Source of the DNA: Shigella virus Moo19
Reading direction: 5' to 3' (one strand)
Length of the DNA: 64,000 nucleotides
Sequence record: MZ358387
Shown: one piece after another, positions 1 to 64,000 of the stretch
How the letters are laid out: the number at the start of each line of letters is the position of its first letter
Position numbering within the stretch: the first letter of the stretch is position 1
Program-made: the position numbers and the translations under genes
The notes under the pieces: model-generated
What the model saw: only the letters and a program-made list of their open reading frames with translations
Databases searched by the model: none
What the model was told of the DNA's origin: nothing

Positions 1-215
1 TGATGGTGACGATGTGATTCTTGCTGTACCCCGCCCAGTGGCTAGTGGCGGGACCGATTAACTAAAGGGCTTTCCACCTCCTTACCCGTTTAGCTAAAGG
101 CTAATAACTACCACAGTCAGGGTTCCTCGGCTCCTTTGACTTAAGACTGCAATCTTAAGTTTAACGGTACATAAGTACCTAGAGGGATGAACTGACCCGA
201 TACTGAAGTCGGTCA

Positions 216-252
216 GGGGCATAGTCGAGAGGCTATGCCCCATTTCTTTTTA
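216..252 (+). terminator. Stem-loop (9-bp stem ggggcatag/ctatgcccc, 8-nt loop) followed by T-rich tract, just upstream of first ORF
   Basis: Inverted repeat read directly; atttcttttta follows. Confidence 0.4.
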
Positions 253-263
253 TAGGAGCTATC

Positions 264-674
264 ATGGACATCTACGGTCTTGATATAGAAACACAGACAC
301 AAAAGAAAGAAGCTGACCCATACGTGATAGGTTCAGCTCAGTTCTTCGCCACCATCTTTGGTAACAAACACGCTATCCTTCTCCCAGATTGTGAAGAATC
401 CCACGAACTAGTAGGTTGCTGGCTGTTAGACAACATCCCACTAACCACTCGTATCATGAAGCAAGGTGAGACTATCATCTACAATCTGGAAGACTATGGA
501 ATACAAGAGGATGGTCAGTACACATGGATGCCACCTACTTACTTTATTCCACTGCCTGACTGGGAACTCATAGCTTCTCACGACGTATTCAAAAGGCAGA
601 TTGCTATCTACTTCCGTCCACGCCCTACCTGGAGAAAGAATCCATATGCAAGTCCAATTAATCTGTCGCAGTGA
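264..674 (+). CDS. Hypothetical early protein, member A of tandem small-ORF paralog family (SHELVGCWLL motif)
   Basis: ORF track; aggag RBS at 255-259; shares H-E-(V/L/F)-x-G-x-L-L motif with downstream ORFs. Confidence 0.4.
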   Translation: MDIYGLDIETQTQKKEADPYVIGSAQFFATIFGNKHAILLPDCEESHELVGCWLLDNIPLTTRIMKQGETIIYNLEDYGIQEDGQYTWMPPTYFIPLPDWELIASHDVFKRQIAIYFRPRPTWRKNPYASPINLSQ

Positions 675-1011
675 TAAAGATTCTGATGTAGTAAACGCAT
701 TAGAAATTCCATTCGACTTCTTTAGTCATGAGCTACACCTGAGCCAAGTAATCCTGGTTCCCTCCCTTGAGCATTATCATGAAGTTCAGGGGCAACTGTT
801 AATCAATGGTGTGACTGCTAAAGTAATCTGCATTCTTCCACCATCCCAATATCAGCCACCAGTTGGAAGTGTTCCTTATGCACTAGTCACTGATGACTAC
901 GTTGCTAAGTGTGACCCACTGCCTAATGTTGGTAAGTACAACGATACTTTAAATCTTACTTATTATTTCGAGAAGAAAGATGCAGCTACAACTAACGAGG
1001 TTCATGAGTAA
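646..1011 (+). CDS. Hypothetical early protein, paralog family member B (YHEVQGQLLINGVTAKV)
   Basis: ORF track 601-1011; first in-frame ATG beyond most of the overlap with upstream ORF is 646. Confidence 0.4.
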   Translation: MQVQLICRSDKDSDVVNALEIPFDFFSHELHLSQVILVPSLEHYHEVQGQLLINGVTAKVICILPPSQYQPPVGSVPYALVTDDYVAKCDPLPNVGKYNDTLNLTYYFEKKDAATTNEVHE

Positions 1012-1288
1012 CCCTCATAACTTATCTCTAGTGCACCCGGACGCAGAACCTTATCTATTAAGTGACGTTGGTTATGTACTCAGCGGTGAGTCCAAAGTCG
1101 TTATGCTTACCAGTGAGTCAGCTAACCTATTCCTCGTTGAGTGCATGATGCGGGGTGTCAATGCTGATATCACCCTCAAGGAACCAGGTGAGAAAGTATA
1201 TGGTGGCCTGCTCTGCTACTTAATACATAGTCCGCATGAGTATCCTGACTACGATAATGATGGTTATGTCTGGATAAGGAGGCCGTAA
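1004..1288 (+). CDS. Hypothetical early protein, paralog family member C (ends WIRRP)
   Basis: ORF track 980-1288; ATG 1004 overlaps upstream stop (ATGAGTAA). Confidence 0.45.
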   Translation: MSNPHNLSLVHPDAEPYLLSDVGYVLSGESKVVMLTSESANLFLVECMMRGVNADITLKEPGEKVYGGLLCYLIHSPHEYPDYDNDGYVWIRRP

Positions 1289-1563
1289 TGTTTGCCTATT
1301 TTGTACGCTCTACTTACGATGCCTACCACGGTATGCTATCCATCAAGTTAGAAGTAGGGCAACACTGGCCTACTTTTGAACCAGGAACAGCAGCTATTTG
1401 GGTTCATCCTGACATAGACTTTCATGAAGTACAGGGTGACCTGTTACTTCGGGGTAAGACAGCTAAGCTGATGGAATGTCCTCCGAACTATCGAATAAAA
1501 GAGAGTGGCATATTCATCCTGGCTCATAGTTACAGTAATGCACTGGAGTTACTGCGTCCATGA
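1288..1563 (+). CDS. Hypothetical early protein, paralog family member D (FHEVQGDLLLRGKTAKL, ends LLRP)
   Basis: ORF track; start overlaps upstream stop (TAATG). Confidence 0.5.
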   Translation: MFAYFVRSTYDAYHGMLSIKLEVGQHWPTFEPGTAAIWVHPDIDFHEVQGDLLLRGKTAKLMECPPNYRIKESGIFILAHSYSNALELLRP

Positions 1564-1922
1564 ATCTCTTCCTAATACCCCCTATGTCCTGTAATCCGCT
1601 TAAGCTGGTGGGCGAACAACCTACCTGGGATAGACTTGGCGTAACTAAAGAGACTGTCCTGTATGAACCAAGTGAAGAAGCACACGAGTTCATTGGTCAC
1701 TGTCTCATGATAAGTAGTGAAATACAGTTCAAGTCTCTTGCTGAACCAGTAGAAGTAAGGGAACAGGATAAGGTTTATGTAATAGGGCATCACTATCCTG
1801 ATGTATGCACCACCTTACAGGGCAGGCTTATCAGGCTTACTGATGAGAGTACCTGCATCCAGTGTACCTGCTATCACCCCTGCCCTTCTTCAAAGAAGGT
1901 TATCTACCCACTGGATATCTAA
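1560..1922 (+). CDS. Hypothetical early protein, paralog family member E (AHEFIGHCLM), Cys-rich C-terminus
   Basis: ORF track; ATGA overlap with upstream gene. Confidence 0.45.
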   Translation: MNLFLIPPMSCNPLKLVGEQPTWDRLGVTKETVLYEPSEEAHEFIGHCLMISSEIQFKSLAEPVEVREQDKVYVIGHHYPDVCTTLQGRLIRLTDESTCIQCTCYHPCPSSKKVIYPLDI

Positions 1923-2210
1923 ATGAATCTTACTAAGATACACGTTACTCCTACTAAGATGGTTAACTGTCCTATAACTAAAAAGTTATTTACTGTATCC
2001 AGTGACATACTCATTCTTGTACCAGACCTGGATAGCTTTCATGAAGTGAAAGGACAGGAGATGTTACTCAATAAGAAATGGGAAGTTCATCTACTTGAAC
2101 CAGGAAAGGAACTTAGGTGGCTGGGTATGTACAGTCCCTGGCATCTTAATACGGATAGCTACCGTCTTACCTTTACTGACCATATTGCTGTATATACTCC
2201 ACGCCCCTAG
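1923..2210 (+). CDS. Hypothetical early protein, paralog family member F (FHEVKGQEMLL, ends YTPRP)
   Basis: ORF track; tttcatgaagt nucleotide motif shared with members B and D. Confidence 0.5.
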   Translation: MNLTKIHVTPTKMVNCPITKKLFTVSSDILILVPDLDSFHEVKGQEMLLNKKWEVHLLEPGKELRWLGMYSPWHLNTDSYRLTFTDHIAVYTPRP

Positions 2211-2245
2211 CTCCTCAAACATAACTGCTTATAAAGAGTAACCTC

Positions 2246-2434
2246 ATGGATAATATTGCATTAAAAAACTACCGTACTGCTATTCAAGCCATAGAGCTTA
2301 TTAAAGCAGAGGTAGAAGTAACCTTTGGGTTACACGTAGGAACAGACCCAGAACCAGAAATAATGGTGGAAGCTTATAACATTGTTCTGGCTATACGTGC
2401 AGGTTATAACAGGCTATGCGAAGCATCTAAATAG
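2246..2434 (+). CDS. Hypothetical small protein (62 aa)
   Basis: ORF track only. Confidence 0.3.
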   Translation: MDNIALKNYRTAIQAIELIKAEVEVTFGLHVGTDPEPEIMVEAYNIVLAIRAGYNRLCEASK

Positions 2435-2480
2435 GAGGTATATAATTACCCTCTATCTAATATTTTTGCATGTCAAAATG

Positions 2481-2593
2481 GTGATAGCTACTTGTGATAG
2501 CTGTGGTGTGGCAGGGGCTACACCCTTACACGTTAACTACCCCCCCGGTATGTTGACTCATGGGTGTACTACCCTACCCCACCTTACACGTTA
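2481..2593. repeat. Intergenic direct repeats: gtgatagct x2 (2481, 2494) and ccttacacgtta x2 (2524, 2582), plus repeated ctaccc runs
   Basis: Read directly from sequence. Confidence 0.6.
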
Positions 2594-2595
2594 CA

Positions 2596-2608
2596 CATGC
2601 TCCGCATG
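2596..2608 (+). promoter_or_regulatory. Tri-loop hairpin catgc-TCC-gcatg (bottom strand GC-GGA-GC); candidate N4-type vRNAP early promoter hairpin
   Basis: Perfect 5-bp stem, 3-nt loop; same core as hairpins at 3584 and 7442; upstream of ORF 2652. Confidence 0.35.
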
Positions 2609-2651
2609 GTATGGACATGTCGTCCTTATCATTAACTATTGGAGCTATACA

Positions 2652-2972
2652 ATGACTACTACTGCTAACGTACGTATGACTGCTGGAACTTTACTGGGTA
2701 CTGTAAATGAAGCAGCTACTACTATTGCTGATACCTTTGGTACTGCAACTAAAGCTGTTGGTATGCTGAACTCATATGTCACTACTATGAGTGAGAAACA
2801 ACGTATTCGTACTAAATTGGAAATGCATACATTTACCAATAAATTAGCTGAAGAAACAGCTATGCAAGATACTATCCGTAAGAAAGCTATCGTAGAATTC
2901 TGCAAAGATGAAAAGAATGCTGAACTCTATAAAGCATCTTACGATGATGTAATGGCACTGTTATCTAAATAG
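2652..2972 (+). CDS. Hypothetical protein (106 aa)
   Basis: ORF track frame 2382-2972; ATG 2652 has ggag RBS 8 nt upstream; upstream part of track ORF is repeat-rich intergenic DNA. Confidence 0.4.
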   Translation: MTTTANVRMTAGTLLGTVNEAATTIADTFGTATKAVGMLNSYVTTMSEKQRIRTKLEMHTFTNKLAEETAMQDTIRKKAIVEFCKDEKNAELYKASYDDVMALLSK

Positions 2973-2981
2973 TAAAATAAC

Positions 2982-3010
2982 GGAAGACTCCTTGGAGTCT
3001 TCCTGTTTTA
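2982..3010 (+). terminator. Rho-independent terminator (9-bp stem ggaagactc/gagtcttcc, loop cttg, then tgtttta)
   Basis: Read directly. Confidence 0.6.
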
Positions 3011-3013
3011 AAG

Positions 3014-3032
3014 ATTAGATAGTCAATCTAAT
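3014..3032. promoter_or_regulatory. Palindrome attagat-agtca-atctaat containing 14-mer ttagatagtcaatc (second copy at 3529-3542)
   Basis: 7-bp inverted repeat read directly; lies just after a terminator and upstream of ORF 3063. Confidence 0.4.
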
Positions 3033-3062
3033 TTGAATAAATAGTTAAAAGAGAATCCTACT

Positions 3063-3209
3063 ATGAGCAAACTAAAAAACGCATTTATCCTGATTGTCAG
3101 TATCCTTGCACTTGTTACTTTGGTTTCCGTTCACATTGGAAAACCTCTGGTAAACACTGACTATGGTAATGGTCAAAAAGTAAAATCCATCCTGTTAGCG
3201 GATAAGTAA
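3063..3209 (+). CDS. Small putative membrane protein (48 aa, MSKLKNAFILIVSILALVTLVSV...)
   Basis: Hand-translated; hydrophobic N-terminal segment; below the 60-aa cutoff of the ORF track. Confidence 0.3.
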   Translation: MSKLKNAFILIVSILALVTLVSVHIGKPLVNTDYGNGQKVKSILLADK

Positions 3210-3276
3210 AAACCGCATCTAGAAACTGGGCTGTTCCACAGCTTACGGATACATTTCAACCAATTAGGAGGCATCC

Positions 3277-3492
3277 ATGAACGTAGAAAATATCCGTATA
3301 ATTGAGAATTGCTTTGGTGATAAACCAGTAGACCTCAGCAACGCAAGAAGGTCTACAGATGAAGAATACAGAGAGTTTTTATCCTTACTCGATGAATATC
3401 ATATGCAAGGGCATGTTGAATTACATGCCCATCTGCATAACTCAGGCTACTTCATGGATAAACTGGAAGCTGAGACAGGCTGTCCATTCTAA
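3277..3492 (+). CDS. Hypothetical protein (71 aa)
   Basis: ORF track; strong RBS aggagg upstream. Confidence 0.45.
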   Translation: MNVENIRIIENCFGDKPVDLSNARRSTDEEYREFLSLLDEYHMQGHVELHAHLHNSGYFMDKLEAETGCPF

Positions 3493-3499
3493 GTAAAGC

Positions 3500-3526
3500 A
3501 TTCCCTCTTAGGAGGGAATTAGCCAT
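3500..3526 (+). terminator. Terminator-like hairpin (attccctc-ttag-gagggaat)
   Basis: 8-bp inverted repeat read directly; weak T tract. Confidence 0.4.
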
Positions 3527-3528
3527 CT

Positions 3529-3547
3529 TTAGATAGTCAATCAAAAG
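3529..3547. promoter_or_regulatory. Second copy of 14-mer ttagatagtcaatc in an imperfect palindrome
   Basis: Identical 14-mer to 3015-3028. Confidence 0.4.
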
Positions 3548-3583
3548 TAGATTGTGATTCTACTTTAGTTCAACTTCAAAACC

Positions 3584-3600
3584 AAGACGCTCCGCGTCTT
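3584..3600 (+). promoter_or_regulatory. Tri-loop hairpin aagacgc-TCC-gcgtctt (7-bp stem); candidate vRNAP early promoter hairpin
   Basis: Perfect inverted repeat; GC-TCC-GC core shared with 2596 and 7442. Confidence 0.35.
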
Positions 3601-3705
3601 AAGGATGTATGAGTGCATCCAATCCTGTATGAAATCTTAGTCCTTTGTTTGGGTATGTTCACCGACGAGCGTACCCATAAATCACATTTATCTGGAGAGT
3701 ATAAA

Positions 3706-4089
3706 ATGTCTATTAAAACTTTTGGTCAAACTTTCGGTTCTGCTGTTGCTAACAAACCTGCTGCAACTGAACGTCCTAAAGCTAAATTCTGGCTGAACGT
3801 TGGCTATACAGCTAACGAAGGCACAGAAGAAGCTAAGTTCATCTCACTGCCTACTGGTATTCCACTGGATACTCAGGAGCATGTAAGCACTAAGTCCAGC
3901 AATGCTGACTTCCGTGCTATGCGTTGTGCTCAGAACGACCTGCTTGACCAGCTTCTGGCATTTGCAGAAGGTCTGGAACCAGGTGAAGAAGGTGTCATTC
4001 AACTTCAGGTTCAACTTCGTCGAGTCAAAGAAGAAGAAGCTGACATCCCAGCAGACGAGAATAAATATGCTCGTAAGCTGACTTTCTAA
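3706..4089 (+). CDS. Hypothetical early protein (127 aa)
   Basis: ORF track frame 3613-4089; ATG 3706 with ggagag RBS; followed by strong terminator. Confidence 0.5.
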
Positions 4090-4098
4090 TCACTAACT

Positions 4099-4127
4099 GG
4101 ACTCCCTTCGGGGAGTCCTTTTATTTT
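4099..4127 (+). terminator. Rho-independent terminator (ggactccc-ttcg-gggagtcc + T tract)
   Basis: Read directly. Confidence 0.7.
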
Positions 4128-4232
4128 AACTCAGCGATAAACTAAGTTTAACTTTTAGGAGCTTTTCGACGAAGAGTCACTAAAACTTAAACGTAAACAC
4201 AAGCAGATAACTTAGAGTAAGGAGTAATCAAG

Positions 4233-4418
4233 ATGCGTGTACTATGTAACCGTTATAATCCGACTAGGTTAATTAACATAATGGCTATGTATGGTAGCAA
4301 GATGGCTTATGATGCTCGTTGGCAGGTATCTGTAGAAGATAGAGATGGTCAGCATTATGACCACTACTTCACAGCTAAGCCAACTCGTAAACAAATCCGC
4401 AAACTTCACAAAGGATAA
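4233..4418 (+). CDS. Hypothetical protein (61 aa)
   Basis: ORF track; RBS taaggag upstream. Confidence 0.4.
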   Translation: MRVLCNRYNPTRLINIMAMYGSKMAYDARWQVSVEDRDGQHYDHYFTAKPTRKQIRKLHKG

Positions 4419-4422
4419 TGCT

Positions 4423-4575
4423 ATGAAGCTACTGGCAGAGATTCTATGTATTTTATTAATGATACTGCTGGTAGCTGCATTTCCGTGGCTATTAGCCGTA
4501 GGCGTAATTATTGGCATGTTCGCAGCCGGAGTGAATGATGCTCGTGGCAGAGATGAACCAGGTGGAGACGTATAA
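4423..4575 (+). CDS. Small membrane protein (50 aa, MKLLAEILCILLMILLVAAFPWLLAVGVIIGMF...)
   Basis: ORF track frame 4345-4575; ATG 4423 with aagga RBS; hydrophobic. Confidence 0.4.
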   Translation: MKLLAEILCILLMILLVAAFPWLLAVGVIIGMFAAGVNDARGRDEPGGDV

Positions 4576-4576
4576 C

Positions 4577-4657
4577 ATGGCCTATGTAATCATAGTTGTT
4601 GCGTGGTTAGCTGTTGGTGTATTCGTAGGTATGGCATTCGGGAGAATGGCTAAATGA
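4577..4657 (+). CDS. Possible tiny hydrophobic peptide (26 aa, MAYVIIVVAWLAVGVFVGMAFGRMAK)
   Basis: Hand-translated; tightly packed between neighbours; speculative. Confidence 0.2.
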   Translation: MAYVIIVVAWLAVGVFVGMAFGRMAK

Positions 4658-4845
4658 TTGAATTTAAGGTAGGCGATATAATTGAACCAATAGAGGGATT
4701 CCCACAGTGGAAAGGTATAACAATACTTGAGTGGAATCCTATTACTCGTGATGCCTCAGTTAAGCTTAAATCCGGTACTGTTATACATGGTTTTAATCTA
4801 GACCCTGACTATGGAGTTGAATTCAAATGCGTAAGTCCATCTTAA
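4654..4845 (+). CDS. Hypothetical protein (63 aa)
   Basis: ORF track; ggag RBS. Confidence 0.4.
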   Translation: MIEFKVGDIIEPIEGFPQWKGITILEWNPITRDASVKLKSGTVIHGFNLDPDYGVEFKCVSPS

Positions 4846-4989
4846 TGGGAACCAGAGAAGATGTTATTAAGCGTCGTGCTAAACAAGTTACTGCTCAATC
4901 AGTGCCTGTTACTGGTTATAGTAGAACATATAACAGTAAGCCTAAGCAGTATATCGTAACTTTCAATCATCCTTGTATTCAATAATAGT

Positions 4990-5017
4990 GGCTCCCATTA
5001 GGGAGCTTCTATTTTTT
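4990..5017 (+). terminator. Terminator (gctccc-atta-gggagc + T tract)
   Basis: Read directly. Confidence 0.5.
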
Positions 5018-5031
5018 ATTTAGAATAGTTA

Positions 5032-5062
5032 GTCCCGAAGGGACAATCTTACGAAGTAAGAT
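5032..5062 (+). promoter_or_regulatory. Two adjacent GAA tri-loop hairpins (gtccc-GAA-gggac; atcttac-GAA-gtaagat)
   Basis: Perfect inverted repeats read directly; function unknown. Confidence 0.3.
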
Positions 5063-5095
5063 TAGACATAGATAGATATAGGAGAAACTATTAAA

Positions 5096-5404
5096 TTGTT
5101 AAATGAAATCATCTGTATTCCACAGAATAAGGCTCGCATTGCAGATAGGAATATTCGTATTCATCTGCCAATGCCATTAGCTAACCCATTCAGTAAGTCT
5201 GAAAGACTGAACCAGGATGATGTAGATGTGGCTTATGAGGCATATCTGCGTAATCGTCTTATCTCAGGCGATAAGCTAATCACTGCTGAAATGGAAAAGA
5301 TTGCAGGCTTTGTCATGGACAAAACAGGCAAACCTGTAGGACTGATAGGCAATGAGCCAGAGGTAAATGTAATACGTAAACTTATTATGGAGGCTATTGG
5401 ATAA
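5096..5404 (+). CDS. Hypothetical protein; N-terminal half resembles DUF4326-type motif (LANPF...AYEAYL) seen in ORF 6220
   Basis: ORF track (non-ATG start at 5096 implied); start uncertain. Confidence 0.35.
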   Translation: MLNEIICIPQNKARIADRNIRIHLPMPLANPFSKSERLNQDDVDVAYEAYLRNRLISGDKLITAEMEKIAGFVMDKTGKPVGLIGNEPEVNVIRKLIMEAIG

Positions 5405-5625
5405 TGATTCTTAATCCTAATTACCGTACATGTGAAATATGTGGTAAACACAGGGCTAAGGGAAATCATAATAAGTGTTCACGTATACTACAGAAGCAAC
5501 GTAATAATGCTGAACAAGCATTAATATTAGAGAACCAGAGGAAACACGAAGAGTACATCTCTGTTCGTAAGGCTTCTCTAAACAAATTTAGAAGGAAACC
5601 ATTTATACGTATAAGTAAAGGTTAA
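5404..5625 (+). CDS. Hypothetical basic protein with CxxC...H...C (possible zinc-binding)
   Basis: ORF track; composition. Confidence 0.35.
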   Translation: MILNPNYRTCEICGKHRAKGNHNKCSRILQKQRNNAEQALILENQRKHEEYISVRKASLNKFRRKPFIRISKG

Positions 5626-5627
5626 CT

Positions 5628-5912
5628 ATGAAAGTAATCACCTATCCTACTCATAAAATAGCACTCTACATGGGACAAAAAGTAGAAGTTCCATTATGGG
5701 TTAAATATTTAGCAGTACTTCCAATGATGTATGGTCATTCAAGTTCTGCACTAATTGGCTTCAGCCATAAACCCAAATTCACTAAGACTGGTATTTGGAA
5801 AATATCATCTCAGTATAAGAACACTAAGCAGGAACAAATAGGCATAGTCCGTAACTTTGCTCCTGCTAAAAATGAAATTGAAGCTACTCTAAGTGAGGTT
5901 CTATTACCATGA
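5628..5912 (+). CDS. Hypothetical protein (94 aa)
   Basis: ORF track. Confidence 0.4.
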   Translation: MKVITYPTHKIALYMGQKVEVPLWVKYLAVLPMMYGHSSSALIGFSHKPKFTKTGIWKISSQYKNTKQEQIGIVRNFAPAKNEIEATLSEVLLP

Positions 5913-6223
5913 CTACCATCGTAGTATTGCATGACACCACATTCAAAGATGTGGATAAGATGATGAACAATATAGACTATGTTGCTCAGCATTCTAAAGC
6001 ATTCAATGGGGAGTTCACTATTTATTGTGAACCAGAATCTCCATTGGCTCCTGTATTAAAAGAAGCAGGGCTTCCGTTCAGTACTACTGACTTCCCAGAA
6101 GAACCTGACTTCGTTATCTCATTCATCTACGATTTACACGACGGTTCTAAAGCCAGTGAACTGGCAATGAACCAGTGGAAGTCTCGCCGTCCTGTATGGC
6201 CTTTCCAGGTACTGAAACCATGA
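5909..6223 (+). CDS. Hypothetical protein (104 aa)
   Basis: ORF track; ATGA overlaps with neighbours. Confidence 0.4.
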   Translation: MTTIVVLHDTTFKDVDKMMNNIDYVAQHSKAFNGEFTIYCEPESPLAPVLKEAGLPFSTTDFPEEPDFVISFIYDLHDGSKASELAMNQWKSRRPVWPFQVLKP

Positions 6224-6600
6224 AGACTATCTCATTAGGTGACGATACCAATGCTTTGCTGGGTGTAGCTGCACGTCCAATCATCATTGTTAATAAACAT
6301 CATGGTAAACCGGGTGAGTATATTGGACGTGGTTCACCATTGGGTAATCCATACCCAATTGGTGATAAATACAACCGTCAACAAGCTATTGCTATGTATC
6401 GTGTCTGGCTGCAAGAACAGATTGATAAAGGTAATCCAGTTGTACTGGATGAACTTAATCGTCTGGGTAATAAAGCCATTGACGAAAAAGGACTGGCCTT
6501 ACAGTGCTTCTGTTATCCGAAACCATGTCATGGTGAGGTTATTAAAGAGAAGCTCGTAGAGGCTATGTACAACTACTTTGTGGAGAATCCAAATGAGTAA
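6220..6600 (+). CDS. DUF4326-like protein (GRGSPLGNPY ... CFCYPKPCHGEV)
   Basis: Motifs GNP and C-x-C-x-P-x-P-CHG recalled as DUF4326 signature; ATG 6220 overlaps upstream stop. Confidence 0.5.
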   Translation: MKTISLGDDTNALLGVAARPIIIVNKHHGKPGEYIGRGSPLGNPYPIGDKYNRQQAIAMYRVWLQEQIDKGNPVVLDELNRLGNKAIDEKGLALQCFCYPKPCHGEVIKEKLVEAMYNYFVENPNE

Positions 6601-6787
6601 GCAATGTAAATGTGGTAAAGGCTATGTATCCCAATGGGATGATAAGTGTGGTAAATGCCGAACCAAGAAGGAACAGCGTGACCATCAAATAGCTTTAAGG
6701 GACTTAGACCTGTATATCGCAGGTCGTCCAGAATTTAATATGACTCCACAAGAAGCCTATAAAGGCTTAAGGAAACTGTACAAATGA
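6593..6787 (+). CDS. Small zinc-ribbon-like protein (CKCGKG...CGKC)
   Basis: ORF track frame; ATG 6593 with ggag RBS; two Cys pairs. Confidence 0.4.
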   Translation: MSKQCKCGKGYVSQWDDKCGKCRTKKEQRDHQIALRDLDLYIAGRPEFNMTPQEAYKGLRKLYK

Positions 6788-7167
6788 AAGAAATATTCGT
6801 ATTCGGTTCTAATCTGGCTGGTGTACACGGTGCTGGTGCAGCTAAGACTGCATATAAGAAGCACGGTGCTCGTTGGGGTATGGGCGTAGGCCATTATGGT
6901 TGCAGCTATGCAATTCCAACTAAAGACCAGAACATCAAAACAATGGAGTTGGTTGATATCGCTGTATTTGTATCTGCCTTCATCCTGTATGCAGCAGCAC
7001 ACCCAGAGTGGGACTTCAAAGTAACACGAGTAGGTTGTGGGCTGGCTGGCCTGTCTGATAAAGACATGGCATTCATGTTCTTACCTGCAACAGGTAATGT
7101 CATGTTTGATGAAGCATGGAAACCTTATTTAGGTGATACCTATAACTACTGGGGTACATTCGAATGA
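6784..7167 (+). CDS. Gly-rich Rossmann-like motif protein (FVFGSNLAGVHGAGAAKTA...GCGLAGL); possible nucleotide-binding (SLOG/macro-like?)
   Basis: Motif only; family assignment uncertain. Confidence 0.35.
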   Translation: MKEIFVFGSNLAGVHGAGAAKTAYKKHGARWGMGVGHYGCSYAIPTKDQNIKTMELVDIAVFVSAFILYAAAHPEWDFKVTRVGCGLAGLSDKDMAFMFLPATGNVMFDEAWKPYLGDTYNYWGTFE

Positions 7168-7436
7168 CCTATGAAGAATTATGGGCTGCTCAAGTAAGAA
7201 GTAAGGCGAGAGCCTTTGCTCATGTCTACAGCACATTGCAGCATCTTATTAAAAGCAGAACCAAAGCTGGACATATACATGGTTACTACAAAGAAGATTG
7301 TATTCCCGATGGTGACTACCTATGGGATAAAAGAATCCGTCACGAGAGTGACATTATAAAAGTGAATATTGCTATTCATTCATACCCACCAAGGGGTAAT
7401 CGCTACCTATCTATTCACTTTTATACAAAGCGTTAG
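7164..7436 (+). CDS. Hypothetical protein (90 aa)
   Basis: ORF track. Confidence 0.4.
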   Translation: MTYEELWAAQVRSKARAFAHVYSTLQHLIKSRTKAGHIHGYYKEDCIPDGDYLWDKRIRHESDIIKVNIAIHSYPPRGNRYLSIHFYTKR

Positions 7437-7441
7437 GTAAT

Positions 7442-7460
7442 AGCTGCTCCGCAGCTTTTG
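7442..7460 (+). promoter_or_regulatory. Tri-loop hairpin agctgc-TCC-gcagct followed by TTTT; candidate vRNAP promoter hairpin or short terminator, 30 nt upstream of RNAP II genes
   Basis: Perfect 6-bp stem, TCC loop; same GC-TCC-GC core as 2596 and 3584. Confidence 0.35.
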
Positions 7461-7488
7461 GTCATTAATCATATTTAGGAGATATGCG

Positions 7489-8307
7489 ATGTACTCATCT
7501 ATTGAACATCAGAAGCAACTGGAAACTCTGTTTAACAAGAATCAACTAATTCCTCGTATGAGGAAAGAGTTCGAGGACTCCGAAGAAATCCAATTCACTA
7601 AGTATTTTGAGCATATTGGCATCGACCCCAAACTGGGTATTGATGCAATGGTGCAAATTGCTCTGCATAAACGTGCTGACATTCCTACTATGGTTGGCTC
7701 ACTCATGAGTCACAGTCAGGATGCTCAGTACATAGCAGACACTCTGCTTAAGATGGCAGAGCACGACTGCTTTGACTTCGACCCAAGTATCGATAAGTTC
7801 ATCGTCATCTATGAAATCAGTGATGATGTACAACTGGAACTGGAAGCATTCCAGTATCCACTGCCTATCGTCAGTGAACCGAGAGAGGTTAAAGATAACC
7901 GTGGCTCAGGTTACTGGAATACCAAAGGCAGTATCATCCTCAAGAAGAACCACCATGAAATGGATGTGTGTCTCGACCACATTAACCGTATGAACAATCA
8001 ACGACTCAGCATCAACTGGGACGTTGCCAAGTTCGTCAAAAACTCATGGGCTAACCTGGATAAACCTAAAGAAGGGGAATCCCGTCAGGACTTTCAGAAG
8101 CGTGTACGTGCATTCGAGAAATACGACCGTACAGCAAAAGACGTTATGGAACTGGTGACTAAAGAAGGTAACAACTTCTCACTTGACCATAAGTATGACA
8201 AGCGTGGACGCACCTACTCACAGGGCTACCACATTAACTATCAAGGTACTAGCTGGAATAAAGCTGTTATCGAGTTCGCTGATAAGGAGTTGGTAAACGA
8301 TGAGTAG
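7489..8307 (+). CDS. Phage RNA polymerase II small subunit (N4 gp15-like)
   Basis: 272 aa; lies upstream of a T7-like RNAP C-terminal-half homolog; N4-like organisation; strong RBS aggag. Confidence 0.55.
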   Translation: MYSSIEHQKQLETLFNKNQLIPRMRKEFEDSEEIQFTKYFEHIGIDPKLGIDAMVQIALHKRADIPTMVGSLMSHSQDAQYIADTLLKMAEHDCFDFDPSIDKFIVIYEISDDVQLELEAFQYPLPIVSEPREVKDNRGSGYWNTKGSIILKKNHHEMDVCLDHINRMNNQRLSINWDVAKFVKNSWANLDKPKEGESRQDFQKRVRAFEKYDRTAKDVMELVTKEGNNFSLDHKYDKRGRTYSQGYHINYQGTSWNKAVIEFADKELVNDE

Positions 8308-8587
8308 GAAAGAATTTAAAGCTATTGCTCAAACCAGTGGTGGTATGGGCACATTAGCACTAGGAGAAGACGGTACAGTACTGTACACGGCTTACGACGT
8401 ATTATCTGGCAAAACAGTAACAGTATGTCTGTTCTTTGATGTAAATACTTACATGTCACTGGAGAATGCTTTCTCAGATTTCAGCAATGTTATGCGTAAT
8501 CGTGACCAGAAAGCTGACTTAACTCCGGCTGACAAAGACTTCCAGGCAATCCTCAATGACCTGAAGAAACCAGGCAAACTTCATTAA
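8300..8587 (+). CDS. Hypothetical protein between the two RNAP II subunit genes
   Basis: ORF track. Confidence 0.4.
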   Translation: MSRKEFKAIAQTSGGMGTLALGEDGTVLYTAYDVLSGKTVTVCLFFDVNTYMSLENAFSDFSNVMRNRDQKADLTPADKDFQAILNDLKKPGKLH

Positions 8588-8636
8588 TTAACCCATATGC
8601 GTGTTCCATACAGGAACCAGATGCAGGAGTAATAAA

Positions 8637-9854
8637 ATGCAAACTTTTACCGCTAAACAGTACCTGGCTATCGATATCGCTAACAACTTTGGTCTGGATA
8701 AGAAGACCTGGGATGAGCGTTTGGCCTGGTTCGATGAGAACAAAGACAACCTCATGAACCAGTTAGAAGCAGCAGAGGAACCTGCTCTGTATTATGCAGG
8801 CGTTAAAGCCTATGAAGACATGCTGGCTGGTAAGCCTATTGGTTATACCATTGCACTGGATGCTACTGCATCTGGTCTGCAATTACTGGCATGTCTGACT
8901 GGTGACCGTAAGGCTGCTCAGTTGTGTAACGTAGTGAACTACTATGGTAGCGAAGGCAAGGCTCGTCGTAGCGATGCCTACACCGTTATCTACCGTACCA
9001 TGCTGGAAGCCGTAGGTCAGTCTTCTCGTGTTAAACGTGATGACTGTAAGCAGGCTGTAATGACTGCATTCTATGGCTCAGAAGCTAAGCCTAAAGAAGT
9101 GTTCGGTGAAGGTATTCTGTTGAAGACCTTTGAACACGTAATGGGTATCGAAGCACCTGGCCCGTGGGAACTGAACAAGTTCTATCTGCAATGTGGTAAC
9201 CCGGATGCAACCTCATATTTATGGGTTCTGCCGGATAACTTCCATTGTCAGATTAAGGTAATGGTTGACGAAGTACAGACCATTAACTTTATGAACAAGC
9301 CATATGACATCATTCGCAAAGTACAGGGTACTGAAGAGAAGACTCGTATGCTCTCTGCTAATACCACTCACTCAATTGATGGAATGGTAGTGCGTGAGAT
9401 GCTGCGTCGTTGTAACTATGATGCTGACCTGATTACCTATGTAAAACAGCTTTGCTATGGCGTACAGGAATCAAATGTATTCCTGCCAGAAAACGCTGAA
9501 ATGGTGCATGAGTTATGGAACCACTATGAACGTAGTGGTTTCCTGTCCATGCGTATCTGCGATTATCTGGATGCAGGCTCCATCGCTCTGGTTGACCGTC
9601 AGGTCATCCTTGAGATGCTGGAGACTCTGCCTAAGAAGCCATTCAAAGTACTGACTGTACATGACTGCTTCCGTTGCCATCCTAATTATGGCAATGACCT
9701 GCGTCGTCAATACAATCAGATTCTGTCTGACATTGCTAAATCCAACCTGCTGTCATTCATTCTGTCTCAGGTACTGGGACAAGAGTTCACTGCTGGTAAG
9801 CTGGACAATGACATGTGGAAAGATGTCTTAGACGCTGAGTACGCATTAAGCTAA
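8637..9854 (+). CDS. Phage RNA polymerase II large subunit, T7-like single-subunit RNAP catalytic half (N4 gp16-like)
   Basis: Motifs DATASGLQ (motif A-like), KQAVMTAFYGS (motif B-like), TVHDCF (motif C-like); ATG 8637 with aggag RBS (track ORF starts 8601). Confidence 0.75.
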   Translation: MQTFTAKQYLAIDIANNFGLDKKTWDERLAWFDENKDNLMNQLEAAEEPALYYAGVKAYEDMLAGKPIGYTIALDATASGLQLLACLTGDRKAAQLCNVVNYYGSEGKARRSDAYTVIYRTMLEAVGQSSRVKRDDCKQAVMTAFYGSEAKPKEVFGEGILLKTFEHVMGIEAPGPWELNKFYLQCGNPDATSYLWVLPDNFHCQIKVMVDEVQTINFMNKPYDIIRKVQGTEEKTRMLSANTTHSIDGMVVREMLRRCNYDADLITYVKQLCYGVQESNVFLPENAEMVHELWNHYERSGFLSMRICDYLDAGSIALVDRQVILEMLETLPKKPFKVLTVHDCFRCHPNYGNDLRRQYNQILSDIAKSNLLSFILSQVLGQEFTAGKLDNDMWKDVLDAEYALS

Positions 9855-9857
9855 TAT

Positions 9858-9895
9858 GAGCCTCATACCTTCGGGTATGGGGCTTATTTTTTTCG
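9858..9895 (+). terminator. Rho-independent terminator (catacc-ttcg-ggtatg extended, then ttattttttt)
   Basis: Read directly. Confidence 0.6.
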
Positions 9896-9911
9896 AATTG
9901 AGGACACAACT

Positions 9912-10733
9912 ATGCCTGAGTTAAAAGTTGCTTTTAACAAAGACACCTATGTAGCTACCGTACTGGATGCCAGTGGTAGCGTTCCGAGTGGTTCTGTGAA
10001 CGTAGGTACTTTCTTCCATCCTGATGAGACTTACCCTGATAGTTATGTTATCTATCATGGTGTTCGTGAACTCCTGTATAAGCGTTCTGAAGTTGACCCG
10101 GCACAACCAGGCTTCTGGCCTGAGAACATTACCAACATGCAAGCTGTTACCATCGATAACAAGGCTACTGCACGTCTGGTACTGAATACCTCCCTACCTC
10201 GTGTAGTATCTACCATCGAAGGTGGTAAGGTTACTCTGTCTGTTGTTGCTCTGGGTGGTAAGGCTCCTCTTAAATACAAGTGGGAGTTCCGTGCACCTAA
10301 TGCTTCAACCTGGACTGCTGTATCTGGGCAGACTACTGCTAATCTGGTTCTGGATAATATCGATGCTGATAAAGCAGGTGAGTATAAAGTCACCGTTACC
10401 GATGCTGCCGGAACCAGTGTAGATAGTACTGCTCTGGTAGCTGTGGGTGCTTATCCACCACCAGCACTGACGGGCATTAAGGCTACGCCTACTTCCCTGT
10501 CTCTGTCTGTAGCTACTGACGCTGCTGGTAAAACTGTAGCTCTGTCTGCTATCCCGACTGATGCTGAACTGGGTACATTGTCTATTAAGACTGCTCCAGA
10601 TTCTGCTCGTGCTACTGCTACTATTTCTGGTTCTACTCTGACTGTTAAACCAGTGGCTGCTGGTGCTGCAACTTCTGTTGTAGTAACCAACGGTAAAGTT
10701 GATGTGACTATCACTATCAACGTTGCAGCATAA
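9912..10733 (+). CDS. Ig-like domain protein; probable capsid decoration protein (N4 gp17-like)
   Basis: Ig-like sequence features (GEYKVTVTDAAG; Big_2-like C-terminal repeats); position after RNAP II genes. Confidence 0.5.
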   Translation: MPELKVAFNKDTYVATVLDASGSVPSGSVNVGTFFHPDETYPDSYVIYHGVRELLYKRSEVDPAQPGFWPENITNMQAVTIDNKATARLVLNTSLPRVVSTIEGGKVTLSVVALGGKAPLKYKWEFRAPNASTWTAVSGQTTANLVLDNIDADKAGEYKVTVTDAAGTSVDSTALVAVGAYPPPALTGIKATPTSLSLSVATDAAGKTVALSAIPTDAELGTLSIKTAPDSARATATISGSTLTVKPVAAGAATSVVVTNGKVDVTITINVAA

Positions 10734-10754
10734 GCTGATAGTTTTGTTTGGCTA

Positions 10755-10784
10755 AAGCCCTCCTTGTGAGGGCTTTCTTGTATC
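10755..10784 (+). terminator. Terminator-like hairpin (aaagccctc-cttgt-gagggcttt)
   Basis: Read directly; T tract weak. Confidence 0.5.
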
Positions 10785-10799
10785 TATAGGAGAGTAAAA

Positions 10800-11114
10800 G
10801 TGACTAACAAATTACGTGTATGGCATATCCCGCAAGTGCCAATGAAAGCATTCTTTGTAGAATGCGATAGCATTCAGGAAGCTGTTAAAATTCGTAGTGC
10901 ACTGGCAGATTACGACTTGTTCCAGTATGAGAACAATGTCAAAGGTGATTACTGTAACGCCAGCGGTATTCATATCTGGGATGAAACTCTGTCTGACCAA
11001 GACCTCATCGATATGGAACTAGACGACCGTTGGGTTGACTGGTTCTATGAAGATGAAAATGAATACTTCGATGACCCAGAAGAATATCTGGAATGGCTTG
11101 CTACGCAATCCTGA
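10800..11114 (+). CDS. Small acidic protein (C-terminal half D/E/W/Y-rich); candidate DNA-mimic-type host-interference protein
   Basis: ORF track (GTG start with aggag RBS); composition; bracketed by terminators. Confidence 0.45.
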   Translation: MTNKLRVWHIPQVPMKAFFVECDSIQEAVKIRSALADYDLFQYENNVKGDYCNASGIHIWDETLSDQDLIDMELDDRWVDWFYEDENEYFDDPEEYLEWLATQS

Positions 11115-11161
11115 TTGCTTTTTTGGGTTGAGCAAACCCGTAACATTCCTTTGATATCCTT

Positions 11162-11190
11162 GACCTCCCTAAATGGGAGGTCTTTTTTTG
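11162..11190 (+). terminator. Rho-independent terminator (gacctccc-taaat-gggaggtc + T7)
   Basis: Read directly. Confidence 0.75.
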
Positions 11191-11216
11191 GTTGTTATCT
11201 ACTTTGGAAAATAAAT

Positions 11217-11417
11217 ATGAAATTTTCTGATTTACTCTGGGCAATTCTATTCCTGTTACTTACTGCCTTTATTTATGGGGTAGTACTGCCTAATGCAGTA
11301 TCTGCTTCAGATAGTATAAGTGTAGTAATTGGATTGATTGTTTCTATTATGTGGCCTGTTATAGCAGGTCGTGTTGTTTACCTTATCGTTAAGAAACGGA
11401 AGAAGAAACATGCGTAA
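11217..11417 (+). CDS. Small membrane protein (66 aa, two hydrophobic segments, basic C-terminus)
   Basis: ORF track frame 11115-11417; ATG 11217. Confidence 0.4.
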   Translation: MKFSDLLWAILFLLLTAFIYGVVLPNAVSASDSISVVIGLIVSIMWPVIAGRVVYLIVKKRKKKHA

Positions 11418-12246
11418 ATTTATTATAGGTTGTTTACTGGCAATAGTTGCAATGGCTAGTCTTACTGGTTGTTATCAACGAGTAGAGCCAGGTAATGTAG
11501 GTATTATCGTTAACCGTTTGGGTGACGATAAGGGCGTTGACCAACAAGTAAAAGGCGTAGGCCGTTACTGGATTGGTTGGAATGAAGACCTGTATACGTT
11601 CCCGACATTCAAACAGATGAAAACCTACGACGATAAGTTTTACTTCCAACTGTCGGACGGTACTCAAATTGGCCATCAACTGGCTATCAGCTATAAGGTC
11701 AACCCGACCAAAGTAGCGACCATCTTCCAGACCTACCGTAAAGGTGTCGATGAAATCACTGACCAGGATTTACGTCAGCGTATTGCCGATATCCTGAACC
11801 GTCAGGGTAACCTGATTAACACTGACAAGTTCATTGACGGTGGTAAGTCACGTTTGCTGGATAGTGTAGCTGATGCAGTTAAAAAAGAGATGGAGCCAGT
11901 CGGTATCGACATTATGGCTATCTCCTGGGTAGGTGCACCGGAATACCCGGACAACGTGAAGCGTGCAATTAACGCGAAAGTTGAAGCTACCCAGAAAACC
12001 CTGCAACGTGAGCAAGAAGTGCAACAGCGTATCGCTGAAGCAAATATGGCTCGTGAGCAAGCCAAAGGTGAAGCTGATGCCGTAGTACTGAAAGCAAAAG
12101 CAGAAGCTGATGCTATTAAGCTGCGTGGTGATGCACTTCGTGAAAACCCTGGTGTAATGGAACTGGAAGCAATCAACAAGTGGAATGGTGTATTACCAAC
12201 CACAATGATTCCAGGTGCAGCCACACCATTTGTGCCTGTTAAATAA
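11410..12246 (+). CDS. SPFH/band-7 (prohibitin/HflC-like) lipoprotein
   Basis: Lipobox LTGC after signal peptide; SPFH-like core and C-terminal coiled-coil; ATG 11410 with ggaag RBS. Confidence 0.65.
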   Translation: MRKFIIGCLLAIVAMASLTGCYQRVEPGNVGIIVNRLGDDKGVDQQVKGVGRYWIGWNEDLYTFPTFKQMKTYDDKFYFQLSDGTQIGHQLAISYKVNPTKVATIFQTYRKGVDEITDQDLRQRIADILNRQGNLINTDKFIDGGKSRLLDSVADAVKKEMEPVGIDIMAISWVGAPEYPDNVKRAINAKVEATQKTLQREQEVQQRIAEANMAREQAKGEADAVVLKAKAEADAIKLRGDALRENPGVMELEAINKWNGVLPTTMIPGAATPFVPVK

Positions 12247-12252
12247 CAATAA

Positions 12253-12282
12253 AACCCCCAGACATTGCTGGGGGTTTTTACG
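12253..12282 (+). terminator. Rho-independent terminator (aaccccca-loop-tgggggtt + T tract)
   Basis: Read directly. Confidence 0.7.
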
Positions 12283-12295
12283 TCTGGAAAGTGTA

Positions 12296-12646
12296 ATGGA
12301 AAAGAACCGCAGGAAGACACTCATTGAGCGTCTGCTTGCCCGTATCAAGATAATGGATATGGGCTATACCGTTAATGGTCAGCCAAGCCTATGCCACATC
12401 TGGACTGGTTCCCACTCTGGGAATGGTCGAGGTGGTCAATATGGCAGGATTTCCGTGAATGGAGTTACCTCTGCTACACATATTGTGGCCTATACCCACT
12501 ATCACGGTTACATCCCTTGCAAAATGCAGGTAGACCATCTCTGTAATAACCGTCTGTGCTGTAACCCGGAACATCTCGAACTGGTGACTCACCAAGAGAA
12601 CCAGAGAAGAAGAGCTGCACGCCAAACTAAAGGTAAAAAGAAATGA
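12296..12646 (+). CDS. HNH homing endonuclease (HNH_3 type)
   Basis: Motifs CHIWTGS...GYI...VDHLCNNRLCCNPEHL...HQEN; ATG 12296 downstream of terminator. Confidence 0.7.
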   Translation: MEKNRRKTLIERLLARIKIMDMGYTVNGQPSLCHIWTGSHSGNGRGGQYGRISVNGVTSATHIVAYTHYHGYIPCKMQVDHLCNNRLCCNPEHLELVTHQENQRRRAARQTKGKKK

Positions 12647-12813
12647 TGAACTATTTAGGTGGTATTACTCTTGGTTGGCTTATTACCGCATTAGTTTTTG
12701 TATATCTGCCAGATGAGCATATTGCTAAAGCAAAAGCCATGAAAGAAACTTGCGAACAAAAACTTTCTCGTGAGCAGCAATGTGTAATGCAATTCGTACC
12801 GGAGAAAAAATGA
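12643..12813 (+). CDS. Small membrane protein (56 aa)
   Basis: Hand-translated; hydrophobic N-terminus; overlapping start/stop with neighbours. Confidence 0.3.
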   Translation: MMNYLGGITLGWLITALVFVYLPDEHIAKAKAMKETCEQKLSREQQCVMQFVPEKK

Positions 12814-13007
12814 CCTTAACTCGTACTCAACAGTCTACCCTGCGAATGATTGCAGGTGGTTTAACTCGTGTTGCACCGAATAACAAAACAGCCCTTGCTT
12901 TGAAAAAAGCAGGGCTGATTACATTCAATCCACCTTTCGGGTGGGTATGTACTAAAGCTGGTCTTGAAAAGAACCAGGAACTGATAGGTATGCGTAAGCC
13001 TACCTGA
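12810..13007 (+). CDS. Hypothetical protein (65 aa)
   Basis: ORF track frame 12780-13007; ATG 12810 overlaps upstream stop. Confidence 0.35.
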   Translation: MTLTRTQQSTLRMIAGGLTRVAPNNKTALALKKAGLITFNPPFGWVCTKAGLEKNQELIGMRKPT

Positions 13008-13035
13008 TAATTAATTCCCTAACAGGAGATGCAAA

Positions 13036-13380
13036 ATGAGTGACCGTACTCCCTCAACTGATGCCCTGGAAACTCTCGGCATGATTCACTTCAAACCGGA
13101 ACATCGTGACGCTATTCACTTAGCTGTTGAACCAGTTAAAGCAGGATTGCCACTGTCACCCGGTGAACGCATTGGTATCGTGGATGGCTTTGCTTATCCG
13201 GCTGGTTATAAACTGGTACTGGAAAACAAAGCATTGGTAGTCCCTTACCACGGAATTGTTGACCCATTCCTGCCTAAAGGTGTTATTACACCAGGCAAAT
13301 CCTTCTGGTTCGTAATGGCTCCACGTATGGTTACATCTCTACGTCATGTCTGGTCACACCCGGAGTTCCCTGATGAGTGA
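13036..13380 (+). CDS. Hypothetical protein (114 aa)
   Basis: ORF track; RBS aggag. Confidence 0.45.
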   Translation: MSDRTPSTDALETLGMIHFKPEHRDAIHLAVEPVKAGLPLSPGERIGIVDGFAYPAGYKLVLENKALVVPYHGIVDPFLPKGVITPGKSFWFVMAPRMVTSLRHVWSHPEFPDE

Positions 13381-13732
13381 ACCATTAGATATTAATGATA
13401 CCGGGCTGTGTGAAGCACTGCTCATCATGGGCGACGAAAAAGCCGTAGCCTGGGCATGGATTCGAGGTTATACCAAGAATCTGCTACAACAAATCGAAGA
13501 GTATCTCGGTGACACAGACTATAAATATCAGTCCAATGTCATTGAAGATGAATACGACTTAATGGAACTCGCTGACGGTCACCAAAATGGTAACTGGGGC
13601 GATTACATGATTGTCGGTGGACTCTTTGAAGGTGAAAGAATTGACCCAACTTTTTGGAACAAATATGCCCTCGTCCGTGGTATTCCTCGTGAAGAAATTT
13701 CAGAAAGTAATCTCTTCTCTTGCTCCTGTTAA
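13373..13732 (+). CDS. Hypothetical protein (119 aa)
   Basis: ORF track frame 13346-13732; ATG 13373 overlaps upstream stop. Confidence 0.4.
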   Translation: MSEPLDINDTGLCEALLIMGDEKAVAWAWIRGYTKNLLQQIEEYLGDTDYKYQSNVIEDEYDLMELADGHQNGNWGDYMIVGGLFEGERIDPTFWNKYALVRGIPREEISESNLFSCSC

Positions 13733-13743
13733 GGAATGAAATA

Positions 13744-14799
13744 ATGTCAAACATCGATTCACTTGTCGTGTGTAACTCAAGACAAGCTCGTAAATTTATC
13801 ATCCGTGCATTGCAGGCAGGTAACGTACCGTTCCTGACCTCCTCACCCGGTATGGGTAAATCTGCAATGATTCATAGCATTGCAGAAGAATTTGGCATGA
13901 AGCTGATTGACCATCGTCTGTCTACTTCTGCCCCAGAAGACCTGTCTGGTCTGCCACGTTTCCGTCCAGATGGACGTGCAGAGTTTGCACCGTTTGCAGA
14001 CCTGTTCCCACTGGAGGGTGACGAAGTACCCGAAGGTTATAACGGCTGGCTCCTATTCCTTGATGAGTTCAACTCAGCCAAGAAAGAAGTTGTTGCTGCT
14101 GCATACAAACTGATTCTCGACCGTATGACTGGTCAGAAGAAGCTGCATCCTCAAGTGATGATTGTATGTGCTGGTAACAAACAAACTGACCGTGCAATCG
14201 TTAACCCAATGGGTACTGCAATGCAGTCTCGTGTTGTGCATCTGGAAATGGAAATCAACTTCGACATCTTTGTCGAAGACGTAATGATTCCTCAGAAATG
14301 GGATGAGCGTTTAGTTGCATTCCTCCATGCTAATACGTCGTATCTGCATGACTTCGACCCGGCACACAAGAACAAAACGTTCTGCTGTCCTCGTACCTGG
14401 GACTTCGTTAACGAAGACCTAAAGAACCAGCCTCCTGGTGCTCTGCCTGATGAAGATTCTATCTTCTATGCTGGTCACGTCACTGCTGGTAAGGCAACTG
14501 AGTTCGTTCAGTTTACTCAGGTATATAACCAACTGGTCACTATTGAGCAAGTGGTTAAAGACCCTAAAGAGGCACGTTTACCGAAAGATAACAACCTCTG
14601 CTGGGCAACTGTTACCTATCTGGCTAATAAGACCACGGTAGATAACTTCCCGGATGTAGTTGAGTATATCCAGCGTCTGGATAAGATGACTCACCGCATC
14701 CTGTACTTCCGTACTGTGCATAAAATCGTACCAGATGTTACTGGCCTCCCTGAATGGCGTAAAGCTGGTGCAGAACTGTCTCGCTACCTACACGGATAA
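13744..14799 (+). CDS. MoxR-like AAA+ ATPase
   Basis: Walker A SSPGMGKS, Walker B LLFLDEF; ATG 13744 with aagga RBS. Confidence 0.75.
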   Translation: MSNIDSLVVCNSRQARKFIIRALQAGNVPFLTSSPGMGKSAMIHSIAEEFGMKLIDHRLSTSAPEDLSGLPRFRPDGRAEFAPFADLFPLEGDEVPEGYNGWLLFLDEFNSAKKEVVAAAYKLILDRMTGQKKLHPQVMIVCAGNKQTDRAIVNPMGTAMQSRVVHLEMEINFDIFVEDVMIPQKWDERLVAFLHANTSYLHDFDPAHKNKTFCCPRTWDFVNEDLKNQPPGALPDEDSIFYAGHVTAGKATEFVQFTQVYNQLVTIEQVVKDPKEARLPKDNNLCWATVTYLANKTTVDNFPDVVEYIQRLDKMTHRILYFRTVHKIVPDVTGLPEWRKAGAELSRYLHG

Positions 14800-14802
14800 A
14801 AC

Positions 14803-15975
14803 ATGAACCAGATACCTCAGCACACTTTGACCGACGAGCAACTCATGCGAGAGTATGACCGTACTCAGGCTCAGGCTTTTCTGGGCAAGAGTGCTGCGTT
14901 CTTTGGCTCACTACTGTGTAGTCTTAAATTCTCCTGGCAACGGGAGAATTGCGATACCGCTCAGACCGATGGTACTGAGCTTCAGTTTAACCCTGACTTC
15001 TTTGTCTGGTTAAAGCCTGAAACAAGAAAGACCGTGCTTATGCACGAGCTTTGGCATGTAGGTTATCTGCATGGTGTCCGTCAGGGTTCTCGTGACCCAG
15101 AGTTCTGGAACTATGCCTGTGACATCTACATTAACAACCAGTTAGAAGACGACGGCTACTCCTTCGAGGGAGTAGAGAACTGCTGGAAAGACCCAAAATA
15201 TAAAGGTTGGGTCGAAGAGGATATTTACGATGACCTTATGAAGAATCCCCACAAGAAGCCGAAGGCATTGGGGGCATTTGGAACAGGGTCTGGTGGAGAT
15301 ATGGTTAGCCCCACTTCGGGTTCATCTCCTGCAACTATCGTCAACAACGTAGTACGTGCACTGCAACAACAAAAACTGGCTGGTGGCACACTAGCTGGTA
15401 CTGGTGCAGGCCGTATGCAAGAGGTGATTACCCAATTCCTCAAGCCAGTAGTTCCGTGGCAGCAAGTCCTGTTCGACTTCTTCACTGACATTGATGACAC
15501 CAAGTACACCTGGGCAAGACCTAATCGTCGTTACCCGGATATGTACCTGCCATCTCTGGAAGATGATGAAGGTCGCTTACGACATCTGGCCTATTTCGAG
15601 GATGTCTCTGGTTCCATTAGCAATGCTGACTCTCTGCGTTTTAACTCAGAAGTGGCCTATGTTAAGAGCCAGTTTAATCCGAAGAAAATGACCCTACTCA
15701 CTTTCGATACTGTTATTCAGGACGAAATCGATATCACCGAAGAGGATACCTTTGAGGAGATTAAGATTACAGGCCGTGGAGGTACTTGCCTCAAGCCTGT
15801 TCGTGAGTGGATTATCAAGAACAAGCCAACTGCTGCTATCATCTTCTCTGATATGCACGTTGCACCTATGGAAGAACTCCCGTTTGATATACCTATCATC
15901 TGGGTTTGTTTGGGAAACCGACATGCCACCGTGCCTTTCGGTGAAATCTTACATATTGACCCAGGAATGAAATAA
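14803..15975 (+). CDS. VWA domain protein with N-terminal metallopeptidase-like HExxH (DUF2201-like)
   Basis: MIDAS-like DVSGSIS; HELWHVGYLH; typical partner of MoxR ATPases. Confidence 0.7.
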   Translation: MNQIPQHTLTDEQLMREYDRTQAQAFLGKSAAFFGSLLCSLKFSWQRENCDTAQTDGTELQFNPDFFVWLKPETRKTVLMHELWHVGYLHGVRQGSRDPEFWNYACDIYINNQLEDDGYSFEGVENCWKDPKYKGWVEEDIYDDLMKNPHKKPKALGAFGTGSGGDMVSPTSGSSPATIVNNVVRALQQQKLAGGTLAGTGAGRMQEVITQFLKPVVPWQQVLFDFFTDIDDTKYTWARPNRRYPDMYLPSLEDDEGRLRHLAYFEDVSGSISNADSLRFNSEVAYVKSQFNPKKMTLLTFDTVIQDEIDITEEDTFEEIKITGRGGTCLKPVREWIIKNKPTAAIIFSDMHVAPMEELPFDIPIIWVCLGNRHATVPFGEILHIDPGMK

Positions 15976-16481
15976 TGGTTTTAAACGGAAATGCTCTGTA
16001 TCGTTCGTCTCAACTGCTGGATGTCCCAGACCGTAAGGTATCCGAGCATGGTGTAAGCTATGGATTGGGTGAAGCTGGTTATGATATTCGTATCAAACAA
16101 GACATCACCTTCTATCGCTTATTTGGGTTGATTCCAATGGTGAAAACTGTCGATGGTGAGACGGTAACTCGTCGCTTCGGTAAGTTCGCATTGGCTTCAG
16201 CAATTGAGAAGTTCAATATGTCTCCGTCCTGTGTAGCTATCGTTCACGATAAGTCTACCTGGGCAAGACGTGCATTATCAGTGTTCAATACCGTGATTGA
16301 ACCAGGATGGAAAGGGTATCTTACTCTCGAACTGGTCTATCATGGTCGTAAGAAACTGCATATCCCGGCTGGTGCTGGGATTGCACAAGTGCTGTTCCAT
16401 CTGGTTCAAGAACCTGCCCATTACAATGGGAAGTATCAGAACCAGGAAAACCAACCTGTCGCTGCAAGAAGCAGCAAATAA
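15975..16481 (+). CDS. dCTP deaminase/dUTPase-fold protein
   Basis: Sequence resemblance to dCTP deaminase family (GYDIR...; beta-barrel motifs). Confidence 0.55.
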   Translation: MVLNGNALYRSSQLLDVPDRKVSEHGVSYGLGEAGYDIRIKQDITFYRLFGLIPMVKTVDGETVTRRFGKFALASAIEKFNMSPSCVAIVHDKSTWARRALSVFNTVIEPGWKGYLTLELVYHGRKKLHIPAGAGIAQVLFHLVQEPAHYNGKYQNQENQPVAARSSK

Positions 16482-16490
16482 GGAATTACC

Positions 16491-16688
16491 ATGTCTGTAT
16501 TTACTACTAAAGTTGGCGGTGTAAAAGTTACTGTTGTTGCTGCAAATGTTGCATTTGTACGCGATATCGAAGGTAAAGGTGAACTGAACTTCGTATCCGG
16601 TCTGCAACTGCAAACTGAAGTCGGTTATGACTCTGTACGTCGTAACGTAGCTAAAGCACTGTCAGGGGCTGAAGCAGAAGCTGAATAA
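16491..16688 (+). CDS. Hypothetical protein (65 aa)
   Basis: ORF track; RBS aagga. Confidence 0.4.
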   Translation: MSVFTTKVGGVKVTVVAANVAFVRDIEGKGELNFVSGLQLQTEVGYDSVRRNVAKALSGAEAEAE

Positions 16689-16708
16689 GTAGCAAGTGCT
16701 TACCTTAA

Positions 16709-16736
16709 TAGCCCTGCAATGCAGGGCTATTTGTGG
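16709..16736 (+). terminator. Rho-independent terminator (tagccctgc-aat-gcagggcta + ttt)
   Basis: Read directly. Confidence 0.6.
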
Positions 16737-16746
16737 AAGTTCCTTC
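16731..16746 (+). repeat. 16-mer ttgtggaagttccttc (copy 1), near-palindromic core ggaagttcc
   Basis: Identical 16-mer at 17055-17070. Confidence 0.6.
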
Positions 16747-16764
16747 AATAACTCAGGAGTCTTA

Positions 16765-17025
16765 ATGGAAGTTTTATCTGCATTACTGGTTCTGGTAATT
16801 GCTCTTACAGCTTATCTGTTACCAACTATCATCGCATTCGTTCGTGGTCATGCTTCTAAGTGGGGCATTTTTATCACTAATTTACTGTTGGGCTGGTCAC
16901 TGATTTTCTGGATTGTTGCACTGATTTGGTCACTGTCCAATAAAGGACAATCTCAGACTACAATCGTTAACGTTGGAAGTGGTAACAGCTACAACGTGTC
17001 TCAAACGAGTCAGTCTGATAAGTAA
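16765..17025 (+). CDS. Superinfection-immunity (T4 Imm-like) membrane protein
   Basis: Motif LPTIIAFVRGH...NLLLGWSLIFWIVALIW; ATG 16765 with aggag RBS. Confidence 0.6.
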   Translation: MEVLSALLVLVIALTAYLLPTIIAFVRGHASKWGIFITNLLLGWSLIFWIVALIWSLSNKGQSQTTIVNVGSGNSYNVSQTSQSDK

Positions 17026-17054
17026 CTAACCTAAGCATCATTTAAAAGTGGTGC

Positions 17055-17070
17055 TTGTGGAAGTTCCTTC
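17055..17070 (+). repeat. 16-mer ttgtggaagttccttc (copy 2)
   Basis: Identical to 16731-16746. Confidence 0.6.
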
Positions 17071-17098
17071 CAGCTCATTGCTTATCCATGCGTAACCC

Positions 17099-17127
17099 AA
17101 AGCCCACTTAATCGTGGGCTTTTTTAA
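17099..17127 (+). terminator. Rho-independent terminator (aaagcccac-loop-gtgggcttt + T6)
   Basis: Read directly. Confidence 0.75.
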
Positions 17128-17140
17128 TTTAGGTACTCTT

Positions 17141-17602
17141 ATGTCAGTCGTTAAAGGTTCATGGTCTGCCCGATACCCTAACTTAATGAATATACCCCGT
17201 GGCTCAGGTAAGTCAGTACTAGTAGGAATGGACTTTTCTAGTTTGGAAGACCGTGCAGCAATAGCTATACGTGATGGTAAATCTGCAAGAGTTATATCAG
17301 TATCGCCTACAGGTCGTATAAAAGATGACGCTATAGATGCGATGCTTATGCAAGCTCTACAACATAACCTGTCTGGAACAAAAGCTGACTGGTACACAGT
17401 AGATGACTTGTATACACCCCCTAAACCACACTGCATGTCCCAAGTGCATGACATTATTGATAGCTTCTGGTCTGCCCCGGCACTGGGATTATATGGGCAA
17501 TATATTGCTCAGTTAGACAAGAAGCCAAAAACCAAAGATGTTTTTAAAGGAAAAAGCACTACTCACCATTACCCCTGGTATAGAAGAGGAAGCAAATACT
17601 AA
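17141..17602 (+). CDS. Hypothetical protein (153 aa)
   Basis: ORF track frame; ATG 17141. Confidence 0.4.
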   Translation: MSVVKGSWSARYPNLMNIPRGSGKSVLVGMDFSSLEDRAAIAIRDGKSARVISVSPTGRIKDDAIDAMLMQALQHNLSGTKADWYTVDDLYTPPKPHCMSQVHDIIDSFWSAPALGLYGQYIAQLDKKPKTKDVFKGKSTTHHYPWYRRGSKY

Positions 17603-17604
17603 TA

Positions 17605-18051
17605 ATGCGTATCCCATTCTTAAACAAAAGGAAAAGGGTTCCAACCCTGTTTCAAAAGGGAATTGAAGACGAGTTCGCTCTTAACCGTAAAGCACAGCAA
17701 TACATCGTAACTTTGTTCACTGGTGCAAAGGTAGATGCAGAAATGCAGCTTACTTTCATATTTGAACAGCTATTCATCGTGTACAATCTCGCCTTGTTTA
17801 CTGGCTCTCACGAAGTGAGTGATTGTGCACGAGAAGCCCTCCGTAAGCTCCGTGGTGAGTTTGAAAGACTACATGCCAGCTTTCCCTTCACTATGGATGC
17901 AGTCGCCTCTGTGAACTGCTCAAAGGCTCTGGCAATGGGTATACCCATTTTGCAAGAACTACCTCGTAGTGAATTTAAGTTGGCTTATGTGCAAGCCCGT
18001 AAGCTAACGGAGTCCAAACAAACCCTAATCTATTTAGAGAACCTACGATGA
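17605..18051 (+). CDS. Hypothetical protein (148 aa)
   Basis: ORF track. Confidence 0.4.
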   Translation: MRIPFLNKRKRVPTLFQKGIEDEFALNRKAQQYIVTLFTGAKVDAEMQLTFIFEQLFIVYNLALFTGSHEVSDCAREALRKLRGEFERLHASFPFTMDAVASVNCSKALAMGIPILQELPRSEFKLAYVQARKLTESKQTLIYLENLR

Positions 18052-18992
18052 TTAAAGCAGAAGTAATTGCTGATAGTCTTCATGAGAAGACAGGCACTCG
18101 CATTACCACGTTTGAACTGGTTTACCCACGTTTCATTCACAGTGAGTTTATGACTCACCGCATCTTCAACCGTAATGCTTCAAGCAGTCGTGCAATTCCT
18201 ACCGACCGTTTTATTGAACAGGTGCGTACTGACCCTGTATTCCCAAGCTATTGGGGTAAGAACCAGAAAGGGATGCAGGCATTTGAAGAACTGTCTGAAG
18301 ACCAACGTAGTGATGCAATGTTTATCTGGGACCAGGCTGCGTCCAGTGCTGCTACCTATGCAGAAATGCTGCGTCGTGGACAAGTCCATAAGCAGATTGT
18401 TAACCGCATTCTGGAACCGTTCACCCATATCCGTGTGGTAGTTACATCCACTAGCTGGACAAACTTCTATGGTTTACGTGACCATGAGGATGCCCAACCG
18501 GAAATCCGTTTACTGGCTCAGGCCATGAAGAAGGCTCATGAAGAATCTGTTCCGCAAAAACTCAAGAAAGGTGACTGGCATCTGCCTTATATTCGTGGTG
18601 CTGATTGTGCTAACGCTTACAATCATTGCAAATATCAACGAATTACAAGGGATGAACCAGGTAATGAGGAAATTTTAGGCTTACTGCTTAAAGTTTCTGC
18701 TGCTCGTTGTGCTCGTGCCTCCTATAACAACTTCGAAGGCAAGCCATCTACTATCAGTGATGACCTTGACCTCTTCGCTAAGTTGGTAGAGAAACAGCCA
18801 ATTCATGCCTCACCTACTGAGCATCAGGCTACACCGATGGACTTCAGTACCAAGTACGTTAATAACTCAAACCCAGCAACCTGGGAACAGGGTGTTACCT
18901 CTATGGATAGGGAGGGTAATCTCTACTCCGGTAACCTGCTGCACTTCGTCCAATTCCGTAAACTCATCCCCGGCGAAACAATCACTGCGTGA
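18048..18992 (+). CDS. Putative FAD-dependent thymidylate synthase (ThyX-like)
   Basis: ThyX-like signature region (FMTHRIFNRNASSSRAIP); assignment by recall, not searched. Confidence 0.45.
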   Translation: MIKAEVIADSLHEKTGTRITTFELVYPRFIHSEFMTHRIFNRNASSSRAIPTDRFIEQVRTDPVFPSYWGKNQKGMQAFEELSEDQRSDAMFIWDQAASSAATYAEMLRRGQVHKQIVNRILEPFTHIRVVVTSTSWTNFYGLRDHEDAQPEIRLLAQAMKKAHEESVPQKLKKGDWHLPYIRGADCANAYNHCKYQRITRDEPGNEEILGLLLKVSAARCARASYNNFEGKPSTISDDLDLFAKLVEKQPIHASPTEHQATPMDFSTKYVNNSNPATWEQGVTSMDREGNLYSGNLLHFVQFRKLIPGETITA

Positions 18993-19028
18993 TTGTGTTG
19001 TTTGGTTTGAACAACTCTTAAGGCAAAT

Positions 19029-19301
19029 ATGAAAAAGCTCGCTTTGTACGCAATGATTGCTAGTTGCATCATTACACTGGTTTATGTAATTAAGCTCCAA
19101 TGGTTCGTTGAAACAGACTATGCGTTCTGGCGAATCACAGCCATTACTGCACTAAGTGAAATTGGTCTGTGGTGCTTCTATTACTACGCTCGTGACTACG
19201 AAGGCATCAAAGCACACGAAGAAAATGCCAAGCGTATTGCACGGCACTTTACTATGATGGTTCAGCCATCAGATGAAGACGACTCAGGACAAAAGCAGTA
19301 A
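19029..19301 (+). CDS. Membrane protein (90 aa, two TM-like segments)
   Basis: ORF track; hydrophobicity. Confidence 0.45.
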   Translation: MKKLALYAMIASCIITLVYVIKLQWFVETDYAFWRITAITALSEIGLWCFYYYARDYEGIKAHEENAKRIARHFTMMVQPSDEDDSGQKQ

Positions 19302-19307
19302 ACTTAA

Positions 19308-19334
19308 AGACCTCCTACGGGAGGTCTTTTTTTG
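19308..19334 (+). terminator. Rho-independent terminator (agacctcc-tacg-ggaggtct + T7)
   Basis: Read directly. Confidence 0.75.
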
Positions 19335-19359
19335 AGTCTACTACTGTCCGGGAGGACTT

Positions 19360-19578
19360 ATGCCACATAAATACCGTATTAAAAGCTCTGGTGATTTCGT
19401 CTATGCGTTAGTTTACTCGGACTACGGAGCAGCTAAGTTAGACACCAATGCTACTGGCATTGAGCACAAATCCGTAACCCTGGAAGAGAATGGAGGGTAT
19501 CCATTCTTCACTGTACCAGTTAATCAGTTGGAAGAAATTTATGATGAATCCAAAGGTAATACACAGCAAAACGGGTGA
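19360..19578 (+). CDS. Hypothetical protein (72 aa)
   Basis: ORF track; RBS ggagg. Confidence 0.35.
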   Translation: MPHKYRIKSSGDFVYALVYSDYGAAKLDTNATGIEHKSVTLEENGGYPFFTVPVNQLEEIYDESKGNTQQNG

Positions 19579-19888
19579 AGCTGTAGAGCTTGATACCATT
19601 GCTAAAGTGGAAGATATTCTGGCTTGCCCTGCAAATATTGCATCACTTTGCCAGTGTATTGTTGCACTGTCAGAGGAGCGTAAGCTATGGCTTGAACCAA
19701 ACAAAGAGATGGTTCAGGCTGGGATTGCTGAAGTACATAGTACTTTAGAAAATATTTCTCAGGAAAACTACGAAGCTGGGGAATGTAGTCATGTTGGTCA
19801 TATTGACCTTGATACAATGACTGATGACCAGGCTTCTGATTTAGCTGTATTCGTCCTGCAAGCTATGGCAGGTAAGCGTAGTGGTTGA
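19541..19888 (+). CDS. Hypothetical protein (115 aa)
   Basis: ORF track frame 19490-19888; ATG 19541. Confidence 0.4.
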   Translation: MMNPKVIHSKTGEAVELDTIAKVEDILACPANIASLCQCIVALSEERKLWLEPNKEMVQAGIAEVHSTLENISQENYEAGECSHVGHIDLDTMTDDQASDLAVFVLQAMAGKRSG

Positions 19889-20022
19889 GCTGTTCAACCT
19901 AATATCCCCACTGATGTATACCTTCAATGATTTTCTTGGAACATACGGCACTGCTTTAGGTAGTGCCGTAGTTCTATTCGCTCTTTTCTATTAAAAGCTG
20001 CATTCTATCTGGAGAGTTAAAA

Positions 20023-22647
20023 ATGCAAGTCGCAGACAATCAAGAATTAACTACCTCTGCTACCCTCGGTGGCAAACAAGCTATCTCATTCGGTATCTCG
20101 GATGACCCGGCATTCTTTCACGTACTGAGTTCATCTCTGTATAACAATCCAAATCTGGCTGTTGTACGTGAAACCATCTGTAATCAGTGGGATGCTCACA
20201 TTGAAGCAGGTAAGACACACCTGCCCGTGCTAATCGTCATTGATAAAGACAACTTTATTACCTTTCGTGACTACGGTAAAGGTATCCCATCCGATAAGAT
20301 TGGTGCTGTATATGCCACTTATGGGGCATCCACCAAGAAAGCTAATTCCAGTGTAACTGGTGGCTTTGGTCTGGGATGTAAATCACCATTCGCTTATACA
20401 GACAGCTTCCAGGTTACTTCATGGAACCAGGGTAAGATGTCTATCTATAACGTTACTAAGTCCTCGGTAGAGACTGACGGTAAGCCGGGTGTAATCCCAA
20501 TTATTACGGACGTTGCCTCTGACGATACTGGTCTGGAAGTTAAATTCCAGCTTCGTCCTGAAGATGTGAACGAGTTCATTCGTTACATCGAATCCATTGT
20601 TTATAACGGTGAGATTAAAGCAATCCTGCGTAGCCCTAAGATGGTACTCAATCCTGATGGTAACCGTACCATCGAGCTGCAAGACCGTAGTCTGCCTGTA
20701 CTAGGTATGTCCTTTGAACCTGGTTCATATGACATTAACGGTACATGGCATCGTAGCTATATGGGCAGCAGTGCTGTTTATGTACGTTATGGTAACGTAA
20801 TGTATCCGGCTGTTGAAAGTCCGGCTACAGAGGAAGCACTGGGAGTTATTCATAACTTCATGAACATCATTGGTGCTAACCGTATTGTTGTTCAAGCTGC
20901 TCCATCTACTCTGGCTATTGCCCCAAGCCGTGAAACACTGTCGAACCAGAAAATGACTGACGATGGTATCGTAGACATCTGTGTTGACCTCGTTGACCGT
21001 CTGGAAAAGGAAATCAAAGCAGGTATCCCAATAGCTTTGAAAGAAATTGAAGAAGGTATTGCTAAGTCTAATCACTTTAGCATGTATGACTGGGAAAATT
21101 TCTTTGATTACGTATCTAACACTCGTGTTAGAGGCTACATGAAGTCAAGCCTGTGGCGTAAAGCATCTCGCCACTATCGTAAACACTGGAAAAAACTGTC
21201 TAATAAACGATTCTTTGAACAAGAAGAGTTTAAAGGTATTCACTTTAGTCGTAGTCGTGCAATGACTGCACTAAAGCAATCCCGTTCAAGCCAAAGACAG
21301 GATTATTTTCTGAGCTTCCTGCAACGCTATGTTGTACTGCCTAAGCTGTATGAATGGAAGTTGTGTAAGCTGAAATGGTCTGGTCACGTTGTTGGTCGTT
21401 ATCACAACTGCATGTTAGTAAAGCATGGGTTACGTACCTATATGCGTACCTATTCTGACCTGGCTGTGCTTCAGACACTGGTAACCAAAAACGTAATCAT
21501 TACCCGTCGTATGTCAGATTGTCATGAATCGTTTTATTACCATCCTGATTATCATGGTTCAGCATGGGAAGCTAAATGTGGTGGCAATAGTGGTGTATAC
21601 ACTACTAAAACTGCTCATGTTATTCACATTGGAGCCAAGAAAGGCGAAGCTGAGGAGGTAGCTGCTAAGTATACTGCTCTGGGCTATCAAATCATTGACC
21701 TTACCAAGCAAAATGATTGGGATAAACCAGCAGAAATGCGACGTATTGCTACTGCATCGGCTAATGCTAAACGTGCCAAGAACAAAGCTGATTTATTAGC
21801 TGCTGGCATGAAAGGCTCTGAACCAAACCGTTTAATTTCAATTAACTGTGTGCTTAATAAGCGTAGTGGTATTGACCGTGATACCAAAAAAATCTATGAG
21901 TTCGATTATATCGACCCTGATTTTGCTGCACCAGAAAAGTGGAAACAATATGGTCACGTTGACGTAGAGAATCCACTCTATTACGTAGAACTTAAAGAGA
22001 TTCGTTCTGGGCGTCCTGAACAGAATCCTGACATTGGTTCTATGCACCAATGGACTGATTTAACTGATGAAGTTAAAGCAGTAACCGTTGTCTGCCGTAA
22101 TAAAATTGAGGTTAACAAAGCCATTAAACGTGGTGCTGTGCATCTCGATGACAAACGCTACAAGGAAGTGCTGGACATTGTTAAATCCAAAGAGTTCAAG
22201 AAATACGTTACTTATGAACGTATTGGTATTCTTGAATATCTGAACATGGAGGATGGTCAGTACCAAGAGTTGCTTAAGCTGCTCGGCATTAAAGCTAAGG
22301 TATTCGATAATCTGGTTCTAAGACCAGAGTTCGAGTGGGCATATAAATTCCTCAATTACATGGACTCCAGTAAGAAACGCAAATTGGTTTCTCTGGGTTG
22401 CATGGAAAAAGAGGAAGATATTGACCAGTACCTACCATTAACTCACTTGAAGACGTTCAAAAACCTTCAATCGTTACTGGATATCAAGGGTATCTTCCAA
22501 GTAAGGGAAGTAAGTGGTCCTGCTATGTATTACTCATCTGTGCAGGATTTAATCAACTGGCTTACTGAACACCCAGAGGATATTCCTGGGTATAAGATAC
22601 TCATCCGTAACTGTTTAACTAAACGTAAAGGTATATACACAAGATGA
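20023..22647 (+). CDS. rIIA-like protein with N-terminal GHKL-type ATPase domain
   Basis: Bergerat-fold motifs (RETICNQWDAH; RDYGKGI; TGGFGLGCKSPF); size and pairing with downstream gene. Confidence 0.55.
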   Translation: MQVADNQELTTSATLGGKQAISFGISDDPAFFHVLSSSLYNNPNLAVVRETICNQWDAHIEAGKTHLPVLIVIDKDNFITFRDYGKGIPSDKIGAVYATYGASTKKANSSVTGGFGLGCKSPFAYTDSFQVTSWNQGKMSIYNVTKSSVETDGKPGVIPIITDVASDDTGLEVKFQLRPEDVNEFIRYIESIVYNGEIKAILRSPKMVLNPDGNRTIELQDRSLPVLGMSFEPGSYDINGTWHRSYMGSSAVYVRYGNVMYPAVESPATEEALGVIHNFMNIIGANRIVVQAAPSTLAIAPSRETLSNQKMTDDGIVDICVDLVDRLEKEIKAGIPIALKEIEEGIAKSNHFSMYDWENFFDYVSNTRVRGYMKSSLWRKASRHYRKHWKKLSNKRFFEQEEFKGIHFSRSRAMTALKQSRSSQRQDYFLSFLQRYVVLPKLYEWKLCKLKWSGHVVGRYHNCMLVKHGLRTYMRTYSDLAVLQTLVTKNVIITRRMSDCHESFYYHPDYHGSAWEAKCGGNSGVYTTKTAHVIHIGAKKGEAEEVAAKYTALGYQIIDLTKQNDWDKPAEMRRIATASANAKRAKNKADLLAAGMKGSEPNRLISINCVLNKRSGIDRDTKKIYEFDYIDPDFAAPEKWKQYGHVDVENPLYYVELKEIRSGRPEQNPDIGSMHQWTDLTDEVKAVTVVCRNKIEVNKAIKRGAVHLDDKRYKEVLDIVKSKEFKKYVTYERIGILEYLNMEDGQYQELLKLLGIKAKVFDNLVLRPEFEWAYKFLNYMDSSKKRKLVSLGCMEKEEDIDQYLPLTHLKTFKNLQSLLDIKGIFQVREVSGPAMYYSSVQDLINWLTEHPEDIPGYKILIRNCLTKRKGIYTR

Positions 22648-24734
22648 AAATCGAGCTGATTTCAATAATCGCACTCGCCGTAGACAGCCGTAACATCACG
22701 CTGTGGAAACCTGATGGTTCCACGGTAGTCTTCCCACAAGGCGACCTTCGTGTCGCCCGTATCGTTGCCGAAGCTAAAGCCAAAGGTCTTGAACCAGGCA
22801 AGGTAATTGAAGTGAATATCGCACCAGAAATCGCAGGTAAAACTGAGTTCACTGATGCAGAGAAACACACTAACGGCCTCGTTAAATTCTTCAAAGTGGC
22901 TAAAGCCAAACTCAAAGAGTTCTTTGAAGACGAAACCGAAGTCCGTCCTGCACCACAAGTACCTGATATCAAAATGGGTAGCCCATGTCAGGTAATGGTT
23001 GATAAAGCAATGGATACCTTCCTGGCTATCCAGGCTAATCAACCAGAGGTAACTGTAGAGTATGGGGATTACGACCGCTGTAATCACCTGCTGTGGATTA
23101 CCGGGTATGACAAAGAGCATGACCGTGTTGGCTTAATTCGTTTCATTAGTGAGACTCTGAATTACAGCCCGGAACGTGCAACTACTCATGCCAATCTGGA
23201 ATGGCCTATTGCCCTGAAAGCTGTGTCTGATGATGCACTGGTAGAATTTACCAATCGTCTACAACAACTTAAGGGTGTGCACTGGGCAGTTACTAATCGC
23301 AGTGTAACGCCGGATGCTTATGAAGAACCTAAAGTTACTCAGGACAAACCTGCTGAACCAACTAAGCAAGAAAAACTGACTGCTGCGTCTGAGAAGCTGA
23401 AAGCACTGGGTGCTGTAAGTACCGATGATGCTTCCTTCCACGAAGATGTAAAAGAAGACGAAGCAATCGTAGCTGTTACGAGTGCTGGTGTAGTCCCTGG
23501 TGTTGAAGGGCTGCAACGTCATCTGCGTCAGGCAAGTAAGCTGAAAGACTACAAGGGCTTTAACCGTTTCCTTGAGCGTCTGGCTCCGGTAGTTAAAGAC
23601 CGTCGTCACTCAGTTGAAGACCTGATGAAATTCATGGAAAAAGCAGAACTTCCTATCGCTGATGATGGTTGTATTCTGTTCCTGAAACGCCTGAACTTCA
23701 AAGAGACTGGCGTAGATGGTCGTCGTGTATTCGTGGATTGTCACTCCGGTAAAATTAAACAATGGGTTGGCATGAAGGTACAGGTTCGTGAAGACCTGGT
23801 AGACCCTGACCGTCGTAAAGACTGTTCTAACGGTCTGCACGTTGCTGCTATGAGCTATATTACTGGCTTCAGCGGTAATGTAACCATCCTGGGTAAAGTA
23901 GCACCTGAAGACGTATTTGCTGTTCCTGAGTACAGCACCAACAAGATGCGAGTAGCTGCATATCACATCATTGCTGAGTTGCCTGAAAAAGAACGTAGTA
24001 ACGTCTGTAATGGCGTTTACCTGTCCAAAACGGACGTAGGTAAAAAACTACTTAACGATGCAATTGTGGGCAACCACACTGCACCAACAGACCTGGTAAT
24101 GGTTGGTGGTCATATGGGCAGCAACCTGAAATACACCCAGTTAACTGGCGGTACTGTAGAGCAAATCCGTACCACTGCATCGAAAGAAGCATTGGATATG
24201 GAAGAGTCTCTGTCACCAGAAGCTCTGAGTGCTGAACCAGTGAAAGCACTTGATGTCAAACCCGTAAACAAACCAGCGGTTGAAATTAAACCTGCTAAGG
24301 CTCCTACTGTGAAAGAACAAATCCTGGAACTGGTAAAAGAGTTCCAAAATGCAACTTCCCCGGAAGATAAGCTGGCTGCTGCTGACCTGCTGGTCGAACT
24401 ACGTGGTAAGGCTAAGAAGCCGTGGGGTGCATTCGGCGTCGATAGCTCTATCGTCGATGAGATTGCCAAAGTACGTTCCACTCAGGAACGTCTGGAAGAA
24501 GCTAAAGCCGAACCAGTGAAAGTAAGCAAGCCCGTTAAGGCTGCTGCTAAACCTGGTAAGGGCAAACATGCTGATACCATCCGTAGCTGGCTCAATGATA
24601 GTGGTATGTCTGACTATCAGAAAGCCCACTCTATTCATGACCTGAAACGTGCTGCTAAGAAATCTTATGCTGCACTGGGTCTTACTGAAGAAGAGTGCAA
24701 AGCTATTGACAAGCTTAAGCATCATCTGAAGTAA
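22644..24734 (+). CDS. rIIB-like protein (by adjacency to rIIA-like gene)
   Basis: ORF track; translational coupling (ATGA overlap) with rIIA-like gene; no independent motif. Confidence 0.35.
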   Translation: MKIELISIIALAVDSRNITLWKPDGSTVVFPQGDLRVARIVAEAKAKGLEPGKVIEVNIAPEIAGKTEFTDAEKHTNGLVKFFKVAKAKLKEFFEDETEVRPAPQVPDIKMGSPCQVMVDKAMDTFLAIQANQPEVTVEYGDYDRCNHLLWITGYDKEHDRVGLIRFISETLNYSPERATTHANLEWPIALKAVSDDALVEFTNRLQQLKGVHWAVTNRSVTPDAYEEPKVTQDKPAEPTKQEKLTAASEKLKALGAVSTDDASFHEDVKEDEAIVAVTSAGVVPGVEGLQRHLRQASKLKDYKGFNRFLERLAPVVKDRRHSVEDLMKFMEKAELPIADDGCILFLKRLNFKETGVDGRRVFVDCHSGKIKQWVGMKVQVREDLVDPDRRKDCSNGLHVAAMSYITGFSGNVTILGKVAPEDVFAVPEYSTNKMRVAAYHIIAELPEKERSNVCNGVYLSKTDVGKKLLNDAIVGNHTAPTDLVMVGGHMGSNLKYTQLTGGTVEQIRTTASKEALDMEESLSPEALSAEPVKALDVKPVNKPAVEIKPAKAPTVKEQILELVKEFQNATSPEDKLAAADLLVELRGKAKKPWGAFGVDSSIVDEIAKVRSTQERLEEAKAEPVKVSKPVKAAAKPGKGKHADTIRSWLNDSGMSDYQKAHSIHDLKRAAKKSYAALGLTEEECKAIDKLKHHLK

Positions 24735-24793
24735 CCTGTTCAAGAACCCTCAGTTGAAATATACTGAGGGTATCTTTGAAGAGGAAATGTACT

Positions 24794-25189
24794 ATGTCTA
24801 AAGTTTATCGTGTTAATCGCAAAGCAACTGATGAAGACATCATTAAGATGAATGCAGTTGGTTTATCCCTGGCAACTATTGCAAAGACGTTGGGGATTCA
24901 TCCCACAACAGTTACTTTGCGATTGCGTTCTCTAAATATTGAACCTGCCGACACCCGTCGGACGTTCATGGAGAATGTACTAACACCACTGCCCACCCAT
25001 GTGGTCGATTGGTTAGCCGAGCAAGTGGGTCCACAATATGAGATTCGCTCATATGTTCGTGACCTGCTTATGGAGGCTTACAACAATCGCCACCAATATC
25101 AAGAGAGTGCTCATGAGCGATTCCTCAAACGATACGCTGGTACAAACTCAGAACTGGTTTCTGAAAGCAGTACCAAACCCAACGAGTAA
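24794..25189 (+). CDS. Helix-turn-helix DNA-binding protein
   Basis: HTH-like segment GLSLATIAKTLGIHPTTVTLRL; ATG 24794 with gagga RBS. Confidence 0.45.
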   Translation: MSKVYRVNRKATDEDIIKMNAVGLSLATIAKTLGIHPTTVTLRLRSLNIEPADTRRTFMENVLTPLPTHVVDWLAEQVGPQYEIRSYVRDLLMEAYNNRHQYQESAHERFLKRYAGTNSELVSESSTKPNE

Positions 25190-25574
25190 AAATATCAGTA
25201 CCCAAATTGGTTGCCATTTAGAAGAAGTTCTAGAAATGGTAGATGTATTAATGGGGGAAGATTCATTTTCCCAGATGGCTCTTACCGATTTACGCCATGC
25301 ACTACGAACTGTGTCAGAGCGTATGAAAAACAATTCAGATGCCATTTATATTAATCAGGAAGACAGGGAAGAACTTCTGGACAGTCTTGCTGACCAGATT
25401 GTTACAGCGACTGGTGTCGGTGTTTTCCTGGGTATGAATGTACCCGGTGCTCTCGATGAAGTTAACCGTTCGAACTACTCTAAGTTCGAGAATGGGGAAC
25501 CAGTATTCAACGAGAACAAAAAGGTCATGAAAGGCAAAGACTATACGCCACCTGACCTGAGCAAATTTATCTAA
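25113..25574 (+). CDS. Putative MazG-like nucleotide pyrophosphohydrolase (all-alpha NTP-PPase)
   Basis: EExxE-type motif HLEEVLEMVD and downstream acidic residues; overlaps upstream gene by 77 nt. Confidence 0.4.
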   Translation: MSDSSNDTLVQTQNWFLKAVPNPTSKNISTQIGCHLEEVLEMVDVLMGEDSFSQMALTDLRHALRTVSERMKNNSDAIYINQEDREELLDSLADQIVTATGVGVFLGMNVPGALDEVNRSNYSKFENGEPVFNENKKVMKGKDYTPPDLSKFI

Positions 25575-25595
25575 CCCTCTACGGAGGGTTTTTTA
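25573..25595 (+). terminator. Rho-independent terminator (aaccctc-tacg-gagggtt + tttt)
   Basis: Read directly. Confidence 0.65.
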
Positions 25596-25604
25596 CTGGA
25601 GAAA

Positions 25605-26918
25605 TTGATGTTTTCTAAACCTACCAAGTCCCCGTTGAACCAGGGGCAGAATGCTGTCGCAGACGCTTTCTTTGACTTCCTGCTTGACCCTAATCAGTCA
25701 GAGTTCAATATCAGTGGACCTGGGGGTACTGGTAAGACTTACCTCATGTCTCACCTGATTGATGACACGATGCCACGTTACATGGAAACATGTGAACTGA
25801 TGGGTACTAAACCCATGTATCAGGAAGTTGTCATGACAGCGACGACTAACAAGGCTGCTGAAGTACTGGCTCGTGCTACTGGGCGTCCTACGTCTACGTA
25901 TCACTCATTCCAGGGACTGACTGTTAAGAACGACTTTAAGACTGGTGACAGTAATGTAATTCCGTCCAAGTCATTCAGTGTTAAACGAAACAAAATCATC
26001 TTTATTGATGAAGCGTCAATGATTGACCGTCAGTTACTGAAGTATGCCCGTGAGGGAACTCATAACAGTAAGCTGGTATTCGTAGGTGATGCAAGTCAGC
26101 TACTGCCAGTAAAAGAAAACAAGTCACCAGTATATGCTGGTAACATCCCGACTCACTATCTGACCCAGCAGATGCGTACCGACCAGCCAGAACTGAAAGC
26201 ATTGCACCAGCAACTGCGAGATACAGTTAACGGCGTAACGGGATTCCTGCCAATCAAATGTGTACCGGGAGTTATCGACTGGGTACAAGGCGAGGAGATG
26301 GAGAAGCTGGTACTTGACCACTTCACCCAACCTACTGATAGCCGTATTGTGGCCTACACGAATGACCAGGTTATTAATTACAATAACTACATTCGTGGTG
26401 CTAATGGTCACACTGGCGAATACAAAGTAGGTGAGAAACTCGTTTCTAACTCTGCTGTAGCAGTTACTGCCGAAGACCGTCTGTCTATTGAACAGGAAGT
26501 CGAAATCATCGACCAAGACAGTGCAACTCGTATGATTCGTGTCGTTAACGACATTGAATTAGAAGTACGGGATAGCACTCTTGACCTGGGTTACGGTGGT
26601 ATCGTCAGCAGTGTACCTGTTCCGACTGACCCAGATTATTTCAACCGTTTGGTTAAATGGCTGGGTAAGGATAAGAACTGGGAACCCTATTTCCGTATGA
26701 AGGAAACTATCCCAGACCTCCGTGCTCTACATGCCTGTACTGTTCACAAGTCACAAGGCTCGACTTACGACACTATCTTCATTGATGCTTCCGACCTCTC
26801 AAGCTGTCGCCAACCTGACATGGTTGCCCGTCTGCTTTATGTCGCAGTATCCCGTGCTCGTAAACGAGTTGTGTTCTATGGTGACCTGGCTCAGAAATAC
26901 GGTGGCCTTACCTACTAG
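25605..26918 (+). CDS. Dda-like SF1 DNA helicase
   Basis: Walker A GPGGTGKT, Walker B IIFIDEASM, motif TVHKSQGSTYD, VAVSRARKRV. Confidence 0.75.
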   Translation: MMFSKPTKSPLNQGQNAVADAFFDFLLDPNQSEFNISGPGGTGKTYLMSHLIDDTMPRYMETCELMGTKPMYQEVVMTATTNKAAEVLARATGRPTSTYHSFQGLTVKNDFKTGDSNVIPSKSFSVKRNKIIFIDEASMIDRQLLKYAREGTHNSKLVFVGDASQLLPVKENKSPVYAGNIPTHYLTQQMRTDQPELKALHQQLRDTVNGVTGFLPIKCVPGVIDWVQGEEMEKLVLDHFTQPTDSRIVAYTNDQVINYNNYIRGANGHTGEYKVGEKLVSNSAVAVTAEDRLSIEQEVEIIDQDSATRMIRVVNDIELEVRDSTLDLGYGGIVSSVPVPTDPDYFNRLVKWLGKDKNWEPYFRMKETIPDLRALHACTVHKSQGSTYDTIFIDASDLSSCRQPDMVARLLYVAVSRARKRVVFYGDLAQKYGGLTY

Positions 26919-26926
26919 GAGGAACT

Positions 26927-27457
26927 ATGGCACAGATAGGAACCAGAACGATTAACGACATTTCCAACAGTAGTGAAATCGTTAAACATTTGTTCTTCGC
27001 TGAATTAACCCGTCTGGATGATGTGCTTAACAAGCTCATTGACCAGAATGACCGTATTCACGGTATAGATATATCAGCAGGATTCATGTATCAGGGGGAG
27101 TATTACCTACGTTCCAACGCAAGCCGTGCACCAACCTACGGTGAGAGACTCATGCTTAACCCAGAACTCTGGGAAAAGATGAATAATTATCTCAAAGCTG
27201 CTAGTCGTCTGGTCATGGAAGTGCATCTGGTAAACCAGACCGTATTCCGTCTGGTTCGTGGTTGTATGACCTATCAGGATGTACGTGATGCTCTACCTGA
27301 ATGTCTGGTAGCGCAAGACCAGTCAGGACGTTATAAAGGGCTGGAGCGTACTCGTGAGGCTGCTTGGACACTGGCTGGTGACAAACGTGCACTAGAACAG
27401 TACGAAAAGATTTTGCCTTCGATTGAATATTACGCTGCTGCCCACTTAATCTTCTAA
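26927..27457 (+). CDS. Hypothetical protein (176 aa)
   Basis: ORF track; RBS aggagg. Confidence 0.45.
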   Translation: MAQIGTRTINDISNSSEIVKHLFFAELTRLDDVLNKLIDQNDRIHGIDISAGFMYQGEYYLRSNASRAPTYGERLMLNPELWEKMNNYLKAASRLVMEVHLVNQTVFRLVRGCMTYQDVRDALPECLVAQDQSGRYKGLERTREAAWTLAGDKRALEQYEKILPSIEYYAAAHLIF

Positions 27458-27467
27458 GAGGGAAGCT

Positions 27468-30047
27468 ATGCGTCATATCGTATCCCATGATTCCGGCAAG
27501 TATCCTATTGCCATTCTGTCTACCCGACTCAACAGGGAAGACATGATAAAAACCTATCTGCACCCCGACCAGTTATCTATGGAAGATTTTATCTTCCTGG
27601 AACTGCATTCTGCACCGGGTAAAAAGAAAACTCCTGCCAAGGAAATGAAGGAGTTTATTCAGTCAGAGTTGCAGCAAGTGCTCGACACTGCTGAGACTAA
27701 GTACGTTATCTGTACTGACTCTGACTACTTTAAGGTGCTGACTAAGGAAACTAAAGCTGAAGCCAACTTAGGCTACATCGTTGATTCCATCTGGGGTGAC
27801 CAGAAAGTTATCTATGTGCCTAACTACAGACAGGTCTTTTATGACCCACCTGTGGTTAAGGCCAAGATTAAACAAGGGATGGATGCTTTACTCAACCATA
27901 TCCGGGGGCAGTATGCTGAACCAGGACAAGGAATAATTGAGTTTGAAGCCTATCCCCGTACTAACCAGGAAATCAAAGCATGGCTTGACCAGTTGCTTGA
28001 GATGAATAAGCCATTGGCAATAGACATCGAAGCATTCGGTTTAAAGCACTATAACGCAGGCATAGGAACGATTACGTTCTGCTGGAGTAAGACACAGGGC
28101 ATTGCCTTCAACGTCGATTACGAGCCGATTGTAGGGGCTACACAGCCACCTTACGGACGAGTTAACCGTAACGACATTGTTCGTAACCTGTTACGTGACT
28201 TCTTCATGAAGTACATGCAACGGCAGATATATCACAATATCAGCTATGACGTGTATGTCCTCATCTATCAGTTGTTCATGGACAACCTGATTGATACAGG
28301 AGGACTGCTTGACGGCATGGACGTAATGCTTCGTAACTGGGACTGTACAAAACTGATTACCTATCTGGCTACAAATAGCTGTGCTGGTAATCACCTTAGC
28401 TTGAAGGAACAAGCTCAAGAATACGCTGGTAACTATGCTCAGGATGACATTAAAGACATCTGTCAGATTCCTAATGACCAACTGCTGCGTTACAACCTCA
28501 TAGATGGTCTATGTACCTGGTACACCTATGAGAAGCACTGGGATACTCTGGTAGCTGATGACCAACTGGATGTTTACAACAACATCTTTAAGCCAGCATG
28601 TGAGGATATTATTCAGATGCAGCTTACGGGTATGCCCATGAACATGGACACCGTAAATGAAGTTGCAACTGAGATGGAACAAGACCGGAACCGGGCAATG
28701 AAGACTATCCAGAGTAGCACTCTGGTTAAGAACTTCACCCTGCATCTTCGTCAGAAGTGGGTAGACGAAAAGAATCAGAAGCTGAAAAAGAAACGAGTAA
28801 CACTGGCTGATTGTAACCTTGAGTTTAATCCAAACTCTGGGCCACAACTGCAAGATTTGTTATTCGAATTCATAGGCTTACCTGTATTAGGTCTGACTAA
28901 GAGCAAGCAACCTGCTACCGATGGTGACACCATTAAAGCTCTACGAAGTCACACCAAAAATGACGACGTTAAGGAACTGCTCAATGCACTTATCGACTAT
29001 AAGCTTGTGGATAAGATTATCACTAGCTTCATCCCAGCCTTCCGTAATGCTCAGCCAGGGCCAGATGGATGGCACTACTTATTCGGCAACCTCAACCTTG
29101 GGGGAACTGTATCTGGACGGCTGTCGGCAAGCGAGCCTAACCTTCAGACAATACCATCTGGTTCGAAATATGCTAAGGCAATAAAACGTTGCTTCCAAGC
29201 ACCACCGGGATGGATATTCTGTGGATTAGACTTTGCCTCACTGGAGGACAGAATCTCTGCACTGACTACGAAAGACCCTCAGAAACTTAAGGTATATACC
29301 GATGGTTACGATGGTCATAGTCTTCGTGCATATGCTTACTTCGGTGAGCAAATGCCCGACATCGTAGACACAGTTGAGTCAATTAATTCCATTCAAGAGA
29401 AGTACAAACACTTGCGTGGTGACTCTAAAGCCCCAACATTCTTGCTTACTTATGGTGGCACGTATATGGGCTTGATGAAAAACTGTGGATTCTCGGAAGA
29501 GAAAGCTAAGACAACAGAGAAACGTTATCACGACCTCTATACGGTCAGTGATGCGTGGGTACAGGCTAAGCTGGACGAAGCTGCCAAAACTGGTTATGTT
29601 ACTGCCGCATTCGGTTTGAGAGTGCGTACTCCTTTACTGGCTCAGGTATTACGTGGGACATGTAAGACTCCGTATGAGGCAGAAGCTGAAGGCCGAACTG
29701 CTGGTAATGCTTTAGGGCAAAGCTGGTGTCTGCTTAATAACCGTGCTGGTTCAGAGTTCATGCGTAAAGTCAGAACCAGTGAGTTCAGGCTGGATATCCG
29801 ACCGAGTATTCATATTCATGATGCTCAGTACTTCATGATTCGTGACAACATGGACACGTTGCAGTTTACCAACAAGCACCTCGTTGATGCAGTTAACTGG
29901 CAGAATCACCCGGATATTGCCCATCCAGATGTTGGTCTGGGTGGAGAGCTATCTTTATTCTACCCAACGTGGGCTAACGAGATTGTCATTCCAAATCACG
30001 CTACCCCGGAAGAAGTTCATTCAACAATTCAAAAGGCATTTTCATGA
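27468..30047 (+). CDS. Family A DNA polymerase with 3'-5' exonuclease domain
   Basis: Exo I LAIDIEAFG; pol motif A GLDFASLEDR, motif B KAPTFLLTYGG, motif C IHIHDAQY. Confidence 0.85.
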   Translation: MRHIVSHDSGKYPIAILSTRLNREDMIKTYLHPDQLSMEDFIFLELHSAPGKKKTPAKEMKEFIQSELQQVLDTAETKYVICTDSDYFKVLTKETKAEANLGYIVDSIWGDQKVIYVPNYRQVFYDPPVVKAKIKQGMDALLNHIRGQYAEPGQGIIEFEAYPRTNQEIKAWLDQLLEMNKPLAIDIEAFGLKHYNAGIGTITFCWSKTQGIAFNVDYEPIVGATQPPYGRVNRNDIVRNLLRDFFMKYMQRQIYHNISYDVYVLIYQLFMDNLIDTGGLLDGMDVMLRNWDCTKLITYLATNSCAGNHLSLKEQAQEYAGNYAQDDIKDICQIPNDQLLRYNLIDGLCTWYTYEKHWDTLVADDQLDVYNNIFKPACEDIIQMQLTGMPMNMDTVNEVATEMEQDRNRAMKTIQSSTLVKNFTLHLRQKWVDEKNQKLKKKRVTLADCNLEFNPNSGPQLQDLLFEFIGLPVLGLTKSKQPATDGDTIKALRSHTKNDDVKELLNALIDYKLVDKIITSFIPAFRNAQPGPDGWHYLFGNLNLGGTVSGRLSASEPNLQTIPSGSKYAKAIKRCFQAPPGWIFCGLDFASLEDRISALTTKDPQKLKVYTDGYDGHSLRAYAYFGEQMPDIVDTVESINSIQEKYKHLRGDSKAPTFLLTYGGTYMGLMKNCGFSEEKAKTTEKRYHDLYTVSDAWVQAKLDEAAKTGYVTAAFGLRVRTPLLAQVLRGTCKTPYEAEAEGRTAGNALGQSWCLLNNRAGSEFMRKVRTSEFRLDIRPSIHIHDAQYFMIRDNMDTLQFTNKHLVDAVNWQNHPDIAHPDVGLGGELSLFYPTWANEIVIPNHATPEEVHSTIQKAFS

Positions 30048-30355
30048 CCAAAGAAACCCAAAAAGAAGATAAAGCCATGCACCACTGGATGGTATCTGCA
30101 CAGGTTGTATTTACCAACAAAGATGCCAGTGATGGTGGCGTACTTCCAATGAATGCCATTCTGCTGACCGAGCAACAGTATGTTAACGCTGCTTCTCTGG
30201 CACAGGCTCAACGTACTCTGACAGCAAATACGATGGAACGTATGCAAGCCCCAGATATGGGTATTGTTGATATCGTATTTATGGGTATCAGCTATCTGGG
30301 TCACATGACTCAGGCAGGCTTCAACCCGGATAACTCAGTTAAGCCGGGGGTCTGA
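30044..30355 (+). CDS. Hypothetical protein (103 aa)
   Basis: ORF track. Confidence 0.4.
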   Translation: MTKETQKEDKAMHHWMVSAQVVFTNKDASDGGVLPMNAILLTEQQYVNAASLAQAQRTLTANTMERMQAPDMGIVDIVFMGISYLGHMTQAGFNPDNSVKPGV

Positions 30356-30356
30356 T

Positions 30357-30635
30357 ATGACTAAGCTCTCCGGTGGTCTTAATAACTGGTATGTAGTACC
30401 AGTAAAAAATCCCCAACGGAAAGAGCAAGAGCCATATCAGGCAGAGTGTGAGGATATTATCCAGGCACTGGGCATGACCTTCGATGAAGGTTGTGCCTTT
30501 AAAGCCTTATGGCGAAATGCTGCTGCTCGTATGGGTAATGGTAAACCAGGCAACACTGCTGTTTACGATGCTCAAAAAATGGTGCATTACACCACTCGTG
30601 TATTGAATAAGGAGTTAGCTGATGAAGATAACTAA
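30357..30635 (+). CDS. Hypothetical protein (92 aa)
   Basis: ORF track. Confidence 0.4.
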   Translation: MTKLSGGLNNWYVVPVKNPQRKEQEPYQAECEDIIQALGMTFDEGCAFKALWRNAAARMGNGKPGNTAVYDAQKMVHYTTRVLNKELADEDN

Positions 30636-31602
30636 TGAACATGACGTAAGTCTGGCCTTAGCTGTCTGGCTCCTGTACGACGAATATGACTATGTGGATA
30701 ATCCGAAGTATCTTTCGGCTACCACACTGCTTAAACCACTTAAGCAGATTGTCATGAAGCACCGTGTTGACTTCAGCAATGAGTCAATCGATGTGATGGA
30801 CTTTGCTCAGGCTTCGATGGGTACTGGTTTACACGACTCTATCGAGAAAGCATGGAAGTTAGGCCATAAGTCTGCACTCAAGAAACTGGGATACCCAGAC
30901 CGTGTTGTTAATGCTGTAGTCATTAACCCTACCAAAGAAGATTTCGATAAGAACCCGAATTTAATTCCGGTGTATATCGAACGTCGTGGAACCAAGAACC
31001 TCAGAGGCTGGCTCATTGGGGGTAAGTTCGACATTGTAACAGAAGGTCTGTTGCAGGACTTTAAGTCCACCTCAACCTATTCCTGGGTTGCAGGTTCCCG
31101 TGACGACGAACATAAAATGCAAGGTAGCATCTACCGTTGGATTCACGATGATGTAATCACAGAGGATGTGATTCGCATTAACTACATTTTTACCGACTTC
31201 GTTAAGTACATGGCAGCAAATAATCCGAAGTATCCTGCCCGTCGCATTATGCACAAAGATATTCCGTTGCTGTCTTACGAACGTACTGAAGCCTGGCTAA
31301 ATGAAAAGCTACAGCTTATTGAGAAGTACTGGGATGCTCCTGAAAGTGAAATCCCTGAGTGTACTGACGAAGAGCTGTGGCGAACTGAGCCACAGTTTAA
31401 GTATTTTTCTGACCCAACAAAGGTAGATGTACCCGGAGCGAGAAGTACTAAGAACTTTGATGACATGATTTCTGCTCGCAAATTCATGGCTGAAAAAGGT
31501 GGTAAGGGTGCAATCAAAGTAGTCGAGGGACAAGTTAAACGCTGCGAGTATTGTGCCGTAGCACCTATTTGTAAACAAAGAGAGAGATATTTCCCATCAT
31601 GA
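30622..31602 (+). CDS. Putative PD-(D/E)XK exonuclease with Cas4-like C-terminal Cys cluster
   Basis: GGKFDIV...DFKST core-like motif; C-terminal CEYCAVAPIC (C-x2-C-x5-C). Confidence 0.5.
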   Translation: MKITNEHDVSLALAVWLLYDEYDYVDNPKYLSATTLLKPLKQIVMKHRVDFSNESIDVMDFAQASMGTGLHDSIEKAWKLGHKSALKKLGYPDRVVNAVVINPTKEDFDKNPNLIPVYIERRGTKNLRGWLIGGKFDIVTEGLLQDFKSTSTYSWVAGSRDDEHKMQGSIYRWIHDDVITEDVIRINYIFTDFVKYMAANNPKYPARRIMHKDIPLLSYERTEAWLNEKLQLIEKYWDAPESEIPECTDEELWRTEPQFKYFSDPTKVDVPGARSTKNFDDMISARKFMAEKGGKGAIKVVEGQVKRCEYCAVAPICKQRERYFPS

Positions 31603-32114
31603 GTAAGCTGACTCAGCAACGGCTGAAAGAGTTGCTGCATTATGACCCATTAACTGGGATATTCACTCGCCGCATTTCTTTAAGCAACCGCACACCAGTA
31701 GGTAGCGTTGCTGGGTCACTTAATAAAAGTGACGGCTACGTCTACATAACTGTTGATTCAATACGTGAATCTGCACATAGATTGGCTTGGTTGTATGAAA
31801 AAGGTGTTTGGCCTAAAGGTCTTATAGACCATAGGGATACAATACGTCATCACAACTGGATAGCAAATTTAAGGGAAGCAGATAAAAGTACTAATGGTGC
31901 TAACCGTGGACTGAATATAAACAACACCACTGGTTTTATGGGTGTTGCAAAATTCAGAAAGGGATACCGAGCAGCAATAAAGGTAAACCATAAATCATAT
32001 TTTTTAGGCGTGTTTCCAAAGGCAAACGATGCAGCAAAAGTCTATGACCAAGCAGCTATTGAACACTTTGGTGAATTTGCTGTCACTAACATGAGTTTAG
32101 GATTAATTACATGA
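31599..32114 (+). CDS. HNH homing endonuclease with AP2-like DNA-binding domain
   Basis: HNH_3-like region (SAHRLAWL...IDHRD...NLR) and AP2-like region (GFMGVAKFRKGYRAAIKV...YDQAA). Confidence 0.7.
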   Translation: MSKLTQQRLKELLHYDPLTGIFTRRISLSNRTPVGSVAGSLNKSDGYVYITVDSIRESAHRLAWLYEKGVWPKGLIDHRDTIRHHNWIANLREADKSTNGANRGLNINNTTGFMGVAKFRKGYRAAIKVNHKSYFLGVFPKANDAAKVYDQAAIEHFGEFAVTNMSLGLIT

Positions 32115-34267
32115 GTATCGACCTTACTGGTATAAGCCACCATCCTGCAATTGAAGAAATTGTGGATGTGTTGTGTAACAAGACACAAAATAACGACCGG
32201 GGGTTCTTCCGTGTCGAAGTAGCTTACTTCCTGGCTAAAATGGCATCCTGTATGGGTGCAACCATCGTCACTAAAGACCGTGGTGACCTGCCAGTAAACA
32301 TCTATGCTATGGCGTTAGCTACGTCTGGCTTCGGTAAAGGTCACTCGGTAAATATCATTGAAGATGGGTTCATGTCTGGATTCCGTAAACGTTTTATGGA
32401 AGACACCATGCCCGTCATCTCTAACGACCGTCTATGGCGTATTGCCAATGACCGTTCTGCAAGGAATGGTACTGACCAACAGGAAGAGTTTGATAAAGTT
32501 GAAGCTGAGTATAAACGTGCTGGTGCATATCCATTTACGTTTGACTCAGGTACTCCACCAGCAGTTAAGCAATTACGCCATAAACTGTTAATGGCTGGCT
32601 GTGGTTCTATCAACCTACAGATTGACGAAATTGGTTCCAACTTGTTAGCCAACGTCGATGTGCTGAATCTGTTCCTGGAGTTATATGACCAGGGTAAGGT
32701 TAAGCAGAAGCTGACCAAGAACACTGCCGAGAGCCAGCGAGGTGAGGAACTGGACGGTAAGACTCCAACTAATCTGCTGCTTTTTGGTACGCCAAGTAAA
32801 CTGCTGGATGGTGGTCAGACCGAAGACCAGTACTATGACTTCCTGGACACTGGTTACGCACGTCGTTGTATCTTTGCTATCGGTCAAGTTGACCGTAAAG
32901 CCTATAACACAATGACTCCTGAAGAAATCTACCATAACCTGACTAAGCAGGATAATACGGCATCGTTAAGTAAGTGGGCTAATAAGTTTCACGACTTAGC
33001 TGACCCAAATTTATTCGGCTTTAAGATGGTAGTAGAAGACGATGTAGGTATTGCCCTGATTGCTTATAAAATTGACTGTGAAAGACAAGCTGAAGCTATG
33101 GCTGACCACGAAGAAATTCGTAAAGCTGAAATCTCTCACCGTTACTTTAAAGCACTCAAACTGGCTGGTGCATTGGCCTTTGTTGACCAAAGTTCATTTA
33201 TTGAAATGGGTCACTTACAGCAAGCCATTCTGTTAGTAGAAGAGTCTGGTGCAGCATTCCAAACAATTCTGAATCGTGAGAAAGCTTACGTTAAGCTGGC
33301 TCGTTACATTGCCTCTGTAGGCAAGGAAGTAACTCACGCAGATTTGCTGGAGTCATTGCCATTCTATAAGAGTGGTAATGCAGCTCGTAATGAGATGATG
33401 ACCCTTGCTACTGCATGGGGCTACAAACAGCACATTATTATTAAGAAGACCTTCAACGAAGGAATTGAGTTCTTCCGTGGGGAAACTCTGAAAGAAACCA
33501 ATACTGATGAAATGGTAATCGCCTACAGTGATAACTTTGCTTATAACTACATTGGCGAAAAAGTACCATTCGACCAGCTTCATGTGCTGACCCAGCATGA
33601 GGGTATGCACTGGATTAACCACCACGTTAAGAACGGTCATCGTTCTGAAGAAAACGTTATCGCTGGCTTTAACATGATTGTTATTGACTGTGATGGTGGC
33701 ATTCCACTGAATACGTGCCATGAACTGATGAAAGATTATAAGTTCATGACGTATACCACCAAACGTCACACAGATGACGAAAACCGTTTCCGTCTCATTC
33801 TGCCAATGAACTACCAACTCGAACTGGACACAGAAGAGTACAAGGAGTTCATGAATAACGTTATGGCCTGGCTCCCGTTTGATACGGATGAATCAGCCAA
33901 CCAACGTGCTAAGAAATGGATGTCTTGTGAGACAGGAACGTATCACTACAACCTTGAAGCTCCACTTCTGGATGTACGTGATTTCATTCCTCGAACCAGT
34001 AAGAACGAGCAATTCCGTCAGCATATGCAACAGGTTCAATCATTGGATAACCTGGAACGTTGGTTTGCTGGGCGTATTGCCTCTGGCAACCGTAACAACC
34101 AGATGATTAAGTATGCCCTGGCTCTCGTAGACAGTGGCTGGGACTTTAATCAGGTTCATAAGTCAGTGATGGAATTTAACAAGAAATTGTCTAATCCATT
34201 GCCAGACGATGAACTTAACTCAACTGTTATGGTCACTGTAGCGAAGAAATTCGCAGGCAGTAAGTAA
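32111..34267 (+). CDS. Putative DNA primase / replication protein
   Basis: Size and position in replication module; possible primase-like acidic motif IVIDCDGG; weak. Confidence 0.4.
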   Translation: MSIDLTGISHHPAIEEIVDVLCNKTQNNDRGFFRVEVAYFLAKMASCMGATIVTKDRGDLPVNIYAMALATSGFGKGHSVNIIEDGFMSGFRKRFMEDTMPVISNDRLWRIANDRSARNGTDQQEEFDKVEAEYKRAGAYPFTFDSGTPPAVKQLRHKLLMAGCGSINLQIDEIGSNLLANVDVLNLFLELYDQGKVKQKLTKNTAESQRGEELDGKTPTNLLLFGTPSKLLDGGQTEDQYYDFLDTGYARRCIFAIGQVDRKAYNTMTPEEIYHNLTKQDNTASLSKWANKFHDLADPNLFGFKMVVEDDVGIALIAYKIDCERQAEAMADHEEIRKAEISHRYFKALKLAGALAFVDQSSFIEMGHLQQAILLVEESGAAFQTILNREKAYVKLARYIASVGKEVTHADLLESLPFYKSGNAARNEMMTLATAWGYKQHIIIKKTFNEGIEFFRGETLKETNTDEMVIAYSDNFAYNYIGEKVPFDQLHVLTQHEGMHWINHHVKNGHRSEENVIAGFNMIVIDCDGGIPLNTCHELMKDYKFMTYTTKRHTDDENRFRLILPMNYQLELDTEEYKEFMNNVMAWLPFDTDESANQRAKKWMSCETGTYHYNLEAPLLDVRDFIPRTSKNEQFRQHMQQVQSLDNLERWFAGRIASGNRNNQMIKYALALVDSGWDFNQVHKSVMEFNKKLSNPLPDDELNSTVMVTVAKKFAGSK

Positions 34268-34273
34268 GAAACC

Positions 34274-34303
34274 GGGAGTCTTTCTTTGGTTTGAAGGACT
34301 CCC
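34274..34303. promoter_or_regulatory. Inverted repeat gggagtc ... gactccc with 16-nt loop, intergenic
   Basis: Read directly; no T tract. Confidence 0.3.
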
Positions 34304-34322
34304 AATTAACCGAGGAAAAGTA

Positions 34323-35078
34323 ATGTCCGAAGAATTAGTCGCCAATGACATGAACACACAATTGATTCTGATTGCTGGGTTCTCTGCGAGTGGTAAATCA
34401 GCGTCACTCCGTAACTTACGGAACCAAGAACGCTGGTTGTATCTGAATACCGAAGCAGGTAAACGTCTGCCATTCCGTAACAAGTTTCAGTCCTACAACA
34501 TCGAAGACCCGTATCAAATCTGGGAAGCGTTCGATGCTGCATCACCTGGTGGTGATATGGCTAATGACATTGATGGCATCATCATTGACTCAGCCACATT
34601 TATGATGGATATGCTGGAATCCCAGTATGTACTTCCATCAGCAAACACCCAGAAAGCCTGGGGGGACTTTGCTCAGTTCTTCAAAATTCTGCTTCAGCAG
34701 AAGGTTGTTAAGTTTGGTAAGCCAGTGATTATCACGGCTCATGCCAAAGACGAACTGGACGAAGCAGCAGGTATCATGAAGACGTTCATTCCAGTGAAAG
34801 GTTCGCTGAAGAATAACGGCCTGGAAGCATACTTCTCAACTGTCGTTTACGCAGAGCGTGTAGACATTAAGGAACTAGAGAAGTATGGCAATAAGATGCT
34901 GGAGATTACGGAAGAAGAACGTGACTTAGGTTATAAACACGTATTCCAGACTCGCCCGACTAAGAAATCTGTCGGTAAGCGTCTTCGTTCACCAATGGGT
35001 ATGTTCGAGAAGTCAGAGACTTATATCGATAACGATGCCCAGAAACTGCTCGACCACCTGGCTGAATACTACGCTTAA
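34323..35078 (+). CDS. RecA-fold P-loop ATPase (Sak4/AAA_24-like)
   Basis: Walker A GFSASGKS; acidic DSAT motif; position next to SSB. Confidence 0.45.
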   Translation: MSEELVANDMNTQLILIAGFSASGKSASLRNLRNQERWLYLNTEAGKRLPFRNKFQSYNIEDPYQIWEAFDAASPGGDMANDIDGIIIDSATFMMDMLESQYVLPSANTQKAWGDFAQFFKILLQQKVVKFGKPVIITAHAKDELDEAAGIMKTFIPVKGSLKNNGLEAYFSTVVYAERVDIKELEKYGNKMLEITEEERDLGYKHVFQTRPTKKSVGKRLRSPMGMFEKSETYIDNDAQKLLDHLAEYYA

Positions 35079-35117
35079 GCGTTTGCCTGGTTGTTAATAA
35101 CTTATTAGGAAAATCAC

Positions 35118-35909
35118 ATGTCAAATCTGTTTGGTAATCTGAAAGACAAAACCAAAAACGCTGAAGCTACTAAAGACTCCCTGGGTGGTGGCTTCGGTGC
35201 TAAAGAAACTGACATCTACACTGGTGTTGTGAAAGTTGCCTACGTAGGCAAAGCTGACTCCGGTGCTGACTGGATGCAGCTTATCATCGAAGAACTGAAG
35301 AACTCTGACGGTGCACCTGCTGGTGAATACCGTGAGCAAGTCTACTTCACTTCCGGTAAAGAAAAAGGCAACAAGCCTACTTACGAGAAGAACGGTAAGG
35401 AATACTTCCTGCCTGGTTACACCACCATCAACGATATGATGTTGATGACTACTGGCAAAGAACTGTTCGAAGCTGACTTCGAAGAGAAGATTGTCAAAGT
35501 GTATGACTTCGACCAGCAAGCCGAAGTTAACAAGTCTGTCATGGTTCCAGTCGAAATGATTGGTCAGCCAATCACCATTGCGATTGAAAAAGTTCTGGAG
35601 AACAAACAGTCCAAAGGTGACGACGGTAAGTACTACGACAACGGTGAAACCCGTGAAGTAAACAACATCCAGAAAGTGTTCCACCCGGAACTGTTGGTTA
35701 CTGTTGTTGAAGCTCGTGAAGCCGAAAAAGCAGAGAAAGACCTGACGCCTGAACTGGCTCAGTTCCATGCTGCATGGCTGGATAAGAACAAAGGTAAAAC
35801 CCGTGATAAAACCAGCAAGACTGGTGGCAAAGCGGGTACTCCACCTAAACCAGGTTCTACTGGTGGTTCTGCTCCGGCTGGTGGTAAGTCTCTGTTCGGT
35901 AAGAAATAA
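35118..35909 (+). CDS. Putative single-stranded DNA-binding protein (N4 SSB-like)
   Basis: 263 aa; Gly/Lys-rich flexible C-terminus; synteny with replication and recombination genes. Confidence 0.5.
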   Translation: MSNLFGNLKDKTKNAEATKDSLGGGFGAKETDIYTGVVKVAYVGKADSGADWMQLIIEELKNSDGAPAGEYREQVYFTSGKEKGNKPTYEKNGKEYFLPGYTTINDMMLMTTGKELFEADFEEKIVKVYDFDQQAEVNKSVMVPVEMIGQPITIAIEKVLENKQSKGDDGKYYDNGETREVNNIQKVFHPELLVTVVEAREAEKAEKDLTPELAQFHAAWLDKNKGKTRDKTSKTGGKAGTPPKPGSTGGSAPAGGKSLFGKK

Positions 35910-36469
35910 TGCAAATCCCAATTCTCGGAGCAGACATCTCTCTTCGGAATTGGGGATTAGCAAGGGGTATGCTGGACATTGAGTCCGGCGTGTTTGAGAA
36001 GGTAGAACTCAAACTGGTTCAGACTGAAGTTGACCACAACAAGCAAGTCCGAACCAACTCCAAAGACATTCAAGCTGCCCATGATATCTTCATTGGCGTT
36101 AAGGACTGGTTCATTGAAGACAAGCCCAAAGCTGTATTCATTGAAGTGCCTGTAGGCTCTCAGTCTGCTAATGGCATGAAGTCATATGGCTTGTGTGTCG
36201 GACTCGTTGGGGCATTCCGTGCATTGGGATGCCCCGTCTTCGAGGTATCCCCTACCGAAAACAAAATTGCACTGGCTGGTAATAAAACAGCCTCCAAAGA
36301 CGTAATGATACGTACTGCCTACGAAATCTATCCTGAAGCTAACTGGCTCAAGGATAGTAAGGGTAAGTTGCTCAATAAGAATGAGCACTTAGCTGATGCA
36401 ATCGGTGCAATCCATGCTGGTGTAAATCTGCCAGCGTTTCAAAACTTACTGAAAATGTTAAAGGCTTAA
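35909..36469 (+). CDS. RuvC-like Holliday junction resolvase
   Basis: N-terminal ILGADIS...GLA and C-terminal EHLADAIGAIHAG resemble RuvC catalytic motifs. Confidence 0.55.
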   Translation: MQIPILGADISLRNWGLARGMLDIESGVFEKVELKLVQTEVDHNKQVRTNSKDIQAAHDIFIGVKDWFIEDKPKAVFIEVPVGSQSANGMKSYGLCVGLVGAFRALGCPVFEVSPTENKIALAGNKTASKDVMIRTAYEIYPEANWLKDSKGKLLNKNEHLADAIGAIHAGVNLPAFQNLLKMLKA

Positions 36470-36470
36470 C

Positions 36471-36968
36471 ATGCAAATCACACTGAACCAAGAAGAAGTA
36501 CAGGCTGCGTTGCAGGCTCACGTTGACACACTTGTTAACGTAGCAGGTGATGCTCATATCACCGTCAACGAAGATGGTACTGCCCTGGTTATTATCGGGG
36601 AGGAACATCATGAAGATACTCCACCCGTGGTAGATAAGCCAAAACGTACCCGTGGTCCGAACAAACGCAACCCTGCTGAAGCTAAGCATGTTCCTGTAGA
36701 AGCAAAAAAGGAACTGGAACAGCCTGCCGAAACCCAGACCTCGACTGGTGGTCAGAACGAGAGTTCTACGCAGGAAGCTAAAGAATCCGAGCAGGAAAAG
36801 GATACTGAATCAACCGAGCAACTGAAAGAAGAAGCTACCGAGCAAGCTGAAGAAGCAGCATCGAAAGGGGCTTCTCAGGAAGCTGAAGTAAAACAGGAAG
36901 TTCAGGAAGAGAAGGCTGCTGAAGCTCCGGCTGCAAAACCTTCCCTGTTTGCTAACCTGAAACGTTAA
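36471..36968 (+). CDS. Acidic low-complexity protein (E/Q/T/S-rich)
   Basis: ORF track; composition. Confidence 0.45.
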   Translation: MQITLNQEEVQAALQAHVDTLVNVAGDAHITVNEDGTALVIIGEEHHEDTPPVVDKPKRTRGPNKRNPAEAKHVPVEAKKELEQPAETQTSTGGQNESSTQEAKESEQEKDTESTEQLKEEATEQAEEAASKGASQEAEVKQEVQEEKAAEAPAAKPSLFANLKR

Positions 36969-36976
36969 TCTGGTAG

Positions 36977-37138
36977 GTGGCTCAGAAGCTGCTGCTATTT
37001 GTGGTAGTGTTCATAATTCTGATGCTATTGCTTATCAGGATTCTGGACGTGTCGGCTCCATACATAGCCTTTATCATCACTGTGATTATCCTCTGGAAAT
37101 GCAGTGAAAAGTCCGGTGGTGACAAGCCGCCAGATTAA
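36977..37138 (+). CDS. Possible small hydrophobic protein (53 aa, GTG start)
   Basis: Hand-translated; two hydrophobic segments; weak RBS; overlaps next ORF; speculative. Confidence 0.2.
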   Translation: MAQKLLLFVVVFIILMLLLIRILDVSAPYIAFIITVIILWKCSEKSGGDKPPD

Positions 37139-37445
37139 TAACAACCGAACCAGTGTGCAGGAATACTCTCCCCTGTGCATTGGTTCAACTCGGATAAGTA
37201 ATATGACTGTTCATCCTATGGAAGAGTACATTGATGCTCTTGTTACCTGTGAAATTGCCATGTTGATGGCCATCAAACACAAGGAGAATCCGAATGTTTC
37301 TGTAGCTTTGTGTGCTGCAAGGCAGTCACTTAAGTGCACTAACAGAATGAACAGGGATTTGTTTCGTGAAGTCAGTAAATCTGAATTACCTGCTGTAATG
37401 GTCTATAGTTTCAGGACTATGCTGGATGAAGCAATTAGTAAATAG
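37104..37445 (+). CDS. Hypothetical protein (start uncertain)
   Basis: ORF track. Confidence 0.3.
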   Translation: MKSPVVTSRQINNNRTSVQEYSPLCIGSTRISNMTVHPMEEYIDALVTCEIAMLMAIKHKENPNVSVALCAARQSLKCTNRMNRDLFREVSKSELPAVMVYSFRTMLDEAISK

Positions 37446-37484
37446 TTGCACAAGCAGATAAGTTTGTAGTATAAAGATTTCCAC

Positions 37485-37566
37485 GGGGGAGTAGTCAAGC
37501 GGTCGAAGACGGCAGACTGTAAATCTGTTATCCCACACGGTAGTTCGAATCTACCCTCCCCCACCA
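37485..37566 (+). tRNA. tRNA-Tyr (anticodon GTA), 10-nt variable region, CCA encoded
   Basis: Hand-folded cloverleaf: acceptor GGGGGAG/CTCCCCC, T-loop TTCGAAT, anticodon loop CTGTAAA. Confidence 0.65.
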
Positions 37567-37567
37567 C

Positions 37568-37642
37568 GGTAAGTTAGCTAATTGGTGAAGCGGCTGACTG
37601 TTAATCAGTGATAGAGTGGTTCGAGTCCACTACTTACCGCCA
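37568..37642 (+). tRNA. tRNA-Asn (anticodon GTT), CCA encoded
   Basis: Hand-folded: acceptor GGTAAGT/ACTTACC, T-loop TTCGAGT, anticodon loop CTGTTAA. Confidence 0.7.
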
Positions 37643-37647
37643 CATTA

Positions 37648-37724
37648 CGGAGTTTAGCTCAGTCTGGTAGAGCATCTGCTTTGGGAGCAGAGGGTCGTAG
37701 GTTCGAGTCCTGCAATTCCGACCA
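37648..37724 (+). tRNA. tRNA-Pro (anticodon TGG), CCA encoded
   Basis: Hand-folded: acceptor CGGAGTT/AATTCCG, D-arm GCTCAGTCTGGTAGAGC, anticodon TGG. Confidence 0.7.
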
Positions 37725-37730
37725 AACAAT

Positions 37731-37806
37731 TAGGGGTTAGTTCAGTTGGTAGAACATCGGACTTTGATTCCGAATGTCACAGGTTCGAATCCTGTACCCC
37801 TTGCCA
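37731..37806 (+). tRNA. tRNA-Gln (anticodon TTG), CCA encoded; position 1-72 is T-T (unpaired)
   Basis: Hand-folded: D-arm GTTCAGTTGGTAGAAC, anticodon loop CTTTGAT, T-loop TTCGAAT. Confidence 0.6.
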
Positions 37807-37808
37807 AA

Positions 37809-37884
37809 TGCTTCATAGCTTAGTAGGTAGAGCACACCCCTGATAAGGGTGAGGTCATTGGTTCAAATCCAATAACGGACGCCC
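37809..37884 (+). pseudogene. tRNA-Ile(GAT)-like element with non-complementary acceptor stem (possible pseudo-tRNA)
   Basis: D-arm, anticodon arm (CACCC-CTGATAA-GGGTG) and T-arm are canonical, but 5' TGCTTCA cannot pair with 3' AACGGAC. Confidence 0.4.
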
Positions 37885-38112
37885 AATTTGGCAGTAACAT
37901 AGTCCTGATTGTATAGCACTCTAAAGACAACACTGGTAAGACAGTCCAGTGGCTGCTAATATATTGTTATTCCCCTCGACGGGAATTTCGCTGGAGAATA
38001 GGAACTCCTTAAATCCTAGCCCTGATGAAGTAGTGGACTATCAATCCATCCTCGCTCTAGTGATGAGTACTACTGAATCTGCAAGCCTCCCAGCTATGGG
38101 TAAATAGTACTA

Positions 38113-38148
38113 AGCCCCTCAGAGCCGTCACTCTGGGGGGCTTTTTTA
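38113..38148 (+). terminator. Rho-independent terminator (11-bp stem gcccctcagag/ctctggggggc + T6)
   Basis: Read directly; ends tRNA-region transcript. Confidence 0.7.
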
Positions 38149-38176
38149 TTCGAACAATACAAACACTGAGGAACCT

Positions 38177-38599
38177 ATGGAACTCGAACAAAAGATTAAA
38201 GAAGCTGGTGCTGATAAAGCTCCACGTATTACCCCTGACCATATCCAGAGCAAAGTAATTGCTAAGCACTTCTTCACAGCATTAGATGGTGCATCCACTC
38301 AGATGCGTAGCGAAGATAAGTTCTCGAACCAGGAAGTACAGTCACTGTCTCTACTGACTTTCTGTGTACTGGTTCTGGAGAATGGCTTTACTGTTACTGG
38401 TGAGTCTGCCTGTGCATCCCCGGAAAATTTCAATGAGGAAATTGGACGTAAGATTGCCTATGACAATGCAATCGATAAAGTCTGGTTGCTGGAAGGTTAC
38501 CTGCTTAAGCAGAATCTCCATGAGCAAGCTCAGAGCCAGGAAATGCTGAAGGGTTTTCTGGAAAACAATGAATGTGAGGGTGGGGGCTGTAAAATATAA
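38177..38599 (+). CDS. Conserved phage protein (N4 gp49 / Phage_gp49_66-like)
   Basis: Motif NGFTVTGESACASPENFNEEIGRKIAYDNA recalled as characteristic of this family; immediately precedes vRNAP gene as in N4. Confidence 0.45.
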   Translation: MELEQKIKEAGADKAPRITPDHIQSKVIAKHFFTALDGASTQMRSEDKFSNQEVQSLSLLTFCVLVLENGFTVTGESACASPENFNEEIGRKIAYDNAIDKVWLLEGYLLKQNLHEQAQSQEMLKGFLENNECEGGGCKI

Positions 38600-38835
38600 T
38601 GTCGTTAACTGAAATCATCCGAAATTCTATTATCGAAACGGATACCCGTGGCAAAGCCTTTGACTTTATTCAACGCGAAGCAGGTGTACCCCGTATCGTA
38701 GCTAAGAGACTACTGTTCTCTTTCCTCTGGTTCCCTACTGAGGAAACACTCCAGAAGATTAAAGATAGTGGTGGTGATGATTTACCTGCCGATATCAAAA
38801 GCAACCTGGAAAGTGCAGTAGCAGCAAAGCTGTAA
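38599..38835 (+). CDS. Hypothetical protein (78 aa)
   Basis: ORF track. Confidence 0.4.
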   Translation: MSLTEIIRNSIIETDTRGKAFDFIQREAGVPRIVAKRLLFSFLWFPTEETLQKIKDSGGDDLPADIKSNLESAVAAKL

Positions 38836-38840
38836 AAATT

Positions 38841-38872
38841 AAAGCCCCTCTAATGAGGGGCTTTTTTATTTT
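38841..38872. terminator. Bidirectional terminator (aaagcccctc-taat-gaggggctt flanked by A-run and T-run) between convergent + and - transcription units
   Basis: Read directly; T/A tracts on both sides. Confidence 0.7.
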
Positions 38873-41800
38873 AGTTTACCAGATTCATCCAAGGGTTGAG
38901 GTTATGAGCACGTAAGCCCTGACCCAATCCGATAGAGTAATCCAGTCTACCATCAGCAGCAGCCGAGAACAGGTTATCCTGTAATGGCAGACCAACGTTA
39001 CCAAACATGGTAGGAGTTGGAGCCAGCATAGCCATAGCTGCATGAACAGGGTTATTACGAATCATGGACACTGCAACTTTAGTAGAACGAATCTTAAAGT
39101 TATAGAACCACATCAGACCCATGCTTTCCATGTAACCACGGAAACGACCCGGCAGACGGTCATAGTTAATGAACTCTTCGGTAACACGACCCAGAGCTTC
39201 TTCCTTACTCTTACCTTTACGCTTAGTCAGTTCATCATAGATGATTGCTTTAGCAATAAAGTCAGAGTACTCAACCGTCTTCTGGATACCCTGGAACAGA
39301 GCAGTATCCTTAGTGATAAGTGCATAACGACCAGCAGTTTGCAGCTTCTTAGGCAGCTTATCTGCTAAACGCTGCATGTACTCCTGTACCTTACCATCCG
39401 GGATTAACAGGTCATCACGAGAGATACCAGCATCAGCAATAGAAGAGAACTCACCAGCTTCCAGCAAAGGCCAGATACTCATACGCTTATAGCTATCATT
39501 GATGGACTGAATCTCAGCTTTCAGTTTACGAGCCTGGTTCGGATTAGTAGTTGCACGAAGTTCTGCTTCAGCATCAACCTGGCGAAGACGAGACTTCATA
39601 TACTGGTTAATCTCAGCAGTCTTCTGAGGGATACCTTTAGCAATATCCTTAACTGGAACACCACGGGCAACCATCTGATAGAGGTTAGCCAGGAAGTTCA
39701 CAGCAGGAACCACGAGAGACTTGACCACGATTAAGGTCTTAGCCTCACGTACAACCGTCTGAGTGATATTCTCACCCTGCATAAAGTATTTGTATGCACG
39801 GTTGCCAAATACGCCCAGCATTGCTTTCTTGAAGGTATCCAAAGTCTCAGGTGACCAACGAGAGTTACCAGTCCATACATCACCAACAGAAGCAGCACGA
39901 TAACCAAGTGCATCATTCAACATGTCACGACGTACCCACAGTTCACCATTACCAAACAGTGACTCAGCTTTCTGACGAGTTTCTGCATTCATCAGACGCA
40001 TAGCATCAGCAGTAACTGGGTCAAGTTTAGAACCAAGAAGGTTAATGTACTGGCTCTTATTGCTGGTAGAATCTGCCATGTCCTTCTCGTACATAGCGTG
40101 AAGATTTTCAATCAGAGCATCGTTAAACTTCTGGGCTTTAGCTTCTTCTACCTGACGACCTCGCCATACACCAATTGCTTTAGCAAGGTTATCCTCACCA
40201 GCAATGTGAGTCAGCATGTTAGGGTCAATAGAGTGCTCATAAGCAACCACACGACCATTGCCATCATAGATAGGCATCAGTGGTTCATTACCACGTTCAC
40301 CCTTCGCCAGAGCTTTGGTGATACGGTCAACGGAAGGCTTGTCAGTAATACGACCAGCAACCATTGTTCCCATTGTGAAGCCAGTACCAACATCCACACC
40401 ACCAGCAGTATTACGAACGTTCTGGAGAATACCCTGTGAGTATGGAGCACGAGCAGCAACCGGGCTGAAGTAGTAACCACGACTACGAGTACGTTCACCA
40501 GAGCTACCCTGATAACCAGCAATACGAGTGAATGACTTCTCACTCAGTTCGTTAAACTGGCTGTCTTCTGCAACAATCAGGTTAACACCCTGCTTAGTCT
40601 CAGAAGGAATGTAGCCTTTGTAGTGGTTCAAACGAGCACGGTCATCATTCTGTGCTTTACGTTTCTCTTCCACACGCTGGCCTACCAGATAGGAAGTGAC
40701 AAAGTCCATACCTTCGGTTTCAGTCTGAGCCAGGGAAGCTAATGCCTCACGGTCAGCCTGACTCATTGCTTCGATGGCATACAGAGTAATCAGCTTGTCT
40801 AAGGTGTCCACATCAACGGTAGATTTAACGCTGGTACGCTCACCTAACAGACGGGAGATTGCCTCAGCATTACGCAGCAGGTTGTTACCGACAGTACCAT
40901 TAATCATGTACTGAGCCAGTTGCTTAGACTTACGGTTAATCAAAGGCCAGTTACGTCCTGCCTGATTCTGGAGGTCAGCTTCCAGCTTATTAACCAGCTT
41001 ATCCATTTCTTTCTGTGAAGACAGCAGGTCACGAATTTCACCCAGACTCATGGTGTCACGCAGTACAGCAAGGTCAGTTTTACCCATACCAGTGTGCATA
41101 GCTTTCCACTCTGCATCAGTCAGCTTACGGCTGAACTTAGAAGCAATAGTGGTAGGCAGATGCTCACGGAATTGCTGACGGTCAGCCTGTACCTGAGAGC
41201 GAACAGCTTTAATCATGTCATAGACAGAAGCATTCGACTTAGTACGACCTACGATGTCATTAACCAGGTCATAGAAAGGTTGCCATGCTTTTCCCTGGTT
41301 CATTGCAGCCATAACACCCTGTGCAACTTTCTCACCGTTCTTCTCAGTAGCAATAGCAGCTACCAATTGAGCAGCATGAGCAGTTGCCTTAACCAGTGGG
41401 TTCTTAGCATTAGCAGCAACATCACGAGCAGTATCCAGTGTGGCATCAGCCAGACGTTCTACACCATCAACAATATATTGGTTAGCACGGTCAATCATAT
41501 TCCCAGTTGGGGTAGCAACAGAGTCATAGAAGGACTGAGCATTCAGGCTGGATTCCATAATAGTTTCTGCCAGAGCATCAATACCTTCCTGAACGTTAGT
41601 TGCTTTGGTATCACCAGCAACACGCTTGTTCAGGCTATCCATTGCAGCTACGCCAATGTTAGTCAGCATTGCATCAATAGTATTACCGGATGCTTTATCT
41701 GCTTTCATAACAGGCATGTCAGTCAGTACGTTACGTACCTCTTCGCTTACCATTGCCAGACCAACAAAGGTAGGCAGTAAGGAAGAACGACCCTGAGCAT

Positions 41801-44800
41801 CAAACTCAATATTGTTAGCACCCATCAACGTATCGAACTTCTGTTGAGCATAGTAACGGTCAGCAGGGTTAGTGCTGTTCGGGTCTGCCATGAAGTCTTC
41901 TACTTTCAGGTTCTTGGTAACGTGAGTGTAATACTCCTGAGCACGAGCCAGAGCAGCAGGATGAATTGCAGCCTCAGTTGCTAGTGCAGCAACAATGTTG
42001 GTGAACAGACGACGTTCTTGCATGTTCATAGTAAAACCATGCCCCTGAACATCACGAGTTACCTTAACTGCATTCACTACTGCGTCAGAGAATTTACCCT
42101 TACGCATATGTTGCTGTACCGGGTCATTACCCAGGTAGTTCGTAATGAGACGGTCAAAGGTTTGACCCAGTGAAGTAAGACGGTCATTGTTGCCATAAGC
42201 AGTGCTATGGAACAGGGTAGCCTCAGCAGTAACCGGAGCAACCGGAGGCTGTGAACGCATCACTACAGCAGAGTTAAACAGCAGACCGGAGAACATATCT
42301 TCACCGTAAGCAGGGGCTTTCTTACGACCAAAAATGAGGCGTTTAATTGCTTCATAAACATCTTTAACCATCCTGGTAAGAGCAGTGGTTTTCTTCTGCT
42401 TCTTAATCAGTTCATGGTTGGTTAAGCCCCATGCCATGTACTCATTCAGTGCAGCAGCTTTAGCCATTGCTGGGTCAATGAAACCGTTGGACAGATGACC
42501 ATTGATAGTATCCAGTGCATCAGCGTAAGCCTCACGCATAGCCGGAGTATCTTTGGATACATCCAGACTACGGAACTGTTCCATCAGATTCTCGATGTTC
42601 TGTACAGCTTCATTGGTCTGGCCTTGATAGTGGTCAAGTACAGTCTCAAAAGTAGAAGCATGAACCAGTTCATGAATCAAGGTTTCCATTGATGGGCTAA
42701 CCAGGTAGACAGTCTTATCTGCAAAGTTAGTCCAACCATAGATATTACCTGCATTTGCAGCTTCAATATCTTCTGGAGCAGGACGCTCTACGTTACGTTC
42801 CATTGCATACTGGTCAATCTGGTTCACGTTACCGTAAACAACCTTGTAGCCTTTAGCAGCCAGTGACTTCTGAATCTCATTCAGTACAGCAGCCTGTTCA
42901 ACAGGAAGGTTGGACTCTTTAGCCAGTTTGTTAATAGCAGTCTGAGACAGCACACGAACACCAGACTTCAGAGCACGGCCTACAGTATCAAACTTATTAG
43001 TATCGGCTACTGGAGTCTTCTCAGCTTTACGAGCCTCTTTACGAGCCTGCAATTCAGCATCGAATAGCTCATTCAGTTTTGCTACTTGCTGGTCAACAGT
43101 CAGACCATCCAGAGAGATATTACCGTTGTTCACATAAGGGGAACCAACAGCAGCCATCTGGTCAACAGTAGTCTGTACCTGGTTCATTACCTTGTGACGG
43201 ATATCGACACCCAGAGCAATGTTACGCAGGTTACGCTCAATAAGATTAACACCTGCTTTCTCAATCATATCAATCTTATACTGCCTGTCACCATCAACAC
43301 GACTGATATGAGAAAGTTGTTCAAAATCCAAAGCAGAACGGGCAATACTATCAATTGCTTCATCTGATAACTTATTGAAATCTACATTTTTTACAAACTT
43401 AGAGAAGGAGTCATACACATTCTTGATAGGGTTACCCTGCCATGAAGTGTATACAGCTTCGTTAGCCTTACGGCTTGCATCAGTGATGTCATTGATACCG
43501 ATGTTCATACCATCAAAGATTTTGAGAGTATTTTTCGGTGCACCTTTCATAATAGAAAGGGTCTGCATCATCATGCCGTCACCAGTACCAATCGTCATGA
43601 AAGGAATACCAGCAACACCAGCTTGTGACGGTGCATAGATGCTCATTGGCACACGCATACGGTCATCAAAGTTGGTAGCCAGAACCTGGTTAGCAACATC
43701 AGTATTCTCAGAACCAGCAATGTAGAAAGTCTGGGAACCAGTCTCAATCATTGGAGCTAAGTCAGACAGTGAAGCCTGAATATCGTTAAGCTCTTTCTGA
43801 GTTAAGAAGTCACCCTTCTTCCAGTTAGGGTCTTTTTCTTTTTCTGCCAGCTTCTCCTGGACACGTTGCTGGAACATGTCTTGCAGAACCAGAGACTGAA
43901 TCTGGGTAGCTTTCTGAAGCTGTTCAGTGGAGTGCATCAGCCCTTCACCAACAGTATTCTGAATACCCTGTCTCATTGGTTCAACGAAAAAGTGCAGCAT
44001 GTTCTCTTGCAGAGACTTCAGTTGCTCACCTTTGACAGTGAACTTCTGAGGGTCAATCTTGCCAGACATAGCAGTACCAGTGTCTTCAAGAGACAGTTTA
44101 CCTTTACGCATAACTGGAACAGTACCAGTCAATGCTTTCATGTCTTCAATGAAACGACCGAGCATAGCCTCAGCATCGGCCTCAGATGCTGCCTGCTTGC
44201 CGAACATTGCCATAGCCGGGGAAATGTCCGGGTTCTGTGCACGGGCTTGCAGAACGTCGCTGAAGCGTTCGTAGATGGCATCAGTAATTGCACTCACCAT
44301 CTTGCCTGCAATACCACGAGCACCGGAACCATAAATGGTAATGGTCAGTGGGTTCTTGGCAATGCCACGTTTCAGTTCGAGGTTGCCTTCTTCATTGATG
44401 TTATAGTCAGGAATGAACAAGTCCATCAGAGAGGACAGATGATTCATCTGAGTATTAACAGCCGGGTTATTGGCATAGGTATTTCGCAGGTTAGTCAGTG
44501 CAGCTTTCAGACCGTTAGTGGATGCTTCGTACAGGTCAACGCTATCGTCAATAGAACGATGTTCGTTCATCGTCTTACCAGCACGACCAAAGAATAGACC
44601 ACCCTTAGCAGTATTCTGTACCCATTCTTTGGTGAACTTACCACCAGTCATCAGCATCATTGCGTTAATCGGACCGTTGGTTACACCATCAGCCTCAACG
44701 TACAGTGGAGTGTTGAACTTAGACTTGTCTTCAGCATTCAGGTAACGGGCATACTCCATCAGAGCCATGAGAGCTACGAAGGATTTATCACCACCCAATG

Positions 44801-47800
44801 CAGTATTCAGAATCTCAACAGAGTTATCTGGCAGGTTCCCAGTTTTATCGAAATCAACCATCATATCGACAGCAGGTTTCAAATTGCCTTCCAGTGCAGC
44901 AGTCAGTTTTGCTGACATTGCCTCACGAGACATGTTGTGAACCTTGATGCCCAATGCCTGAGCCAAGCCAACCTGGAAATCAGAGAAGGTCTGTGAGTTT
45001 TCATTGGACAGGTCAATAGTAGAAAACGTAGGCAGAATAGCTTCACGAACCAGCTTACTGGACTGAGGATTATTCTTACCAAGCATCTGCATACGACCAA
45101 CACGAGTCATGTTGTAGGCATAGTGGATTGGAGTTTCCAGTCCGTTTTCCTGTGCACGAGTTTGCTCTACCACACTAAACAAGGAATCATAAGCCATAGC
45201 TACTGACAGGTTTTTACCTTCCAGTGACTTAGCAGTATTCACATTCAGCAGTTCAGGATTAAGCGTACCAGCACCCATCAATTCCAGAATCTTGTCACGA
45301 CCCATAGCCTCATAGAAGTTAACCATAGGTTCATGAATACGGAACTCAGTAGCCTGTTCTGCTTTCAGAGCAGCTTTCTGTTCCGGGGTATTCTTAACAG
45401 CAGGGTTGCGTAACTGAGTCTGAGCCACAGAAGGTACGTCGTCACCGAAGTACATTTTCTCTTCTGGTTCTACCAACACAGCTTCTTCAATTGCTGTAGG
45501 GAATTTATTGATAGGGTCATTGTCTGCCAGCTTATCAATGGTATACAGACCAACAGTCTTAGTGGAGTCTGGGTCAATTTCAGAGACATCTAGCATAGTC
45601 TCAGTAACTTCACCTGCTTCAATAAGAGCAGACAGAATCTCAGTTGCCATAGCAACAGGGATACCTTTGGTATAACCCAGTGGTGCATTAGGGTTACGGT
45701 CAAAGCCCCAGTAAGATTCAATTTTCTGAGCCAGTGAGTTAGTAGCTTCAACGAGAGTCTGAGCATTCTCAAACATCTCAACTACACCTTCCGGTAACAG
45801 AGCCTGTTCAATACCAGTAATAGCAGCCACGTCTTTAGCATCTTTAACGGCAGCATTCTGAGTAGCAGTCAGTCGCCATTGCAGACCAGCAAGTACGGCA
45901 GTTTCAAGCAGAGAATCGTTGAACTTAAAGCTATTGCCATCTGGTTCAACAATATTCAGCAGCTTACCACCAACCCAACGGTTAGCTTCAGTGCCCTCAG
46001 CAAAACGCTTACCTACGTTCTTGTTAGACAGGAACTTAGCCAGTCGGTCATTCAGAATGGATTTAATGTTTTCACCCGTGTTCATCAGGTCTTTATAACG
46101 ACCAGATACATCAGGGGTAAGAGCAGTATTCTCACTCTGAGTAAACGTTTCGAAACGTGCATTAGAAGACAGAGCCTGACCAATATCTTTCATTGGAGAC
46201 TCGGAACCAGTGGTACGAGACTTAGGTTCAGCAGGTAATGAGTAAGCAATCTTGAGGTAATTTTTTACCCCAGGCTGGCTGACATCAGTACTCCCAACCA
46301 AATCAGGATAAGCAGCGTCAATACCACTACGAGTGGATTCCACTTCATTAGTAGTTTCCTCAGTATTTTCAGTAACATCCTCGATGCTACCCTCATTGAT
46401 GAGGGTAGCATCCTTTGCCTTTTCGGATTGAGGCTTAGTTACTTTCTCTGGTTCTGCCTTAGACTCAGTAAAAGGAGCACTATTTTCTACCGTCGATTCC
46501 CTATTAGGAGTTACAGTAGGTGCAGCCTCCTGAGTTTGTGCAGGAGTTTCGTCAACTTGATTCACTGGTTCATTAGTCTGTTGGGATTGAGCAGCGTCAA
46601 GATTGCCCTGACGGAACTCTTTAACCACCTGGGCAGCAGGCTTGTCCAGACGTGAATCCAATGAGGTAACATTGATATGAGAAACGTTAAGCTCCGGGTA
46701 AGCCGTAGCAAGTGCATTAGCAATATCAGCTACGGTTTTGGCTTCCAGTCCTACTTGCTGGGCAAACTTAACCGACTTGGTATCGTAAGGATTAACACCG
46801 AGTCCAGTACGACTTCTTACCCATTCACGGGAAGGGGTGAGGGCTTGGTAATGGACAGACTTATTCTTATCCGCATTCCCAGAAATCAGATGTTCATTCA
46901 ACGCTCCGACCTTGTTCTGCATGTGCTGGGCGAACTGCATAAAGTCGCTCAAATAAGCGGAAGCCAAATCGAAGTTACCAGAGTTATACGCAGACCGAAT
47001 GCGTTTAGCATGTTGCAACGCAGAGTACTGGCCTTCATTAGAACGAGACTCGTCGGTTTTAATCTGTTTACCCACAATGTCTTGAGGCCGTAAACCAAGC
47101 TGTTCAGCTTTGGTATCAAACTCACGTGCTCCCTGTAATAGAGCAGCAGCGGATTGCAGGGCAGCACGTTGACGATTGTTCAACGTAATCTTGCCTTCAC
47201 TCGCATGTTTCAGAACCATGTTCACTGAATCAGCGTCCAGTACTTCCGGGCTTACGTCAGCAGCCATTGCTACGTTGTTAGCCTGATTCTGGTCTGCTAC
47301 ATCTTCGGTCACATTCAGATTACCTTGTTCAGCTTGTTCCTGAATCATGGAATGAATGGCACGGAATGCACGAAGTACCTTTGGAGTATTCTGGATGTTA
47401 GCCATCAGACCCGAATACTGGTCGAGCACAGCATTAGCAGGACTATCTTTAGGCAGATTGTTCAGTGCAGCAGGGTCACGGTTAACGAAGTCTTCCATCT
47501 GCATAACCATGTCGTACATATTGGCAGCAGCTTCCATCATCTGGTTCGGGTCTTCAGTAGTGTTAACTACATCAGCCAGTTTCTGGATTACCTGAACTCG
47601 GTCAGTGGAACCGTTAACAGCTTCCTGAACCACAGGAGAAGCATCAGCAAATTCTTCCGGGTTAATACGGGTAGCATTAACCAAATCACTTGCATACTGG
47701 TGTGCAGCAGCCTTCTCTTCAGGAGAGATGTCCATTGCTTCAACAGCATCAGCCATAGTTGCCTGAGCAGTATCTGCTTGTGCAGCAGCTTCCTGAGCAG

Positions 47801-49310
47801 CCTCAGCTACTTTAGCGTCAGCAACAGGAGAAGCCTCTTCATTGCGTCGTGCAACTTCTTCACCACGTTGAACCAGGATATTGGTAATAGGTGAAGCAGC
47901 TTTAGCTACGACATTACCAGCAGCGTTAAGACCAGCCAGGGTAGTACGCAGAGCAGGACCAGCAGCAGCACTTGCAGCTTTAACAGCAGAGCCAGGAGCT
48001 TGAGCAACTCCAGCAGAGCCGAAGCCATAGAGTGCACCCAGACCAGCTTGCTCACCCACACCTTTGAGTGTGTCACGGGTAGCATCAACGTTACTCCGAA
48101 TTGCACGGTTCTGTGCATACTGACCAGTACCAGACTGAATACCTTCTTCCACAGTCTCACGAAGCATGTTGGAACCAGCACCAGCAAGTGAACCTACTTT
48201 CAGTGGATTCAGTTCAAACTTGGATACCAGTGGACCCGTTGCAGCAGCAACCGGAGCAGTGATAGCAGCAGCATCAATACCTGTTTCAGAAGCAGTCTGA
48301 CGACGAGCTTCATCTGGAGAAAGACCATCTTTGATATGTTGCTGATAAACAGGAGACTTAGCAGCCAGTTCTTCATGAGACATTTTCATAATCTCAGAAG
48401 CAGTTTGCTGATAAGCACCACCAGCTTCCATTGTGCCAATAGCAATGGCAGCAGGAGCAACCTTAGAGGCAGCATTAACCAACTGTGCAGGACGATGGCC
48501 TAATTCAGCAGCAAGTGCAATTGCACGAGCAGCTTTTTCACCACCCATTACAGCACGACCTAATGCAGCAACCCCTTTAATAAGAGGACCACCCGTAAAC
48601 AGTGAGCCTACTCCTTCGCTCAATCCATCTGTTGCAGCCATACCAGTGTCAAGAGTGTTGGCAACAGAATCATAAGCGTCACGGCCAATACGAGAAAGAG
48701 AAGCGACCAAATCACTCTCGCCATCTTTAATATCCTGTTCGTATAAACGCTGGTTTTTCTGAGCAGATAGCTGGTTCTGGTTCTGAACTACTTTACGGGA
48801 AAGATTTAAAGCATCAGACTGAAGACCATGAACACCTTCATTCAACCAGTCCATGCCACTAGCTATGGTAGCACCAGCATTATCGTTGATAAGACCTGTT
48901 CCAAGAGAAGCAATGCCCCCAAGGGTATTAGCAACACCAAGACCAACACCAGAAAGAGAATCACCAATTGCTTCTGCATTCGTTCTCTCTCTGGATAAGT
49001 CCTGACGAACAGAATCGGCTGCATTAGCACGGCTATTAAGAATACGAAGACCTTCTTCGGTTCCATACTTAGCAATAAGTTCCATTGGGGAGGCTTGAGT
49101 AAAATCAGCCTGAAGTGAACCTGGTTCGAATGCACCAATGCCGAGATTACCTACCCGACCTGTTTGAAGGTTATAGGCAGTATCTGGGGTGAGTTGGAAA
49201 GGGTTATACCCTTCAGCAGCTTGCTTCTGGGAGGTTGCAGTAGAGACATCGACTTGCTTAGCATTAGTGATGCTGTCTGCGAAACCTGCCAGTCTGTCAA
49301 ATGTTGACAT
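38871..49310 (-). CDS. Virion-encapsidated giant RNA polymerase (N4 vRNAP gp50-like), ~3479 aa
   Basis: Size; T7-like motifs in central part (YVEADGVTNG; RGIAKNPLTITIYGSG; KIFDGMNIG), the two Asp 392 residues apart; ATG 49310 has aggaaa RBS (track start 49352 is GTG). Confidence 0.85.
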   Translation of the reverse strand: MSTFDRLAGFADSITNAKQVDVSTATSQKQAAEGYNPFQLTPDTAYNLQTGRVGNLGIGAFEPGSLQADFTQASPMELIAKYGTEEGLRILNSRANAADSVRQDLSRERTNAEAIGDSLSGVGLGVANTLGGIASLGTGLINDNAGATIASGMDWLNEGVHGLQSDALNLSRKVVQNQNQLSAQKNQRLYEQDIKDGESDLVASLSRIGRDAYDSVANTLDTGMAATDGLSEGVGSLFTGGPLIKGVAALGRAVMGGEKAARAIALAAELGHRPAQLVNAASKVAPAAIAIGTMEAGGAYQQTASEIMKMSHEELAAKSPVYQQHIKDGLSPDEARRQTASETGIDAAAITAPVAAATGPLVSKFELNPLKVGSLAGAGSNMLRETVEEGIQSGTGQYAQNRAIRSNVDATRDTLKGVGEQAGLGALYGFGSAGVAQAPGSAVKAASAAAGPALRTTLAGLNAAGNVVAKAASPITNILVQRGEEVARRNEEASPVADAKVAEAAQEAAAQADTAQATMADAVEAMDISPEEKAAAHQYASDLVNATRINPEEFADASPVVQEAVNGSTDRVQVIQKLADVVNTTEDPNQMMEAAANMYDMVMQMEDFVNRDPAALNNLPKDSPANAVLDQYSGLMANIQNTPKVLRAFRAIHSMIQEQAEQGNLNVTEDVADQNQANNVAMAADVSPEVLDADSVNMVLKHASEGKITLNNRQRAALQSAAALLQGAREFDTKAEQLGLRPQDIVGKQIKTDESRSNEGQYSALQHAKRIRSAYNSGNFDLASAYLSDFMQFAQHMQNKVGALNEHLISGNADKNKSVHYQALTPSREWVRSRTGLGVNPYDTKSVKFAQQVGLEAKTVADIANALATAYPELNVSHINVTSLDSRLDKPAAQVVKEFRQGNLDAAQSQQTNEPVNQVDETPAQTQEAAPTVTPNRESTVENSAPFTESKAEPEKVTKPQSEKAKDATLINEGSIEDVTENTEETTNEVESTRSGIDAAYPDLVGSTDVSQPGVKNYLKIAYSLPAEPKSRTTGSESPMKDIGQALSSNARFETFTQSENTALTPDVSGRYKDLMNTGENIKSILNDRLAKFLSNKNVGKRFAEGTEANRWVGGKLLNIVEPDGNSFKFNDSLLETAVLAGLQWRLTATQNAAVKDAKDVAAITGIEQALLPEGVVEMFENAQTLVEATNSLAQKIESYWGFDRNPNAPLGYTKGIPVAMATEILSALIEAGEVTETMLDVSEIDPDSTKTVGLYTIDKLADNDPINKFPTAIEEAVLVEPEEKMYFGDDVPSVAQTQLRNPAVKNTPEQKAALKAEQATEFRIHEPMVNFYEAMGRDKILELMGAGTLNPELLNVNTAKSLEGKNLSVAMAYDSLFSVVEQTRAQENGLETPIHYAYNMTRVGRMQMLGKNNPQSSKLVREAILPTFSTIDLSNENSQTFSDFQVGLAQALGIKVHNMSREAMSAKLTAALEGNLKPAVDMMVDFDKTGNLPDNSVEILNTALGGDKSFVALMALMEYARYLNAEDKSKFNTPLYVEADGVTNGPINAMMLMTGGKFTKEWVQNTAKGGLFFGRAGKTMNEHRSIDDSVDLYEASTNGLKAALTNLRNTYANNPAVNTQMNHLSSLMDLFIPDYNINEEGNLELKRGIAKNPLTITIYGSGARGIAGKMVSAITDAIYERFSDVLQARAQNPDISPAMAMFGKQAASEADAEAMLGRFIEDMKALTGTVPVMRKGKLSLEDTGTAMSGKIDPQKFTVKGEQLKSLQENMLHFFVEPMRQGIQNTVGEGLMHSTEQLQKATQIQSLVLQDMFQQRVQEKLAEKEKDPNWKKGDFLTQKELNDIQASLSDLAPMIETGSQTFYIAGSENTDVANQVLATNFDDRMRVPMSIYAPSQAGVAGIPFMTIGTGDGMMMQTLSIMKGAPKNTLKIFDGMNIGINDITDASRKANEAVYTSWQGNPIKNVYDSFSKFVKNVDFNKLSDEAIDSIARSALDFEQLSHISRVDGDRQYKIDMIEKAGVNLIERNLRNIALGVDIRHKVMNQVQTTVDQMAAVGSPYVNNGNISLDGLTVDQQVAKLNELFDAELQARKEARKAEKTPVADTNKFDTVGRALKSGVRVLSQTAINKLAKESNLPVEQAAVLNEIQKSLAAKGYKVVYGNVNQIDQYAMERNVERPAPEDIEAANAGNIYGWTNFADKTVYLVSPSMETLIHELVHASTFETVLDHYQGQTNEAVQNIENLMEQFRSLDVSKDTPAMREAYADALDTINGHLSNGFIDPAMAKAAALNEYMAWGLTNHELIKKQKKTTALTRMVKDVYEAIKRLIFGRKKAPAYGEDMFSGLLFNSAVVMRSQPPVAPVTAEATLFHSTAYGNNDRLTSLGQTFDRLITNYLGNDPVQQHMRKGKFSDAVVNAVKVTRDVQGHGFTMNMQERRLFTNIVAALATEAAIHPAALARAQEYYTHVTKNLKVEDFMADPNSTNPADRYYAQQKFDTLMGANNIEFDAQGRSSLLPTFVGLAMVSEEVRNVLTDMPVMKADKASGNTIDAMLTNIGVAAMDSLNKRVAGDTKATNVQEGIDALAETIMESSLNAQSFYDSVATPTGNMIDRANQYIVDGVERLADATLDTARDVAANAKNPLVKATAHAAQLVAAIATEKNGEKVAQGVMAAMNQGKAWQPFYDLVNDIVGRTKSNASVYDMIKAVRSQVQADRQQFREHLPTTIASKFSRKLTDAEWKAMHTGMGKTDLAVLRDTMSLGEIRDLLSSQKEMDKLVNKLEADLQNQAGRNWPLINRKSKQLAQYMINGTVGNNLLRNAEAISRLLGERTSVKSTVDVDTLDKLITLYAIEAMSQADREALASLAQTETEGMDFVTSYLVGQRVEEKRKAQNDDRARLNHYKGYIPSETKQGVNLIVAEDSQFNELSEKSFTRIAGYQGSSGERTRSRGYYFSPVAARAPYSQGILQNVRNTAGGVDVGTGFTMGTMVAGRITDKPSVDRITKALAKGERGNEPLMPIYDGNGRVVAYEHSIDPNMLTHIAGEDNLAKAIGVWRGRQVEEAKAQKFNDALIENLHAMYEKDMADSTSNKSQYINLLGSKLDPVTADAMRLMNAETRQKAESLFGNGELWVRRDMLNDALGYRAASVGDVWTGNSRWSPETLDTFKKAMLGVFGNRAYKYFMQGENITQTVVREAKTLIVVKSLVVPAVNFLANLYQMVARGVPVKDIAKGIPQKTAEINQYMKSRLRQVDAEAELRATTNPNQARKLKAEIQSINDSYKRMSIWPLLEAGEFSSIADAGISRDDLLIPDGKVQEYMQRLADKLPKKLQTAGRYALITKDTALFQGIQKTVEYSDFIAKAIIYDELTKRKGKSKEEALGRVTEEFINYDRLPGRFRGYMESMGLMWFYNFKIRSTKVAVSMIRNNPVHAAMAMLAPTPTMFGNVGLPLQDNLFSAAADGRLDYSIGLGQGLRAHNLNPWMNLVN

Positions 49311-49372
49311 AGCTTGTTTCCTGTTCAAACTTATATCTATAAGAGAACTCACTGTACATTAAGTGAGGGTAA

Positions 49373-49398
49373 GAAAAAAGCCCCGAAGGGCTTTTATA
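49373..49398 (-). terminator. Terminator between upstream virion gene and vRNAP gene (hairpin aagccc-cgaa-gggctt; U-run on - strand)
   Basis: Read directly. Confidence 0.55.
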
Positions 49399-49401
49399 GT
49401 A

Positions 49402-51366
49402 TTACTGATTTTGTCTTGGTTGCATATACTCTGGCAACCCTTGTGCTTGTCTCATATATCGAGCAGCACGCTCTCTGTTTTCTTTCTCAACTGCCCGGTC
49501 TACGGAAGCCTGAGATTGAAAGTTTCTCGGAGCCAGATTCTGTGGGTCAGCTTGAACCTGTCCTTGTGCAGCTTGCAACATTGCAGCAGCTTTCTGTACT
49601 GCTTCCTGACGTGATGGAAGCAACGCAGTGAGTGCAGTCTGACCTGTAGCAATCTTATTCTGAGTGTTATTGAGTTGAGCAACAGCAGCGTCATAAGCTG
49701 TCTGTGCAGCCTGGATATTTTGAATAGCCTGAGCATTACCCAGATTACGAACACTTGCTTCCAGTGGTTCACCACGCTTCAATCCCTCAACCATCTGGTC
49801 TACAGCACGGTCATTAAGACGCAAGCCATTACCAGCTTCATTACTAATGAATGGGTTTAGTGCATCAATACCACGACTAATATAGCCTTCCGGTACGTTG
49901 GTCATTGCACGTTGAATAACGTTAGCAGCCATCGCCGGGGACACATTAGCACGTTGACTAATATCATTGATACGAGCCACAACCCAATTCTTATCAGCAC
50001 CCTTAAAGTCACCTTCCAGAAGTTTGGAAGCAACTTCACCTACAGTAGAGGTGTCATTCAGAGAACGTAAATAATCAGGGGTAATACCACCTGCATTATT
50101 CTCCATCAGACGAGTACCAATCATACCAGAAGCAAGAGTAGATACAGCCTGATTACCCTGAGCATCCTGAACCAGAGCAAGAGGATTAGCTCCTACTTCA
50201 GCCTGAGCAATCACAGGTTTAATCTGTTCCCAGGTCATATCTTTGTAAGCACCTGGAGAAGAGTTAGGCAGAGCAGCCCAGGTATCTTTCAAGTTGCCAT
50301 TCTTACGAGCTTCAAAGATAGCCTTACCAATCTTCTCCTGATTCTCAGCAGACATTGGCTGACTAGCCCAGTTATCTCCCAGTACTTTAGGTGCAAAGTC
50401 CTGAAGAGTAGCCTGATTAATCTGGAATGCACCAACAGGGGAAGCACCCAGATTAGTCTTCATACCATCCTGATGTTTGACCACATCACCAATGCTCATC
50501 TGAGTAATTGGAGTAGAGGTTGGGGTAAAACCATACGTTGTATCATATGGAGAACCAGCACGAGTACCAGCAGTTCCTGGGGCAGAAGGAGCACCAACCC
50601 CATTGCCATAGACACCTGGGTAAGCCTGAGCAAGTAAACCTTGCAGACGAGCCTGAGCTACTGGGGACAGTTGCTTACTATATGCCTCAGCCAGGATACG
50701 AGCATCGTTGGGGTTCTCAGCACCACGAGTAATCTGAGACATAACACCCATAGCAGCCTGAGCATCAGCATCATTACGCATCTGAGTACCCAAGTTGAAA
50801 CGAGATTGGTTGTTACCAATACCACCCCGTTCCTGACCTTGCAGACGACCCATAATATCAAGAGCCTGGTCAGCAGGAAGAGTAGACAGAGCATCCCCTA
50901 CCTGACTTTGTGCAGCCTGAATCTGTTTAGGGTCACCAGACTGGTAAGCCATAGCCAGTTGACGAACAGCAGGGGAAGCAGCATCCATTGCAGCGTCAGT
51001 AGTCTTAAGACGACCAAAACGGTAATCATTATAGGCATTAGTCCCAGCCTGACCTTCCTGGTTCAACAGAGTGCCAGCACGGTTATCCAGATTTTCCAGA
51101 GTACGGGTACTAATCAGATTGGGGTCAACACCCTCAAACAGAGCACCAGATGCCAGAGCATTACGGTACGCTGTAGGGTCTTGATAACGCATAGCGTTCA
51201 TCATGACAGCACTGCCAGCATCCTGACGAGCAGCGTTCTGGAAGTTACCCAGTGCATCACTCAAGCCAGTAGTGGCATTACCAATCATGTTGCCAAATGT
51301 GCGAATGCTATCACCAACTCCAGAGAAGTTAGGTGTATCAACATTACGCCAAGTAATTTGAGCCAT
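49402..51366 (-). CDS. Virion structural protein (N4 gp51 position), Gly/Ala/Gln-rich
   Basis: ORF track; aggaaa RBS; late-operon position. Confidence 0.5.
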   Translation of the reverse strand: MAQITWRNVDTPNFSGVGDSIRTFGNMIGNATTGLSDALGNFQNAARQDAGSAVMMNAMRYQDPTAYRNALASGALFEGVDPNLISTRTLENLDNRAGTLLNQEGQAGTNAYNDYRFGRLKTTDAAMDAASPAVRQLAMAYQSGDPKQIQAAQSQVGDALSTLPADQALDIMGRLQGQERGGIGNNQSRFNLGTQMRNDADAQAAMGVMSQITRGAENPNDARILAEAYSKQLSPVAQARLQGLLAQAYPGVYGNGVGAPSAPGTAGTRAGSPYDTTYGFTPTSTPITQMSIGDVVKHQDGMKTNLGASPVGAFQINQATLQDFAPKVLGDNWASQPMSAENQEKIGKAIFEARKNGNLKDTWAALPNSSPGAYKDMTWEQIKPVIAQAEVGANPLALVQDAQGNQAVSTLASGMIGTRLMENNAGGITPDYLRSLNDTSTVGEVASKLLEGDFKGADKNWVVARINDISQRANVSPAMAANVIQRAMTNVPEGYISRGIDALNPFISNEAGNGLRLNDRAVDQMVEGLKRGEPLEASVRNLGNAQAIQNIQAAQTAYDAAVAQLNNTQNKIATGQTALTALLPSRQEAVQKAAAMLQAAQGQVQADPQNLAPRNFQSQASVDRAVEKENRERAARYMRQAQGLPEYMQPRQNQ

Positions 51367-51378
51367 GATGGTTTCCTA

Positions 51379-51834
51379 TTAGCGAGAAAGTTTATTCTTC
51401 TCAATGTACTCGTCAGCAGTAGATTGGTCACGGTTTTCTGCAACAGCACGACTACGTGCACGGTCTTCTAACGCAGTGTTATAAGACTTAATCGAGTTAT
51501 TAAGGTTCGTGTTAGTAATGTCCTTAGTAAAGGACAACTGGTCTTTGGCTAACTTGTTAGCCTGGAAACCACCATAGATATTAGCCAATGAACCAAGAGC
51601 ACCAAGTCCCAATTGGAAGGTTGGAATATTCAAGCCTAAGCCCTGAGATGCCCCACCAAACAGAGAGGTATTACCAGCAGAGGAAGTACCTGGGGAAGTG
51701 TAATCTCCCAAAGTCATGCCCGGCTGATAATTCATTGCTGGAGTATTAAAGTTTTGGTTCTGGTTGTTACCAGATAACCAGGACATCCCACCAGCATTTT
51801 GAGAGGGATTCCCTGTAAGGAAGTTCAAATCCAT
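51379..51834 (-). CDS. Virion protein (N4 gp52 position), Gly/Asn-rich
   Basis: ORF track; aggag RBS. Confidence 0.45.
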   Translation of the reverse strand: MDLNFLTGNPSQNAGGMSWLSGNNQNQNFNTPAMNYQPGMTLGDYTSPGTSSAGNTSLFGGASQGLGLNIPTFQLGLGALGSLANIYGGFQANKLAKDQLSFTKDITNTNLNNSIKSYNTALEDRARSRAVAENRDQSTADEYIEKNKLSR

Positions 51835-51847
51835 AAGGATTCTCCTG

Positions 51848-54490
51848 TTAATCTTTCAGTGTTAAGTCTAAGGTCATGTCAGAGAAATTGGTAATCATAT
51901 CCAGAGACATACCAGCAATATCGGAACCAGTTAAGGTAGTACGAGAGAGGAAGGTATCCAGCGACTCGATAGAGACAAACTGCATTGGGTCAATTACACC
52001 CATACCATCTGTACCGAACATCTCTTCATACTTCTTATTAACAGCCATCATATCAGTATTGTACTGCTGCATGGTTTGCTCTGCCTGACGAATGATATCA
52101 GCAGTAGAGGCATTAATGTACTGAGTAATCCCATTACCTACAGCAGAGGTAAGCTGCATGATATTCTGAGCATTCATCATGTTAGCTGCCATAGTAGACA
52201 TAGTAGTACCTGTAGCCATTGCAGTACCCACGTTCATTGCAACTACAGAGGCAATAGCAGCTACGATGAAACCAATCTTATCACCGAACAGTTGAGTAGA
52301 AGCCAACTGAAGAATAGAGATAAGAACCATTGCAGCAATGGCATTTGCCACAGCACCTACAATTACAGCAGCTAAGCCAGCAAAGCCTAATGCAGCCCCT
52401 ACAGCACCGTAAGCACCCAGGATACCAGCACCACCTGCACCAGCAGTAAATACTGATACAACCACAGCAACCACAACTACTACGATTTTAAATGTCCCAG
52501 TTTGATACCACTTCTGCTTAACCTTCTTGTATGAGTTCATTACAAGATAGGAGCAAGCAGTAGCTAACTGAGTACTATGAGTCAGTGACATAGCACGATA
52601 AATATTGGTATGCAGTGGGATAAGGAATCCTGACTCCTCAGCATCACCCATAGCCTCTGCTACATCAATGCCAACAGACTTGTTCTTATACACCCGGTTA
52701 TTATGATACAGACCCAGAACACGAAGACGGCGATAGGTGTTCTTACCATCCTGCCATAACATTTCATACTCCTGCATGTTATAGACAGTATTGGTTTTTA
52801 CTAAGTCACCCGTTTGATTATCTTTACGGAAATTGCTACGAGTAAGCTGAACATCACCAGCATAGCGAGTTCTTAGCTGGCTCTGCTTTGCACCTTCCCA
52901 TGCTTGACCTGTATGAATAGTTTCAAATACGAAGTTCCACTCAATGGTCATATCATACTTGTAACCCTTATCACTGCTAACCCTAAAGCTACGCTTAGGA
53001 ATTACAGGATACTGTGGGGGTTCTGGTGGATTACCAGCAGAATGGTCACCCTCTTTCCACCACTTATAATATGCCTCAGCAGCGGCATTAGCATCAGCAA
53101 ACCCCTGGATAACAGCTTCCAATGTCGGATATTCTGGGTCAGGTGGGAATGACTCAGTAGCCATCTGGAAGAATCGATAAATATACTCTTTAGCCGTATC
53201 TTCCGGTGTATTGAGTGCACAACCGAATGTACCGTAGATGTATTGAATATCCCCAATTTTGTCGTTCTTTTTTAATTCAGTAACGACATCATCAAGCTTC
53301 CCTCCGGTTGCCTTCTTCATTGCTTTTTTGCAATCAGGGTAGATAGGGTCATTCTCTACCCAACGTTTATCATTACGAATAGGAATGAATGGATAGAAGC
53401 GGTTATCAGACGCTGGGGTATCAAATAAAGCGTCCAGCACAGGATTACCATCCCCCTGCTTATAGATAAACAAATGAGGTTCATCAGTAGCAGTCATGGT
53501 TGTGTTGTTACTGGTGGACTGAGATACATAGAAGTTAACCAAAGATTCTTTGGTCACTTCAGTAATTGTAGTAATGGTTACCCCACCAACAGTTTCAGTC
53601 TTAGTATCGGTAGTGGTTTGCTTATCCACTCTCCCACGTTTAGATTGAGTCATCACACGGTTATCAATGATGATAGTAGTGCCATCAGTGTTAAGAGTGA
53701 AGCCTCGTTTATAAACATTGACCCAGGAAGTCCAGTTCTGGGTAGTAGTAACAGGAGTAGTTGTTACTTCATCGGGACGACCATCACTGTACTTCTTAGT
53801 TACCTTGGTGGTGGTAGTCAGGGAAGTACTTTCTGCCTTATCTGTTTCAGACACAGTAGACCATAGAAAGGTAGACGGTAAATCACCCTCAGTAGGATAA
53901 ATATCTTCTGGTCTTACTACAGGTGGTTCAACAGTAGGTTGCCTGTAATAGCTGTAATCCACATAGAGGTAAAGAGCACCCGGAACAAAGTTCTCAGGGA
54001 AGAAGGAGATATCCGTTCCCCCATCCTGAGAAATCATGGTGATTTCGTTGGTATCCTCATCAATATCAATTTCGAATTGTTCCATAATTCGTTCCGGATA
54101 ATTTTCGTAAAGATACTGGTCACACCAATACTCAAAGTCAGCAAACCCAATCTCAGCAGATTGCACGAAAGTAGTGCTGTCTGCCTGAGTAGGTAACTGG
54201 CTGGCAACCACATCTGGGTCAACCTTAGCCAGTACACCTAATGAACTTGCTGCCATGCCTACCTTGTCATCGTAATGGTCTTTGCTCCATGAAGAGAACA
54301 AACGCATACGTACACCCGGACCATTCAGATAACTGCTTTGAATAGTGTCTGCCATAGTAAATCCTGTGTTGGAAACAATGTTCCCAATCACCACGGTCTT
54401 CATATAGTTAGGACGTTGGGCAATATCCCCAGCCAGGTTATACACTGAGGATGCTACGTAAATTTTTGTTTTCCTACTGAACAATCCCAT
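51848..54490 (-). CDS. Large virion protein (880 aa) with long C-terminal hydrophobic Gly/Ala/Val-rich region; candidate ejection/internal protein
   Basis: ORF track; ~100-aa hydrophobic stretch (VVVVVAVVVSVFTAGAGGAGILGAYGAVGAALGFAGLAAVIVGAV...). Confidence 0.5.
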   Translation of the reverse strand: MGLFSRKTKIYVASSVYNLAGDIAQRPNYMKTVVIGNIVSNTGFTMADTIQSSYLNGPGVRMRLFSSWSKDHYDDKVGMAASSLGVLAKVDPDVVASQLPTQADSTTFVQSAEIGFADFEYWCDQYLYENYPERIMEQFEIDIDEDTNEITMISQDGGTDISFFPENFVPGALYLYVDYSYYRQPTVEPPVVRPEDIYPTEGDLPSTFLWSTVSETDKAESTSLTTTTKVTKKYSDGRPDEVTTTPVTTTQNWTSWVNVYKRGFTLNTDGTTIIIDNRVMTQSKRGRVDKQTTTDTKTETVGGVTITTITEVTKESLVNFYVSQSTSNNTTMTATDEPHLFIYKQGDGNPVLDALFDTPASDNRFYPFIPIRNDKRWVENDPIYPDCKKAMKKATGGKLDDVVTELKKNDKIGDIQYIYGTFGCALNTPEDTAKEYIYRFFQMATESFPPDPEYPTLEAVIQGFADANAAAEAYYKWWKEGDHSAGNPPEPPQYPVIPKRSFRVSSDKGYKYDMTIEWNFVFETIHTGQAWEGAKQSQLRTRYAGDVQLTRSNFRKDNQTGDLVKTNTVYNMQEYEMLWQDGKNTYRRLRVLGLYHNNRVYKNKSVGIDVAEAMGDAEESGFLIPLHTNIYRAMSLTHSTQLATACSYLVMNSYKKVKQKWYQTGTFKIVVVVVAVVVSVFTAGAGGAGILGAYGAVGAALGFAGLAAVIVGAVANAIAAMVLISILQLASTQLFGDKIGFIVAAIASVVAMNVGTAMATGTTMSTMAANMMNAQNIMQLTSAVGNGITQYINASTADIIRQAEQTMQQYNTDMMAVNKKYEEMFGTDGMGVIDPMQFVSIESLDTFLSRTTLTGSDIAGMSLDMITNFSDMTLDLTLKD

Positions 54491-54495
54491 GTTAC

Positions 54496-55335
54496 TTACC
54501 CGTTAAGATTATTGTTACGTTTCAGGGTAGTCAGAACATCATCGATGCTGGAGTTAGTGAATCCATTAGGTGGAGTCAGACCTTCATCAATGGTTTTCTG
54601 AGTAATCCATGCGTCAGTAAACAGCTTGGATGCTTTAACTTCTGCATCACGCTGGTAGCTAGTAATCTGCTGAGTATACAGTTCTTTCTGTTTACCAATA
54701 GAACCAGAAACAGTAGCACCGTCAGACCGTTTATCCAGAGTCTGTGCACGTTGTGCTTCAGTCTGCTCGATAAGCAGTTTGAGTTGCTGAGGCAGAGTCT
54801 GTTCTACATTGAACAATGCAGCACAGTAAGTCTCAGATTCAGTAGAGAGTTTGAGCTTGGTAAGAGCATATTCACTCTTAGCATTCAGTGCCTGGAACTT
54901 AGCCAGCACGTACTGAGCTTTAGAAGTAGCCAATGCAACACGAGCACTAACAGCCTGAATCTGTGCCATAGCAGCAGCCCAGTAAGCCTGGTCACGACCT
55001 AACAGATACTGAGTGGCATTGCCCATACAGGTCTCTACAATAGCAATATATGCTTTGGTGTATTCACCACCAGTAATACGACCTTCCTTGAACTCCTGCT
55101 TAAGGTGAGCAGCAGCAGAAGCCATCAGTGCATCGAATGTACCGGAACCACCAACAACACGGGTAGTCAGGTCTTCATTAGTAAGTCGGGTTACTTCTGC
55201 AAAGATAGGGGAACCGTCCCCACCTGGGATATCCCATTCAGGACCGGACATATCAATATCGGGTAGGGCAAAGTCCTCGCCCTCAGTTAATGCTAACAAC
55301 AGTCGGTTAGCTTCTACCTCTGCACCACATGACAT
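54496..55335 (-). CDS. Virion protein (N4 gp54 position)
   Basis: ORF track; ATG 55335 has gagga RBS (track start 55350 lacks one). Confidence 0.45.
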
Positions 55336-55351
55336 GATGTATTTCCTCATG

Positions 55352-55391
55352 GTTCAAAAAGAAACGGCTCACGGAATTAACCAGTGAGCCG
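55352..55391 (-). terminator. Putative terminator hairpin (cggctcac ... gtgagccg; U-run on - strand)
   Basis: 8-bp inverted repeat read directly, long loop. Confidence 0.35.
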
Positions 55392-55412
55392 TGTTATCGG
55401 TCAGCTTACAAC

Positions 55413-56051
55413 TTAATCGTTGTTTGTGCTACCAGCAGCAGTCTGGGCAGCAGCTAACTTATCCAGGTCTTCCTGGGTCAGTGGTGGGAGTTCTTCAATT
55501 GCAAACTCACGCACCCATGCCTGTTCAATCTTTTTACCCTTATTCGATACACGAATGTTCAGGAATTTACGATTCTTCAGGAACTCATAAATACAGTAAG
55601 GGATATGGTATCCATTATCAGTTGCTTCACCGAATGGAACGAACTTACGAATCGTACCCATGTATTCGTTAGCAACAGTGATAATCTCACCCGGTAGGTC
55701 TTTCTTCTTAGGGTCGAGATTCTGGATACGAACACGAATCAGACGGGTTTGTTCCAGACGAATGCGTTGACGCATTTGTGCTTCAGTCTCTTTGACTGGA
55801 GCTTTTTTAGTATCTTCGAGTGGATTCACTTCCGGTTCTTCCTGTTCTGGTTCAGATGCTTTACCTTCCTGTGCATCTGCAATTTTCTGACGCAACTTCT
55901 CAAGACTAATGTTGTTTGAGAATGAAATGTTCATCAGCTTGGCACGTTGCTTCAGTACTGTCAGTTCATCTGGCATTGGTACATCATCAACAGTGTCGTT
56001 GCTCTGAATGACTTCTTCTTGTTCAGGAGTCGGCTTGTCGTTAATGCTCAT
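55413..56051 (-). CDS. Hypothetical late protein (212 aa)
   Basis: ORF track; aggaa RBS. Confidence 0.45.
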   Translation of the reverse strand: MSINDKPTPEQEEVIQSNDTVDDVPMPDELTVLKQRAKLMNISFSNNISLEKLRQKIADAQEGKASEPEQEEPEVNPLEDTKKAPVKETEAQMRQRIRLEQTRLIRVRIQNLDPKKKDLPGEIITVANEYMGTIRKFVPFGEATDNGYHIPYCIYEFLKNRKFLNIRVSNKGKKIEQAWVREFAIEELPPLTQEDLDKLAAAQTAAGSTNND

Positions 56052-56067
56052 GTTAATAATTCCTGTG

Positions 56068-56098
56068 GTTCATAAATAAGGGGGAGGTTCCCCTCCCC
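56068..56098 (-). terminator. Terminator downstream of major capsid gene (ggggagg-ttcc-cctcccc; U-rich on - strand)
   Basis: Read directly. Confidence 0.5.
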
Positions 56099-56111
56099 GT
56101 TAGGTTAGCTA

Positions 56112-57317
56112 TTACAGAGGTGCAACAGCTTTCATTACGGCAATACGTTCTGGACGTTTAACCAGGATACCGTAGTACCACTTGATGCTGGAGAAGCCAG
56201 TCTCACCGTAAGGGTCATTACGGTCAGCAGTTTCTTTACCAGGCATCTTGGTCATAACATTGAACTTAACAGACTTACCGTCAGTCTGGAAGCCAATAGT
56301 GGTGAAGGAATCATCACCAACAACCAGTACTGGGTAGACATCGTAGTGCTCAGTACCGTTAACGGTAGAAGTACGATAACCAGGGTTAGCATCAGTAGCT
56401 GCTGCACCTGCACCTGCCCAGTGGAGCATCTCTGGAACCTGGATGATACGGAACTTATCGATAGTACCGATTTCACCGTTCATCAGAGTACCAGCATCAC
56501 CGTAGTGCTGAATCTCGATGAATGCTTTGTTACCGAACAGGTCTTTCATTGCCTTCAGGTCAGGAACCAGTTCAGAACCAACGTACATTACACGAGTACC
56601 ACCAATCACTTTGGTATCAACCAGACGGGAACCAGTGATGATAGTAGTTTGAGTAGGAGTACGGTTATCGGTCAGGATGGCATCCAGACGCATCAGGTTT
56701 TTATAGGTGATAACAGAAGGGGTAGAACCTTCACCAGTGATGGTTGCATCAGAGGTAGCAGCGCCTGCATACAGTACTGTACCAGCAGCAGCCAGAAGGT
56801 CTTTCTGGAGAACAGCTTCGGTAATCTGTACTGCACCGTTCATCAGTTCACGGGACAGGTGTTCTTTCAGTTGGTCATCAGAGTCGAAGTCCAGAGATTC
56901 CTGGGTGAACTCGTAGAAGAAACCGAACTTATGGATGGAACCTTCACGAGACAGACGGGTGAAGCCAACACGGTTAACACGACCACCGTTCTCGGTCAGC
57001 AGAGGCAGCTTGGAGGTAATAGTACCGATGTCTTTACTTGAACCATACAGGTTACCGTTTACGATGTGTGCACCGTTAGCATCGATACCCTGGTCGTTAA
57101 TGTTACGGTCATCCAGCAGAGGAACATATTCGTAAACCTTAATGGTTTTACCCATGTTCTTCGGCATGTTAGTAACGGAAGCCAGGGGCATAAAGTATTG
57201 GTCTTTACGAGCCTGGATAATAGCTTTCTTGAGCCAGTAGAAGGTATTCATCTGGTCAGAGCCAGCACCATCGATACTGGATTTCTGACCGTCAATTGGA
57301 GCGTTATAGTTCAACAT
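56112..57317 (-). CDS. Major capsid protein (N4 gp56 position, 401 aa)
   Basis: Size and synteny (scaffold-like acidic protein upstream, portal further upstream); terminator immediately downstream; no motif verification. Confidence 0.5.
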
Positions 57318-57329
57318 AATAATTTCCTG

Positions 57330-58565
57330 TTAAAGTCCACCGGGATTCGGCAGTTTAGCGAACTCTTCATCACTCATAGCGAGTGGATTAATGAAACGTT
57401 CTACTTTTTTAGGTGCAGCTCGACTTGGCGAAGCAGCACTTGCTTGTTCAGAGTGGGTCACCGTAGGTTTCGGTTTAACCACTCGTGTTGCTACTGCTGC
57501 ACGTTGAGCAGTAACTTCCGGCTTAGGTTCAACAGGTTTACCAGCCAGATGGTTAAATGCACCTTGTTTAGCAAGAGCATCACCAACATAGTTATAAGCC
57601 TGAATAAACGGTGTTCCGGCTGGAATCTGACCTAACATCTGAAGACGGTTAATCTCATTCGAGATAATGTCATAAATGCCATTTTCACGTTGAGACTGAA
57701 TCGTCTGGATTAAGCCACGATTCTCAAACAGTGCATTCTTACTGGCTTCATCCCATGTCTGAGAAATTACACCTAAAGTAGCTTGTCCTTCTGGGGTAGA
57801 CTTTAAATCGTCCAGTTCGGTTGCAAATGCTGCTTCAGTGTCAGATACACGGTGATTGCCTTTCTGGTAATTGATTTCCTCATCCATATTAATATCGAGA
57901 GGGTCAGTACCAGAATCTTTAAGCAACTTACGAATGGCTTCTGGGTTCTTCTTATCTAAGTCAATTAGATAAGACAGCTTGTCCTCATCCATCAGTCCGT
58001 TGTTTTCTAACATCAGCATCACCTTACGGTAAGGCTGTAATGCTTGCATCTTACGAGTGTAGTTAGCACCCATCTGCATCAGGCTAATGGCCTCCTCCGG
58101 TGATTGGGGAGTAATCATTTTACCGTTAGCTTTAAATGGAGCCATCAAACGTTCGTAACCAGCTTTATAGTCGAAGTCGGTTGGCAGACCTTCAGACTGT
58201 TTATCCTCTTCTGTCTTACTCTGGCCGGAGTCTTCAGTAGCAGGAGCAGCTTTAGTAATCGGCTTACCGTTACTATCAACTTCATTGGCGTCAACTTTAT
58301 CATCAACTTTATCAGAAGTTAAATTTTTTGCTGCATCTTCATCTACTTCAGACTGCTCAGAGTTATCTTCTTCTGGTTCGTCCGTTGTGGTTGTTTCTTC
58401 AGATTGGGTAGTAACTACTTCTTCTTGTTCAGTAGTAACGTCTTCTTCTGGGTTGTTCTGAGTGTCTTGCTCAACTTCCTCTGAAGGAGGAACAGACATA
58501 TTCAGAATCTCATCATCCGACATTGCGAGAATGTCGGAAGCCTGTTTAGTGGCTTCCGTAGTCAT
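57330..58565 (-). CDS. Acidic protein, possible scaffolding protein
   Basis: Very acidic N-terminal 140 aa; located between portal-side genes and capsid gene. Confidence 0.4.
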   Translation of the reverse strand: MTTEATKQASDILAMSDDEILNMSVPPSEEVEQDTQNNPEEDVTTEQEEVVTTQSEETTTTDEPEEDNSEQSEVDEDAAKNLTSDKVDDKVDANEVDSNGKPITKAAPATEDSGQSKTEEDKQSEGLPTDFDYKAGYERLMAPFKANGKMITPQSPEEAISLMQMGANYTRKMQALQPYRKVMLMLENNGLMDEDKLSYLIDLDKKNPEAIRKLLKDSGTDPLDINMDEEINYQKGNHRVSDTEAAFATELDDLKSTPEGQATLGVISQTWDEASKNALFENRGLIQTIQSQRENGIYDIISNEINRLQMLGQIPAGTPFIQAYNYVGDALAKQGAFNHLAGKPVEPKPEVTAQRAAVATRVVKPKPTVTHSEQASAASPSRAAPKKVERFINPLAMSDEEFAKLPNPGGL

Positions 58566-58583
58566 GGGGAGTATCTCCGGTTA

Positions 58584-58946
58584 TTAGTCTTGAATTACTT
58601 CTTCGTCTTCATCCGGTTCTGCACGAACCGTATCCAGCATTTCCTGAACACGTTCGATAGTACCGATAGCCTGGTCACCCAGACGCAAGGAGATATCCAG
58701 CCAACGACGGATATGACCAGCAGCTTGTGCCATTGCCAGAGCATCAGCACGTTGTTCTGCTGTCAGCAGAGGGTCGCCTGATTCCTGAACGTAGCGAGCA
58801 CATTCTTTCTCACAGAACTGTTCCAGAATTACTTTACGGAACAGACGGTTTTCACACAGTTTGCGAACGTCTTCTGCACGGGCAACAATTTCTTTGTTGC
58901 CAGCCAGTTGATATTCCAGTCCTGCGATTTCTTGTTCTTTACTCAT
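58584..58946 (-). CDS. Hypothetical late protein (120 aa)
   Basis: ORF track. Confidence 0.4.
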   Translation of the reverse strand: MSKEQEIAGLEYQLAGNKEIVARAEDVRKLCENRLFRKVILEQFCEKECARYVQESGDPLLTAEQRADALAMAQAAGHIRRWLDISLRLGDQAIGTIERVQEMLDTVRAEPDEDEEVIQD

Positions 58947-58960
58947 GAAGGTCTGCCTTA

Positions 58961-61243
58961 TTAAAGGTTCATGCCGGGACTCAATGCTGGGTCACGACTT
59001 GGGTCAAAATACTGGGAACCAATGGAAAGAGATGGGTCTTGGGGTGCAAGAGCATCACGTTCTAATTCATTGTTCACCTGGTTGTTACCATCGGTAATTG
59101 CATTATATCCGATAGCAGCAGATATGTTAGGGGAAGTTTCGCCTTCTTTTACTGGTTGTGTCAATGCTTTAGTTACTTGAAGGTTCTGGTTACCCTGAGA
59201 TTGTGCTTTTTGTTTTTCCATTTCACGAGCATGTTTAGTGCCGGATTCCTGTTCCAGATAATCCAGATTAGTCATATCTTTCTTAGCATCTTCTGCACGA
59301 ACCTTAGCTTCGTTCAATGCAATCTCAGATTGCAGCTTTTGGTTTTCCAGTTGAGCTTTCTGAATAGCCAGTTGCTTAAGTTGTTCTTCCATTGGGTCTG
59401 GTTCTGGTTTCCAGGTACGTAACTCGTGTGCCAGTTCAGGCATACGTTTAAGTTCTGCAATACGTGCAACCAGTTTAAGAGTAACTTGCTGGTCAACCGT
59501 GTTACCAATAGTCTGAACCATGAAGCCCAGGTCTTGGGATTTCTGGTTATCGACTTCAGCAGTGTTGATATCTACTTCAATATCAAAGTTGCCTTTCAGG
59601 TCTTCACGGTTAATAGTCACGTATTCCTCATTGGTAATACGAACGACTTCTGTCTCAGAAAGGAATACGGCATTCATTGCACAAATCTTTGTACCAATGT
59701 CAGCCATACCTTTTGCCAGACGACGAAGGATTGCCATCTCACGTTTAGAAGCTGCATCCAGTGCACCACGAATACCAGCAGCAACATCACCATAAGCTGA
59801 ACCAGTAACACCACCTGCAAATGCCTTTACCCCGGTAAGTGCTTCTGCTTCTTGGTTCTGCATCTGAGACATTACAATTGCAGACTGAGGTAACTCAGGG
59901 AATTTATGTTCGATAATTGCCTGAGAAGGATTACCCGTCTGGGGATTGTATTCATAGTCCAGACCATCTTCGAAACGACGACGGTTAAGAGTATCCAGCA
60001 TACCTTTAGGGTAAGCACGTTGACCATTGGCACTACGACCAAGTAAGTCAATCATGCCACGCATGGTAGCACCCAGGATTTTCTGGTTATCACCTAACAG
60101 TTCTGCATCTGCTTCGCCATACAATTCACGTTTACGTGGCATATATGGAACCAGTACGAATGGTAGCTTACCATCTGGGTATGGATTCTCTTCCATACGG
60201 ATAAGAGTTGTACCAATCCAGGTAGCTACAATTGGCTTAAGTTCACCGTCACCGTTAGTATCCCAGAATCCCCAGTATTCATATGCAATGACACGTTTAC
60301 GCATAGCATCACGGAACTGGAAGTCACCAGGAGTTTTACTCTCATGGTCTGGGTCAGTAAGTGGGGAAGAACTTTCCCAATCAATTTTATCCAGATTGTG
60401 ATAACGGTCTGGGGTCTTTAACAAATCTGCTTTACAGGTTTCGAATGAGACAACTGCAAACAGTGCTCGGTCGAGGTCACCATTACAGGACGGGTCGATA
60501 ACAACGTTGTTTGGGTCGAGCATTTCAACCGTTGGCCTGTTAACCACAGCCTTCTCGACTTCAACTTCCGTAGTACCCGTCTGGATAGCATAAGTAGCTT
60601 CACCCGTTTCATTGAAATAGTTAACAGCTTCCTTAACGTCATCTGCTACTTGTTCCTCATATCCACGGGGGTTTTGTGCCTGAAGGTCTAAGGCTTGTTG
60701 CAGAATCTGAACTTGTTCTTCTGTTTCAACAGGGTACATCTGGAAGACAGGGGCGTCCTGTTTAACCTTAACTACCTTGCGTTCCCAACCAACACGAGCA
60801 ATGCCAGTACCGTCATCGCAGACAGAGTGAACGTAATCATCCACCAGCTTCACACGGTTAAGCTGAGTACGGAACTGGTAATTAAGTACAAGTTCGTTCT
60901 GACGTGCAGCTTGTTCATCTTCCCAGGTAACCGGGGTAAGTTTGAATAACTTAGGGGATGACAGAAACGGCTCAGACAATGGGGCATAACGCCACTCTGC
61001 CTGACGTCGAACCAGTTTAGGCTGGACCTGGGAACGGCCTTTTACCTTTGGGGGCTTAGCCGAACCTTCTGCTTTCATGAGGTCATTCCATTTCTGGATT
61101 TCTTTCATGATTGCATCATGGGCTGGTTTACCTGCTTCAAGGTCAGCCTTCAGTGTCTGAATACTTGGCTCTTTCTTCCAGTTAGTCAGCTTATCTGATT
61201 GCCCTGGGTCTGGAAGAGGAGTCATAGAATCTTGATGTTCCAT
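58961..61243 (-). CDS. Portal protein (N4 gp59 position, 760 aa)
   Basis: Size and synteny only. Confidence 0.5.
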
Positions 61244-61251
61244 AGTAATTC

Positions 61252-61752
61252 CTATTGTAAAAGTTTCCGGTCGGCCTTGATTTGGTTCCCCAACTCAATC
61301 AATTGGTTGTCACGGAGTCTAACAGTTGCCCTGAGTTCTTCAACCACTCGTCTGCCTTGTTCAAGACTGGAGTCGAGTTCGGCTGCATGGCTTGCAAGAC
61401 TTCTGCACTCAAAGGTTCCGGCTTCGGCTTGACGTTTATATACGTCGGCTCTTTTGCTTGATTGCTGCATCCGGCTGTCGTAATCACTGCTAAGGCGAGC
61501 AAGCTCGCCTGCGTAATTACTCTCAGCCGTCTGCAATCTGGTAGTGAGCATACCGACTTCATAGCTGTGTTGTCTGTTAAGGACATCGTATTCACCCTTA
61601 AGTTTATTGTAGGCTTTCTGGTCTTCTACTTTCTGAGCATCCCACTTGGCCTGAACTTTATCCTGACCATTACTGGAACCCCAAAAGTAAATGGTGGCTC
61701 CCAAAGCCACCACTACCAGATAAGGCCAACCTTTAGAGATTAGCGTCATCAT
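61252..61752 (-). CDS. i-spanin (Rz-like): N-terminal TM plus periplasmic coiled-coil
   Basis: ATG 61752 with ggagg RBS; TM segment [22 protein letters not shown]; adjacent to endolysin. Confidence 0.5.
61299..61586 (-). CDS. o-spanin (Rz1-like) lipoprotein embedded in the i-spanin gene in another frame
   Basis: Lipobox-like ITTAGC after hydrophobic signal; ATG 61586 with aaggg RBS; embedded architecture. Confidence 0.45.
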   Translation of the reverse strand: MSLTDNTAMKSVCSLPDCRRLRVITQASLLALAVITTAGCSNQAKEPTYINVKPKPEPLSAEVLQAMQPNSTPVLNKADEWLKNSGQLLDSVTTN

Positions 61753-62368
61753 TACATGCCTCCAGAGGCACATTACCAATACGGTTTGATATCCAGCCAT
61801 ACGTATAGTCAGGCATGTTTAACGAGGTGTAGTGATTAAGTTGTTTACCATCCAATAGCTTAATCATAGTCTTACAGGCTTCTACTTTGCCTCGTTTTTT
61901 CTGGAGTGCCCTATACGAGTTAATGGTTGCTGTACCAACTTTACCATCAACTTGTATTTTAGGGTAGTCTTTGCCATTACGACTAACGTCATTCAAAGAC
62001 TCTTGAAGCCAACGTGCTGGACGTGGTGTCCCAGTGTTTACTCCAGCATCCACCAGCTTGTGGGTCACAGCAGGACTAATAGAAGCGAACTCAATAAAGT
62101 TTGGCTTGATAATGTAGTCATCAACATAAACTTCAGCAGCCATCTCTTTAGTAAGTCCTTTCATAGTCCCATCCCATCCGTATTTCTTTGCTAAGACTTC
62201 CTTGTGGGACTGGGCTACTTTCTTAGTTATCCCGTGATTAGTTTCCCCTCCTGGGTCTTTGGGGTCATTTACATAACCACCTTCCAGCATAAAAACGGAA
62301 CCAAGAATGGCAGCAACTACTGCTCCCACTGCACCACCCCTGGTTGCTAGTTTTTTATTTATTGCCAT
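61733..62368 (-). CDS. GH108-family N-acetylmuramidase endolysin with N-terminal SAR-like hydrophobic segment
   Basis: Signature EGGYVNDPKDPGGETNHGIT; N-terminal GGAVGAVVAAILGSVFML; gaggagg RBS. Confidence 0.75.
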   Translation of the reverse strand: MAINKKLATRGGAVGAVVAAILGSVFMLEGGYVNDPKDPGGETNHGITKKVAQSHKEVLAKKYGWDGTMKGLTKEMAAEVYVDDYIIKPNFIEFASISPAVTHKLVDAGVNTGTPRPARWLQESLNDVSRNGKDYPKIQVDGKVGTATINSYRALQKKRGKVEACKTMIKLLDGKQLNHYTSLNMPDYTYGWISNRIGNVPLEACNDDANL

Positions 62369-62621
62369 GATAGTCCTCCTCTTTAGGCTTTAAACGAATA
62401 AGCCTGCCAACGATGTTCAAGGCAAATAAGCCAATGGCAACACCTGAACCATGTGGAATCTGGTCAAGCAGATGTCTTGGCAAACCTGAGAACATTGGCT
62501 GGATTATATCGACGGCAGAGAAGAGAATCAGACCAATAGTACTAATCTGGATAGAAGCCCATTTCCAGGCTCGTTTCCAGTTAGGTACTAGTTCAACCCT
62601 TTTGGTTAACCTGCGAACCAT
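62355..62621 (-). CDS. Two-TM holin (pinholin-like)
   Basis: Two hydrophobic segments; overlaps endolysin start; aaggag RBS. Confidence 0.5.
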   Translation of the reverse strand: MVRRLTKRVELVPNWKRAWKWASIQISTIGLILFSAVDIIQPMFSGLPRHLLDQIPHGSGVAIGLFALNIVGRLIRLKPKEEDYHGNK

Positions 62622-62935
62622 GCGAAAATCTCCTTACGTGCTGCAACCAACAGACTTAAGATTGCACCTGCTGCTGCCCATACCCACTTACCAAAGATTC
62701 CTGCACCAACTACCTTGTGCTTAATGGTAATGAACTCTTCGATGGTAGGCTCATTTTTAGCAAGACTCTCTTCAACATTCTTAAGTCTGTTACTAACTTC
62801 AGCAACTGAGTCCTTAAGATTGGTGATGGAGTTTTCCAGCTTTGCTCGGTCATTCCTTTCACGTTCCTGGTTCTCGAACATGGTTTTAAATCGTTCCTCC
62901 AGTCGAGCCAGTAATACATCAGTGGGTTCAGACAT
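62606..62935 (-). CDS. Coiled-coil protein with C-terminal TM; possible holin/antiholin-type lysis regulator
   Basis: ORF track frame (ATG 62935); C-terminal hydrophobic GAGIFGKWVWAAAGAILSLLVAA. Confidence 0.35.
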   Translation of the reverse strand: MSEPTDVLLARLEERFKTMFENQERERNDRAKLENSITNLKDSVAEVSNRLKNVEESLAKNEPTIEEFITIKHKVVGAGIFGKWVWAAAGAILSLLVAARKEIFAWFAG

Positions 62936-63031
62936 AATAATTTTCCACGTAGTAATAATATGCACCAGGAATAATACTTATAAACGCTAGCCTACGAAAG
63001 GAAAAAGCCCCCATTAAGGAGGCTTACTTTT

Positions 63032-64000
63032 TTAAAGCTGGGAGATGCTCCAGTATGCACTACGTGATTTTGTCAGTGGTGGTCTAGTGGTAAGTGGTTC
63101 GGTTGCCCGAATACGAGTACCTGCCGGAACTGCTGTCTGAATAGGATGAGCAATGTCCATCGTAATCGGAGCAGAGATGTTTGTAGCAGGTGTCTGATAA
63201 GGAGCCTTAGTAATATAAGTCTCAAGGTCAGCACCTCCAGCCCCAGCACCCGGAATTGTAATACGAGTACCTGGTGAGAACTGGCAAACGTACAACCATG
63301 CTGAACCCTTAGACGTACCATCTGGAGTCAGATTCTGGGTAATGGTTTTAGTCCCAACAGCAGCAGCTTTAATATCTGCTTCTTCGGTATCCGGGATAAA
63401 CACACCAGGGGAAGTAACTACGAATGGGCTGTTAACGTAAACGTCAGCAGCAACAAACTTAGTCTTATCCCTCATGTTGTCACGACCAGAGAGTGACGTG
63501 TTAGGAACCATCATGGAACGTTGAAGCTCCATAACAAACACCGTATCCCCATAGTTAAACTGACGACCAGTAGGGAAACGAGTACCATTCTGACCGTGGT
63601 CAGCTTCACCAGGGAAGTAGACACGACCAGCAGAACCAACAGGCACACCGTTAGAACCAATGAAGTTAGCGTATGGTACAGACGTAACGTTAGAACCAGT
63701 GATGCTCACCTCAGAGTAACGGCAACGTAACCAGCCCTGACTAATTGCAATACGGTCACCGTGGGTAGCGTTAACGTTAGTCATGTTCAGGACAGAACGT
63801 TGGAACGTAAACCAACCATCACCAGTAAAGCCATCAGCAGAAGAATACTGACCAACACAGTTAAATACCTGAGTCAGTACGTTGGACATGTTCAACTCAG
63901 ATGCTACACCGAACACAGTGAACTTGTAGGCATCAATGTTATCCAGTGTCACACGGTTATTGTGCTCAACCAGATTGCCGTCCAGACCAGCAGATACACC
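63032..64000 (-). CDS. Virion/tail structural protein, C-terminal part (gene continues beyond window edge)
   Basis: Open reading frame continues without stop to position 64000; Gly/Thr/Ser-rich beta-type composition. Confidence 0.4.
   Translation of the reverse strand, partial: GVSAGLDGNLVEHNNRVTLDNIDAYKFTVFGVASELNMSNVLTQVFNCVGQYSSADGFTGDGWFTFQRSVLNMTNVNATHGDRIAISQGWLRCRYSEVSITGSNVTSVPYANFIGSNGVPVGSAGRVYFPGEADHGQNGTRFPTGRQFNYGDTVFVMELQRSMMVPNTSLSGRDNMRDKTKFVAADVYVNSPFVVTSPGVFIPDTEEADIKAAAVGTKTITQNLTPDGTSKGSAWLYVCQFSPGTRITIPGAGAGGADLETYITKAPYQTPATNISAPITMDIAHPIQTAVPAGTRIRATEPLTTRPPLTKSRSAYWSISQL

Follow-up and report, generated by a model that had tools for sequence, protein, structure and literature searches.

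The window, by which is meant the whole 64,000-nt stretch of DNA analysed here, is almost certainly a 64-kb portion (64,000 of 72,458 bp, or 88%) of Shigella virus Moo19, a lytic N4-like podophage with a 72.5-kb genome. It is linearised about 2.5 kb before the physical left end, and its three-polymerase transcription programme would follow that of N4. All eight of the proteins that were compared (2,976 aa summed) are identical in sequence and length to Moo19 RefSeq proteins, among them the 859-aa DNA polymerase and the 760-aa portal, and the Moo19 gene numbering is consistent across the window (gp28 decoration protein, gp60 Sak4-like protein, gp67 virion RNA polymerase, gp73 major capsid protein, gp76 portal, gp78 endolysin); nothing was detected in which the window differs from Moo19. 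Because these exact matches are to a published phage, nothing in the window is new: the genome has already been deposited, classified by the ICTV (Schitoviridae, Enquatrovirinae, genus Moovirus, species Moovirus moo) and structurally characterised. Moo19 was described, structural work included, in Sci Adv in 2024 (PMC11654681), and the packaging of the virion RNA polymerase (vRNAP) in its podovirus virion was demonstrated there by cryo-EM and mass spectrometry. The value of the present analysis is one of housekeeping, in that it provides a frame for the strand, temporal class, physical terminus and core or accessory status of the genes in the window, together with annotations that are absent from the discussion in the Moo19 paper: three putative vRNAP hairpin promoters, a decayed tRNA-Ile, an imm cassette between 16-nt repeats and the colanidase-like end of gp81.

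The identification of the window as a Schitoviridae (N4-like) phage genome with N4 gene order is supported by 54 N4 homologues, found by blastp against annotated N4 and G7C proteins, which are collinear and on the same strand as in N4 and run from gp71 through gp1 to gp63. The content and order that the first-pass annotation had recognised as N4-like are thus borne out; the result that it had named as fatal to this reading, a lack of N4 matches for the RNAP II subunits, the giant RNAP or the GH108 endolysin, was not obtained, all of these matches being strong, and every function that it had listed except the MoxR label was recovered by Pfam, NCBIfam or PHROGs. Of the features by which the Schitoviridae are recognised, the window contains both genes of the heterodimeric T7-like RNAP (gp15 and gp16) with the cofactors gp1 and gp2, a virion RNAP of about 3,500 aa with the N4 polymerase core, candidate vRNAP promoters near the left genome end in which a GC-rich heptamer lies between inverted repeats, and an N4-type structural core (capsid, portal) in collinear order. 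The description of the window as almost complete holds in that it covers 88% of the genome, but the last gene is cut off and the tail genes are for the most part missing, as is the terminase; outside the window lie the N-terminal part of gp81, the tailspike gp82, a gp67-like protein, gp69, gp70 and the large terminase, which is of the gp68 type.

Plus-strand genes extend from 264 to 38599 in the ORF layout of the window, after which the minus strand carries a 3,493-aa ORF (38871-49352) followed by virion and lysis genes as far as the window end, and the GC skew switches sign at about 38 kb. The small ORFs at the start of the window had been taken for early genes, but those at 264-1922 are homologues of genes from the right end of related genomes:
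264-1922, plus strand: right-end small-gene cluster, homologues of N4/G7C gp71, gp71.1 and gp71.2 (blastp to G7C 3e-26, 7e-16 and 1e-16)
980-1288, plus strand: 102-aa ORF inside this cluster
2458-2908, plus strand: collapsed terminal-repeat region, in continuous alignment with G7C 71707-72158

The DNA of the cluster matches G7C 70540-71509, and in related contigs gp71-type genes come after TerL and gp69, both on the minus strand; minus-strand genes of 530 and 229 aa immediately precede the equivalent of the window start in these contigs, and the gene order across the junction is identical in four independent ones. The alignment with G7C 71707-72158 begins in unique sequence of the right end and continues into the terminal repeat of 1,160 bp, and window position 2508/2509 is the counterpart of position 1 in Jgk1 and G7C and of position 5 in N4, which are three independently deposited genome ends. 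We infer that the physical left end of the genome lies at about 2508/2509 and that positions 1 to about 2507 are the right-end gp71 gene cluster. With a terminus at about 2508 there would therefore be three transcription blocks, namely a short right-end plus block, an early/middle plus arm and a late minus arm; the convergence of early/middle and late arms proposed earlier stands, with its meeting point at a terminator, but the division into two blocks does not.

The related contigs also bear on whether the window could be a prophage or a phage-like region of an enterobacterial chromosome, a reading to which we attach next to no credence. It is well established that N4-like phages are strictly lytic, which counts against it. 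An exact copy of the major capsid protein is filed under Salmonella enterica WGS as well (EBO1428187.1, WP_265323808.1; longest contig 74,785 bp), along with related proteins, as a prophage might be, but these contigs are the size of whole phage genomes, the related contigs are all 61-75 kb and circularly permuted, no contig was seen with chromosomal flanks and attachment-site repeats, and integrase, repressor and bacterial flanking genes are all absent across the 64 kb.

Hairpin promoters for the vRNAP were expected from the N4-like organisation, and three candidates of the N4 type were found directly upstream of the gp1, gp2 and gp15 homologues:
2596-2608, plus strand: P1-like putative vRNAP hairpin promoter (catGCTCCGCatg) before the gp1 homologue; equivalents at N4 93 and G7C 92
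2652-2972, plus strand: gp1 homologue, 71% identical to N4 gp1 (1e-52)
3584-3600, plus strand: P2-like putative vRNAP hairpin promoter (aagacGCTCCGCgtctt) before the gp2 homologue; equivalent at N4 562
3613-4089, plus strand: gp2 homologue, 70% identical to N4 gp2 (1e-82)
7442-7456, plus strand: P3-like putative vRNAP hairpin promoter (agctGCTCCGCagct) before the RNAP II genes; equivalent at N4 4551, before gp15
7489-8307, plus strand: RNAP II small subunit, N4 gp15 homologue, 68% identical to N4 (3e-144) and 79% to G7C; exact match to Moo19 YP_010657747.1
8637-9854, plus strand: RNAP II large subunit, N4 gp16 homologue, 66% identical to N4 (E = 0); T7-like RNA_pol (Pfam PF00940, 4.9e-14)

Stemmed GCTCCGC hairpins occur three times, on the plus strand only, at 2599, 3589 and 7446, whereas shuffled sequences contain 0.17 on average and never more than 2. 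The heptamer GCTYCGC by itself shows no enrichment, with 8 matches where 6.7 would be expected, and is informative only together with a stem. By analogy with N4, the three hairpins are probably vRNAP promoters equivalent to P1-P3. In N4, gp1 is a cofactor of middle transcription and gp2 is an ssDNA-binding cofactor that recruits RNAP II; the family PF26891 (Phage_N4_Gp1) is found in the gp1 proteins of relatives, and a 95-aa ORF sits between the two RNAP II genes.

The virion RNAP, capsid, portal and lysis genes were confirmed, with N4 matches, on the strand opposite to the early and middle genes, as had been claimed:
38871-49352, minus strand: giant virion RNA polymerase, 3,493 aa (N4 gp50 homologue, Moo19 gp67), 67.2% identical to N4 over 3,522 aligned columns (E = 0)
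49402-58946, minus strand: virion proteins (gp51-, gp52-, gp53-, gp54- and gp55-like, major capsid protein, gp57- and gp58-like; blastp)
56112-57317, minus strand: major capsid protein of the N4 gp56 type (Moo19 gp73), TIGR04387 capsid_maj_N4, 347 bits against a cut-off of 60
58961-61243, minus strand: portal (N4 gp59 homologue, Moo19 gp76), 71% identical to N4; PF23899 SU10_portal (1.6e-148); exact match to YP_010657798.1
61252-62965, minus strand: lysis cassette of Rz with embedded Rz1 spanins, GH108 endolysin, holin and gp63-like protein (blastp)
61733-62368, minus strand: GH108 endolysin, 72% identical to N4 (1.6e-105), with Pfam Glyco_hydro_108 and PG_binding_3; exact match to Moo19 gp78

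All four Pfam domains of the N4 vRNAP are found in the polymerase of the window (N4_RNAP_helical, vRNAP_dom, vRNAP_dom_2 and vRNAP_plug), and 13 of the 14 promoter-reading and catalytic residues are kept, in a numbering validated on N4. These include D559, D951, R666, K670 and Y678, which we take from the N4 literature to be catalytic. The promoter-contact residues that were checked are those named in PMC4496689, and the published identity of the Moo19 vRNAP to that of N4 is 67.1% (PMC11654681).

If the biology of N4 carries over, the virion-packaged polymerase would enter the cell with the DNA and start transcription near the left end, at the three supercoil-extruded DNA hairpins that precede gp1, gp2 and the RNAP II genes. 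The two-subunit T7-like RNAP II, acting with the early products gp1 and gp2, would next transcribe the middle genes of the plus strand, which comprise nucleotide metabolism, rIIA/B, helicase, Pol A, exonuclease, primase, SSB and tRNAs. After replication, the host RNA polymerase, aided by the phage SSB, would transcribe the late genes of the minus strand (vRNAP, virion proteins, capsid, portal and lysis), and their arm would meet the middle arm at a bidirectional terminator. It is by this analogy that each block is assigned a time and a polymerase here.

The plus-strand middle arm contains the following features:
9912-10733, plus strand: Ig-like, Hoc-like capsid decoration protein (N4 gp17 homologue, Moo19 gp28), 59% identical to N4 gp17; Pfam Ig_3 (3e-6), slightly under the gathering score
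10800-12646, plus strand: N4-type accessory block (N4 gp18, 19, 20 and 22), not in G7C; blastp and profile matches
13744-15975, plus strand: AAA ATPase (gp24) and metallopeptidase-like/VWA-like protein (gp25); Pfam AAA, DUF2201_N and DUF2201
15975-18992, plus strand: nucleotide metabolism and accessory genes (dCTP deaminase, gp27, Imm-like, gp28/29-like, ThyX); blastp and profiles
20023-24734, plus strand: rIIA-like and rIIB-like genes, 40% and 48% identical to N4 and 52% and 67% to G7C
25605-36968, plus strand: replication module, main enzymes 56-81% identical to N4; Pfam and NCBIfam
37485-37806, plus strand: tRNA cluster Tyr(GTA), Asn(GTT), Pro(TGG), Gln(TTG); ARAGORN and Rfam
37809-37873, plus strand: tRNA-Ile(GAT) remnant; Rfam and alignment with Jgk1
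38177-38599, plus strand: last gene of the plus arm, N4 gp48 homologue, Pfam Phage_gp49_66
38841-38864, no strand assigned: bidirectional intrinsic terminator, meeting point of the convergent arms, with a 10-bp stem and T-runs on both strands

The structure of the gp28 decoration protein has been published (PMC11654681). The accessory block that follows it encodes a P22 gp17-like superinfection exclusion protein, a small membrane protein, an SPFH/Band-7 lipoprotein and an HNH endonuclease. For the MoxR/VWA pair of the first-pass annotation, a MoxR assignment was taken to require an AAA_3 or AAA_5 match over threshold adjoining a VWA protein; the VWA-like partner is present, the gp25-like protein having strong matches to DUF2201_N and DUF2201, but the gp24-like protein is recognisable as a generic AAA ATPase (PF00004, E = 1e-5), with AAA_5 at 17.3 bits against a cut-off of 22 and no NCBIfam match. 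The imm cassette is flanked by 16-nt repeats. The rIIA-like protein contains a HATPase_c_3 domain (Pfam), and a scan of IMG/VR with it returned nothing nearer than 64% identity. The replication module consists of an SF1 Dda/RecD-like helicase, gp38, a family A DNA polymerase, gp40, gp41, an exonuclease, an HNH endonuclease, a primase, a Sak4-like ATPase, SSB, gp46 and gp47, with family matches to SF1 helicase, DNA_pol_A and PriCT_1; no NCBIfam family was matched by the gp24-like ATPase, the VWA-like protein, the exonuclease, the primase, SSB, rIIB or the gp81 fragment. A de novo search of the plus-arm intergenic regions for a shared middle-promoter motif produced no recurrent 8-mer, and the frequent 6- and 7-mers there are ribosome-binding sites (TAGGAG) and terminator stems.

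Nucleotide searches of a phage collection without the Moo19 record found nothing above about 84% identity. The closest genome in the collection is Escherichia phage Jgk1 (PV292302, unverified and unannotated), with an alignment that takes in 88% of the window and averages 79% identity (identity x coverage 0.69); it has the same tRNAs in the same order, but differs in its intact tRNA-Ile, its lack of an imm cassette, its early accessory region and its larger number of candidate hairpin promoters, including a duplicated P1. The type phage, Escherichia phage N4 (Enquatrovirus), shares with the window the gp1-gp63 and gp71 order, the GH108 endolysin, the placement of the tRNA cluster, three promoter-type hairpins before gp1, gp2 and gp15, and the length of its vRNAP (3,500 aa against 3,493), whereas its tRNAs are Asn, Ser, Thr and Pro. 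G7C (Escherichia phage vB_EcoP_G7C, Gamaleyavirus) has the same backbone, with core enzymes 77-94% identical, and small genes common to it and the window but not to N4 (gp1.1, 1.2, 2.2, 2.3, 9.1, 9.2, 17.1, 17.2, Imm, 30.1, 32.1, 71.1 and 71.2); unlike the window, it has no tRNAs, six HNH genes rather than two, no gp18-22 block and a vRNAP of 3,748 aa, about 250 residues longer. The receptor-binding genes of Moo19 are G7C-type tailspikes, as opposed to the gp65 sheath of N4.

At the nucleotide level, identity x coverage is 0.61 to G7C, measured in one direction over the window, and 0.51 to N4; by this comparison the window is nearer to the G7C-like phages than to N4, and its accessory genes are mosaic. 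A species is delimited by at least 95% nucleotide identity across the genome; for a genus the nucleotide similarity (identity multiplied by the aligned fraction) has to reach 70%, which is more than the values obtained for N4 (Enquatrovirus) and for G7C, the one Gamaleyavirus member compared. A place in the G7C-like genus Gamaleyavirus, and not in an N4-like lineage of its own, is what one might gather for the window from its megablast matches, which are mostly to Gamaleyavirus at about 78% identity, from the many proteins that are closer to G7C than to N4, and from the several small genes otherwise confined to G7C. We consider this very improbable, given not only the 0.61 but also the N4 genes of the window that are absent from G7C (gp13, 18, 19, 20, 22, 27 and 48), a vRNAP of N4 length without the three G7C insertions, and the exact protein matches to Moo19, which is classed in Moovirus.

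Mosaic gene content could also be produced by the chimeric assembly of two co-cultured phages, one with N4-type and one with G7C-type accessory genes. This origin is scarcely credible: the composition of the window is uniform, four independent SRA-derived contigs have the same backbone, junction order, 95-aa ORF and gp18-like gene, and Moo19 had been purified from plaques, with mass spectrometry confirming its virion proteins (PMC11654681). All three of these readings, prophage, chimera and Gamaleyavirus, were rejected.

The final gene of the window is incomplete:
63035-64000, minus strand: C-terminal 322 aa of a larger tail protein, running past the window end

This ORF is judged to be cut off because there is no in-frame upstream stop inside the window, and by gene numbering it corresponds to Moo19 gp81, a G7C gp66-like appendage whose role is described in the Moo19 paper as unclear. 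Its match to Phi92 gp150 in the PDB (6E0V; 1e-10) is confined to the last 110 or so aa. The fragment is about 44% identical to annotated tailspike colanidases of unrelated phages, and because these annotations are of tailspikes that degrade colanic acid, gp81 might tentatively be credited with depolymerase activity on capsule or colanic acid, which would give Moo19 a second enzyme for glycan degradation alongside the gp82 esterase, although we think this rather doubtful; were it so, gp81 and gp82 would form a two-enzyme adsorption device.

The N4-like interpretation of the window is supported by conserved gene order, by protein family matches and by hairpin promoters. When all window ORFs were compared by blastp with the translated annotated genes of N4 (NC_008720) and G7C (NC_015933), 54 N4 genes were found to have a window homologue, with order and strand both conserved: homologues of gp71 and then of gp1, 2, 6, 9, 11-20, 22, 24-46 and 48 follow one another, and those of gp50-63 lie on the minus strand. 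The proteins on which the first-pass annotation had staked this relationship clearly match their N4 counterparts at 66-72% identity, namely the RNAP II small subunit (68%, E = 3e-144) and large subunit (66%, E = 0), the giant virion RNA polymerase, or vRNAP (67.2% over 3,522 aligned columns, E = 0), and the GH108 endolysin (72%, E = 1.6e-105). Among GenBank phages, megablast matched 87-142 records, nearly all N4-like and most of them G7C-group phages of Escherichia, Shigella and Klebsiella at about 78% identity, with Escherichia phage Jgk1 as the top match.

The convergent layout that had been claimed was confirmed by the ORF strands, the tRNAs, the giant minus-strand ORF and the GC skew. Plus-strand ORFs span 264 to 38599, minus-strand ORFs continue from the giant ORF to the window end, and the GC skew switches sign near 38 kb.

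Features at the meeting point and at the window end
37485-37806, plus strand, tRNAs Tyr, Asn, Pro and Gln (ARAGORN; all four confirmed by Rfam)
38841-38864, both strands, bidirectional terminator with a 10-bp GC-rich stem and T-runs on either side
38871-49352, minus strand, 3,493-aa ORF, the giant vRNAP (ORF calling)
63035-64000, minus strand, C-terminal 322 aa of the last gene (by numbering Moo19 gp81), cut off by the window end

The stem at 38841-38864, which has the last plus-strand gene on one side and the giant ORF's stop codon on the other, is a bidirectional terminator on which the two arms converge.

The first reading needs correcting chiefly for the small ORFs at the window start, which had been taken for early genes; the first ~2.5 kb instead holds right-end genes. 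Window 95-1682 matches G7C 70540-71509, the right-end genes gp71 to gp71.2, and window 2458-2908 aligns unbroken with G7C 71707-72158, running from unique right-end sequence into the 1,160-bp terminal repeat of G7C. The order TerL(-), gp69(-), gp70(+), gp71-type genes(+), gp1(+) is continuous in all four related contigs, which come from independent public read sets. Taken together, the right-end matches, the terminal-repeat alignment and the contig order indicate that the window crosses a collapsed terminal repeat. Position 1 of both Jgk1 and G7C, and position 5 of N4, map to window 2508/2509, and since P1, the hairpin promoter upstream of gp1, is found 91-93 nt inside the left end deposited for each of these three genomes, the end is again placed at about 2508.

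Functions were assigned with Pfam, NCBIfam and PHROGs.

Family matches of window proteins
gp16 homologue: RNA_pol
gp17 homologue: Ig_3, slightly below the gathering score
gp24 homologue: AAA
gp25 homologue: DUF2201_N and VWA-like DUF2201
rIIA: HATPase_c_3
helicase: AAA_30, UvrD_C_2 and RecD2-like models
DNA polymerase: DNA_pol_A
exonuclease: PD-(D/E)XK, weak match
primase: PriCT_1
nucleotide-metabolism genes: Thy1 and DCD
giant ORF: four N4-specific vRNAP domains
capsid: capsid_maj_N4, 347 bits against a cut-off of 60
portal: SU10_portal, 1.6e-148
endolysin: Glyco_hydro_108 and PG_binding_3

Of the pair called MoxR/VWA, gp25 is a VWA-like DUF2201 protein, and the MoxR label of gp24 has support only at the level of a generic AAA ATPase. 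The other functions named at first reading were recovered from these databases or through N4/G7C homology, by which SSB and rIIB, with no family match in Pfam, NCBIfam or PHROGs, were assigned.

In an exact-sequence look-up, eight of eight proteins (MCP, portal, DNA polymerase, Sak4-like ATPase, dCTP deaminase, endolysin, ThyX and RNAP II small subunit) were identical to proteins encoded on a 72,458-bp contig of Shigella virus Moo19, which NCBI taxonomy places in Schitoviridae, Enquatrovirinae, genus Moovirus, species Moovirus moo. This phage was described in Sci Adv 2024 (PMC11654681), where gp28 is an Ig-like, Hoc-like decoration protein, gp73 the MCP, gp76 the portal, gp81 a G7C gp66-like appendage of unclear function and gp82 an esterase tailspike, and where the vRNAP (gp67) is 67.1% identical to that of N4, in agreement with our 67.2%. 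The window gene count would fit Moo19 numbering if the record begins at or near window position 1, and the genes outside the window would sum to about 8.5 kb, matching the missing 8,458 bp. Similarity, computed as identity times aligned fraction over the window, is 0.69 to Jgk1, 0.61 to G7C and 0.51 to N4; the latter two do not reach the 70% required for the genera Gamaleyavirus and Enquatrovirus, and a separate genus agrees with these sequence-based estimates. The object is an already known, published phage, ordinary as a finding and useful as context only. The exact capsid protein (56112-57317, minus strand) also occurs under Salmonella enterica WGS assemblies (EBO1428187.1, WP_265323808.1; longest contig 74,785 bp), public assemblies contain the identical RNAP II small subunit in 159 index blocks, and across 69-76% of the early 20 kb the four related contigs that were read share 88-91% identity. 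Phages of the Moovirus type seem to be common in public read sets, appearing in bacterial isolate assemblies.

The vRNAP promoter consists of a GC-rich heptamer centred at -11 with inverted repeats on either side, specificity determinants at -11 A/G, -10 G, -8 G and +1 C, and four A's near the start site (PMC4496689). With the pattern NNNGC-TYC-GCNNN derived from that description and applied to the plus (non-template) strand, the bare heptamer showed no enrichment in the window (8 matches, where 6.7 are expected). The copies whose stem is extended by three or more pairs number exactly three, compared with a mean of 0.17 and a maximum of 2 in shuffled sequence; they lie at 2599, 3589 and 7446, all on the plus strand and 24-53 nt ahead of the homologues of gp1, gp2 and gp15 respectively. 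The three hairpins of N4, at 93, 562 and 4551, precede the same genes, so that the promoters expected from the N4 resemblance are present at equivalent places.

The window vRNAP was aligned to N4 gp50 with a mini-vRNAP numbering offset of 997, a value validated by the expected residue in N4 at 14 of 14 positions. Thirteen of the 14 residues are conserved, comprising the catalytic residues D559, D951, R666, K670 and Y678 and the promoter contacts K114, R119, W129, K268, K849, K850, D901 and R904. The sole exception is K267, which is T in the window (residue 1264) and N in G7C. These promoter contacts, K267 included, are named in PMC4496689. The promoter determinants and the vRNAP reading head are thus both conserved, and the hairpins would probably be used in vivo. 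In N4 mini-vRNAP two lysines, K267 being one of them, melt the promoter stem at its base; beyond the GC pair, window P1 and the G7C hairpins have only 3 stem pairs, as against up to 5 in N4.

Because the three-polymerase programme is established N4 biology (PMC4496689) and every component found here is conserved, the injected vRNAP would act at the hairpin promoters, RNAP II with gp1 and gp2 would then transcribe the middle genes, and host polymerase with phage SSB would transcribe the late arm. What the sequence shows directly is which genes are present and how they are arranged, the promoter sequences, the recognition residues and the terminator; the timing and the polymerase assigned to each block are inferred from N4. 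No middle-promoter motif was definable in a search of the window.

Judging from blastp, the backbone is common to N4 and G7C and the accessory genes are mosaic. N4-type genes absent from G7C are gp13, a P22 gp17-like superinfection exclusion protein, gp19, an SPFH/Band-7 lipoprotein, an HNH endonuclease (gp22-like), gp27 and gp48, while the small genes gp1.1, 1.2, 2.2, 2.3, 9.1, 9.2, 17.1, 17.2, Imm, 30.1, 32.1, 71.1 and 71.2 are G7C-type and absent from N4. The vRNAP is of N4 length, without the three G7C insertions. G7C has no tRNAs, whereas N4 has Asn, Ser, Thr and Pro, and Jgk1 has Tyr, Asn, Pro, Gln and Ile. A fifth tRNA-like match at 37809-37873 (plus strand; Rfam, 50 bits, model positions 8-63), missed by ARAGORN, is a decaying tRNA-Ile gene: compared with the intact Jgk1 tRNA-Ile(GAT), a 6-nt deletion has removed its 3' acceptor arm, and the downstream sequence has diverged.

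Three exclusion-type accessory genes occur in this one phage (10800-12246 and 16765-17025, plus strand), of which the P22 gp17-like gene (PF17420) and the lipoprotein gene (N4 gp20-like) are N4-type and the T4 Imm-like gene is G7C-type. The Imm-like superinfection-immunity gene (16765-17025) lies between perfect 16-nt direct repeats TTGTGGAAGTTCCTTC at 16731 and 17055; the stretch missing from Jgk1 is precisely window 16747-17054, and a single copy of the repeat is left there. The region 16731-17070 looks like a cassette gained or lost between short repeats, or possibly a duplicated regulatory site.

A 95-aa ORF (8300-8587, plus strand) separates the two RNAP II subunit genes and is kept at that site in four of four related contigs; in G7C the site is occupied by an HNH endonuclease, and in N4 it is only 48 nt long. 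A 90-aa ORF (7164-7436, plus strand) likewise occupies the gap before P3, the promoter upstream of gp15. The HNH endonuclease at 31599-32114 (plus strand), 49% identical to G7C gp41.1, lies between the exonuclease and primase genes, whereas the G7C copy precedes the exonuclease, and the gp41 homologue has 92 aa here as against 156 in G7C and 202 in N4, which suggests homing-endonuclease movement with local gene erosion across 30357-32114. The 13-mer TAGATAGTCAATC occurs twice (3016-3028 and 3530-3542, plus strand), each copy lying just 3' of a terminator-like hairpin in the early region, one behind gp1 and the other behind gp1.2; at the equivalent place G7C carries the related TAGATAGTCAGTT, and the 13-mer may be a regulatory or promoter element.

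The 322-aa fragment of gp81 gave no match to G7C gp66 or gp63.1. It shares about 44% identity with tailspikes of unrelated phages, Sortsne, Kc237 and IME279 among them, whose annotations read colanidase or colanic acid degradation, and its match to Phi92 gp150 in the PDB (1e-10) covers only the last ~110 aa.

Follow-up and report, generated by a model that had tools for sequence, protein, structure and literature searches.

The gp70–gp71 spacer of Shigella virus Moo19: a probable structured RNA element shared by N4-like and unrelated phages

Location and gene context

The sequence considered here is a 64,000-nt stretch of Shigella virus Moo19, an N4-like (Enquatrovirinae) phage (record MZ358387), referred to below as the window. 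Its positions 18–263 are a 246-nt spacer between homologs of genes gp70 and gp71, both on the plus strand. The gp70 homolog is cut by the window start, and only its 3′ end (..M V T M and the stop codon TGA, 15–17) remains, at 1–17. This was seen by alignment with phage G7C and relatives; in the close relative L186, a complete 105-aa gp70 ends in ...RMMVTM-TGA on the same bases. A preliminary description of this sequence had placed the region before the first gene, which is an artefact of where the window begins. Downstream, the gp71 homolog (264–674, + strand) encodes a 136-aa protein of phrog_9160, with no known function, and heads a run of paralogous small genes. Its ATG at 264 is preceded by a Shine-Dalgarno (SD) sequence, AGGAG (254–258, + strand), 2 nt past the U-run of a terminator.

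No sigma-70 promoter was found by a scan of positions 1–263; a TTGACT at 136–141 lacks both conservation and an acceptable −10. Upstream of gp70, a sigma-70-like promoter can be read by eye in relatives, but a consensus scan of G7C called none. A minus-strand ORF (94–243, 49 aa) was rejected as coding, since the alignment with relatives shows indels across it, one of them a 1-nt gap.

Homologous gp70–gp71 spacers are found at 70504–70704 in G7C, 69364–69573 in N4, and 70534–70789 in KP8, near the right end of N4-like genomes and internal in all three, so by homology the earlier suggestion of a position near the left genome end does not hold. The annotated start of the G7C terminal repeat (71758) maps by homology to window position ~2509, ~2.25 kb downstream of the spacer, and the distance from element to repeat is not constant, at ~1.05 kb in G7C. 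Three N4-type virion-RNAP early promoter hairpins (2596–2608, 3585–3601, and 7441–7455) lie downstream of ~2509. The packaging or terminal-repeat role that had been considered is disfavored by position, by the variable distance, and by the presence of the same RNA core within replication and recombination modules of unrelated phages (below). Distance from a genome end together with a lack of conservation had been named as grounds for dropping that idea; the region is indeed not at an end, but it is strongly conserved. Identity to Gamaleyavirus spacers is 75–79%, against just 33–40% for the gp71 protein, and positions 95–289 match 57 phage records at 74–79% identity, with flanking coding DNA barely detectable in them. 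Even among close relatives the next gene differs, being gp71 in some and a paralog in L138 and L152, so the element belongs to the gene boundary rather than to one gene.

Hairpins, folding energies, and covariation

The three inverted repeats and the terminator hairpin noted previously are all present, with small coordinate offsets. They are CCCGCC/GGCGGG at 30–35/47–52, with an 11-nt loop; ACTTAAGA/TCTTAAGT at 139–146/153–160, with a 6-nt loop; CTGACC/GGTCAG at 192–197/211–216; and a terminator stem at 216–226/231–241, with a GAGA loop and followed by ATTTCTTTTT at 242–251. The CTGACC/GGTCAG repeat is perfect only in the window and L186 lineage, most relatives having GGTAAG, and comparative data pair its CTGAC (192–196) with GTCAG (116–120), so that it competes with a conserved long-range helix (P1, below). 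A fifth hairpin, GGTAC-ATAA-GTACC at 166–179, had not been listed. Overall, the loops of hairpins in 1–263 are 11, 15, 6, 4, about 8, and 4 nt long.

The folding energy of positions 62–263 is well below chance for the plus-strand RNA (z = −4.0) and less so for the complementary strand (z = −2.2). Among single hairpins, the terminator is the most extreme (z = −6.7), followed by 139–160 (−4.2), 166–179 (−3.7), and 192–216 (−2.5). Hairpin 30–52 alone is not significant by energy (z = −1.05), so its support comes from conservation and covariation.

Covariation was assessed in 29 N4-like sequences, with slid controls in which the pairing partners were shifted. In the plus-strand fold 98.8% of cells are paired, vs. 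36–44% in the controls; ten pairs have changes on both sides, vs. 0–4; and the covariation score is 0.141, vs. at most 0.025. S1, P1, P2, hpB, hpC, and the terminator were all recovered by RNAalifold. Several G-U pairs are conserved (e.g., columns 109/181, 111/179, and 219/226) and would be A-C mismatches on the opposite strand. Together with the better folding of the plus strand, this points to the plus strand as the folded RNA.

The pseudoknot

The 5′ part of the spacer folds as an H-type pseudoknot, in which the loop of hairpin S1 pairs at 38–46 with positions 107–114 and compensatory changes preserve both stems. Stem S1 (30–52, + strand) consists of CCCGCC (30–35) and GGCGGG (47–52) around the 11-nt loop CAGTGGCTAGT (36–46). 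It is retained in all 29 N4-like sequences, with an outer pair that exchanges between A-U, G-U, and C-G; its CCGCC/GGCGG is invariant in 22 lineages, and the S1 motif occurs a single time in the 64-kb window. The 5′ strand of stem S2, GUGGCUAGU (38–46, + strand), lies within the S1 loop, with C42 bulged, and the 3′ strand is ACUACCAC (107–114, + strand). S2 is 8–9 bp long and free to vary in sequence: equivalents are GUAGACAGU/ACUUCUAC in G7C, GUGGAUAGU/ACUUCCAC in L186, GGAGUUGGU/ACCACUUC in N4, and GGAGAAGGU/ACCUCUUC in KP8. All four variable S2 pairs have changed on both sides. In the N4-like set, which was gathered by homology, the helix is 98.3% paired. Across 22 lineages of the wider family (below) 100% of cells are paired, four of four variable pairs are compensated, and the covariation score is 0.35 vs. 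0.09; the 100% pairing is inflated because pseudoknot complementarity helped to select these members, which leaves the N4-like set unaffected. The energies of loop-to-target duplexes are bimodal, at or below −6.5 kcal/mol in the family and at or above −4.3 kcal/mol for most other hits to the pattern.

The 3′ strand of S2 begins with the AC of a TAATAAC box (102–108, + strand), whose AAUA forms the 3′ end of pseudoknot loop 3. AAUAAC follows S1 in all family members, apart from one lineage with AGUAAC. Loop 3 also contains an optional insert, predicted to fold as a hairpin (62–93, + strand) with a 15-nt loop (70–84) that includes CACCUCCUUA (75–84), which we take to be identical to the 3′ end of 16S rRNA. 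The hairpin is weak (−5.4 kcal/mol, no better than shuffles). The window has a single copy of ACCTCCTTA; KP8 and L152 have ACCUCCUUA / CCUCCUUA in a loop at the same place, and the hairpins that G7C and N4 carry at this point are short and unrelated.

Long-range helices, junction, and terminator

Beyond the pseudoknot, two nested long-range helices, P1 and P2, close a three-way junction with a CUCCUU box and two hairpins. P1 pairs GUCAG (116–120, + strand) with CUGAC (192–196, + strand), as found by RNAalifold and pair counts; in this lineage the 3′ strand has an alternative partner in GGUCAG (211–216). The same helix is GUUCAGA/UCUGAAC in Jgk1 and L152 and GCUAC/GUAGU in N4 and KP8. P2 pairs GUUCCUC (122–128, + strand) with GAGGGAU (182–188, + strand), and its column pairs vary among relatives, with CG:16, GU:6, and AU:5 at 112/178 and CG:26 and UA:2 (the window and L186) at 114/176. 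Within the junction, GGCUCCUUU (129–137, + strand) includes an anti-SD-like CUCC box and is invariant in the N4-like alignment.

The first junction hairpin, hpA (139–160, + strand; z = −4.2), has an 8-bp stem and the loop CUGCAA. It is variable, in that relatives have the stem swapped wholesale with the hairpin kept (CCUAC-UCC-GUAGG, CCAAC-CCA-GUUGG, CCUGA-UUCG-UCAGG, CUAAGA-UUGCAU-UCUUAG). The second, hpB (GGUAC-AUAA-GUACC, 166–179, + strand; z = −3.7), has a second pair that is GC in 15 relatives and AU in 14. Just 3′ of P1, hpC (197–212, + strand) has a CCGA/UCGG core and a GA-rich loop, with pair 194/203 being UA:26 and AU:3; in its counterparts elsewhere the loop is GAAAGA or GUAA.

The last feature before the SD sequence is an intrinsic terminator (216–251, + strand), with an 11-bp stem including seven G-C pairs (216–226/231–241), a GAGA loop, and then AUUUCUUUUU. 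This GC-rich stem-loop with a direct U-run has the form expected of an intrinsic terminator (−22.1 kcal/mol, z = −6.7). It is retained in 29 relatives, with both-side changes at four stem pairs, and the same terminator is annotated as such in PhAPEC5 and PhAPEC7. Since the U-run abuts the SD sequence, there is no room for a promoter between terminator and gp71. No covarying antiterminator that would compete with it was found.

In the lowest-energy fold of the window sequence, GGCUCCU (129–135) pairs with AGGAGCU (254–260), which would mask the SD sequence. This fold is incompatible with P1 and P2, the helices supported by covariation; the CUCC–SD pairing itself is beyond such a test, because any CUCC box pairs with any SD sequence.

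Distribution in other phages

About 20 unrelated lineages of phages and prophages also have the pseudoknot module, with a CUCC box ~16 nt beyond it, as a single copy that always lies between co-directional genes. Among 29 family members, CUCC lies 14–19 nt past S2 in 17 and within 80 nt of it in 26, compared with 8 of 34 control hits. P1 directly follows S2 in the wider family; neither this nor the CUCC spacing depends on the way in which members were chosen. In unrelated members, too, P1 is followed by a GAC and then a hairpin.

The flanking genes in these phages include endonuclease VII, HTH, RdgC, ThyX, DUF669, and terminase genes. The unrelated members sit in replication and recombination modules, which argues against a terminus or packaging role, and there is no association with any specific gene. 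Terminator-like hairpins lie 3′ of the element in several unrelated members (L193, L207, L200, and L262), but in about half of the unrelated members it is not followed by a clear terminator, so termination is not a universal function of the family. A pattern search of a genome collection identified copies with 12-nt S1 loops in Snodgrassella, Rhodanobacter, and alphaproteobacteria; this pattern demanded a 12-nt loop and would miss copies with an 11-nt one. Matches to 14-mers in IMG/VR were nearly all due to chance, and compact family members compared by BLAST with named phages matched nothing, or just an adjacent tRNA. No description of the element was found in the literature. It may be among the more than 10,000 unnamed structured-RNA candidates that have been catalogued in phages (PMC10690425).

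Comparison with known RNA and DNA classes

Rfam 15 gave no match in positions 1–320 at the gathering threshold, nor at E up to 10 beyond chance hairpins, and searches with relatives and the compact member L201 likewise found no family. A fluoride riboswitch candidate was rejected: it scored 13.1 bits against a threshold of 34, and the match depended on gp70 coding bases and was lost when these were left out. A tRNA-like reading was considered from the D-arm-like S1 loop, a TAATAA resembling a tag end, and tRNA genes after the L149 copy. Rfam gave nothing to match it, and ARAGORN found no tRNA or tmRNA in window positions 1–263 or in the G7C, N4, KP8, L138, L152, and Jgk1 loci. A kink-turn or box C/D reading of GAUGA...CUGA was rejected after manual checking, as the strand arrangement is unlike the consensus.

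In its architecture the element resembles preQ1-I, SAM-II, and fluoride riboswitches and viral frameshift pseudoknots: stem 1 is rich in GC, its loop pairs with sequence farther downstream, and the third loop is A-rich. The short A-rich linker (AAUA) is placed to run along stem 1, as in compact H-type pseudoknots. The position upstream of a terminator and SD sequence is also riboswitch-like, and the conserved fold has an aptamer-like appearance. It differs from these classes in that no covariance model matches it, S2 is 8–9 bp long, and the possible target genes are mutually unrelated across the family. Recoding is impossible: the pseudoknot begins 6–12 nt past the gp70 stop codon (in L160 the upstream ORF ends ~70 nt away), N4 has a TGA-TAA double stop, there is no slippery heptamer, and extension frames close within 12–16 codons or at a TAG in the loop.

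N4 early promoters have a 5–7-bp stem, a 3-nt loop, and a template strand with a purine at −11, G at both −10 and −8, and C at +1 (PMC4496689). Short hairpins in an N4-like genome naturally recall these, and the G7C version of hpA (CCTAC-TCC-GTAGG) does have a 5-bp stem and the 3-nt loop TCC, but the template has A at −8 and T at +1. Nothing in 1–263 of the window has the required loop size and bases; its hpA has an 8-bp stem and a 6-nt loop. Of the early regulatory structures proposed in the preliminary description, what stands is a structured, conserved, and probably regulatory leader with a terminator directly before the ribosome binding site.

The arrangement also recalls the cro-nutR-tR1 region of lambda and cro-putR-tR1 of HK022, where a small gene is followed by an RNA signal, a terminator, and further genes. 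Here too there is a conserved RNA signal, a textbook terminator (216–251), and then genes that need read-through; the signal, however, is a ~190-nt pseudoknotted multi-helix fold rather than boxA/boxB or two put stem-loops, and we know of no N protein in N4-like phages. For the CUCCUU box, the best functional analogy is the c4 antisense RNA of P1 and P7 (immunity region I), which is co-transcribed upstream of its target and exposes loops that match, as complements, the ribosome-binding region of the gene that follows it in the operon. The fold is different, Rfam gave no c4 match at E up to 10, and no a/b repeat pairs were found. A further H-type pseudoknot in a phage leader is the T4 gene 32 translational operator, and members L199, L200, and L160 adjoin SSB-like genes; the window neighbors are gp70 and gp71 rather than SSB, and sequence and loop geometry differ. 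Where an SSB-like gene is present in family members, the element is upstream of it in some and downstream in others.

Possible functions

Taken together, the comparisons make it very probable that positions 18–263 are not a feature of a genome end but encode a conserved structured RNA belonging to a wider phage family. The explanation that fits best overall, to which we would assign a probability of about one half, is an intercistronic element of the plus-strand RNA with the anatomy described above, acting as a gate in cis. It would be transcribed together with gp70 and would act where the gp70 and gp71 cistrons meet. The terminator would halt most transcripts, so that the gp71-family genes would be reached by read-through only, and the folded 5′ domain would set how much transcription and translation passes. 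Possible routes include action on the elongating polymerase, or a CUCCUU box that masks or releases the downstream SD sequence. This gating mechanism, taken by itself, is a tentative proposal, somewhat less probable than the overall reading.

Several other functions can be considered. The terminator could instead close a gp70 3′ UTR that is processed to a stable non-coding RNA of 150–230 nt and acts in trans, with its anti-SD-like loops (CACCUCCUUA, CUCCUU) directed at host or phage ribosome binding sites, or as a decoy for a factor that recognizes the 16S 3′ end. A U-tailed terminator closing a compact fold is indeed like 3′-UTR-derived small RNAs, the CUCC box is conserved, and the 10-nt copy of the 16S 3′ end is in a loop, unique in the window, and at the same place in KP8 and L152; but the hairpin that carries it is optional and absent from G7C and N4. 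There is also a precedent in LUZ7, another N4-like phage, in which an intergenic region gives rise to abundant small RNAs (PMC9163698), but that region does not have this motif, and homology with it was rejected. As many family members have no terminator to set a 3′ end, and the element always lies directly before a gene start, as would suit action in cis, this seems unlikely. An RNA processing role is a weaker candidate still. The element could be a self-cleaving ribozyme, or a fold recognized by a nuclease, that separates the cistrons and leaves a protected end. Its intercistronic, co-directional, single-copy setting between unrelated genes in many phages is typical of phage self-cleaving ribozymes, and it has a compact pseudoknotted core with invariant unpaired AAUA, AG, CUCC, and GAC; against this, the Rfam ribozyme families gave no match even with E relaxed to 10, nothing points to a particular site of cleavage, and the conserved CUCC box has no obvious catalytic role.

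Antitermination of the put type, in which the nascent pseudoknot would bind host RNA polymerase so that it reads through the adjacent and later terminators, would account for the order of small gene, RNA element, terminator, and further genes, as in the lambdoid regions above, and for the lack of gene-specific association. The invariance of S1 and AAUA among phages of very different hosts suggests a conserved host partner. The complete HK022 genome, however, has the S1 and AAUAAC hallmark on neither strand, so the element is not put itself; a terminator right after a constitutive antiterminator would be purposeless unless antitermination is conditional, and half of the family lacks a terminator. 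Such a role is improbable. Least probable is a role of the hairpins in supercoiled or single-stranded DNA, whether in replication origin or priming, as a packaging or terminus signal, or as an N4-type hairpin promoter. The N4 terminal repeat, not annotated in the N4 record, is ~390–440 bp long, and from this length the N4 spacer is estimated to be a few hundred bp upstream of the right repeat; the spacer adjoins the terminase genes gp68 and gp69, the copies in unrelated phages are in replication and recombination modules, single-stranded DNA tolerates G-T pairs too, and hpA of G7C has the stem and loop sizes of an N4 promoter. The inconstant distance to the repeat and the promoter-defining bases missing from G7C hpA count against it, as do an orientation that is always that of the flanking genes and an RNA-type terminator whose U-run abuts an SD sequence; a multi-helix pseudoknotted fold would also be unusual among DNA signals.

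A broader possibility, which we consider unlikely at present, is that the module (the pseudoknot CCGCC/GGCGG with AAUA, P1, CGRCUCCUU, and GAC with its hairpin) is the core of a class of functional phage RNAs that has not been described before and has an activity of its own. This could be self-cleavage, as a new ribozyme, or the binding of a universal host machine, either RNA polymerase or a factor that recognizes the 16S 3′ end. To our knowledge, multi-helix pseudoknotted RNAs kept across unrelated phages are rare, and are usually riboswitches, ribozymes, or ligands of host machinery. If the module were such a core, it would serve to punctuate or gate polycistronic transcripts in phages whose hosts range from Escherichia to Snodgrassella and uncultured GC-rich organisms. 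More immediately, an element at this boundary would explain the expression of the rightward gp70–72 accessory genes, which current accounts of N4 transcription leave open. It occurs as a single copy in the tractable coliphages N4 and G7C, where tests by compensatory mutation are clear. For annotation, the gp70–gp71 spacer is better treated as a conserved RNA feature than as a genome terminus, and copies can be sought with a simple signature, CCGCC-YA-N9-GGCGG ... AAUA-AC-N6-7, in which N9 is complementary to the strand after AAUA.

Genomic position of the element

The phage represented by the window is an N4-like podophage (subfamily Enquatrovirinae), and its structural genes have ~78% nucleotide identity to Gamaleyavirus genomes (e.g., Bp4, G7C, PhAPEC5). 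Within its first 3 kb, the only megablast match to Gamaleyaviruses is ~2458–2936 (81–85% identity), corresponding to the start of the annotated 1160-bp G7C terminal repeat (71758–72917), to its left-end copy, and to gp1. By this mapping the G7C repeat would start at window ~2509; the physical left end of the genome is predicted near this point, so the record appears not to have been opened at its true terminus. Three + strand hairpins, all downstream of ~2509, match published criteria for N4 virion RNA polymerase promoters (PMC4496689) in stem, TCC loop, GC closing pairs, and a G ~11 bases past the loop center: CATGC-TCC-GCATG (2596–2608), AAGACGC-TCC-GCGTCTT (3585–3601), and AGCTGC-TCC-GCAGCT (7441–7455). 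The whole window has exactly three copies of GCTCCGC, and these putative promoters would mark the true early region.

In a sensitive DNA search, window 95–289 matched one site in each of 57 phage records at 74–79% identity, namely the spacer between homologs of N4 gp70 and gp71 (e.g., G7C 70540–70730); the equivalent spacers are 210 nt in N4 and 256 nt in KP8. Positions 1–17 encode the last gp70 residues and TGA, judging from the alignment and the close metagenomic relative L186, so the non-coding spacer is 18–263. The downstream gp71 protein is just 33–40% identical to its homologs, so that conservation is stronger in this non-coding DNA than in the surrounding genes. The preliminary description had considered a genome left end with packaging or terminal-repeat structures. 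With the repeat start at ~2509 and the early promoter hairpins beyond it, the element is instead internal: it belongs to the rightward gp70–72 cluster at the genome's right end, lies upstream of the predicted left end, and is not at a terminus.

Six small + strand ORFs follow in a row (264–674, 646–1011, 980–1288, 1288–1563, 1560–1922, and 1923–2210). Several share with gp70/gp71 of N4 and G7C a motif like (L/V)P(D/S)xE(E/S)xHE(L/V)xG, and the PHROG of ORF 1923–2207 is weakly matched by G7C gp70. Together with the upstream gp70, 264–2210 looks like a tandem array of paralogs without assigned function, expanded relative to N4 (gp70–72).

A conserved pseudoknotted fold

The inverted repeats noticed initially are all present, with small offsets, on the + strand: CCCGCC/GGCGGG (30–35/47–52), ACTTAAGA/TCTTAAGT (139–146/153–160), CTGACC/GGTCAG (192–197/211–216), and a terminator with an 11-bp stem (216–226/231–241) and GAGA loop followed by ATTTCTTTTT, ahead of a Shine-Dalgarno (SD) sequence (AGGAG, 254–258) and an ATG at 264. 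There is an additional hairpin at 166–179. The + strand RNA of 62–263 has a folding z of −4.0, vs. −2.2 for the complement. Among individually folded hairpins, the terminator (z = −6.7), 139–160 (−4.2), and 166–179 (−3.7) stand out, while 30–52 (−1.05) does not do so on energy alone.

For 29 distinct N4-like versions, collected by homology and aligned, RNAalifold predicted a hairpin with stem S1 (30–35/47–52), two nested long-range + strand helices, P1 (116–120 with 192–196) and P2 (122–128 with 182–188), hairpins hpB (166–179) and hpC (197–212), and the terminator (216–251). In addition, nine bases of the S1 loop (38–46) are complementary to eight bases (107–114) beginning within a conserved TAATAAC box, forming a second pseudoknot stem, S2. 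Its two strands change together across relatives: GUGGCUAGU/ACUACCAC in the window, GUGGAUAGU/ACUUCCAC in L186, GUAGACAGU/ACUUCUAC in G7C, GGAGUUGGU/ACCACUUC in N4, and GGAGAAGGU/ACCUCUUC in KP8. Over the whole structure, pseudoknot included, 98.8% of 1362 cells in the 29 sequences are paired, vs. 36–44% when partners are slid by 1–3 columns; both partners have changed in ten pairs (0–4 in slid controls), and the covariation score is 0.141 (≤0.025). Owing to conserved G-U pairs, the fold is specific to the + strand. Hairpin hpA (139–160) is swapped wholesale among relatives, a hairpin always being kept, and N4 and KP8, although no longer alignable with the window in sequence, fold into the same architecture. 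The suggestion of a structured regulatory leader is supported: the RNA at this boundary between cistrons has a conserved pseudoknotted fold, specific to the + strand, that ends in a terminator at the next SD.

The CTGACC/GGTCAG repeat, although perfect here, is not a conserved pairing. Most relatives have GGTAAG in place of GGTCAG, and in Jgk1-type phages P1 is formed by GUUCAGA with UCUGAAC, which identifies 116–120 as the conserved partner of CUGAC; the local repeat at 192–197/211–216 is a lineage-specific feature that competes with P1.

The loop between S1 and the TAATAAC box (loop 3) carries differing small hairpins among lineages. In the window, the hairpin loop at 70–84 includes CACCUCCUUA, which is identical to the 16S rRNA 3′ end; the 64 kb contain the 9-mer a single time. 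KP8 (ACCUCCUUA) and L152 (CCUCCUUA) display sequences at the same place, while the 16S-like sequence is absent from the loop-3 site of G7C and N4. A second anti-SD-like box, GGCUCCUUU (129–137), is invariant and lies within the three-way junction. TAATAACY itself has 13 sites in the window (e.g., 102, 12544, 18860, 29735) vs. 4.6 expected, a count reached in none of 100 shuffles.

Distribution beyond the N4-like phages

S1 followed by AAUAAC also turned up outside the N4-like phages, in the unrelated IMG/VR contigs L149 and L160, and IMG/VR was therefore scanned for the shared pattern CCGCC-YA-N9-GGCGG-N0-30-AATAAC. Among 83 matched stretches, the loop is complementary to what follows AAUA in ~20 further lineages, the S2 sequences of which are wholly different (e.g., GCUGUGAGU/ACUCCAGC, GGCCAGGGU/ACCCGGCC, GCUAGUGGU/ACCACUGGC); by loop-to-target duplex energy, the matches fall into two groups. 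When the module is aligned across 22 lineages, no cell is unpaired and each of the four variable pairs shows compensation. The score of 0.35 (vs. 0.09 shuffled and ≤0.084 with partners slid) is inflated because members were partly chosen by S2 complementarity, which does not affect the homology-collected N4-like set. Three features are independent of this choice: a helix begins 0–2 nt past S2; after it closes there is GAC and a hairpin whose loop is GAAAGA or GUAA; and 17 of 29 members have CUCC 14–19 nt past S2 (26 of 29 within 80 nt), compared with 8 of 34 control matches and, for the sequence preceding S1, 5 of 29.

A bacterial genome scan added copies from prophage-like regions of Snodgrassella and from assemblies of Rhodanobacter and alphaproteobacteria. 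The pseudoknot-core loci from IMG/VR and genomes are L149, L160, L189, L193, L196, L199–L202, L207, L233, L236, L250–L252, L257–L259, L261–L263, and L266. In each of them the element lies between two co-directional genes, often 5–30 nt past a stop codon and shortly before an SD, in replication, recombination, or regulatory modules. Neighbors are diverse and include Pfam matches to endonuclease VII, a Cro/CI-type HTH protein, RdgC, ThyX, and DUF669, and ORFs read as RecA-, SSB-, and terminase-like. A terminator-like hairpin follows the element in roughly half of the members. In L149 and L200, tRNA genes occur within ~200 nt after it.

No Rfam 15 family matched in the window, G7C, N4, KP8, or the compact member L201, at gathering thresholds or with E up to 10, and ARAGORN found no tRNA or tmRNA in the element. 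A 13.1-bit fluoride riboswitch match relied on bases of the gp70 coding sequence and was lost once these were excluded. A recoding signal was rejected: the stop is double in N4, no slippery site is present, and the other reading frames soon close. No description of the element was found in the literature searched; a catalog of >10,000 unnamed candidate phage RNAs may include it. The element is a candidate for a new family of structured RNAs. Its search signature is clear, and N4 and G7C permit direct experimental tests.

Possible roles

Throughout the Enquatrovirinae a strong intrinsic terminator closes the element, and its U-run directly adjoins the next SD, so that gp71-family genes can be reached solely by read-through. 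Upstream of gp70, relatives have TTAGAC-N15-17-TACAAT, read by eye; a promoter scan made no call on it. The divergent gp69/gp70 intergenic region of relatives, which is not part of the window, also has a conserved hairpin, TTCTTTTCTT-GGGGT...ACCCC-TTG, ahead of these promoter-like hexamers (G7C, L002 140–175; N4, L142 835–870; L138 1900–1935). In the favored reading, gp70 and the element are transcribed together and the element acts as a cis gate: the terminator would limit transcription into the accessory genes, and the folded 5′ domain might modulate passage, either via the polymerase or via the CUCCUU box and the downstream SD. The window's lowest-energy fold does pair 129–135 with 254–260, but P1 and P2 are then excluded. 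A probability of about 0.35–0.4 is given to this cis gate.

A stable 3′-UTR-derived RNA acting in trans through the anti-SD-like loops is rather unlikely: the invariant junction box would favor it, but the 16S-like loop-3 sequence is missing from G7C and N4, and the motif is absent from the intergenic region that yields small RNAs in the N4-like phage LUZ7 (PMC9163698). Still less probable is a ribozyme or processing site separating the cistrons that the element invariably lies between, followed closely by a polymerase-binding antiterminator like the put RNAs, whose carrier HK022 lacks the motif in its genome. A DNA-level origin, packaging, or promoter signal is very improbable. The main weakness of every terminator-centered model, the cis gate included, is that not every member of the wider family has a terminator, so the activity of the core module may be more general.

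Other features of the window

ARAGORN identified a + strand tRNA cluster (Tyr, Asn, Pro, Gln) at 37485–37873. A fifth match, by Rfam at 37816–37873, covers only model positions 8–63 and may be truncated or unusual. For 40000–64000, the best megablast matches are at 95–99% identity in two phage records and 90–95% in one, while long matches are at ~78%; the former probably reflect short stretches that are almost identical in other phages and may be mobile or recombinant.

Follow-up and report, generated by a model that had tools for sequence, protein, structure and literature searches.

Organization of the locus

The intergenic stretch at positions 2435–2651 was examined within the window, by which we mean the whole 64,000-nucleotide sequence of Shigella virus Moo19 (record MZ358387). 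It is bounded on one side by the stop codon of a 62-aa open reading frame (2434), to which a PHROG search assigned no family, and on the other by the start codon of gp1. The gp1 gene lies on the plus strand, from the ATG at 2652 to the stop at 2972, is preceded by the ribosome-binding site GGAG (2641–2644) and encodes a protein of 106 aa. The protein belongs to phrog_5020 (E 9.5e-43) and is orthologous to gp1 of N4 and gp1 of G7C. On the same strand, 3' of gp1, there is a terminator-like hairpin, GGAAGACTCC-TTGG-GGAGTCTTCC followed by TGTTTT, at 2982–3003.

To place the sequence, we compared the window with phage genomes using BLAST, and nucleotide matches were found to N4-like phages (Schitoviridae) only. 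G7C, pSb-1, IME11 and other members of Gamaleyavirus showed approximately 82–85% identity, N4 itself and the KP8-like phages of Klebsiella approximately 72–80%, and weak matches were seen to Xanthomonas phage RiverRider and Pseudomonas phage inbricus. The closest sequenced relatives are diverged from the phage of the window by about 15–18%. The similarity to relatives sets in abruptly at 2453–2460; the 2.4 kb upstream of this junction, which carries right-end accessory genes, had no nucleotide match to any relative in the phage collection. In G7C, the match is found at the right end of the record, where it precedes the annotated 1160-bp terminal repeat by 51 nt, and recurs at the left end. We also found that joining the right end of N4 to its left end reproduces, in an alignment, the permuted same-species assembly AlfredRasser, and the window therefore appears to be a permuted or collapsed representation as well. 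Judged by its sequence, the DNA of the window belongs to an N4-like phage (Schitoviridae, G7C/Gamaleyavirus-like) whose genome is given in permuted form, and positions 1 to ~2508 would be the right-end unique region.

Direct repeats in the intergenic stretch

The initial annotation had described 2440–2650 as a repeat-dense region, and a repeat finder located all of the repeats that it had listed. The nonamer gtgatagct is present at 2481–2489 and 2494–2502, ccttacacgtta at 2524–2535 and 2582–2593 (58 nt from start to start), and ctaccc at 2537–2542, 2569–2574 and 2574–2579. In 5000 dinucleotide shuffles of 2440–2650, P was 0.0028 for an exact direct repeat of at least 12 nt and 0.0084 for two distinct families of repeats of at least 9 nt. 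It is clear that the direct repeats of this region exceed chance.

Related phages had been suggested as a check on these repeats, and the outcome of the alignment was divided. The exact 9- and 12-nt repeats are conserved in part, and it is only the cores of the repeats that are kept in relatives. The second copy of gtgatagct is peculiar to the phage of the window; apart from this phage, G7C alone has GTTA extending the first copy of ccttacac.

A probable early promoter hairpin upstream of gp1

The tri-loop hairpin that had been noticed at the end of the region is present in the sequence as catgc-TCC-gcatg. This hairpin, catgcTCCgcatg, occupies 2596–2608 of the plus strand, and the centre of its loop, 2602, is taken as position −11 of a promoter. 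Its sequence is CATGC-tcc-GCATG on the non-template strand and CATGC-GGA-GCATG on the template strand. The stem of 5 bp and the loop of 3 nt fall within the form of the promoter hairpins (5–7 bp stem, 3-nt loop), and the structure appears in the MFE fold of both strands. Its folding energy of −4.3 kcal/mol (z ~−1, standard DNA parameters) is weak and unremarkable; as a motif, the hairpin is far from random, as the counts given below show.

Promoters of the N4 virion RNA polymerase (vRNAP) are conserved from −17 to +1 and contain a GC-rich heptamer centred at −11 and flanked by inverted repeats (PMC4496689); the rules for the heptamer and the template bases were drawn also from PMC3715699 and PMC13492108. 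In N4, R119 recognises template −11G, which also stacks on W129; K114 recognises −10G, D901 and R904 recognise −9C/−10G and −8G, and −10G makes a sheared pair with −12A (PMC4496689). With 2602 as −11, the template strand of the hairpin in the window has −12A, −11G, −10G, −9C and −8G, and it shares the heptamer GCTCCGC with N4 P2 and P3. The template strand of the window, 5'-CC ATAC CATGC GGA GCATG-3', can be set beside the published N4 P2 oligonucleotide, 5'-CC AAAA GAAGC GGA GCTTC-3' (PMC13492108).

On the downstream side, the loop centre is followed at 11 and 12 nt by GG, as in N4 P1, P2 and P3 and in the two further hairpins of the window described below. Transcription is predicted to start at G2613, followed by G2614, and the 5' end of the gp1 mRNA would then carry the stem-loop GGAC-atgtc-GTCC (2613–2625, plus strand). 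The corresponding string TATGGACATGT.GTCC is invariant in the alignment of relatives, and the 4-bp stem-loop was also obtained in computed folds.

The stem varies among relatives in a manner that keeps it paired: CATGC/GCATG in the window, GTTGC/GCAAC in G7C, KP8 and N4, GATGC/GCATC in RiverRider and GACGC/GCGTC in inbricus. Compensatory changes occurred in four of the five pairs, and among 13 orthologues 100% of the cells were paired, a percentage that is inflated by the selection of six of the 13 sequences by a hairpin criterion. None of 500 shuffles reached the covariation score, and slid registers also fell well short of it. In addition, the record of KP8 labels the orthologous site 'early promoter'.

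Three probable promoter hairpins and the virion RNA polymerase

We then looked for similar structures in the whole window. Hairpins with a stem of at least 5 bp and a GC-TCC-GC core occur three times in the 64 kb, all on the plus strand and in the early region, with 0.053 expected by chance; each of them is followed by GG at +11/+12 from its loop centre, a combination for which 0.003 are expected. They are located 0.1, 1.1 and 4.9 kb from the inferred genome end and precede gp1, gp2 and the RNAPII genes, respectively. The candidate P2, AAGACGC-tcc-GCGTCTT (3584–3600, plus strand), has its +1 at G3603 and stands before the gp2 homologue (3613–4089, phrog_4099); its template strand folds with z=−3.3. 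The candidate P3, AGCTGC-tcc-GCAGCT (7442–7456, plus strand), has its +1 at G7460 and stands before the RNAPII subunit genes (7489–8307 and 8601–9854). N4 P3 has almost the same stem core and almost the same downstream sequence, ttttGGT.ATTAAT. When N4 was scanned, its three mapped promoters, with loop centres at 96, 565 and 4554, had the form NNNGC-t(c/t)c-GCNNN, 4 nt, GG; the hairpins of the window, with loop centres at 2602, 3592 and 7449, have the same form. In N4, the first genes to be transcribed are gp1, gp2 and those of the RNAPII subunits (PMC13434306). One further candidate early promoter, besides P1, P2 and P3, was also seen; its start would be at G3247.

The window also encodes a polymerase of the type that reads such promoters. 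The virion RNA polymerase gene (38871–49352, minus strand; 3493 aa) matches phrog_2206 over its full length with 3943 bits, and its product is 68% identical to N4 gp50. The residues K114, R119, W129, K268, K849, K850, D901 and R904 are kept, as are the catalytic residues D559, K670, Y678 and D951, and K267 of the intercalating hairpin is T in the phage of the window.

The hairpin at 2596–2608 is very probably the orthologue of the N4 early promoter P1, which is read by the vRNAP, because it follows the sequence rules, its stem covaries and the genome-wide scan found no hairpins of this kind other than the three early ones. P1 would then drive gp1 (2652–2972).

The probable physical left end

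In the N4-like relatives, gp1 lies near a physical end of the genome, and we asked where this end would fall in the window. According to alignment and BLAST coordinates, position 1 of KP8 aligns to 2508, the start of the G7C terminal repeat to 2509, position 1 of PD38 and PhAPEC7 to 2509, position 1 of N4 to 2510, and position 1 of St11Ph5 and ShWW44 to 2511; the annotated DTR start of Mimir124 aligns to ~2506. The ends of IME11 were mapped from the frequency of read starts, with reads beginning (T)GTGGCTGGGGCTAC, TGTGGCTGG and TGGCTGG (PMC3896407), and its high-frequency read starts align to 2507–2509 of the window. Seven deposited genome starts and the read-frequency termini of IME11 thus converge on 2507–2511, where the ends of all relatives except IME11 are taken as deposited. 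The ends of the relatives lie at the same position relative to gp1, as an N4-type terminal-repeat end would.

The virion DNA most likely begins at ~2507–2511, which would be the start of the direct terminal repeat and, in the concatemer, the terminase cut site. The window holds one copy of the terminal repeat, the length of which in relatives is 401 bp (IME11), 403 bp (Mimir124) or 1160 bp (G7C). The plus-strand segment 2435–2508, just 5' of the inferred cut, would be the last ~75 bp of the right-end unique sequence. It contains ATATTTTTGCAT (2460–2471), both copies of gtgatagct and CTGTGGTGT (2501–2509), and the last of these corresponds to the (C/T)AGTG(G)T that is located just ahead of the cut in relatives.

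It seems likely that 2435–2651 is an N4-like left genome end together with the P1 orthologue, present inside a permuted assembly, and we give this reading a probability of about 0.88. The proposal in the initial annotation that the stretch is not a spacer agrees with this result, as it holds a predicted promoter hairpin and an inferred genome end.

Conserved motifs around the end

Alignments of the relatives showed a series of short blocks in a conserved order on both sides of the end. The series begins with ATTTTT(C/G)AT (within 2460–2471), GTGATAGCTA, (C/T)AGTG(G)T at the cut and GGGGCTACACCC-TTACAC, and continues with TA-C7-GGTA (2538–2550), CCCTACCCC-ACC(T)TACAC (2572–2589), the hairpin and TATGGACATGT.GTCC. 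In the window, the terminal block GGGGCTACACCCTTACACGTTA with the first copy of ccttacacgtta (2524–2535) was placed by alignment at 2514–2535 of the plus strand; GGGGCTACA and CC(T)TACAC show little or no variation among Enquatrovirinae. The motif TA-C7-GGTA (plus strand) is found family-wide, and N4 has C10-TGTC at its position, without the GGTA half. The motif CCCTACCCC lies at 2572–2580 and forms part of CCCTACCCCACC (2572–2583), a family-wide string with one exact copy, which overlaps the second copy of ccttacacgtta, so that the two together span 2572–2593 of the plus strand. ATTTTT(C/G)AT, TA-C7-GGTA and CCCTACCCC each occur once in the window. The pair TA-C7-GGTA and CCCTACCCC is also present in RiverRider (Xanthomonas) and inbricus (Pseudomonas), in phages like LIT1 and PEV2, and in many uncultivated N4-like contigs of IMG/VR.

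The spacing of the motifs follows the end. Starting from ATTTTTSAT, there are ~35 nt to xAGTGT at the cut, then 30–36 nt of A/C-rich sequence to TA-C7-GGTA and ~25 nt to CCCTACCCC. The C-run starts 30–36 nt from the physical end in G7C, KP8, RiverRider, LIT1, PEV2 and UViG_2974664081, and ~32 nt from the end of N4. The distance from the C-rich motifs to the hairpin depends on the lineage (~15–65 nt), whereas CCCTACCCCACC stays at much the same distance from the C-run and from the end. The motifs appear to belong to the end and not to the promoter, because they are placed relative to the end, are single-copy and are absent from P2 and P3. They also seem to be unneeded for promoter recognition, since P2 and P3 do without them.

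Several other readings were tried and rejected. The C-rich motifs cannot be upstream elements of all vRNAP promoters, as they are single-copy and absent from P2 and P3. ATATTTTTGCAT was considered as a recurring middle/late promoter; it is single-copy, with three loose matches against 5.8 expected. The left end is also not the sole nucleotide-conserved region shared with distant relatives, as core genes match too. Its conservation is notable for non-coding DNA.

The end-proximal motifs would most likely serve recognition and cleavage by the terminase or holding of the DNA end. A search of the literature, using the motif strings and papers on the N4 origin and ends, found no description or function of them. 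We tentatively propose, at somewhat less than even odds, that the set of motifs, ~130 bp straddling the end, is an undescribed cis-acting terminus signal shared across Schitoviridae. Such a signal could be the recognition and cleavage site of a terminase without a known small subunit. It could also hold the first-injected end so that gyrase supercoils it and P1 extrudes; a linear end must be restrained for supercoiling by gyrase.

Additionally, IMG/VR was scanned with the motif pattern. The scan gave 63 loci, of which a rough estimate puts tens down to chance, and loci were used only when accompanied by a gp2 homologue, the hairpin or a position at a contig end. Four related contigs that are not N4-like carry the same bipartite motif 10–25 nt from the start of the contig. 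In one of these unrelated phage contigs (L049), the motif lies ~50 nt upstream of a 180-aa ORF, which is followed by the large terminase, portal and head genes; the terminase of this contig shares its PHROG with gp68 of G7C, to which it is 21% identical (E 1e-5). The position of the motif upstream of these terminase genes hints at a packaging signal common beyond the family, and we regard this as a lead only.

Alternative explanations

The stretch could also be a replication origin, with the repeats acting as iterons, or replication could be primed at the end by fold-back of an exposed 3' strand. In vitro, N4 replication starts at the genome ends, and the element in the window is at the genome end, single-copy and provided with conserved repeats. 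There is also an inverted repeat near the end, TACACCC (2519–2525) and GGGTGTA (2562–2568); as GGCTACACC...GGTGTAGCC it is shared by N4 and many genomes of Gamaleyavirus, and its arms are paired in the computed fold. However, there are two copies per repeat and no tandem array, whereas an iteron origin is expected to have at least three regularly spaced iterons. An AT-rich unwinding element was not found, the DNA between the repeats being C-rich, and there is no adjacent initiator gene. The inverted repeat, which we had considered as the key feature of the end, is present in Enquatrovirinae but missing from several lineages of Schitoviridae in which the C-rich motifs are retained (L033 and L036), and the fold of the region is no more stable than those of shuffles (z −0.7 to −1.05). 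No open-access paper was found that places an origin here. We consider an origin or end-priming improbable.

Far less likely still is a host sigma-70 promoter with an operator cluster, in which ttgact would be the −35 element and the repeats would be sites for early regulators of the phage. The hexamer exists, at 2553–2558, one base away from where it had been placed, and GGTATGTTGAC is kept within Gamaleyavirus. It is absent, however, in N4 and KP8, and a consensus scan found no −35/−10 pair with a spacing of 16–18 nt that uses it. The sole match of the scan in the region is a weak one, TTATCA/TACAAT at 2626–2653, and the number of matches was below that expected from shuffles. Moreover, early transcription of N4 is independent of the host RNA polymerase (PMC4496689). 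The description of ttgact as sigma70-like is thus not borne out. As for operators, the excess of direct repeats over chance would fit them, but the exact repeats are conserved only in part. In the earlier picture of a promoter/operator cluster, the promoter survives, with the tri-loop hairpin as its core, and for operators no evidence was found.

Least credible is that the stretch acts as a structured non-coding RNA, an N-terminal extension of gp1 or a small ORF and not at the level of DNA: the gp1 frame is indeed open back to TTG 2382, a 31-aa ORF lies at 2560–2655 and the small conserved stem-loop stands at the predicted 5' end of the transcript, but no Rfam family reaches the gathering score near the region (the tRNAs at 37.5–37.9 kb are the sole Rfam matches within the window), ARAGORN found no tRNA there, folds of 2509–2652 on either strand were no more stable than shuffles, and conserved blocks with freely varying spacers are unlike a codon pattern. 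The extension of gp1 to TTG 2382 is doubtful because it would cross the physical genome end, which would interrupt any ORF crossing 2509, and because relatives carry 1- and 4-nt indels in the region that break the frame. The region between the stop at 2434 and the ATG at 2652 can accordingly still be called gene-free.

Implications and proposed early-infection mechanism

The N4-type combination of a genome end and P1 is already well known, and specialists would expect it here. For the annotation of the phage, the reading of 2435–2651 as a left end with P1 would supply the true start of the genome, reveal the record as permuted with a collapsed terminal repeat, and identify three early promoters. 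It would also add a new natural variant of the P1 hairpin, in which the outer stem pairs are swapped; this variant conforms to the rule that in the loop and the inner stem the sequence is read by the polymerase, and in the outer stem only the shape. Phages of Escherichia, Klebsiella, Xanthomonas and Pseudomonas share the DNA from the end to P1, which is about as well conserved as core genes. The end-proximal motifs offer defined targets for studying how the terminase of N4-like phages locates and cuts the DNA ends and how a free linear end is supercoiled.

Promoters of the N4 vRNAP class depend on negative supercoiling by gyrase and on host SSB, and rifampicin does not inhibit them. By analogy with N4, early infection could proceed as follows. 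Host gyrase would supercoil the injected end negatively, and the inverted repeat would then extrude. Host SSB would melt the hairpin of the non-template strand, while the template hairpin CATGC-GGA-GCATG would persist and would be bound by the injected vRNAP through the residues that contact −11G, −10G, −9C and −8G. Transcription would start at the GG at 2613 to give the gp1 mRNA, and it may help to draw the genome into the cell.

Comparison with known systems

The closest parallel to the P1 of the window is P1 of N4 itself. Both precede gp1 and are ~100 bp away from the left end. In both, a stem of 5 bp carries a loop of 3 nt, the GC-rich heptamer is centred at −11, and a 4-nt spacer, GG at +1/+2 and the downstream TATGGACATGT.GTCC follow. 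They differ in the loop, which is TTC (template GAA) in N4 P1 and TCC (template GGA) in the window, as in N4 P2 and P3, and in the two outer pairs of the stem, which are swapped (CA..TG in the window, GT..AC in N4). The N4 polymerase has the same contact residues as that of the window, except for K267, which is T in the latter. As far as the sequence can tell, P1 of the window appears to share every testable defining feature of the N4 vRNAP promoter class.

Similarly, the terminal repeats of N4, G7C, IME11 and KP8 start, like that of the window, with (T)GTGGC(A/T)GGGGCTACACCC, followed by the same ordered motifs and then by gp1. The short repeat arrays in the terminal repeat of T7, and pac/cos sites in further tailed phages, can also be compared with the end in the window, where short C-rich or A/C-rich motifs are repeated near a fixed end of a terminal-repeat podovirus, lie at a single locus and are conserved within the family. 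The T7 repeats have no sequence similarity to the motifs described here. We know of no small terminase subunit in N4-like phages, the group in which these motifs keep their distance to the end from lineage to lineage.

Sequences flanking the genome end

Four motifs lie at 2460-2583 in the window, around the inferred left end of the virion DNA and 5' of the early promoter P1: ATTTTTSAT, xAGTGT at the cut itself, TA-C7-GGTA and CCCTACCCC. Each occurs in a single copy. They are kept in Schitoviridae of Escherichia, Klebsiella, Xanthomonas and Pseudomonas, where their placement is set relative to the genome end; the loci from other phage genomes and contigs that carry them include L017, L018, L027, L033, L036, L040, L042, L047 and L055, among others. 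No described function for this motif set was found in the literature.

A bipartite motif, CCCCCCGGTA-N12-CCTACCCC, was also present in a group of contigs outside the N4-like phages (L049, 11-40; L034, 26-55; L019, 973-1002; L022, 5364-5393), and in 2 of these four it stands at the contig start. The L049 copy is located shortly 5' of a 180-aa ORF and the genes for the large terminase, portal and head, and this terminase belongs to phrog_38, the same PHROG as the N4-like gp68. The motif may be a packaging signal held in common, or its occurrence in these contigs may be a coincidence.

On the 5' side of the junction, the right-end accessory block (1-2434) contains seven small ORFs on the + strand; in a BLAST search of the phage genome collection, none of them matched a phage at the nucleotide level. 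The ORF at 1923-2210 was assigned to phrog_16338, and PHROG assignment gave no family match for the last one, 2246-2434. Elsewhere in the window, four clustered tRNA genes (Tyr, Asn, Pro and Gln) were seen at 37485-37873, and a fifth, truncated tRNA-like match at 37816-37873 was picked up by Rfam only.

Hairpins in the early region and elsewhere

Alignment with relatives revealed a stem-loop, GGAC-atgt(c/t)-GTCC (2613-2625), that is invariant from N4 through KP8 and the G7C-like phages and lies where the gp1 mRNA is predicted to begin. It could have an effect on transcript stability or on the initially transcribed sequence.

Four early promoters, P1 to P4, are given for N4 in a 2026 paper (PMC13492108). 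In the window, a fourth promoter-type hairpin, GCTGT-tcc-ACAGC, was found on the + strand at 3230-3242, in an intergenic gap 5' of a 71-aa ORF (3277-3492), and is followed by ttac and then GG at 3247-3248. Its loop is closed by T:A in place of C:G, so that the template strand carries -9T. This hairpin could be a weak additional early promoter. A hairpin scan showed that, of all the window's hairpins with 3-nt loops, the one at 16707-16731 (AATAGCCCTGC-aat-GCAGGGCTATT) has the longest stem, a perfect one of 11 bp.

The P1 hairpin of the relative PD205 has a 27-nt insertion (ACACATGCTTGACTCACTTCGTTCGTCAGCGATGCTCCGCATG) within its 5' arm region, orthologous to 2594-2600 of the window, and the stem that is left, GATGC/GCATG, contains a mismatch; this may be an assembly error, or P1 may be damaged in this phage. 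G7C has an extra hairpin, AACGC-tcc-GCGTT (loop centre 509), directly 3' of gp1, and this hairpin is followed by gttt-CG and not by GG. The equivalent place in the window is occupied by a terminator-like hairpin (2982-3003).

Follow-up and report, generated by a model that had tools for sequence, protein, structure and literature searches.

This study asked what is encoded by three short hairpins that share the core GC-TCC-GC and lie within 2.6–7.5 kb of a 64-kb stretch of phage DNA. The whole of that stretch, 64,000 nucleotides, is referred to as the window. The first-pass annotation had described three perfect gc-TCC-gc hairpins with stems of 5, 7 and 6 bp, reading GC-GGA-GC on the bottom strand and lying upstream of rightward early genes. 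It had proposed them as candidate early promoters of a virion RNA polymerase (vRNAP). Direct reading confirmed the three hairpins on the + strand: the stems were perfect, the loops had 3 nt, the core GC-TCC-GC was shared, and the bottom strand was GC-GGA-GC at every site. All three were intergenic, with rightward genes starting 29–103 nt downstream, and homologues of N4 early genes were found behind each of them. The features are collected in Table 1. Orthology with N4 sites, the published promoter determinants and the conserved contact residues of the polymerase all support the proposal. At the level of sequence, the three hairpins are very probably (probability about 0.92) early promoters of an N4-like (Enquatrovirinae) coliphage, read by its own virion-packaged RNA polymerase.

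Table 1. Candidate promoter hairpins, predicted starts, associated genes and terminator-like hairpins in the window.
Feature	Position	Strand	Remarks
Candidate P1-type promoter hairpin, catgc-TCC-gcatg	2596..2608	+	5-bp stem; loop centre (−11) 2602; template CATGC-GGA-GCATG
Candidate P2-type promoter hairpin, aagacgc-TCC-gcgtctt	3584..3600	+	7-bp stem; 5-bp core 3586-3598; loop centre 3592
Candidate P3-type promoter hairpin, agctgc-TCC-gcagct	7442..7456	+	6-bp stem; loop centre 7449
Fourth hairpin, gctgt-TCC-acagc	3230..3242	+	followed by ttac, GG at 3247; 30 nt upstream of ORF 3277-3492
Predicted P1 start, GG	2613..2614	+	N4 spacing rule (+1 is 8 nt past −8)
Predicted P2 start, GG	3603..3604	+	N4 spacing rule
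Predicted P3 start, GG	7460..7461	+	N4 spacing rule; 29 nt upstream of RNAPII subunit A gene
gp1 homologue ORF	2652-2972	+	71% identical to N4 gp1
gp2 homologue ORF	3613 (GTG) or 3706 (ATG) to 4089	+	72% identical to N4 gp2
RNAPII subunit A gene	7489-8307	+	PHROG 'N4-like RNA polymerase' match, E 8e-117
RNAPII subunit B gene	8601-9854	+	PHROG 'RNA polymerase' match, E 3e-172; true start likely near 8637
Intrinsic-terminator-like hairpin closing the P1/gp1 unit	2982..3003	+	terminator scan
Further terminator-like hairpins ending later early units	4099-4118, 4990-5007, 9856-9887		terminator scan
Virion RNA polymerase gene, 3493 aa	38871..49352	-	full-length match to N4 vRNAP structures; likely true start Met at 49310

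The work on N4 P1–P3 (Haynes & Rothman-Denes 1985, Glucksmann 1992, Dai 1997/98, Davydova 2007 and Gleghorn 2008) is summarised in the 2015 review of Lenneman and Rothman-Denes (PMC4496689). In N4 promoters, conservation spans −17 to +1, and inverted repeats flank a GC-rich heptamer whose centre is −11 (PMC4496689). The N4 vRNAP reads template −11A/G, −10G, −8G and +1C; the loop-closing 3′G:C5′ pair and the loop 3′A and 5′G are necessary for the hairpin to extrude, and transcription starts eight nt downstream of −8 (PMC4496689). The promoter core has been termed the 'GCGGAGC mini-hairpin' (PMC13037366), and the P2 template oligonucleotide of a 2026 cryo-EM structure contains CCAAAAGAAGCGGAGCTTC (PMC13492108). 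The N4 consensus given in the first-pass annotation (loop −11G, stem −8G, GC-GGA-GC) was compared with the published promoter data and is correct according to PMC4496689, PMC13492108 and PMC13037366.

All published sequence determinants (−12A, −11G, −10G, −13G:−9C, −8G and +1C) were present at the three sites in the window, within perfect stems of 5, 7 and 6 bp and loops of 3 nt. The template loop 3′-A(−12) R(−11) G(−10)-5′ was represented at every site by TCC, which is GGA on the template. The template −13G:−9C closing pair appeared as C…G on the coding strand of all three. Template −8G corresponded to coding-strand C at 2605, 3595 and 7452, and template +1C to G at 2613, 3603 and 7460, each followed by a second G. 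Loop centre and predicted start were 11 nt apart, the N4 distance.

At all three sites GCGGAGC stands on the bottom strand. It is a case of the d(GCGNAGC) mini-hairpin of Hirao et al., which is extraordinarily stable, has a sheared G:A pair and is cited as the N4 promoter core (PMC13037366). This mini-hairpin is a structural motif that defines no functional family, and elsewhere it serves as a primase or origin signal. In DNA folding, hairpins 1–3 were predicted to form on either strand, with energies of −4.0 to −6.5 kcal/mol. Sites 2 and 3 had folding z-scores of −3.3 to −3.7; those of site 1, with its 5-bp stem, reached only −1.5 to −1.9. The short stem and modest predicted stability of site 1 are a point against the promoter reading. 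Position −4 is G at site 1 and T in close relatives, where it gives a sixth pair.

The sites of N4 itself were then compared one by one. N4 P1 (L001 90-102) reads gttgc-TTC-gcaac, followed by ttat GGACATG, upstream of gp1; window site 1 continues gtat GGACATG and aligns with it and with the P1 sites of G7C and KP8. N4 P2 (L001 557-573) reads aagaagc-TCC-gcttctt, followed by (tt)tt GGATG, upstream of gp2; window site 2 continues ttaa GGATG...GCATCCAATCCTGTATGAAATCTTA and aligns with it and with the published P2 oligonucleotide, the leader being conserved over more than 25 nt. N4 P3 (L001 4546-4562) reads aagctgc-TCC-gcagctt, followed by (tt)tt GGTAATTAAT, upstream of gp15. Window site 3 continues tttt GGTCATTAAT and aligns with N4 P3, with GGT(C/A)ATTAAT shared downstream; the two sites are nearly identical and essentially one stem-flank base apart.

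The window and N4 agreed in the 5–7 bp stem, the 3-nt loop, the GC-rich heptamer centred at −11, the four-nucleotide spacer and the GG start. They also agreed in strand, gene context (gp1, gp2, RNAPII) and distance from the left end. They differed in the P1 loop, which is TCC (template GGA) in the window and TTC (GAA) in N4, in the P1 stem (CATGC against GTTGC) and in the P2 stem (GACGC against GAAGC). Unlike N4, the window carries two extra genes (3063-3492) with a non-canonical fourth hairpin between gp1 and P2. In N4, no additional consensus hairpin was found at 33000-70153.

The position of the sites in the genome was consistent with this alignment. Nucleotide 1 of the linear N4 record, and likewise that of contig L009 (72,917 bp, the likely G7C counterpart), falls at window position 2509/2510 in the alignment. 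Compared with the physical genome the window is thus permuted, and positions 1-2508 form a right-end cluster of rightward ORFs. From the left end placed in this way, the hairpin centres are 93 nt, 1.08 kb and 4.94 kb away, compared with 96 nt, 0.57 kb and 4.55 kb in N4, and the sites fall within the genome's leftmost 10%, as in N4. Judged by sequence and position, hairpins 1–3 are the orthologues of N4 P1, P2 and P3.

The comparison was extended to relatives. The window belongs to an N4-like phage. Its early part and 24 kb in its centre show ~80–83% nucleotide identity to Jgk1, pSb-1 and Bp4 and to G7C and other Gamaleyavirus members. The phage collection contained no near-identical record, and the nearest relative on record differs from this phage by about 18%. 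Twenty IMG/VR loci were retrieved with the RNAPII subunit A protein, and Jgk1 was added. A scan with the full consensus gave 59 sites in 19 sequences, namely the window, N4, Jgk1 and 16 IMG/VR contigs (including L014 and the counterparts of G7C and pSb-1). All 59 were on the + strand, with 1–6 per related genome. N4 and 14 of 14 IMG/VR contigs (L003–L016), all with at least 72% amino acid identity in RNAPII subunit A, had one hairpin upstream of the gene for that subunit, at a distance of up to about 310 nt.

Among the 45 distinct sites, the seven core positions were invariant except for the allowed C/T at −11. Stem pairs −16:−6 and −15:−7 each used all four Watson-Crick pair types, and −17:−5 used two. 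Orthologous stems differed by compensatory changes at P1 (CATGC/GCATG vs GTTGC/GCAAC), P2 (GACGC vs GAAGC) and P3 (GCTGC vs GGTGC vs GCAGC). Position +2 was G in 45 of 45 distinct sites, though it was outside the search criteria, and −4 to −1 were T/A-rich. Perfect stems were a condition for collecting the sites, which makes the percentage paired circular; independent of that selection are the variety of pair types, the occurrence at each orthologous position, the strand bias and the G at +2.

Published predictions and mapped promoters of other N4-like phages were also considered. The paper on the Klebsiella phage KP8 lists the same sequences as putative promoters P1–P4 in its Table 1 (PMC6950046), and the four sites of contig L014 are those listed for KP8. 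The sites of KP8, G7C, pSb-1 and Jgk1 have the identical GCTCCGC core, spacing and GG start, and several share stems with the window. They differ in having 3 to 5 distinct sites per genome and varying stem sequences, and they too are in silico predictions. In the N4-like Pseudomonas phage LUZ7, hairpin early promoters were predicted earlier (PMC3715699), and ONT-cappable-seq has mapped such promoters, which have G starts, by experiment (PMC9163698). LUZ7 resembles the window in having hairpins whose 3-nt loop is conserved and whose stem has 4 bp or more; it differs in belonging to a distant genus, in another stem/loop consensus and in having nine early start sites.

The enzyme that would read these sites was identified in the window. 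Its vRNAP was 68.5% identical to N4 gp50 overall and 73% identical in the mini-vRNAP domain. A numbering offset of 997 was validated, as nine of nine N4 residues named in the review landed on the expected amino acids. Eight of nine promoter-contact residues were kept (K114, R119, W129, K268, K849, K850, D901 and R904), and K267 was replaced by T. The base-contacting residues K114, R119, W129, D901 and R904 were conserved in full (5/5), and the catalytic residues were also kept. In N4, K267 belongs to the β-intercalating hairpin, which opens long stems at their base; its replacement is a point against the promoter reading. The vRNAP of the window is predicted to be the enzyme that reads these promoters.

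Other readings of the hairpins were weighed against their role as vRNAP promoters. Very improbably, they could be intrinsic (Rho-independent) terminators of the upstream genes, acting as RNA stem-loops. Site 3 starts 6 nt past the stop codon of the ORF at 7164-7436 and TTTTGG comes next, and TTTT tails also occur at N4 P2 and P3. Against this, a terminator scan called none of the three hairpins, while the same scan found the classic ones of Table 1, with stems of 7–14 bp, tetraloops and T-runs. The tails of sites 1 and 2 are GTATGG and AAGGAT and hold no T-runs; with TTTGGT at site 3, the combination of a GC-rich stem-loop and an immediate T-run was not found at the three sites. Termination also leaves unexplained the invariant TCC loop, the GC/GC closing pairs and the GG at fixed spacing in the 45 distinct sites. 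Site 3, with its TTTT tail near a stop codon, may have a secondary role as a terminator.

Slightly less probable still is a palindromic operator of a regulator that binds double-stranded DNA, or an element of RNA processing or stability, in place of a single-stranded DNA promoter. Inverted repeats are typical of operators, and read-through RNA would form the same hairpin. In the covariation data, however, the outer stem varied freely with pairing kept, all four pair types occurring at two positions, which indicates a folded strand rather than sequence readout of a duplex. The TCC centre lacks symmetry and never changes strand. Moreover, the orthologous N4 elements have been established biochemically and structurally as template-strand hairpin promoters.

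The frequency of the elements was evaluated against shuffled sequence. The heptamer GCTCCGC alone was not enriched in the window (3 copies vs 2.88 expected; at least 3 in 57 of 100 shuffles). All three copies nonetheless belonged to perfect stems, none shorter than 5 bp, and had G exactly 8 nt past −8. Because the heptamer alone was not significant, the test of heptamer enrichment was replaced by a shuffle test of a composite consensus, defined as a perfect stem of at least 5 bp, the core GCTYCGC and G at +1 (8 nt after −8). In the 64-kb window, the composite consensus had three occurrences on the + strand and none on the − strand, with 0.029 expected for the two strands together, and 1000 dinucleotide-preserving shuffles gave a maximum of 1, none reaching 3. 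A chance coincidence of three short palindromes, for which the chance-level frequency of GCTCCGC and the 124 perfect hairpins on each strand that combine a 3-nt loop with a stem of 5 bp or more might speak, has a negligible probability given these counts and the conservation of the orthologous positions in 18 other genomes.

A relaxed scan of the whole window (four of five pairs, two of three determinants) gave no convincing further sites. Weak hits inside genes at 12410, 34409, 42245(−), 14033(−), 5435(−) and 2421(−) were judged to be chance matches; their stems were imperfect, and GG at +1/+2 was present only in the + strand hit at 34409.

In the fourth hairpin, at 3230-3242, the loop and −8C (template G) are kept, as are the spacing and the GG start. 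The closing pair is T:A, and the C:G (template G:C) loop-closing pair required in N4 is absent from this hairpin. It is identical in L009 and L012, the counterparts of G7C and pSb-1, where it lies inside the shared two-gene insert. When the closing pair was relaxed to any Watson-Crick pair, 4 sites were found in the window against 0.037 expected, and this hairpin is therefore unlikely to be due to chance. A homologue search with the ORF at 3277-3492 returned only G7C, pSb-1 and one unrelated context (L027) in which the hairpin was absent, and conservation was uninformative here. The hairpin is possibly a variant or decayed vRNAP promoter. By analogy, N4 mutagenesis would predict poor extrusion. 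It is rather doubtful that it works as a promoter for the two-gene insert, which would mean that the N4 closing-pair rule is not universal in G7C-like phages. If so, the relaxed rule might be linked to vRNAP differences such as K267T.

An abutting pair of hairpins with GAA loops was observed at 5032-5063, and it recurs in contig L011 with different stem sequences. These hairpins were considered as leftward vRNAP promoters and rejected, as they fail at −8 and +1. The pair could be an undescribed small structured element.

The genes downstream of sites 1–3 were examined together with the leaders of the predicted transcripts. In N4, gp1, gp2 and gp15/gp16 are exactly the early products required for middle transcription (PMC4496689), and the three putative promoters would drive the homologues of gp1, gp2 and both RNAPII subunits, the machinery of middle transcription. 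Matches to σ70-like promoters were depleted in positions 1-10000 of the window (12 vs 25.4 expected). After the predicted P1 start, the leader reads GGAC-ATGTC-GTCC, and the gp1 homologue ORF follows.

The leaders had further structure. Predicted P1 transcripts begin with GGAC-ATGTY-GTCC, with the compensatory form GGAT...ATCC in L008. The predicted P2 transcript opens with a hairpin, GGATG...CATCC, whose 3′ arm contains a start codon (GTG 3613 in the window, ATG in relatives). This codon begins an N-terminal extension in frame with gp2; 14 genomes conserve it at the protein level. The P2 leader hairpin is compensatory in L003 and L005 (GGATT...AATCC).

The course of events at the three vRNAP promoter candidates can be proposed from N4. 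The left end of the genome would enter the cell first, together with vRNAP, by analogy with N4. Host gyrase would supercoil the DNA, and each inverted repeat would be extruded as a cruciform, as concluded for N4. E. coli SSB would then melt the top-strand GC-TCC-GC hairpin, again on the N4 model. The bottom-strand GC-GGA-GC mini-hairpin, unusually stable with a sheared G:A in the loop, would survive SSB. The vRNAP would contact this template hairpin at −11G (W129, R119), −10G (K114, D901), −9C (D901) and −8G (R904), and RNA would begin with GG eight nt beyond −8, at G2613, G3603 and G7460. For this phage, extrusion, the dependence on SSB and the real start sites are inferred from N4 by analogy.

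The element type is ordinary and is routinely recognised in N4-like phages, and the understanding of the mechanism is unchanged. The value of the result lies in annotation, in promoter parts for vRNAP-based transcription systems on single-stranded DNA, and in a natural closing-pair variant that is now flagged. The 45-site set refines the family consensus to an invariant GCTYCGC, GG at +1/+2, T-rich −4 to −1 and freely covarying outer pairs. For this divergent N4-like coliphage, the sites would provide an early-transcription map of three, possibly four, vRNAP promoters with predicted starts.

The pattern of the promoters read by the virion RNA polymerase (vRNAP) was found in a fourth, non-canonical hairpin with a predicted start at 3247, except that its loop-closing pair was T:A. 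This hairpin lies upstream of ORF 3277-3492, and its sequence was unchanged in the relatives L009 and L012. With the closing pair relaxed, the pattern gave four sites in the window, against 0.037 expected.

The sequences of N4, L009 and L014 (the relative with the KP8 promoter sites) from nucleotide 1 onward aligned with the conserved genome-terminus sequence, indicating that the window is circularly permuted and that 1-2508 is the right-end ORF cluster. The terminus sequence carries a 12-nt direct repeat, CCTTACACGTTA, at 2524-2535 and 2582-2593. A homologue of ORF 3277 was present at both genome ends of a 72,917-bp IMG/VR contig (L024/L025), which implies that the terminal repeat exceeds 1 kb and includes the early promoter P1, presumably along with the non-canonical hairpin. 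In Jgk1, the closest relative, the P1 hairpin occurred in two identical copies 500 bp apart (positions 94 and 594), together with four further sites.

Features of the window, with coordinates and strand
Feature	Coordinates	Strand	Sequence or content
Conserved genome-terminus sequence (alignment to relatives)	2509-2595		GGGGCTACACCCTTACAC...CCCCCCC...CCTACCCCACCTTACACGTTACAC
P1 transcript 5' stem-loop	2613-2625	+	predicted RNA opens GGAC-ATGTC-GTCC, 4-bp 5'-terminal stem
Non-canonical hairpin	3230-3242	+	gctgt-TCC-acagc, then ttac GGATAC
P2 transcript 5' region	3603-3705	+	predicted RNA opens with hairpin GGATG-tatgagtg-CATCC
Paired hairpins, directly abutting	5032-5063	+	gtccc-GAA-gggac and aatcttac-GAA-gtaagatt
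Four-tRNA gene cluster	37485-37806		Tyr-GTA, Asn-GTT, Pro-TGG, Gln-TTG

The promoter-contact residues of N4 vRNAP were conserved in the window enzyme (8 of 9) apart from K267 of N4 mini-vRNAP. This lysine lies in the β-intercalating hairpin and aids melting of the base of 7-bp promoter stems, whereas the corresponding residue 1264 of the window vRNAP (45561-45563) is threonine.

The predicted P1 and P2 transcripts both open with a hairpin. The P1 stem-loop was conserved in N4 and relatives; its counterpart in L008, GGAT-GTGTGAG-ATCC, showed a compensatory change. The P2 stem was also changed in a compensatory manner in L003 and L005 (GGATT...AATCC). An in-frame N-terminal extension of gp2, conserved at the protein level, begins at about +11 of the predicted P2 transcript, with GTG 3613 as start codon in the window and ATG in 13 relatives. 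With a start this close to its 5' end, the P2 mRNA would have almost no leader, and the start codon would lie within the 5' stem.

The GAA-loop hairpin pair is intergenic, between a terminator (4990-5007) and ORF 5096, and neither strand of it matched the vRNAP consensus. The same architecture (5-bp and 8-bp stems) with different stem sequences was found within the gp2 leader of L011, at 3445-3476. One possibility is that a small structured element was inserted here; another is that the two are mini-hairpins of the ssi-like type (CCGAAGG / GCGAAGC).

The tRNA cluster closes the rightward gene block, just ahead of the leftward vRNAP and late genes. At 1-10000 of the window, sigma-70-like promoter matches were depleted (12 versus 25.4 ± 4.7 in shuffles) and terminator-like hairpins enriched (15 versus 6.4). 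Both results fit an early region that is not read by the host polymerase.
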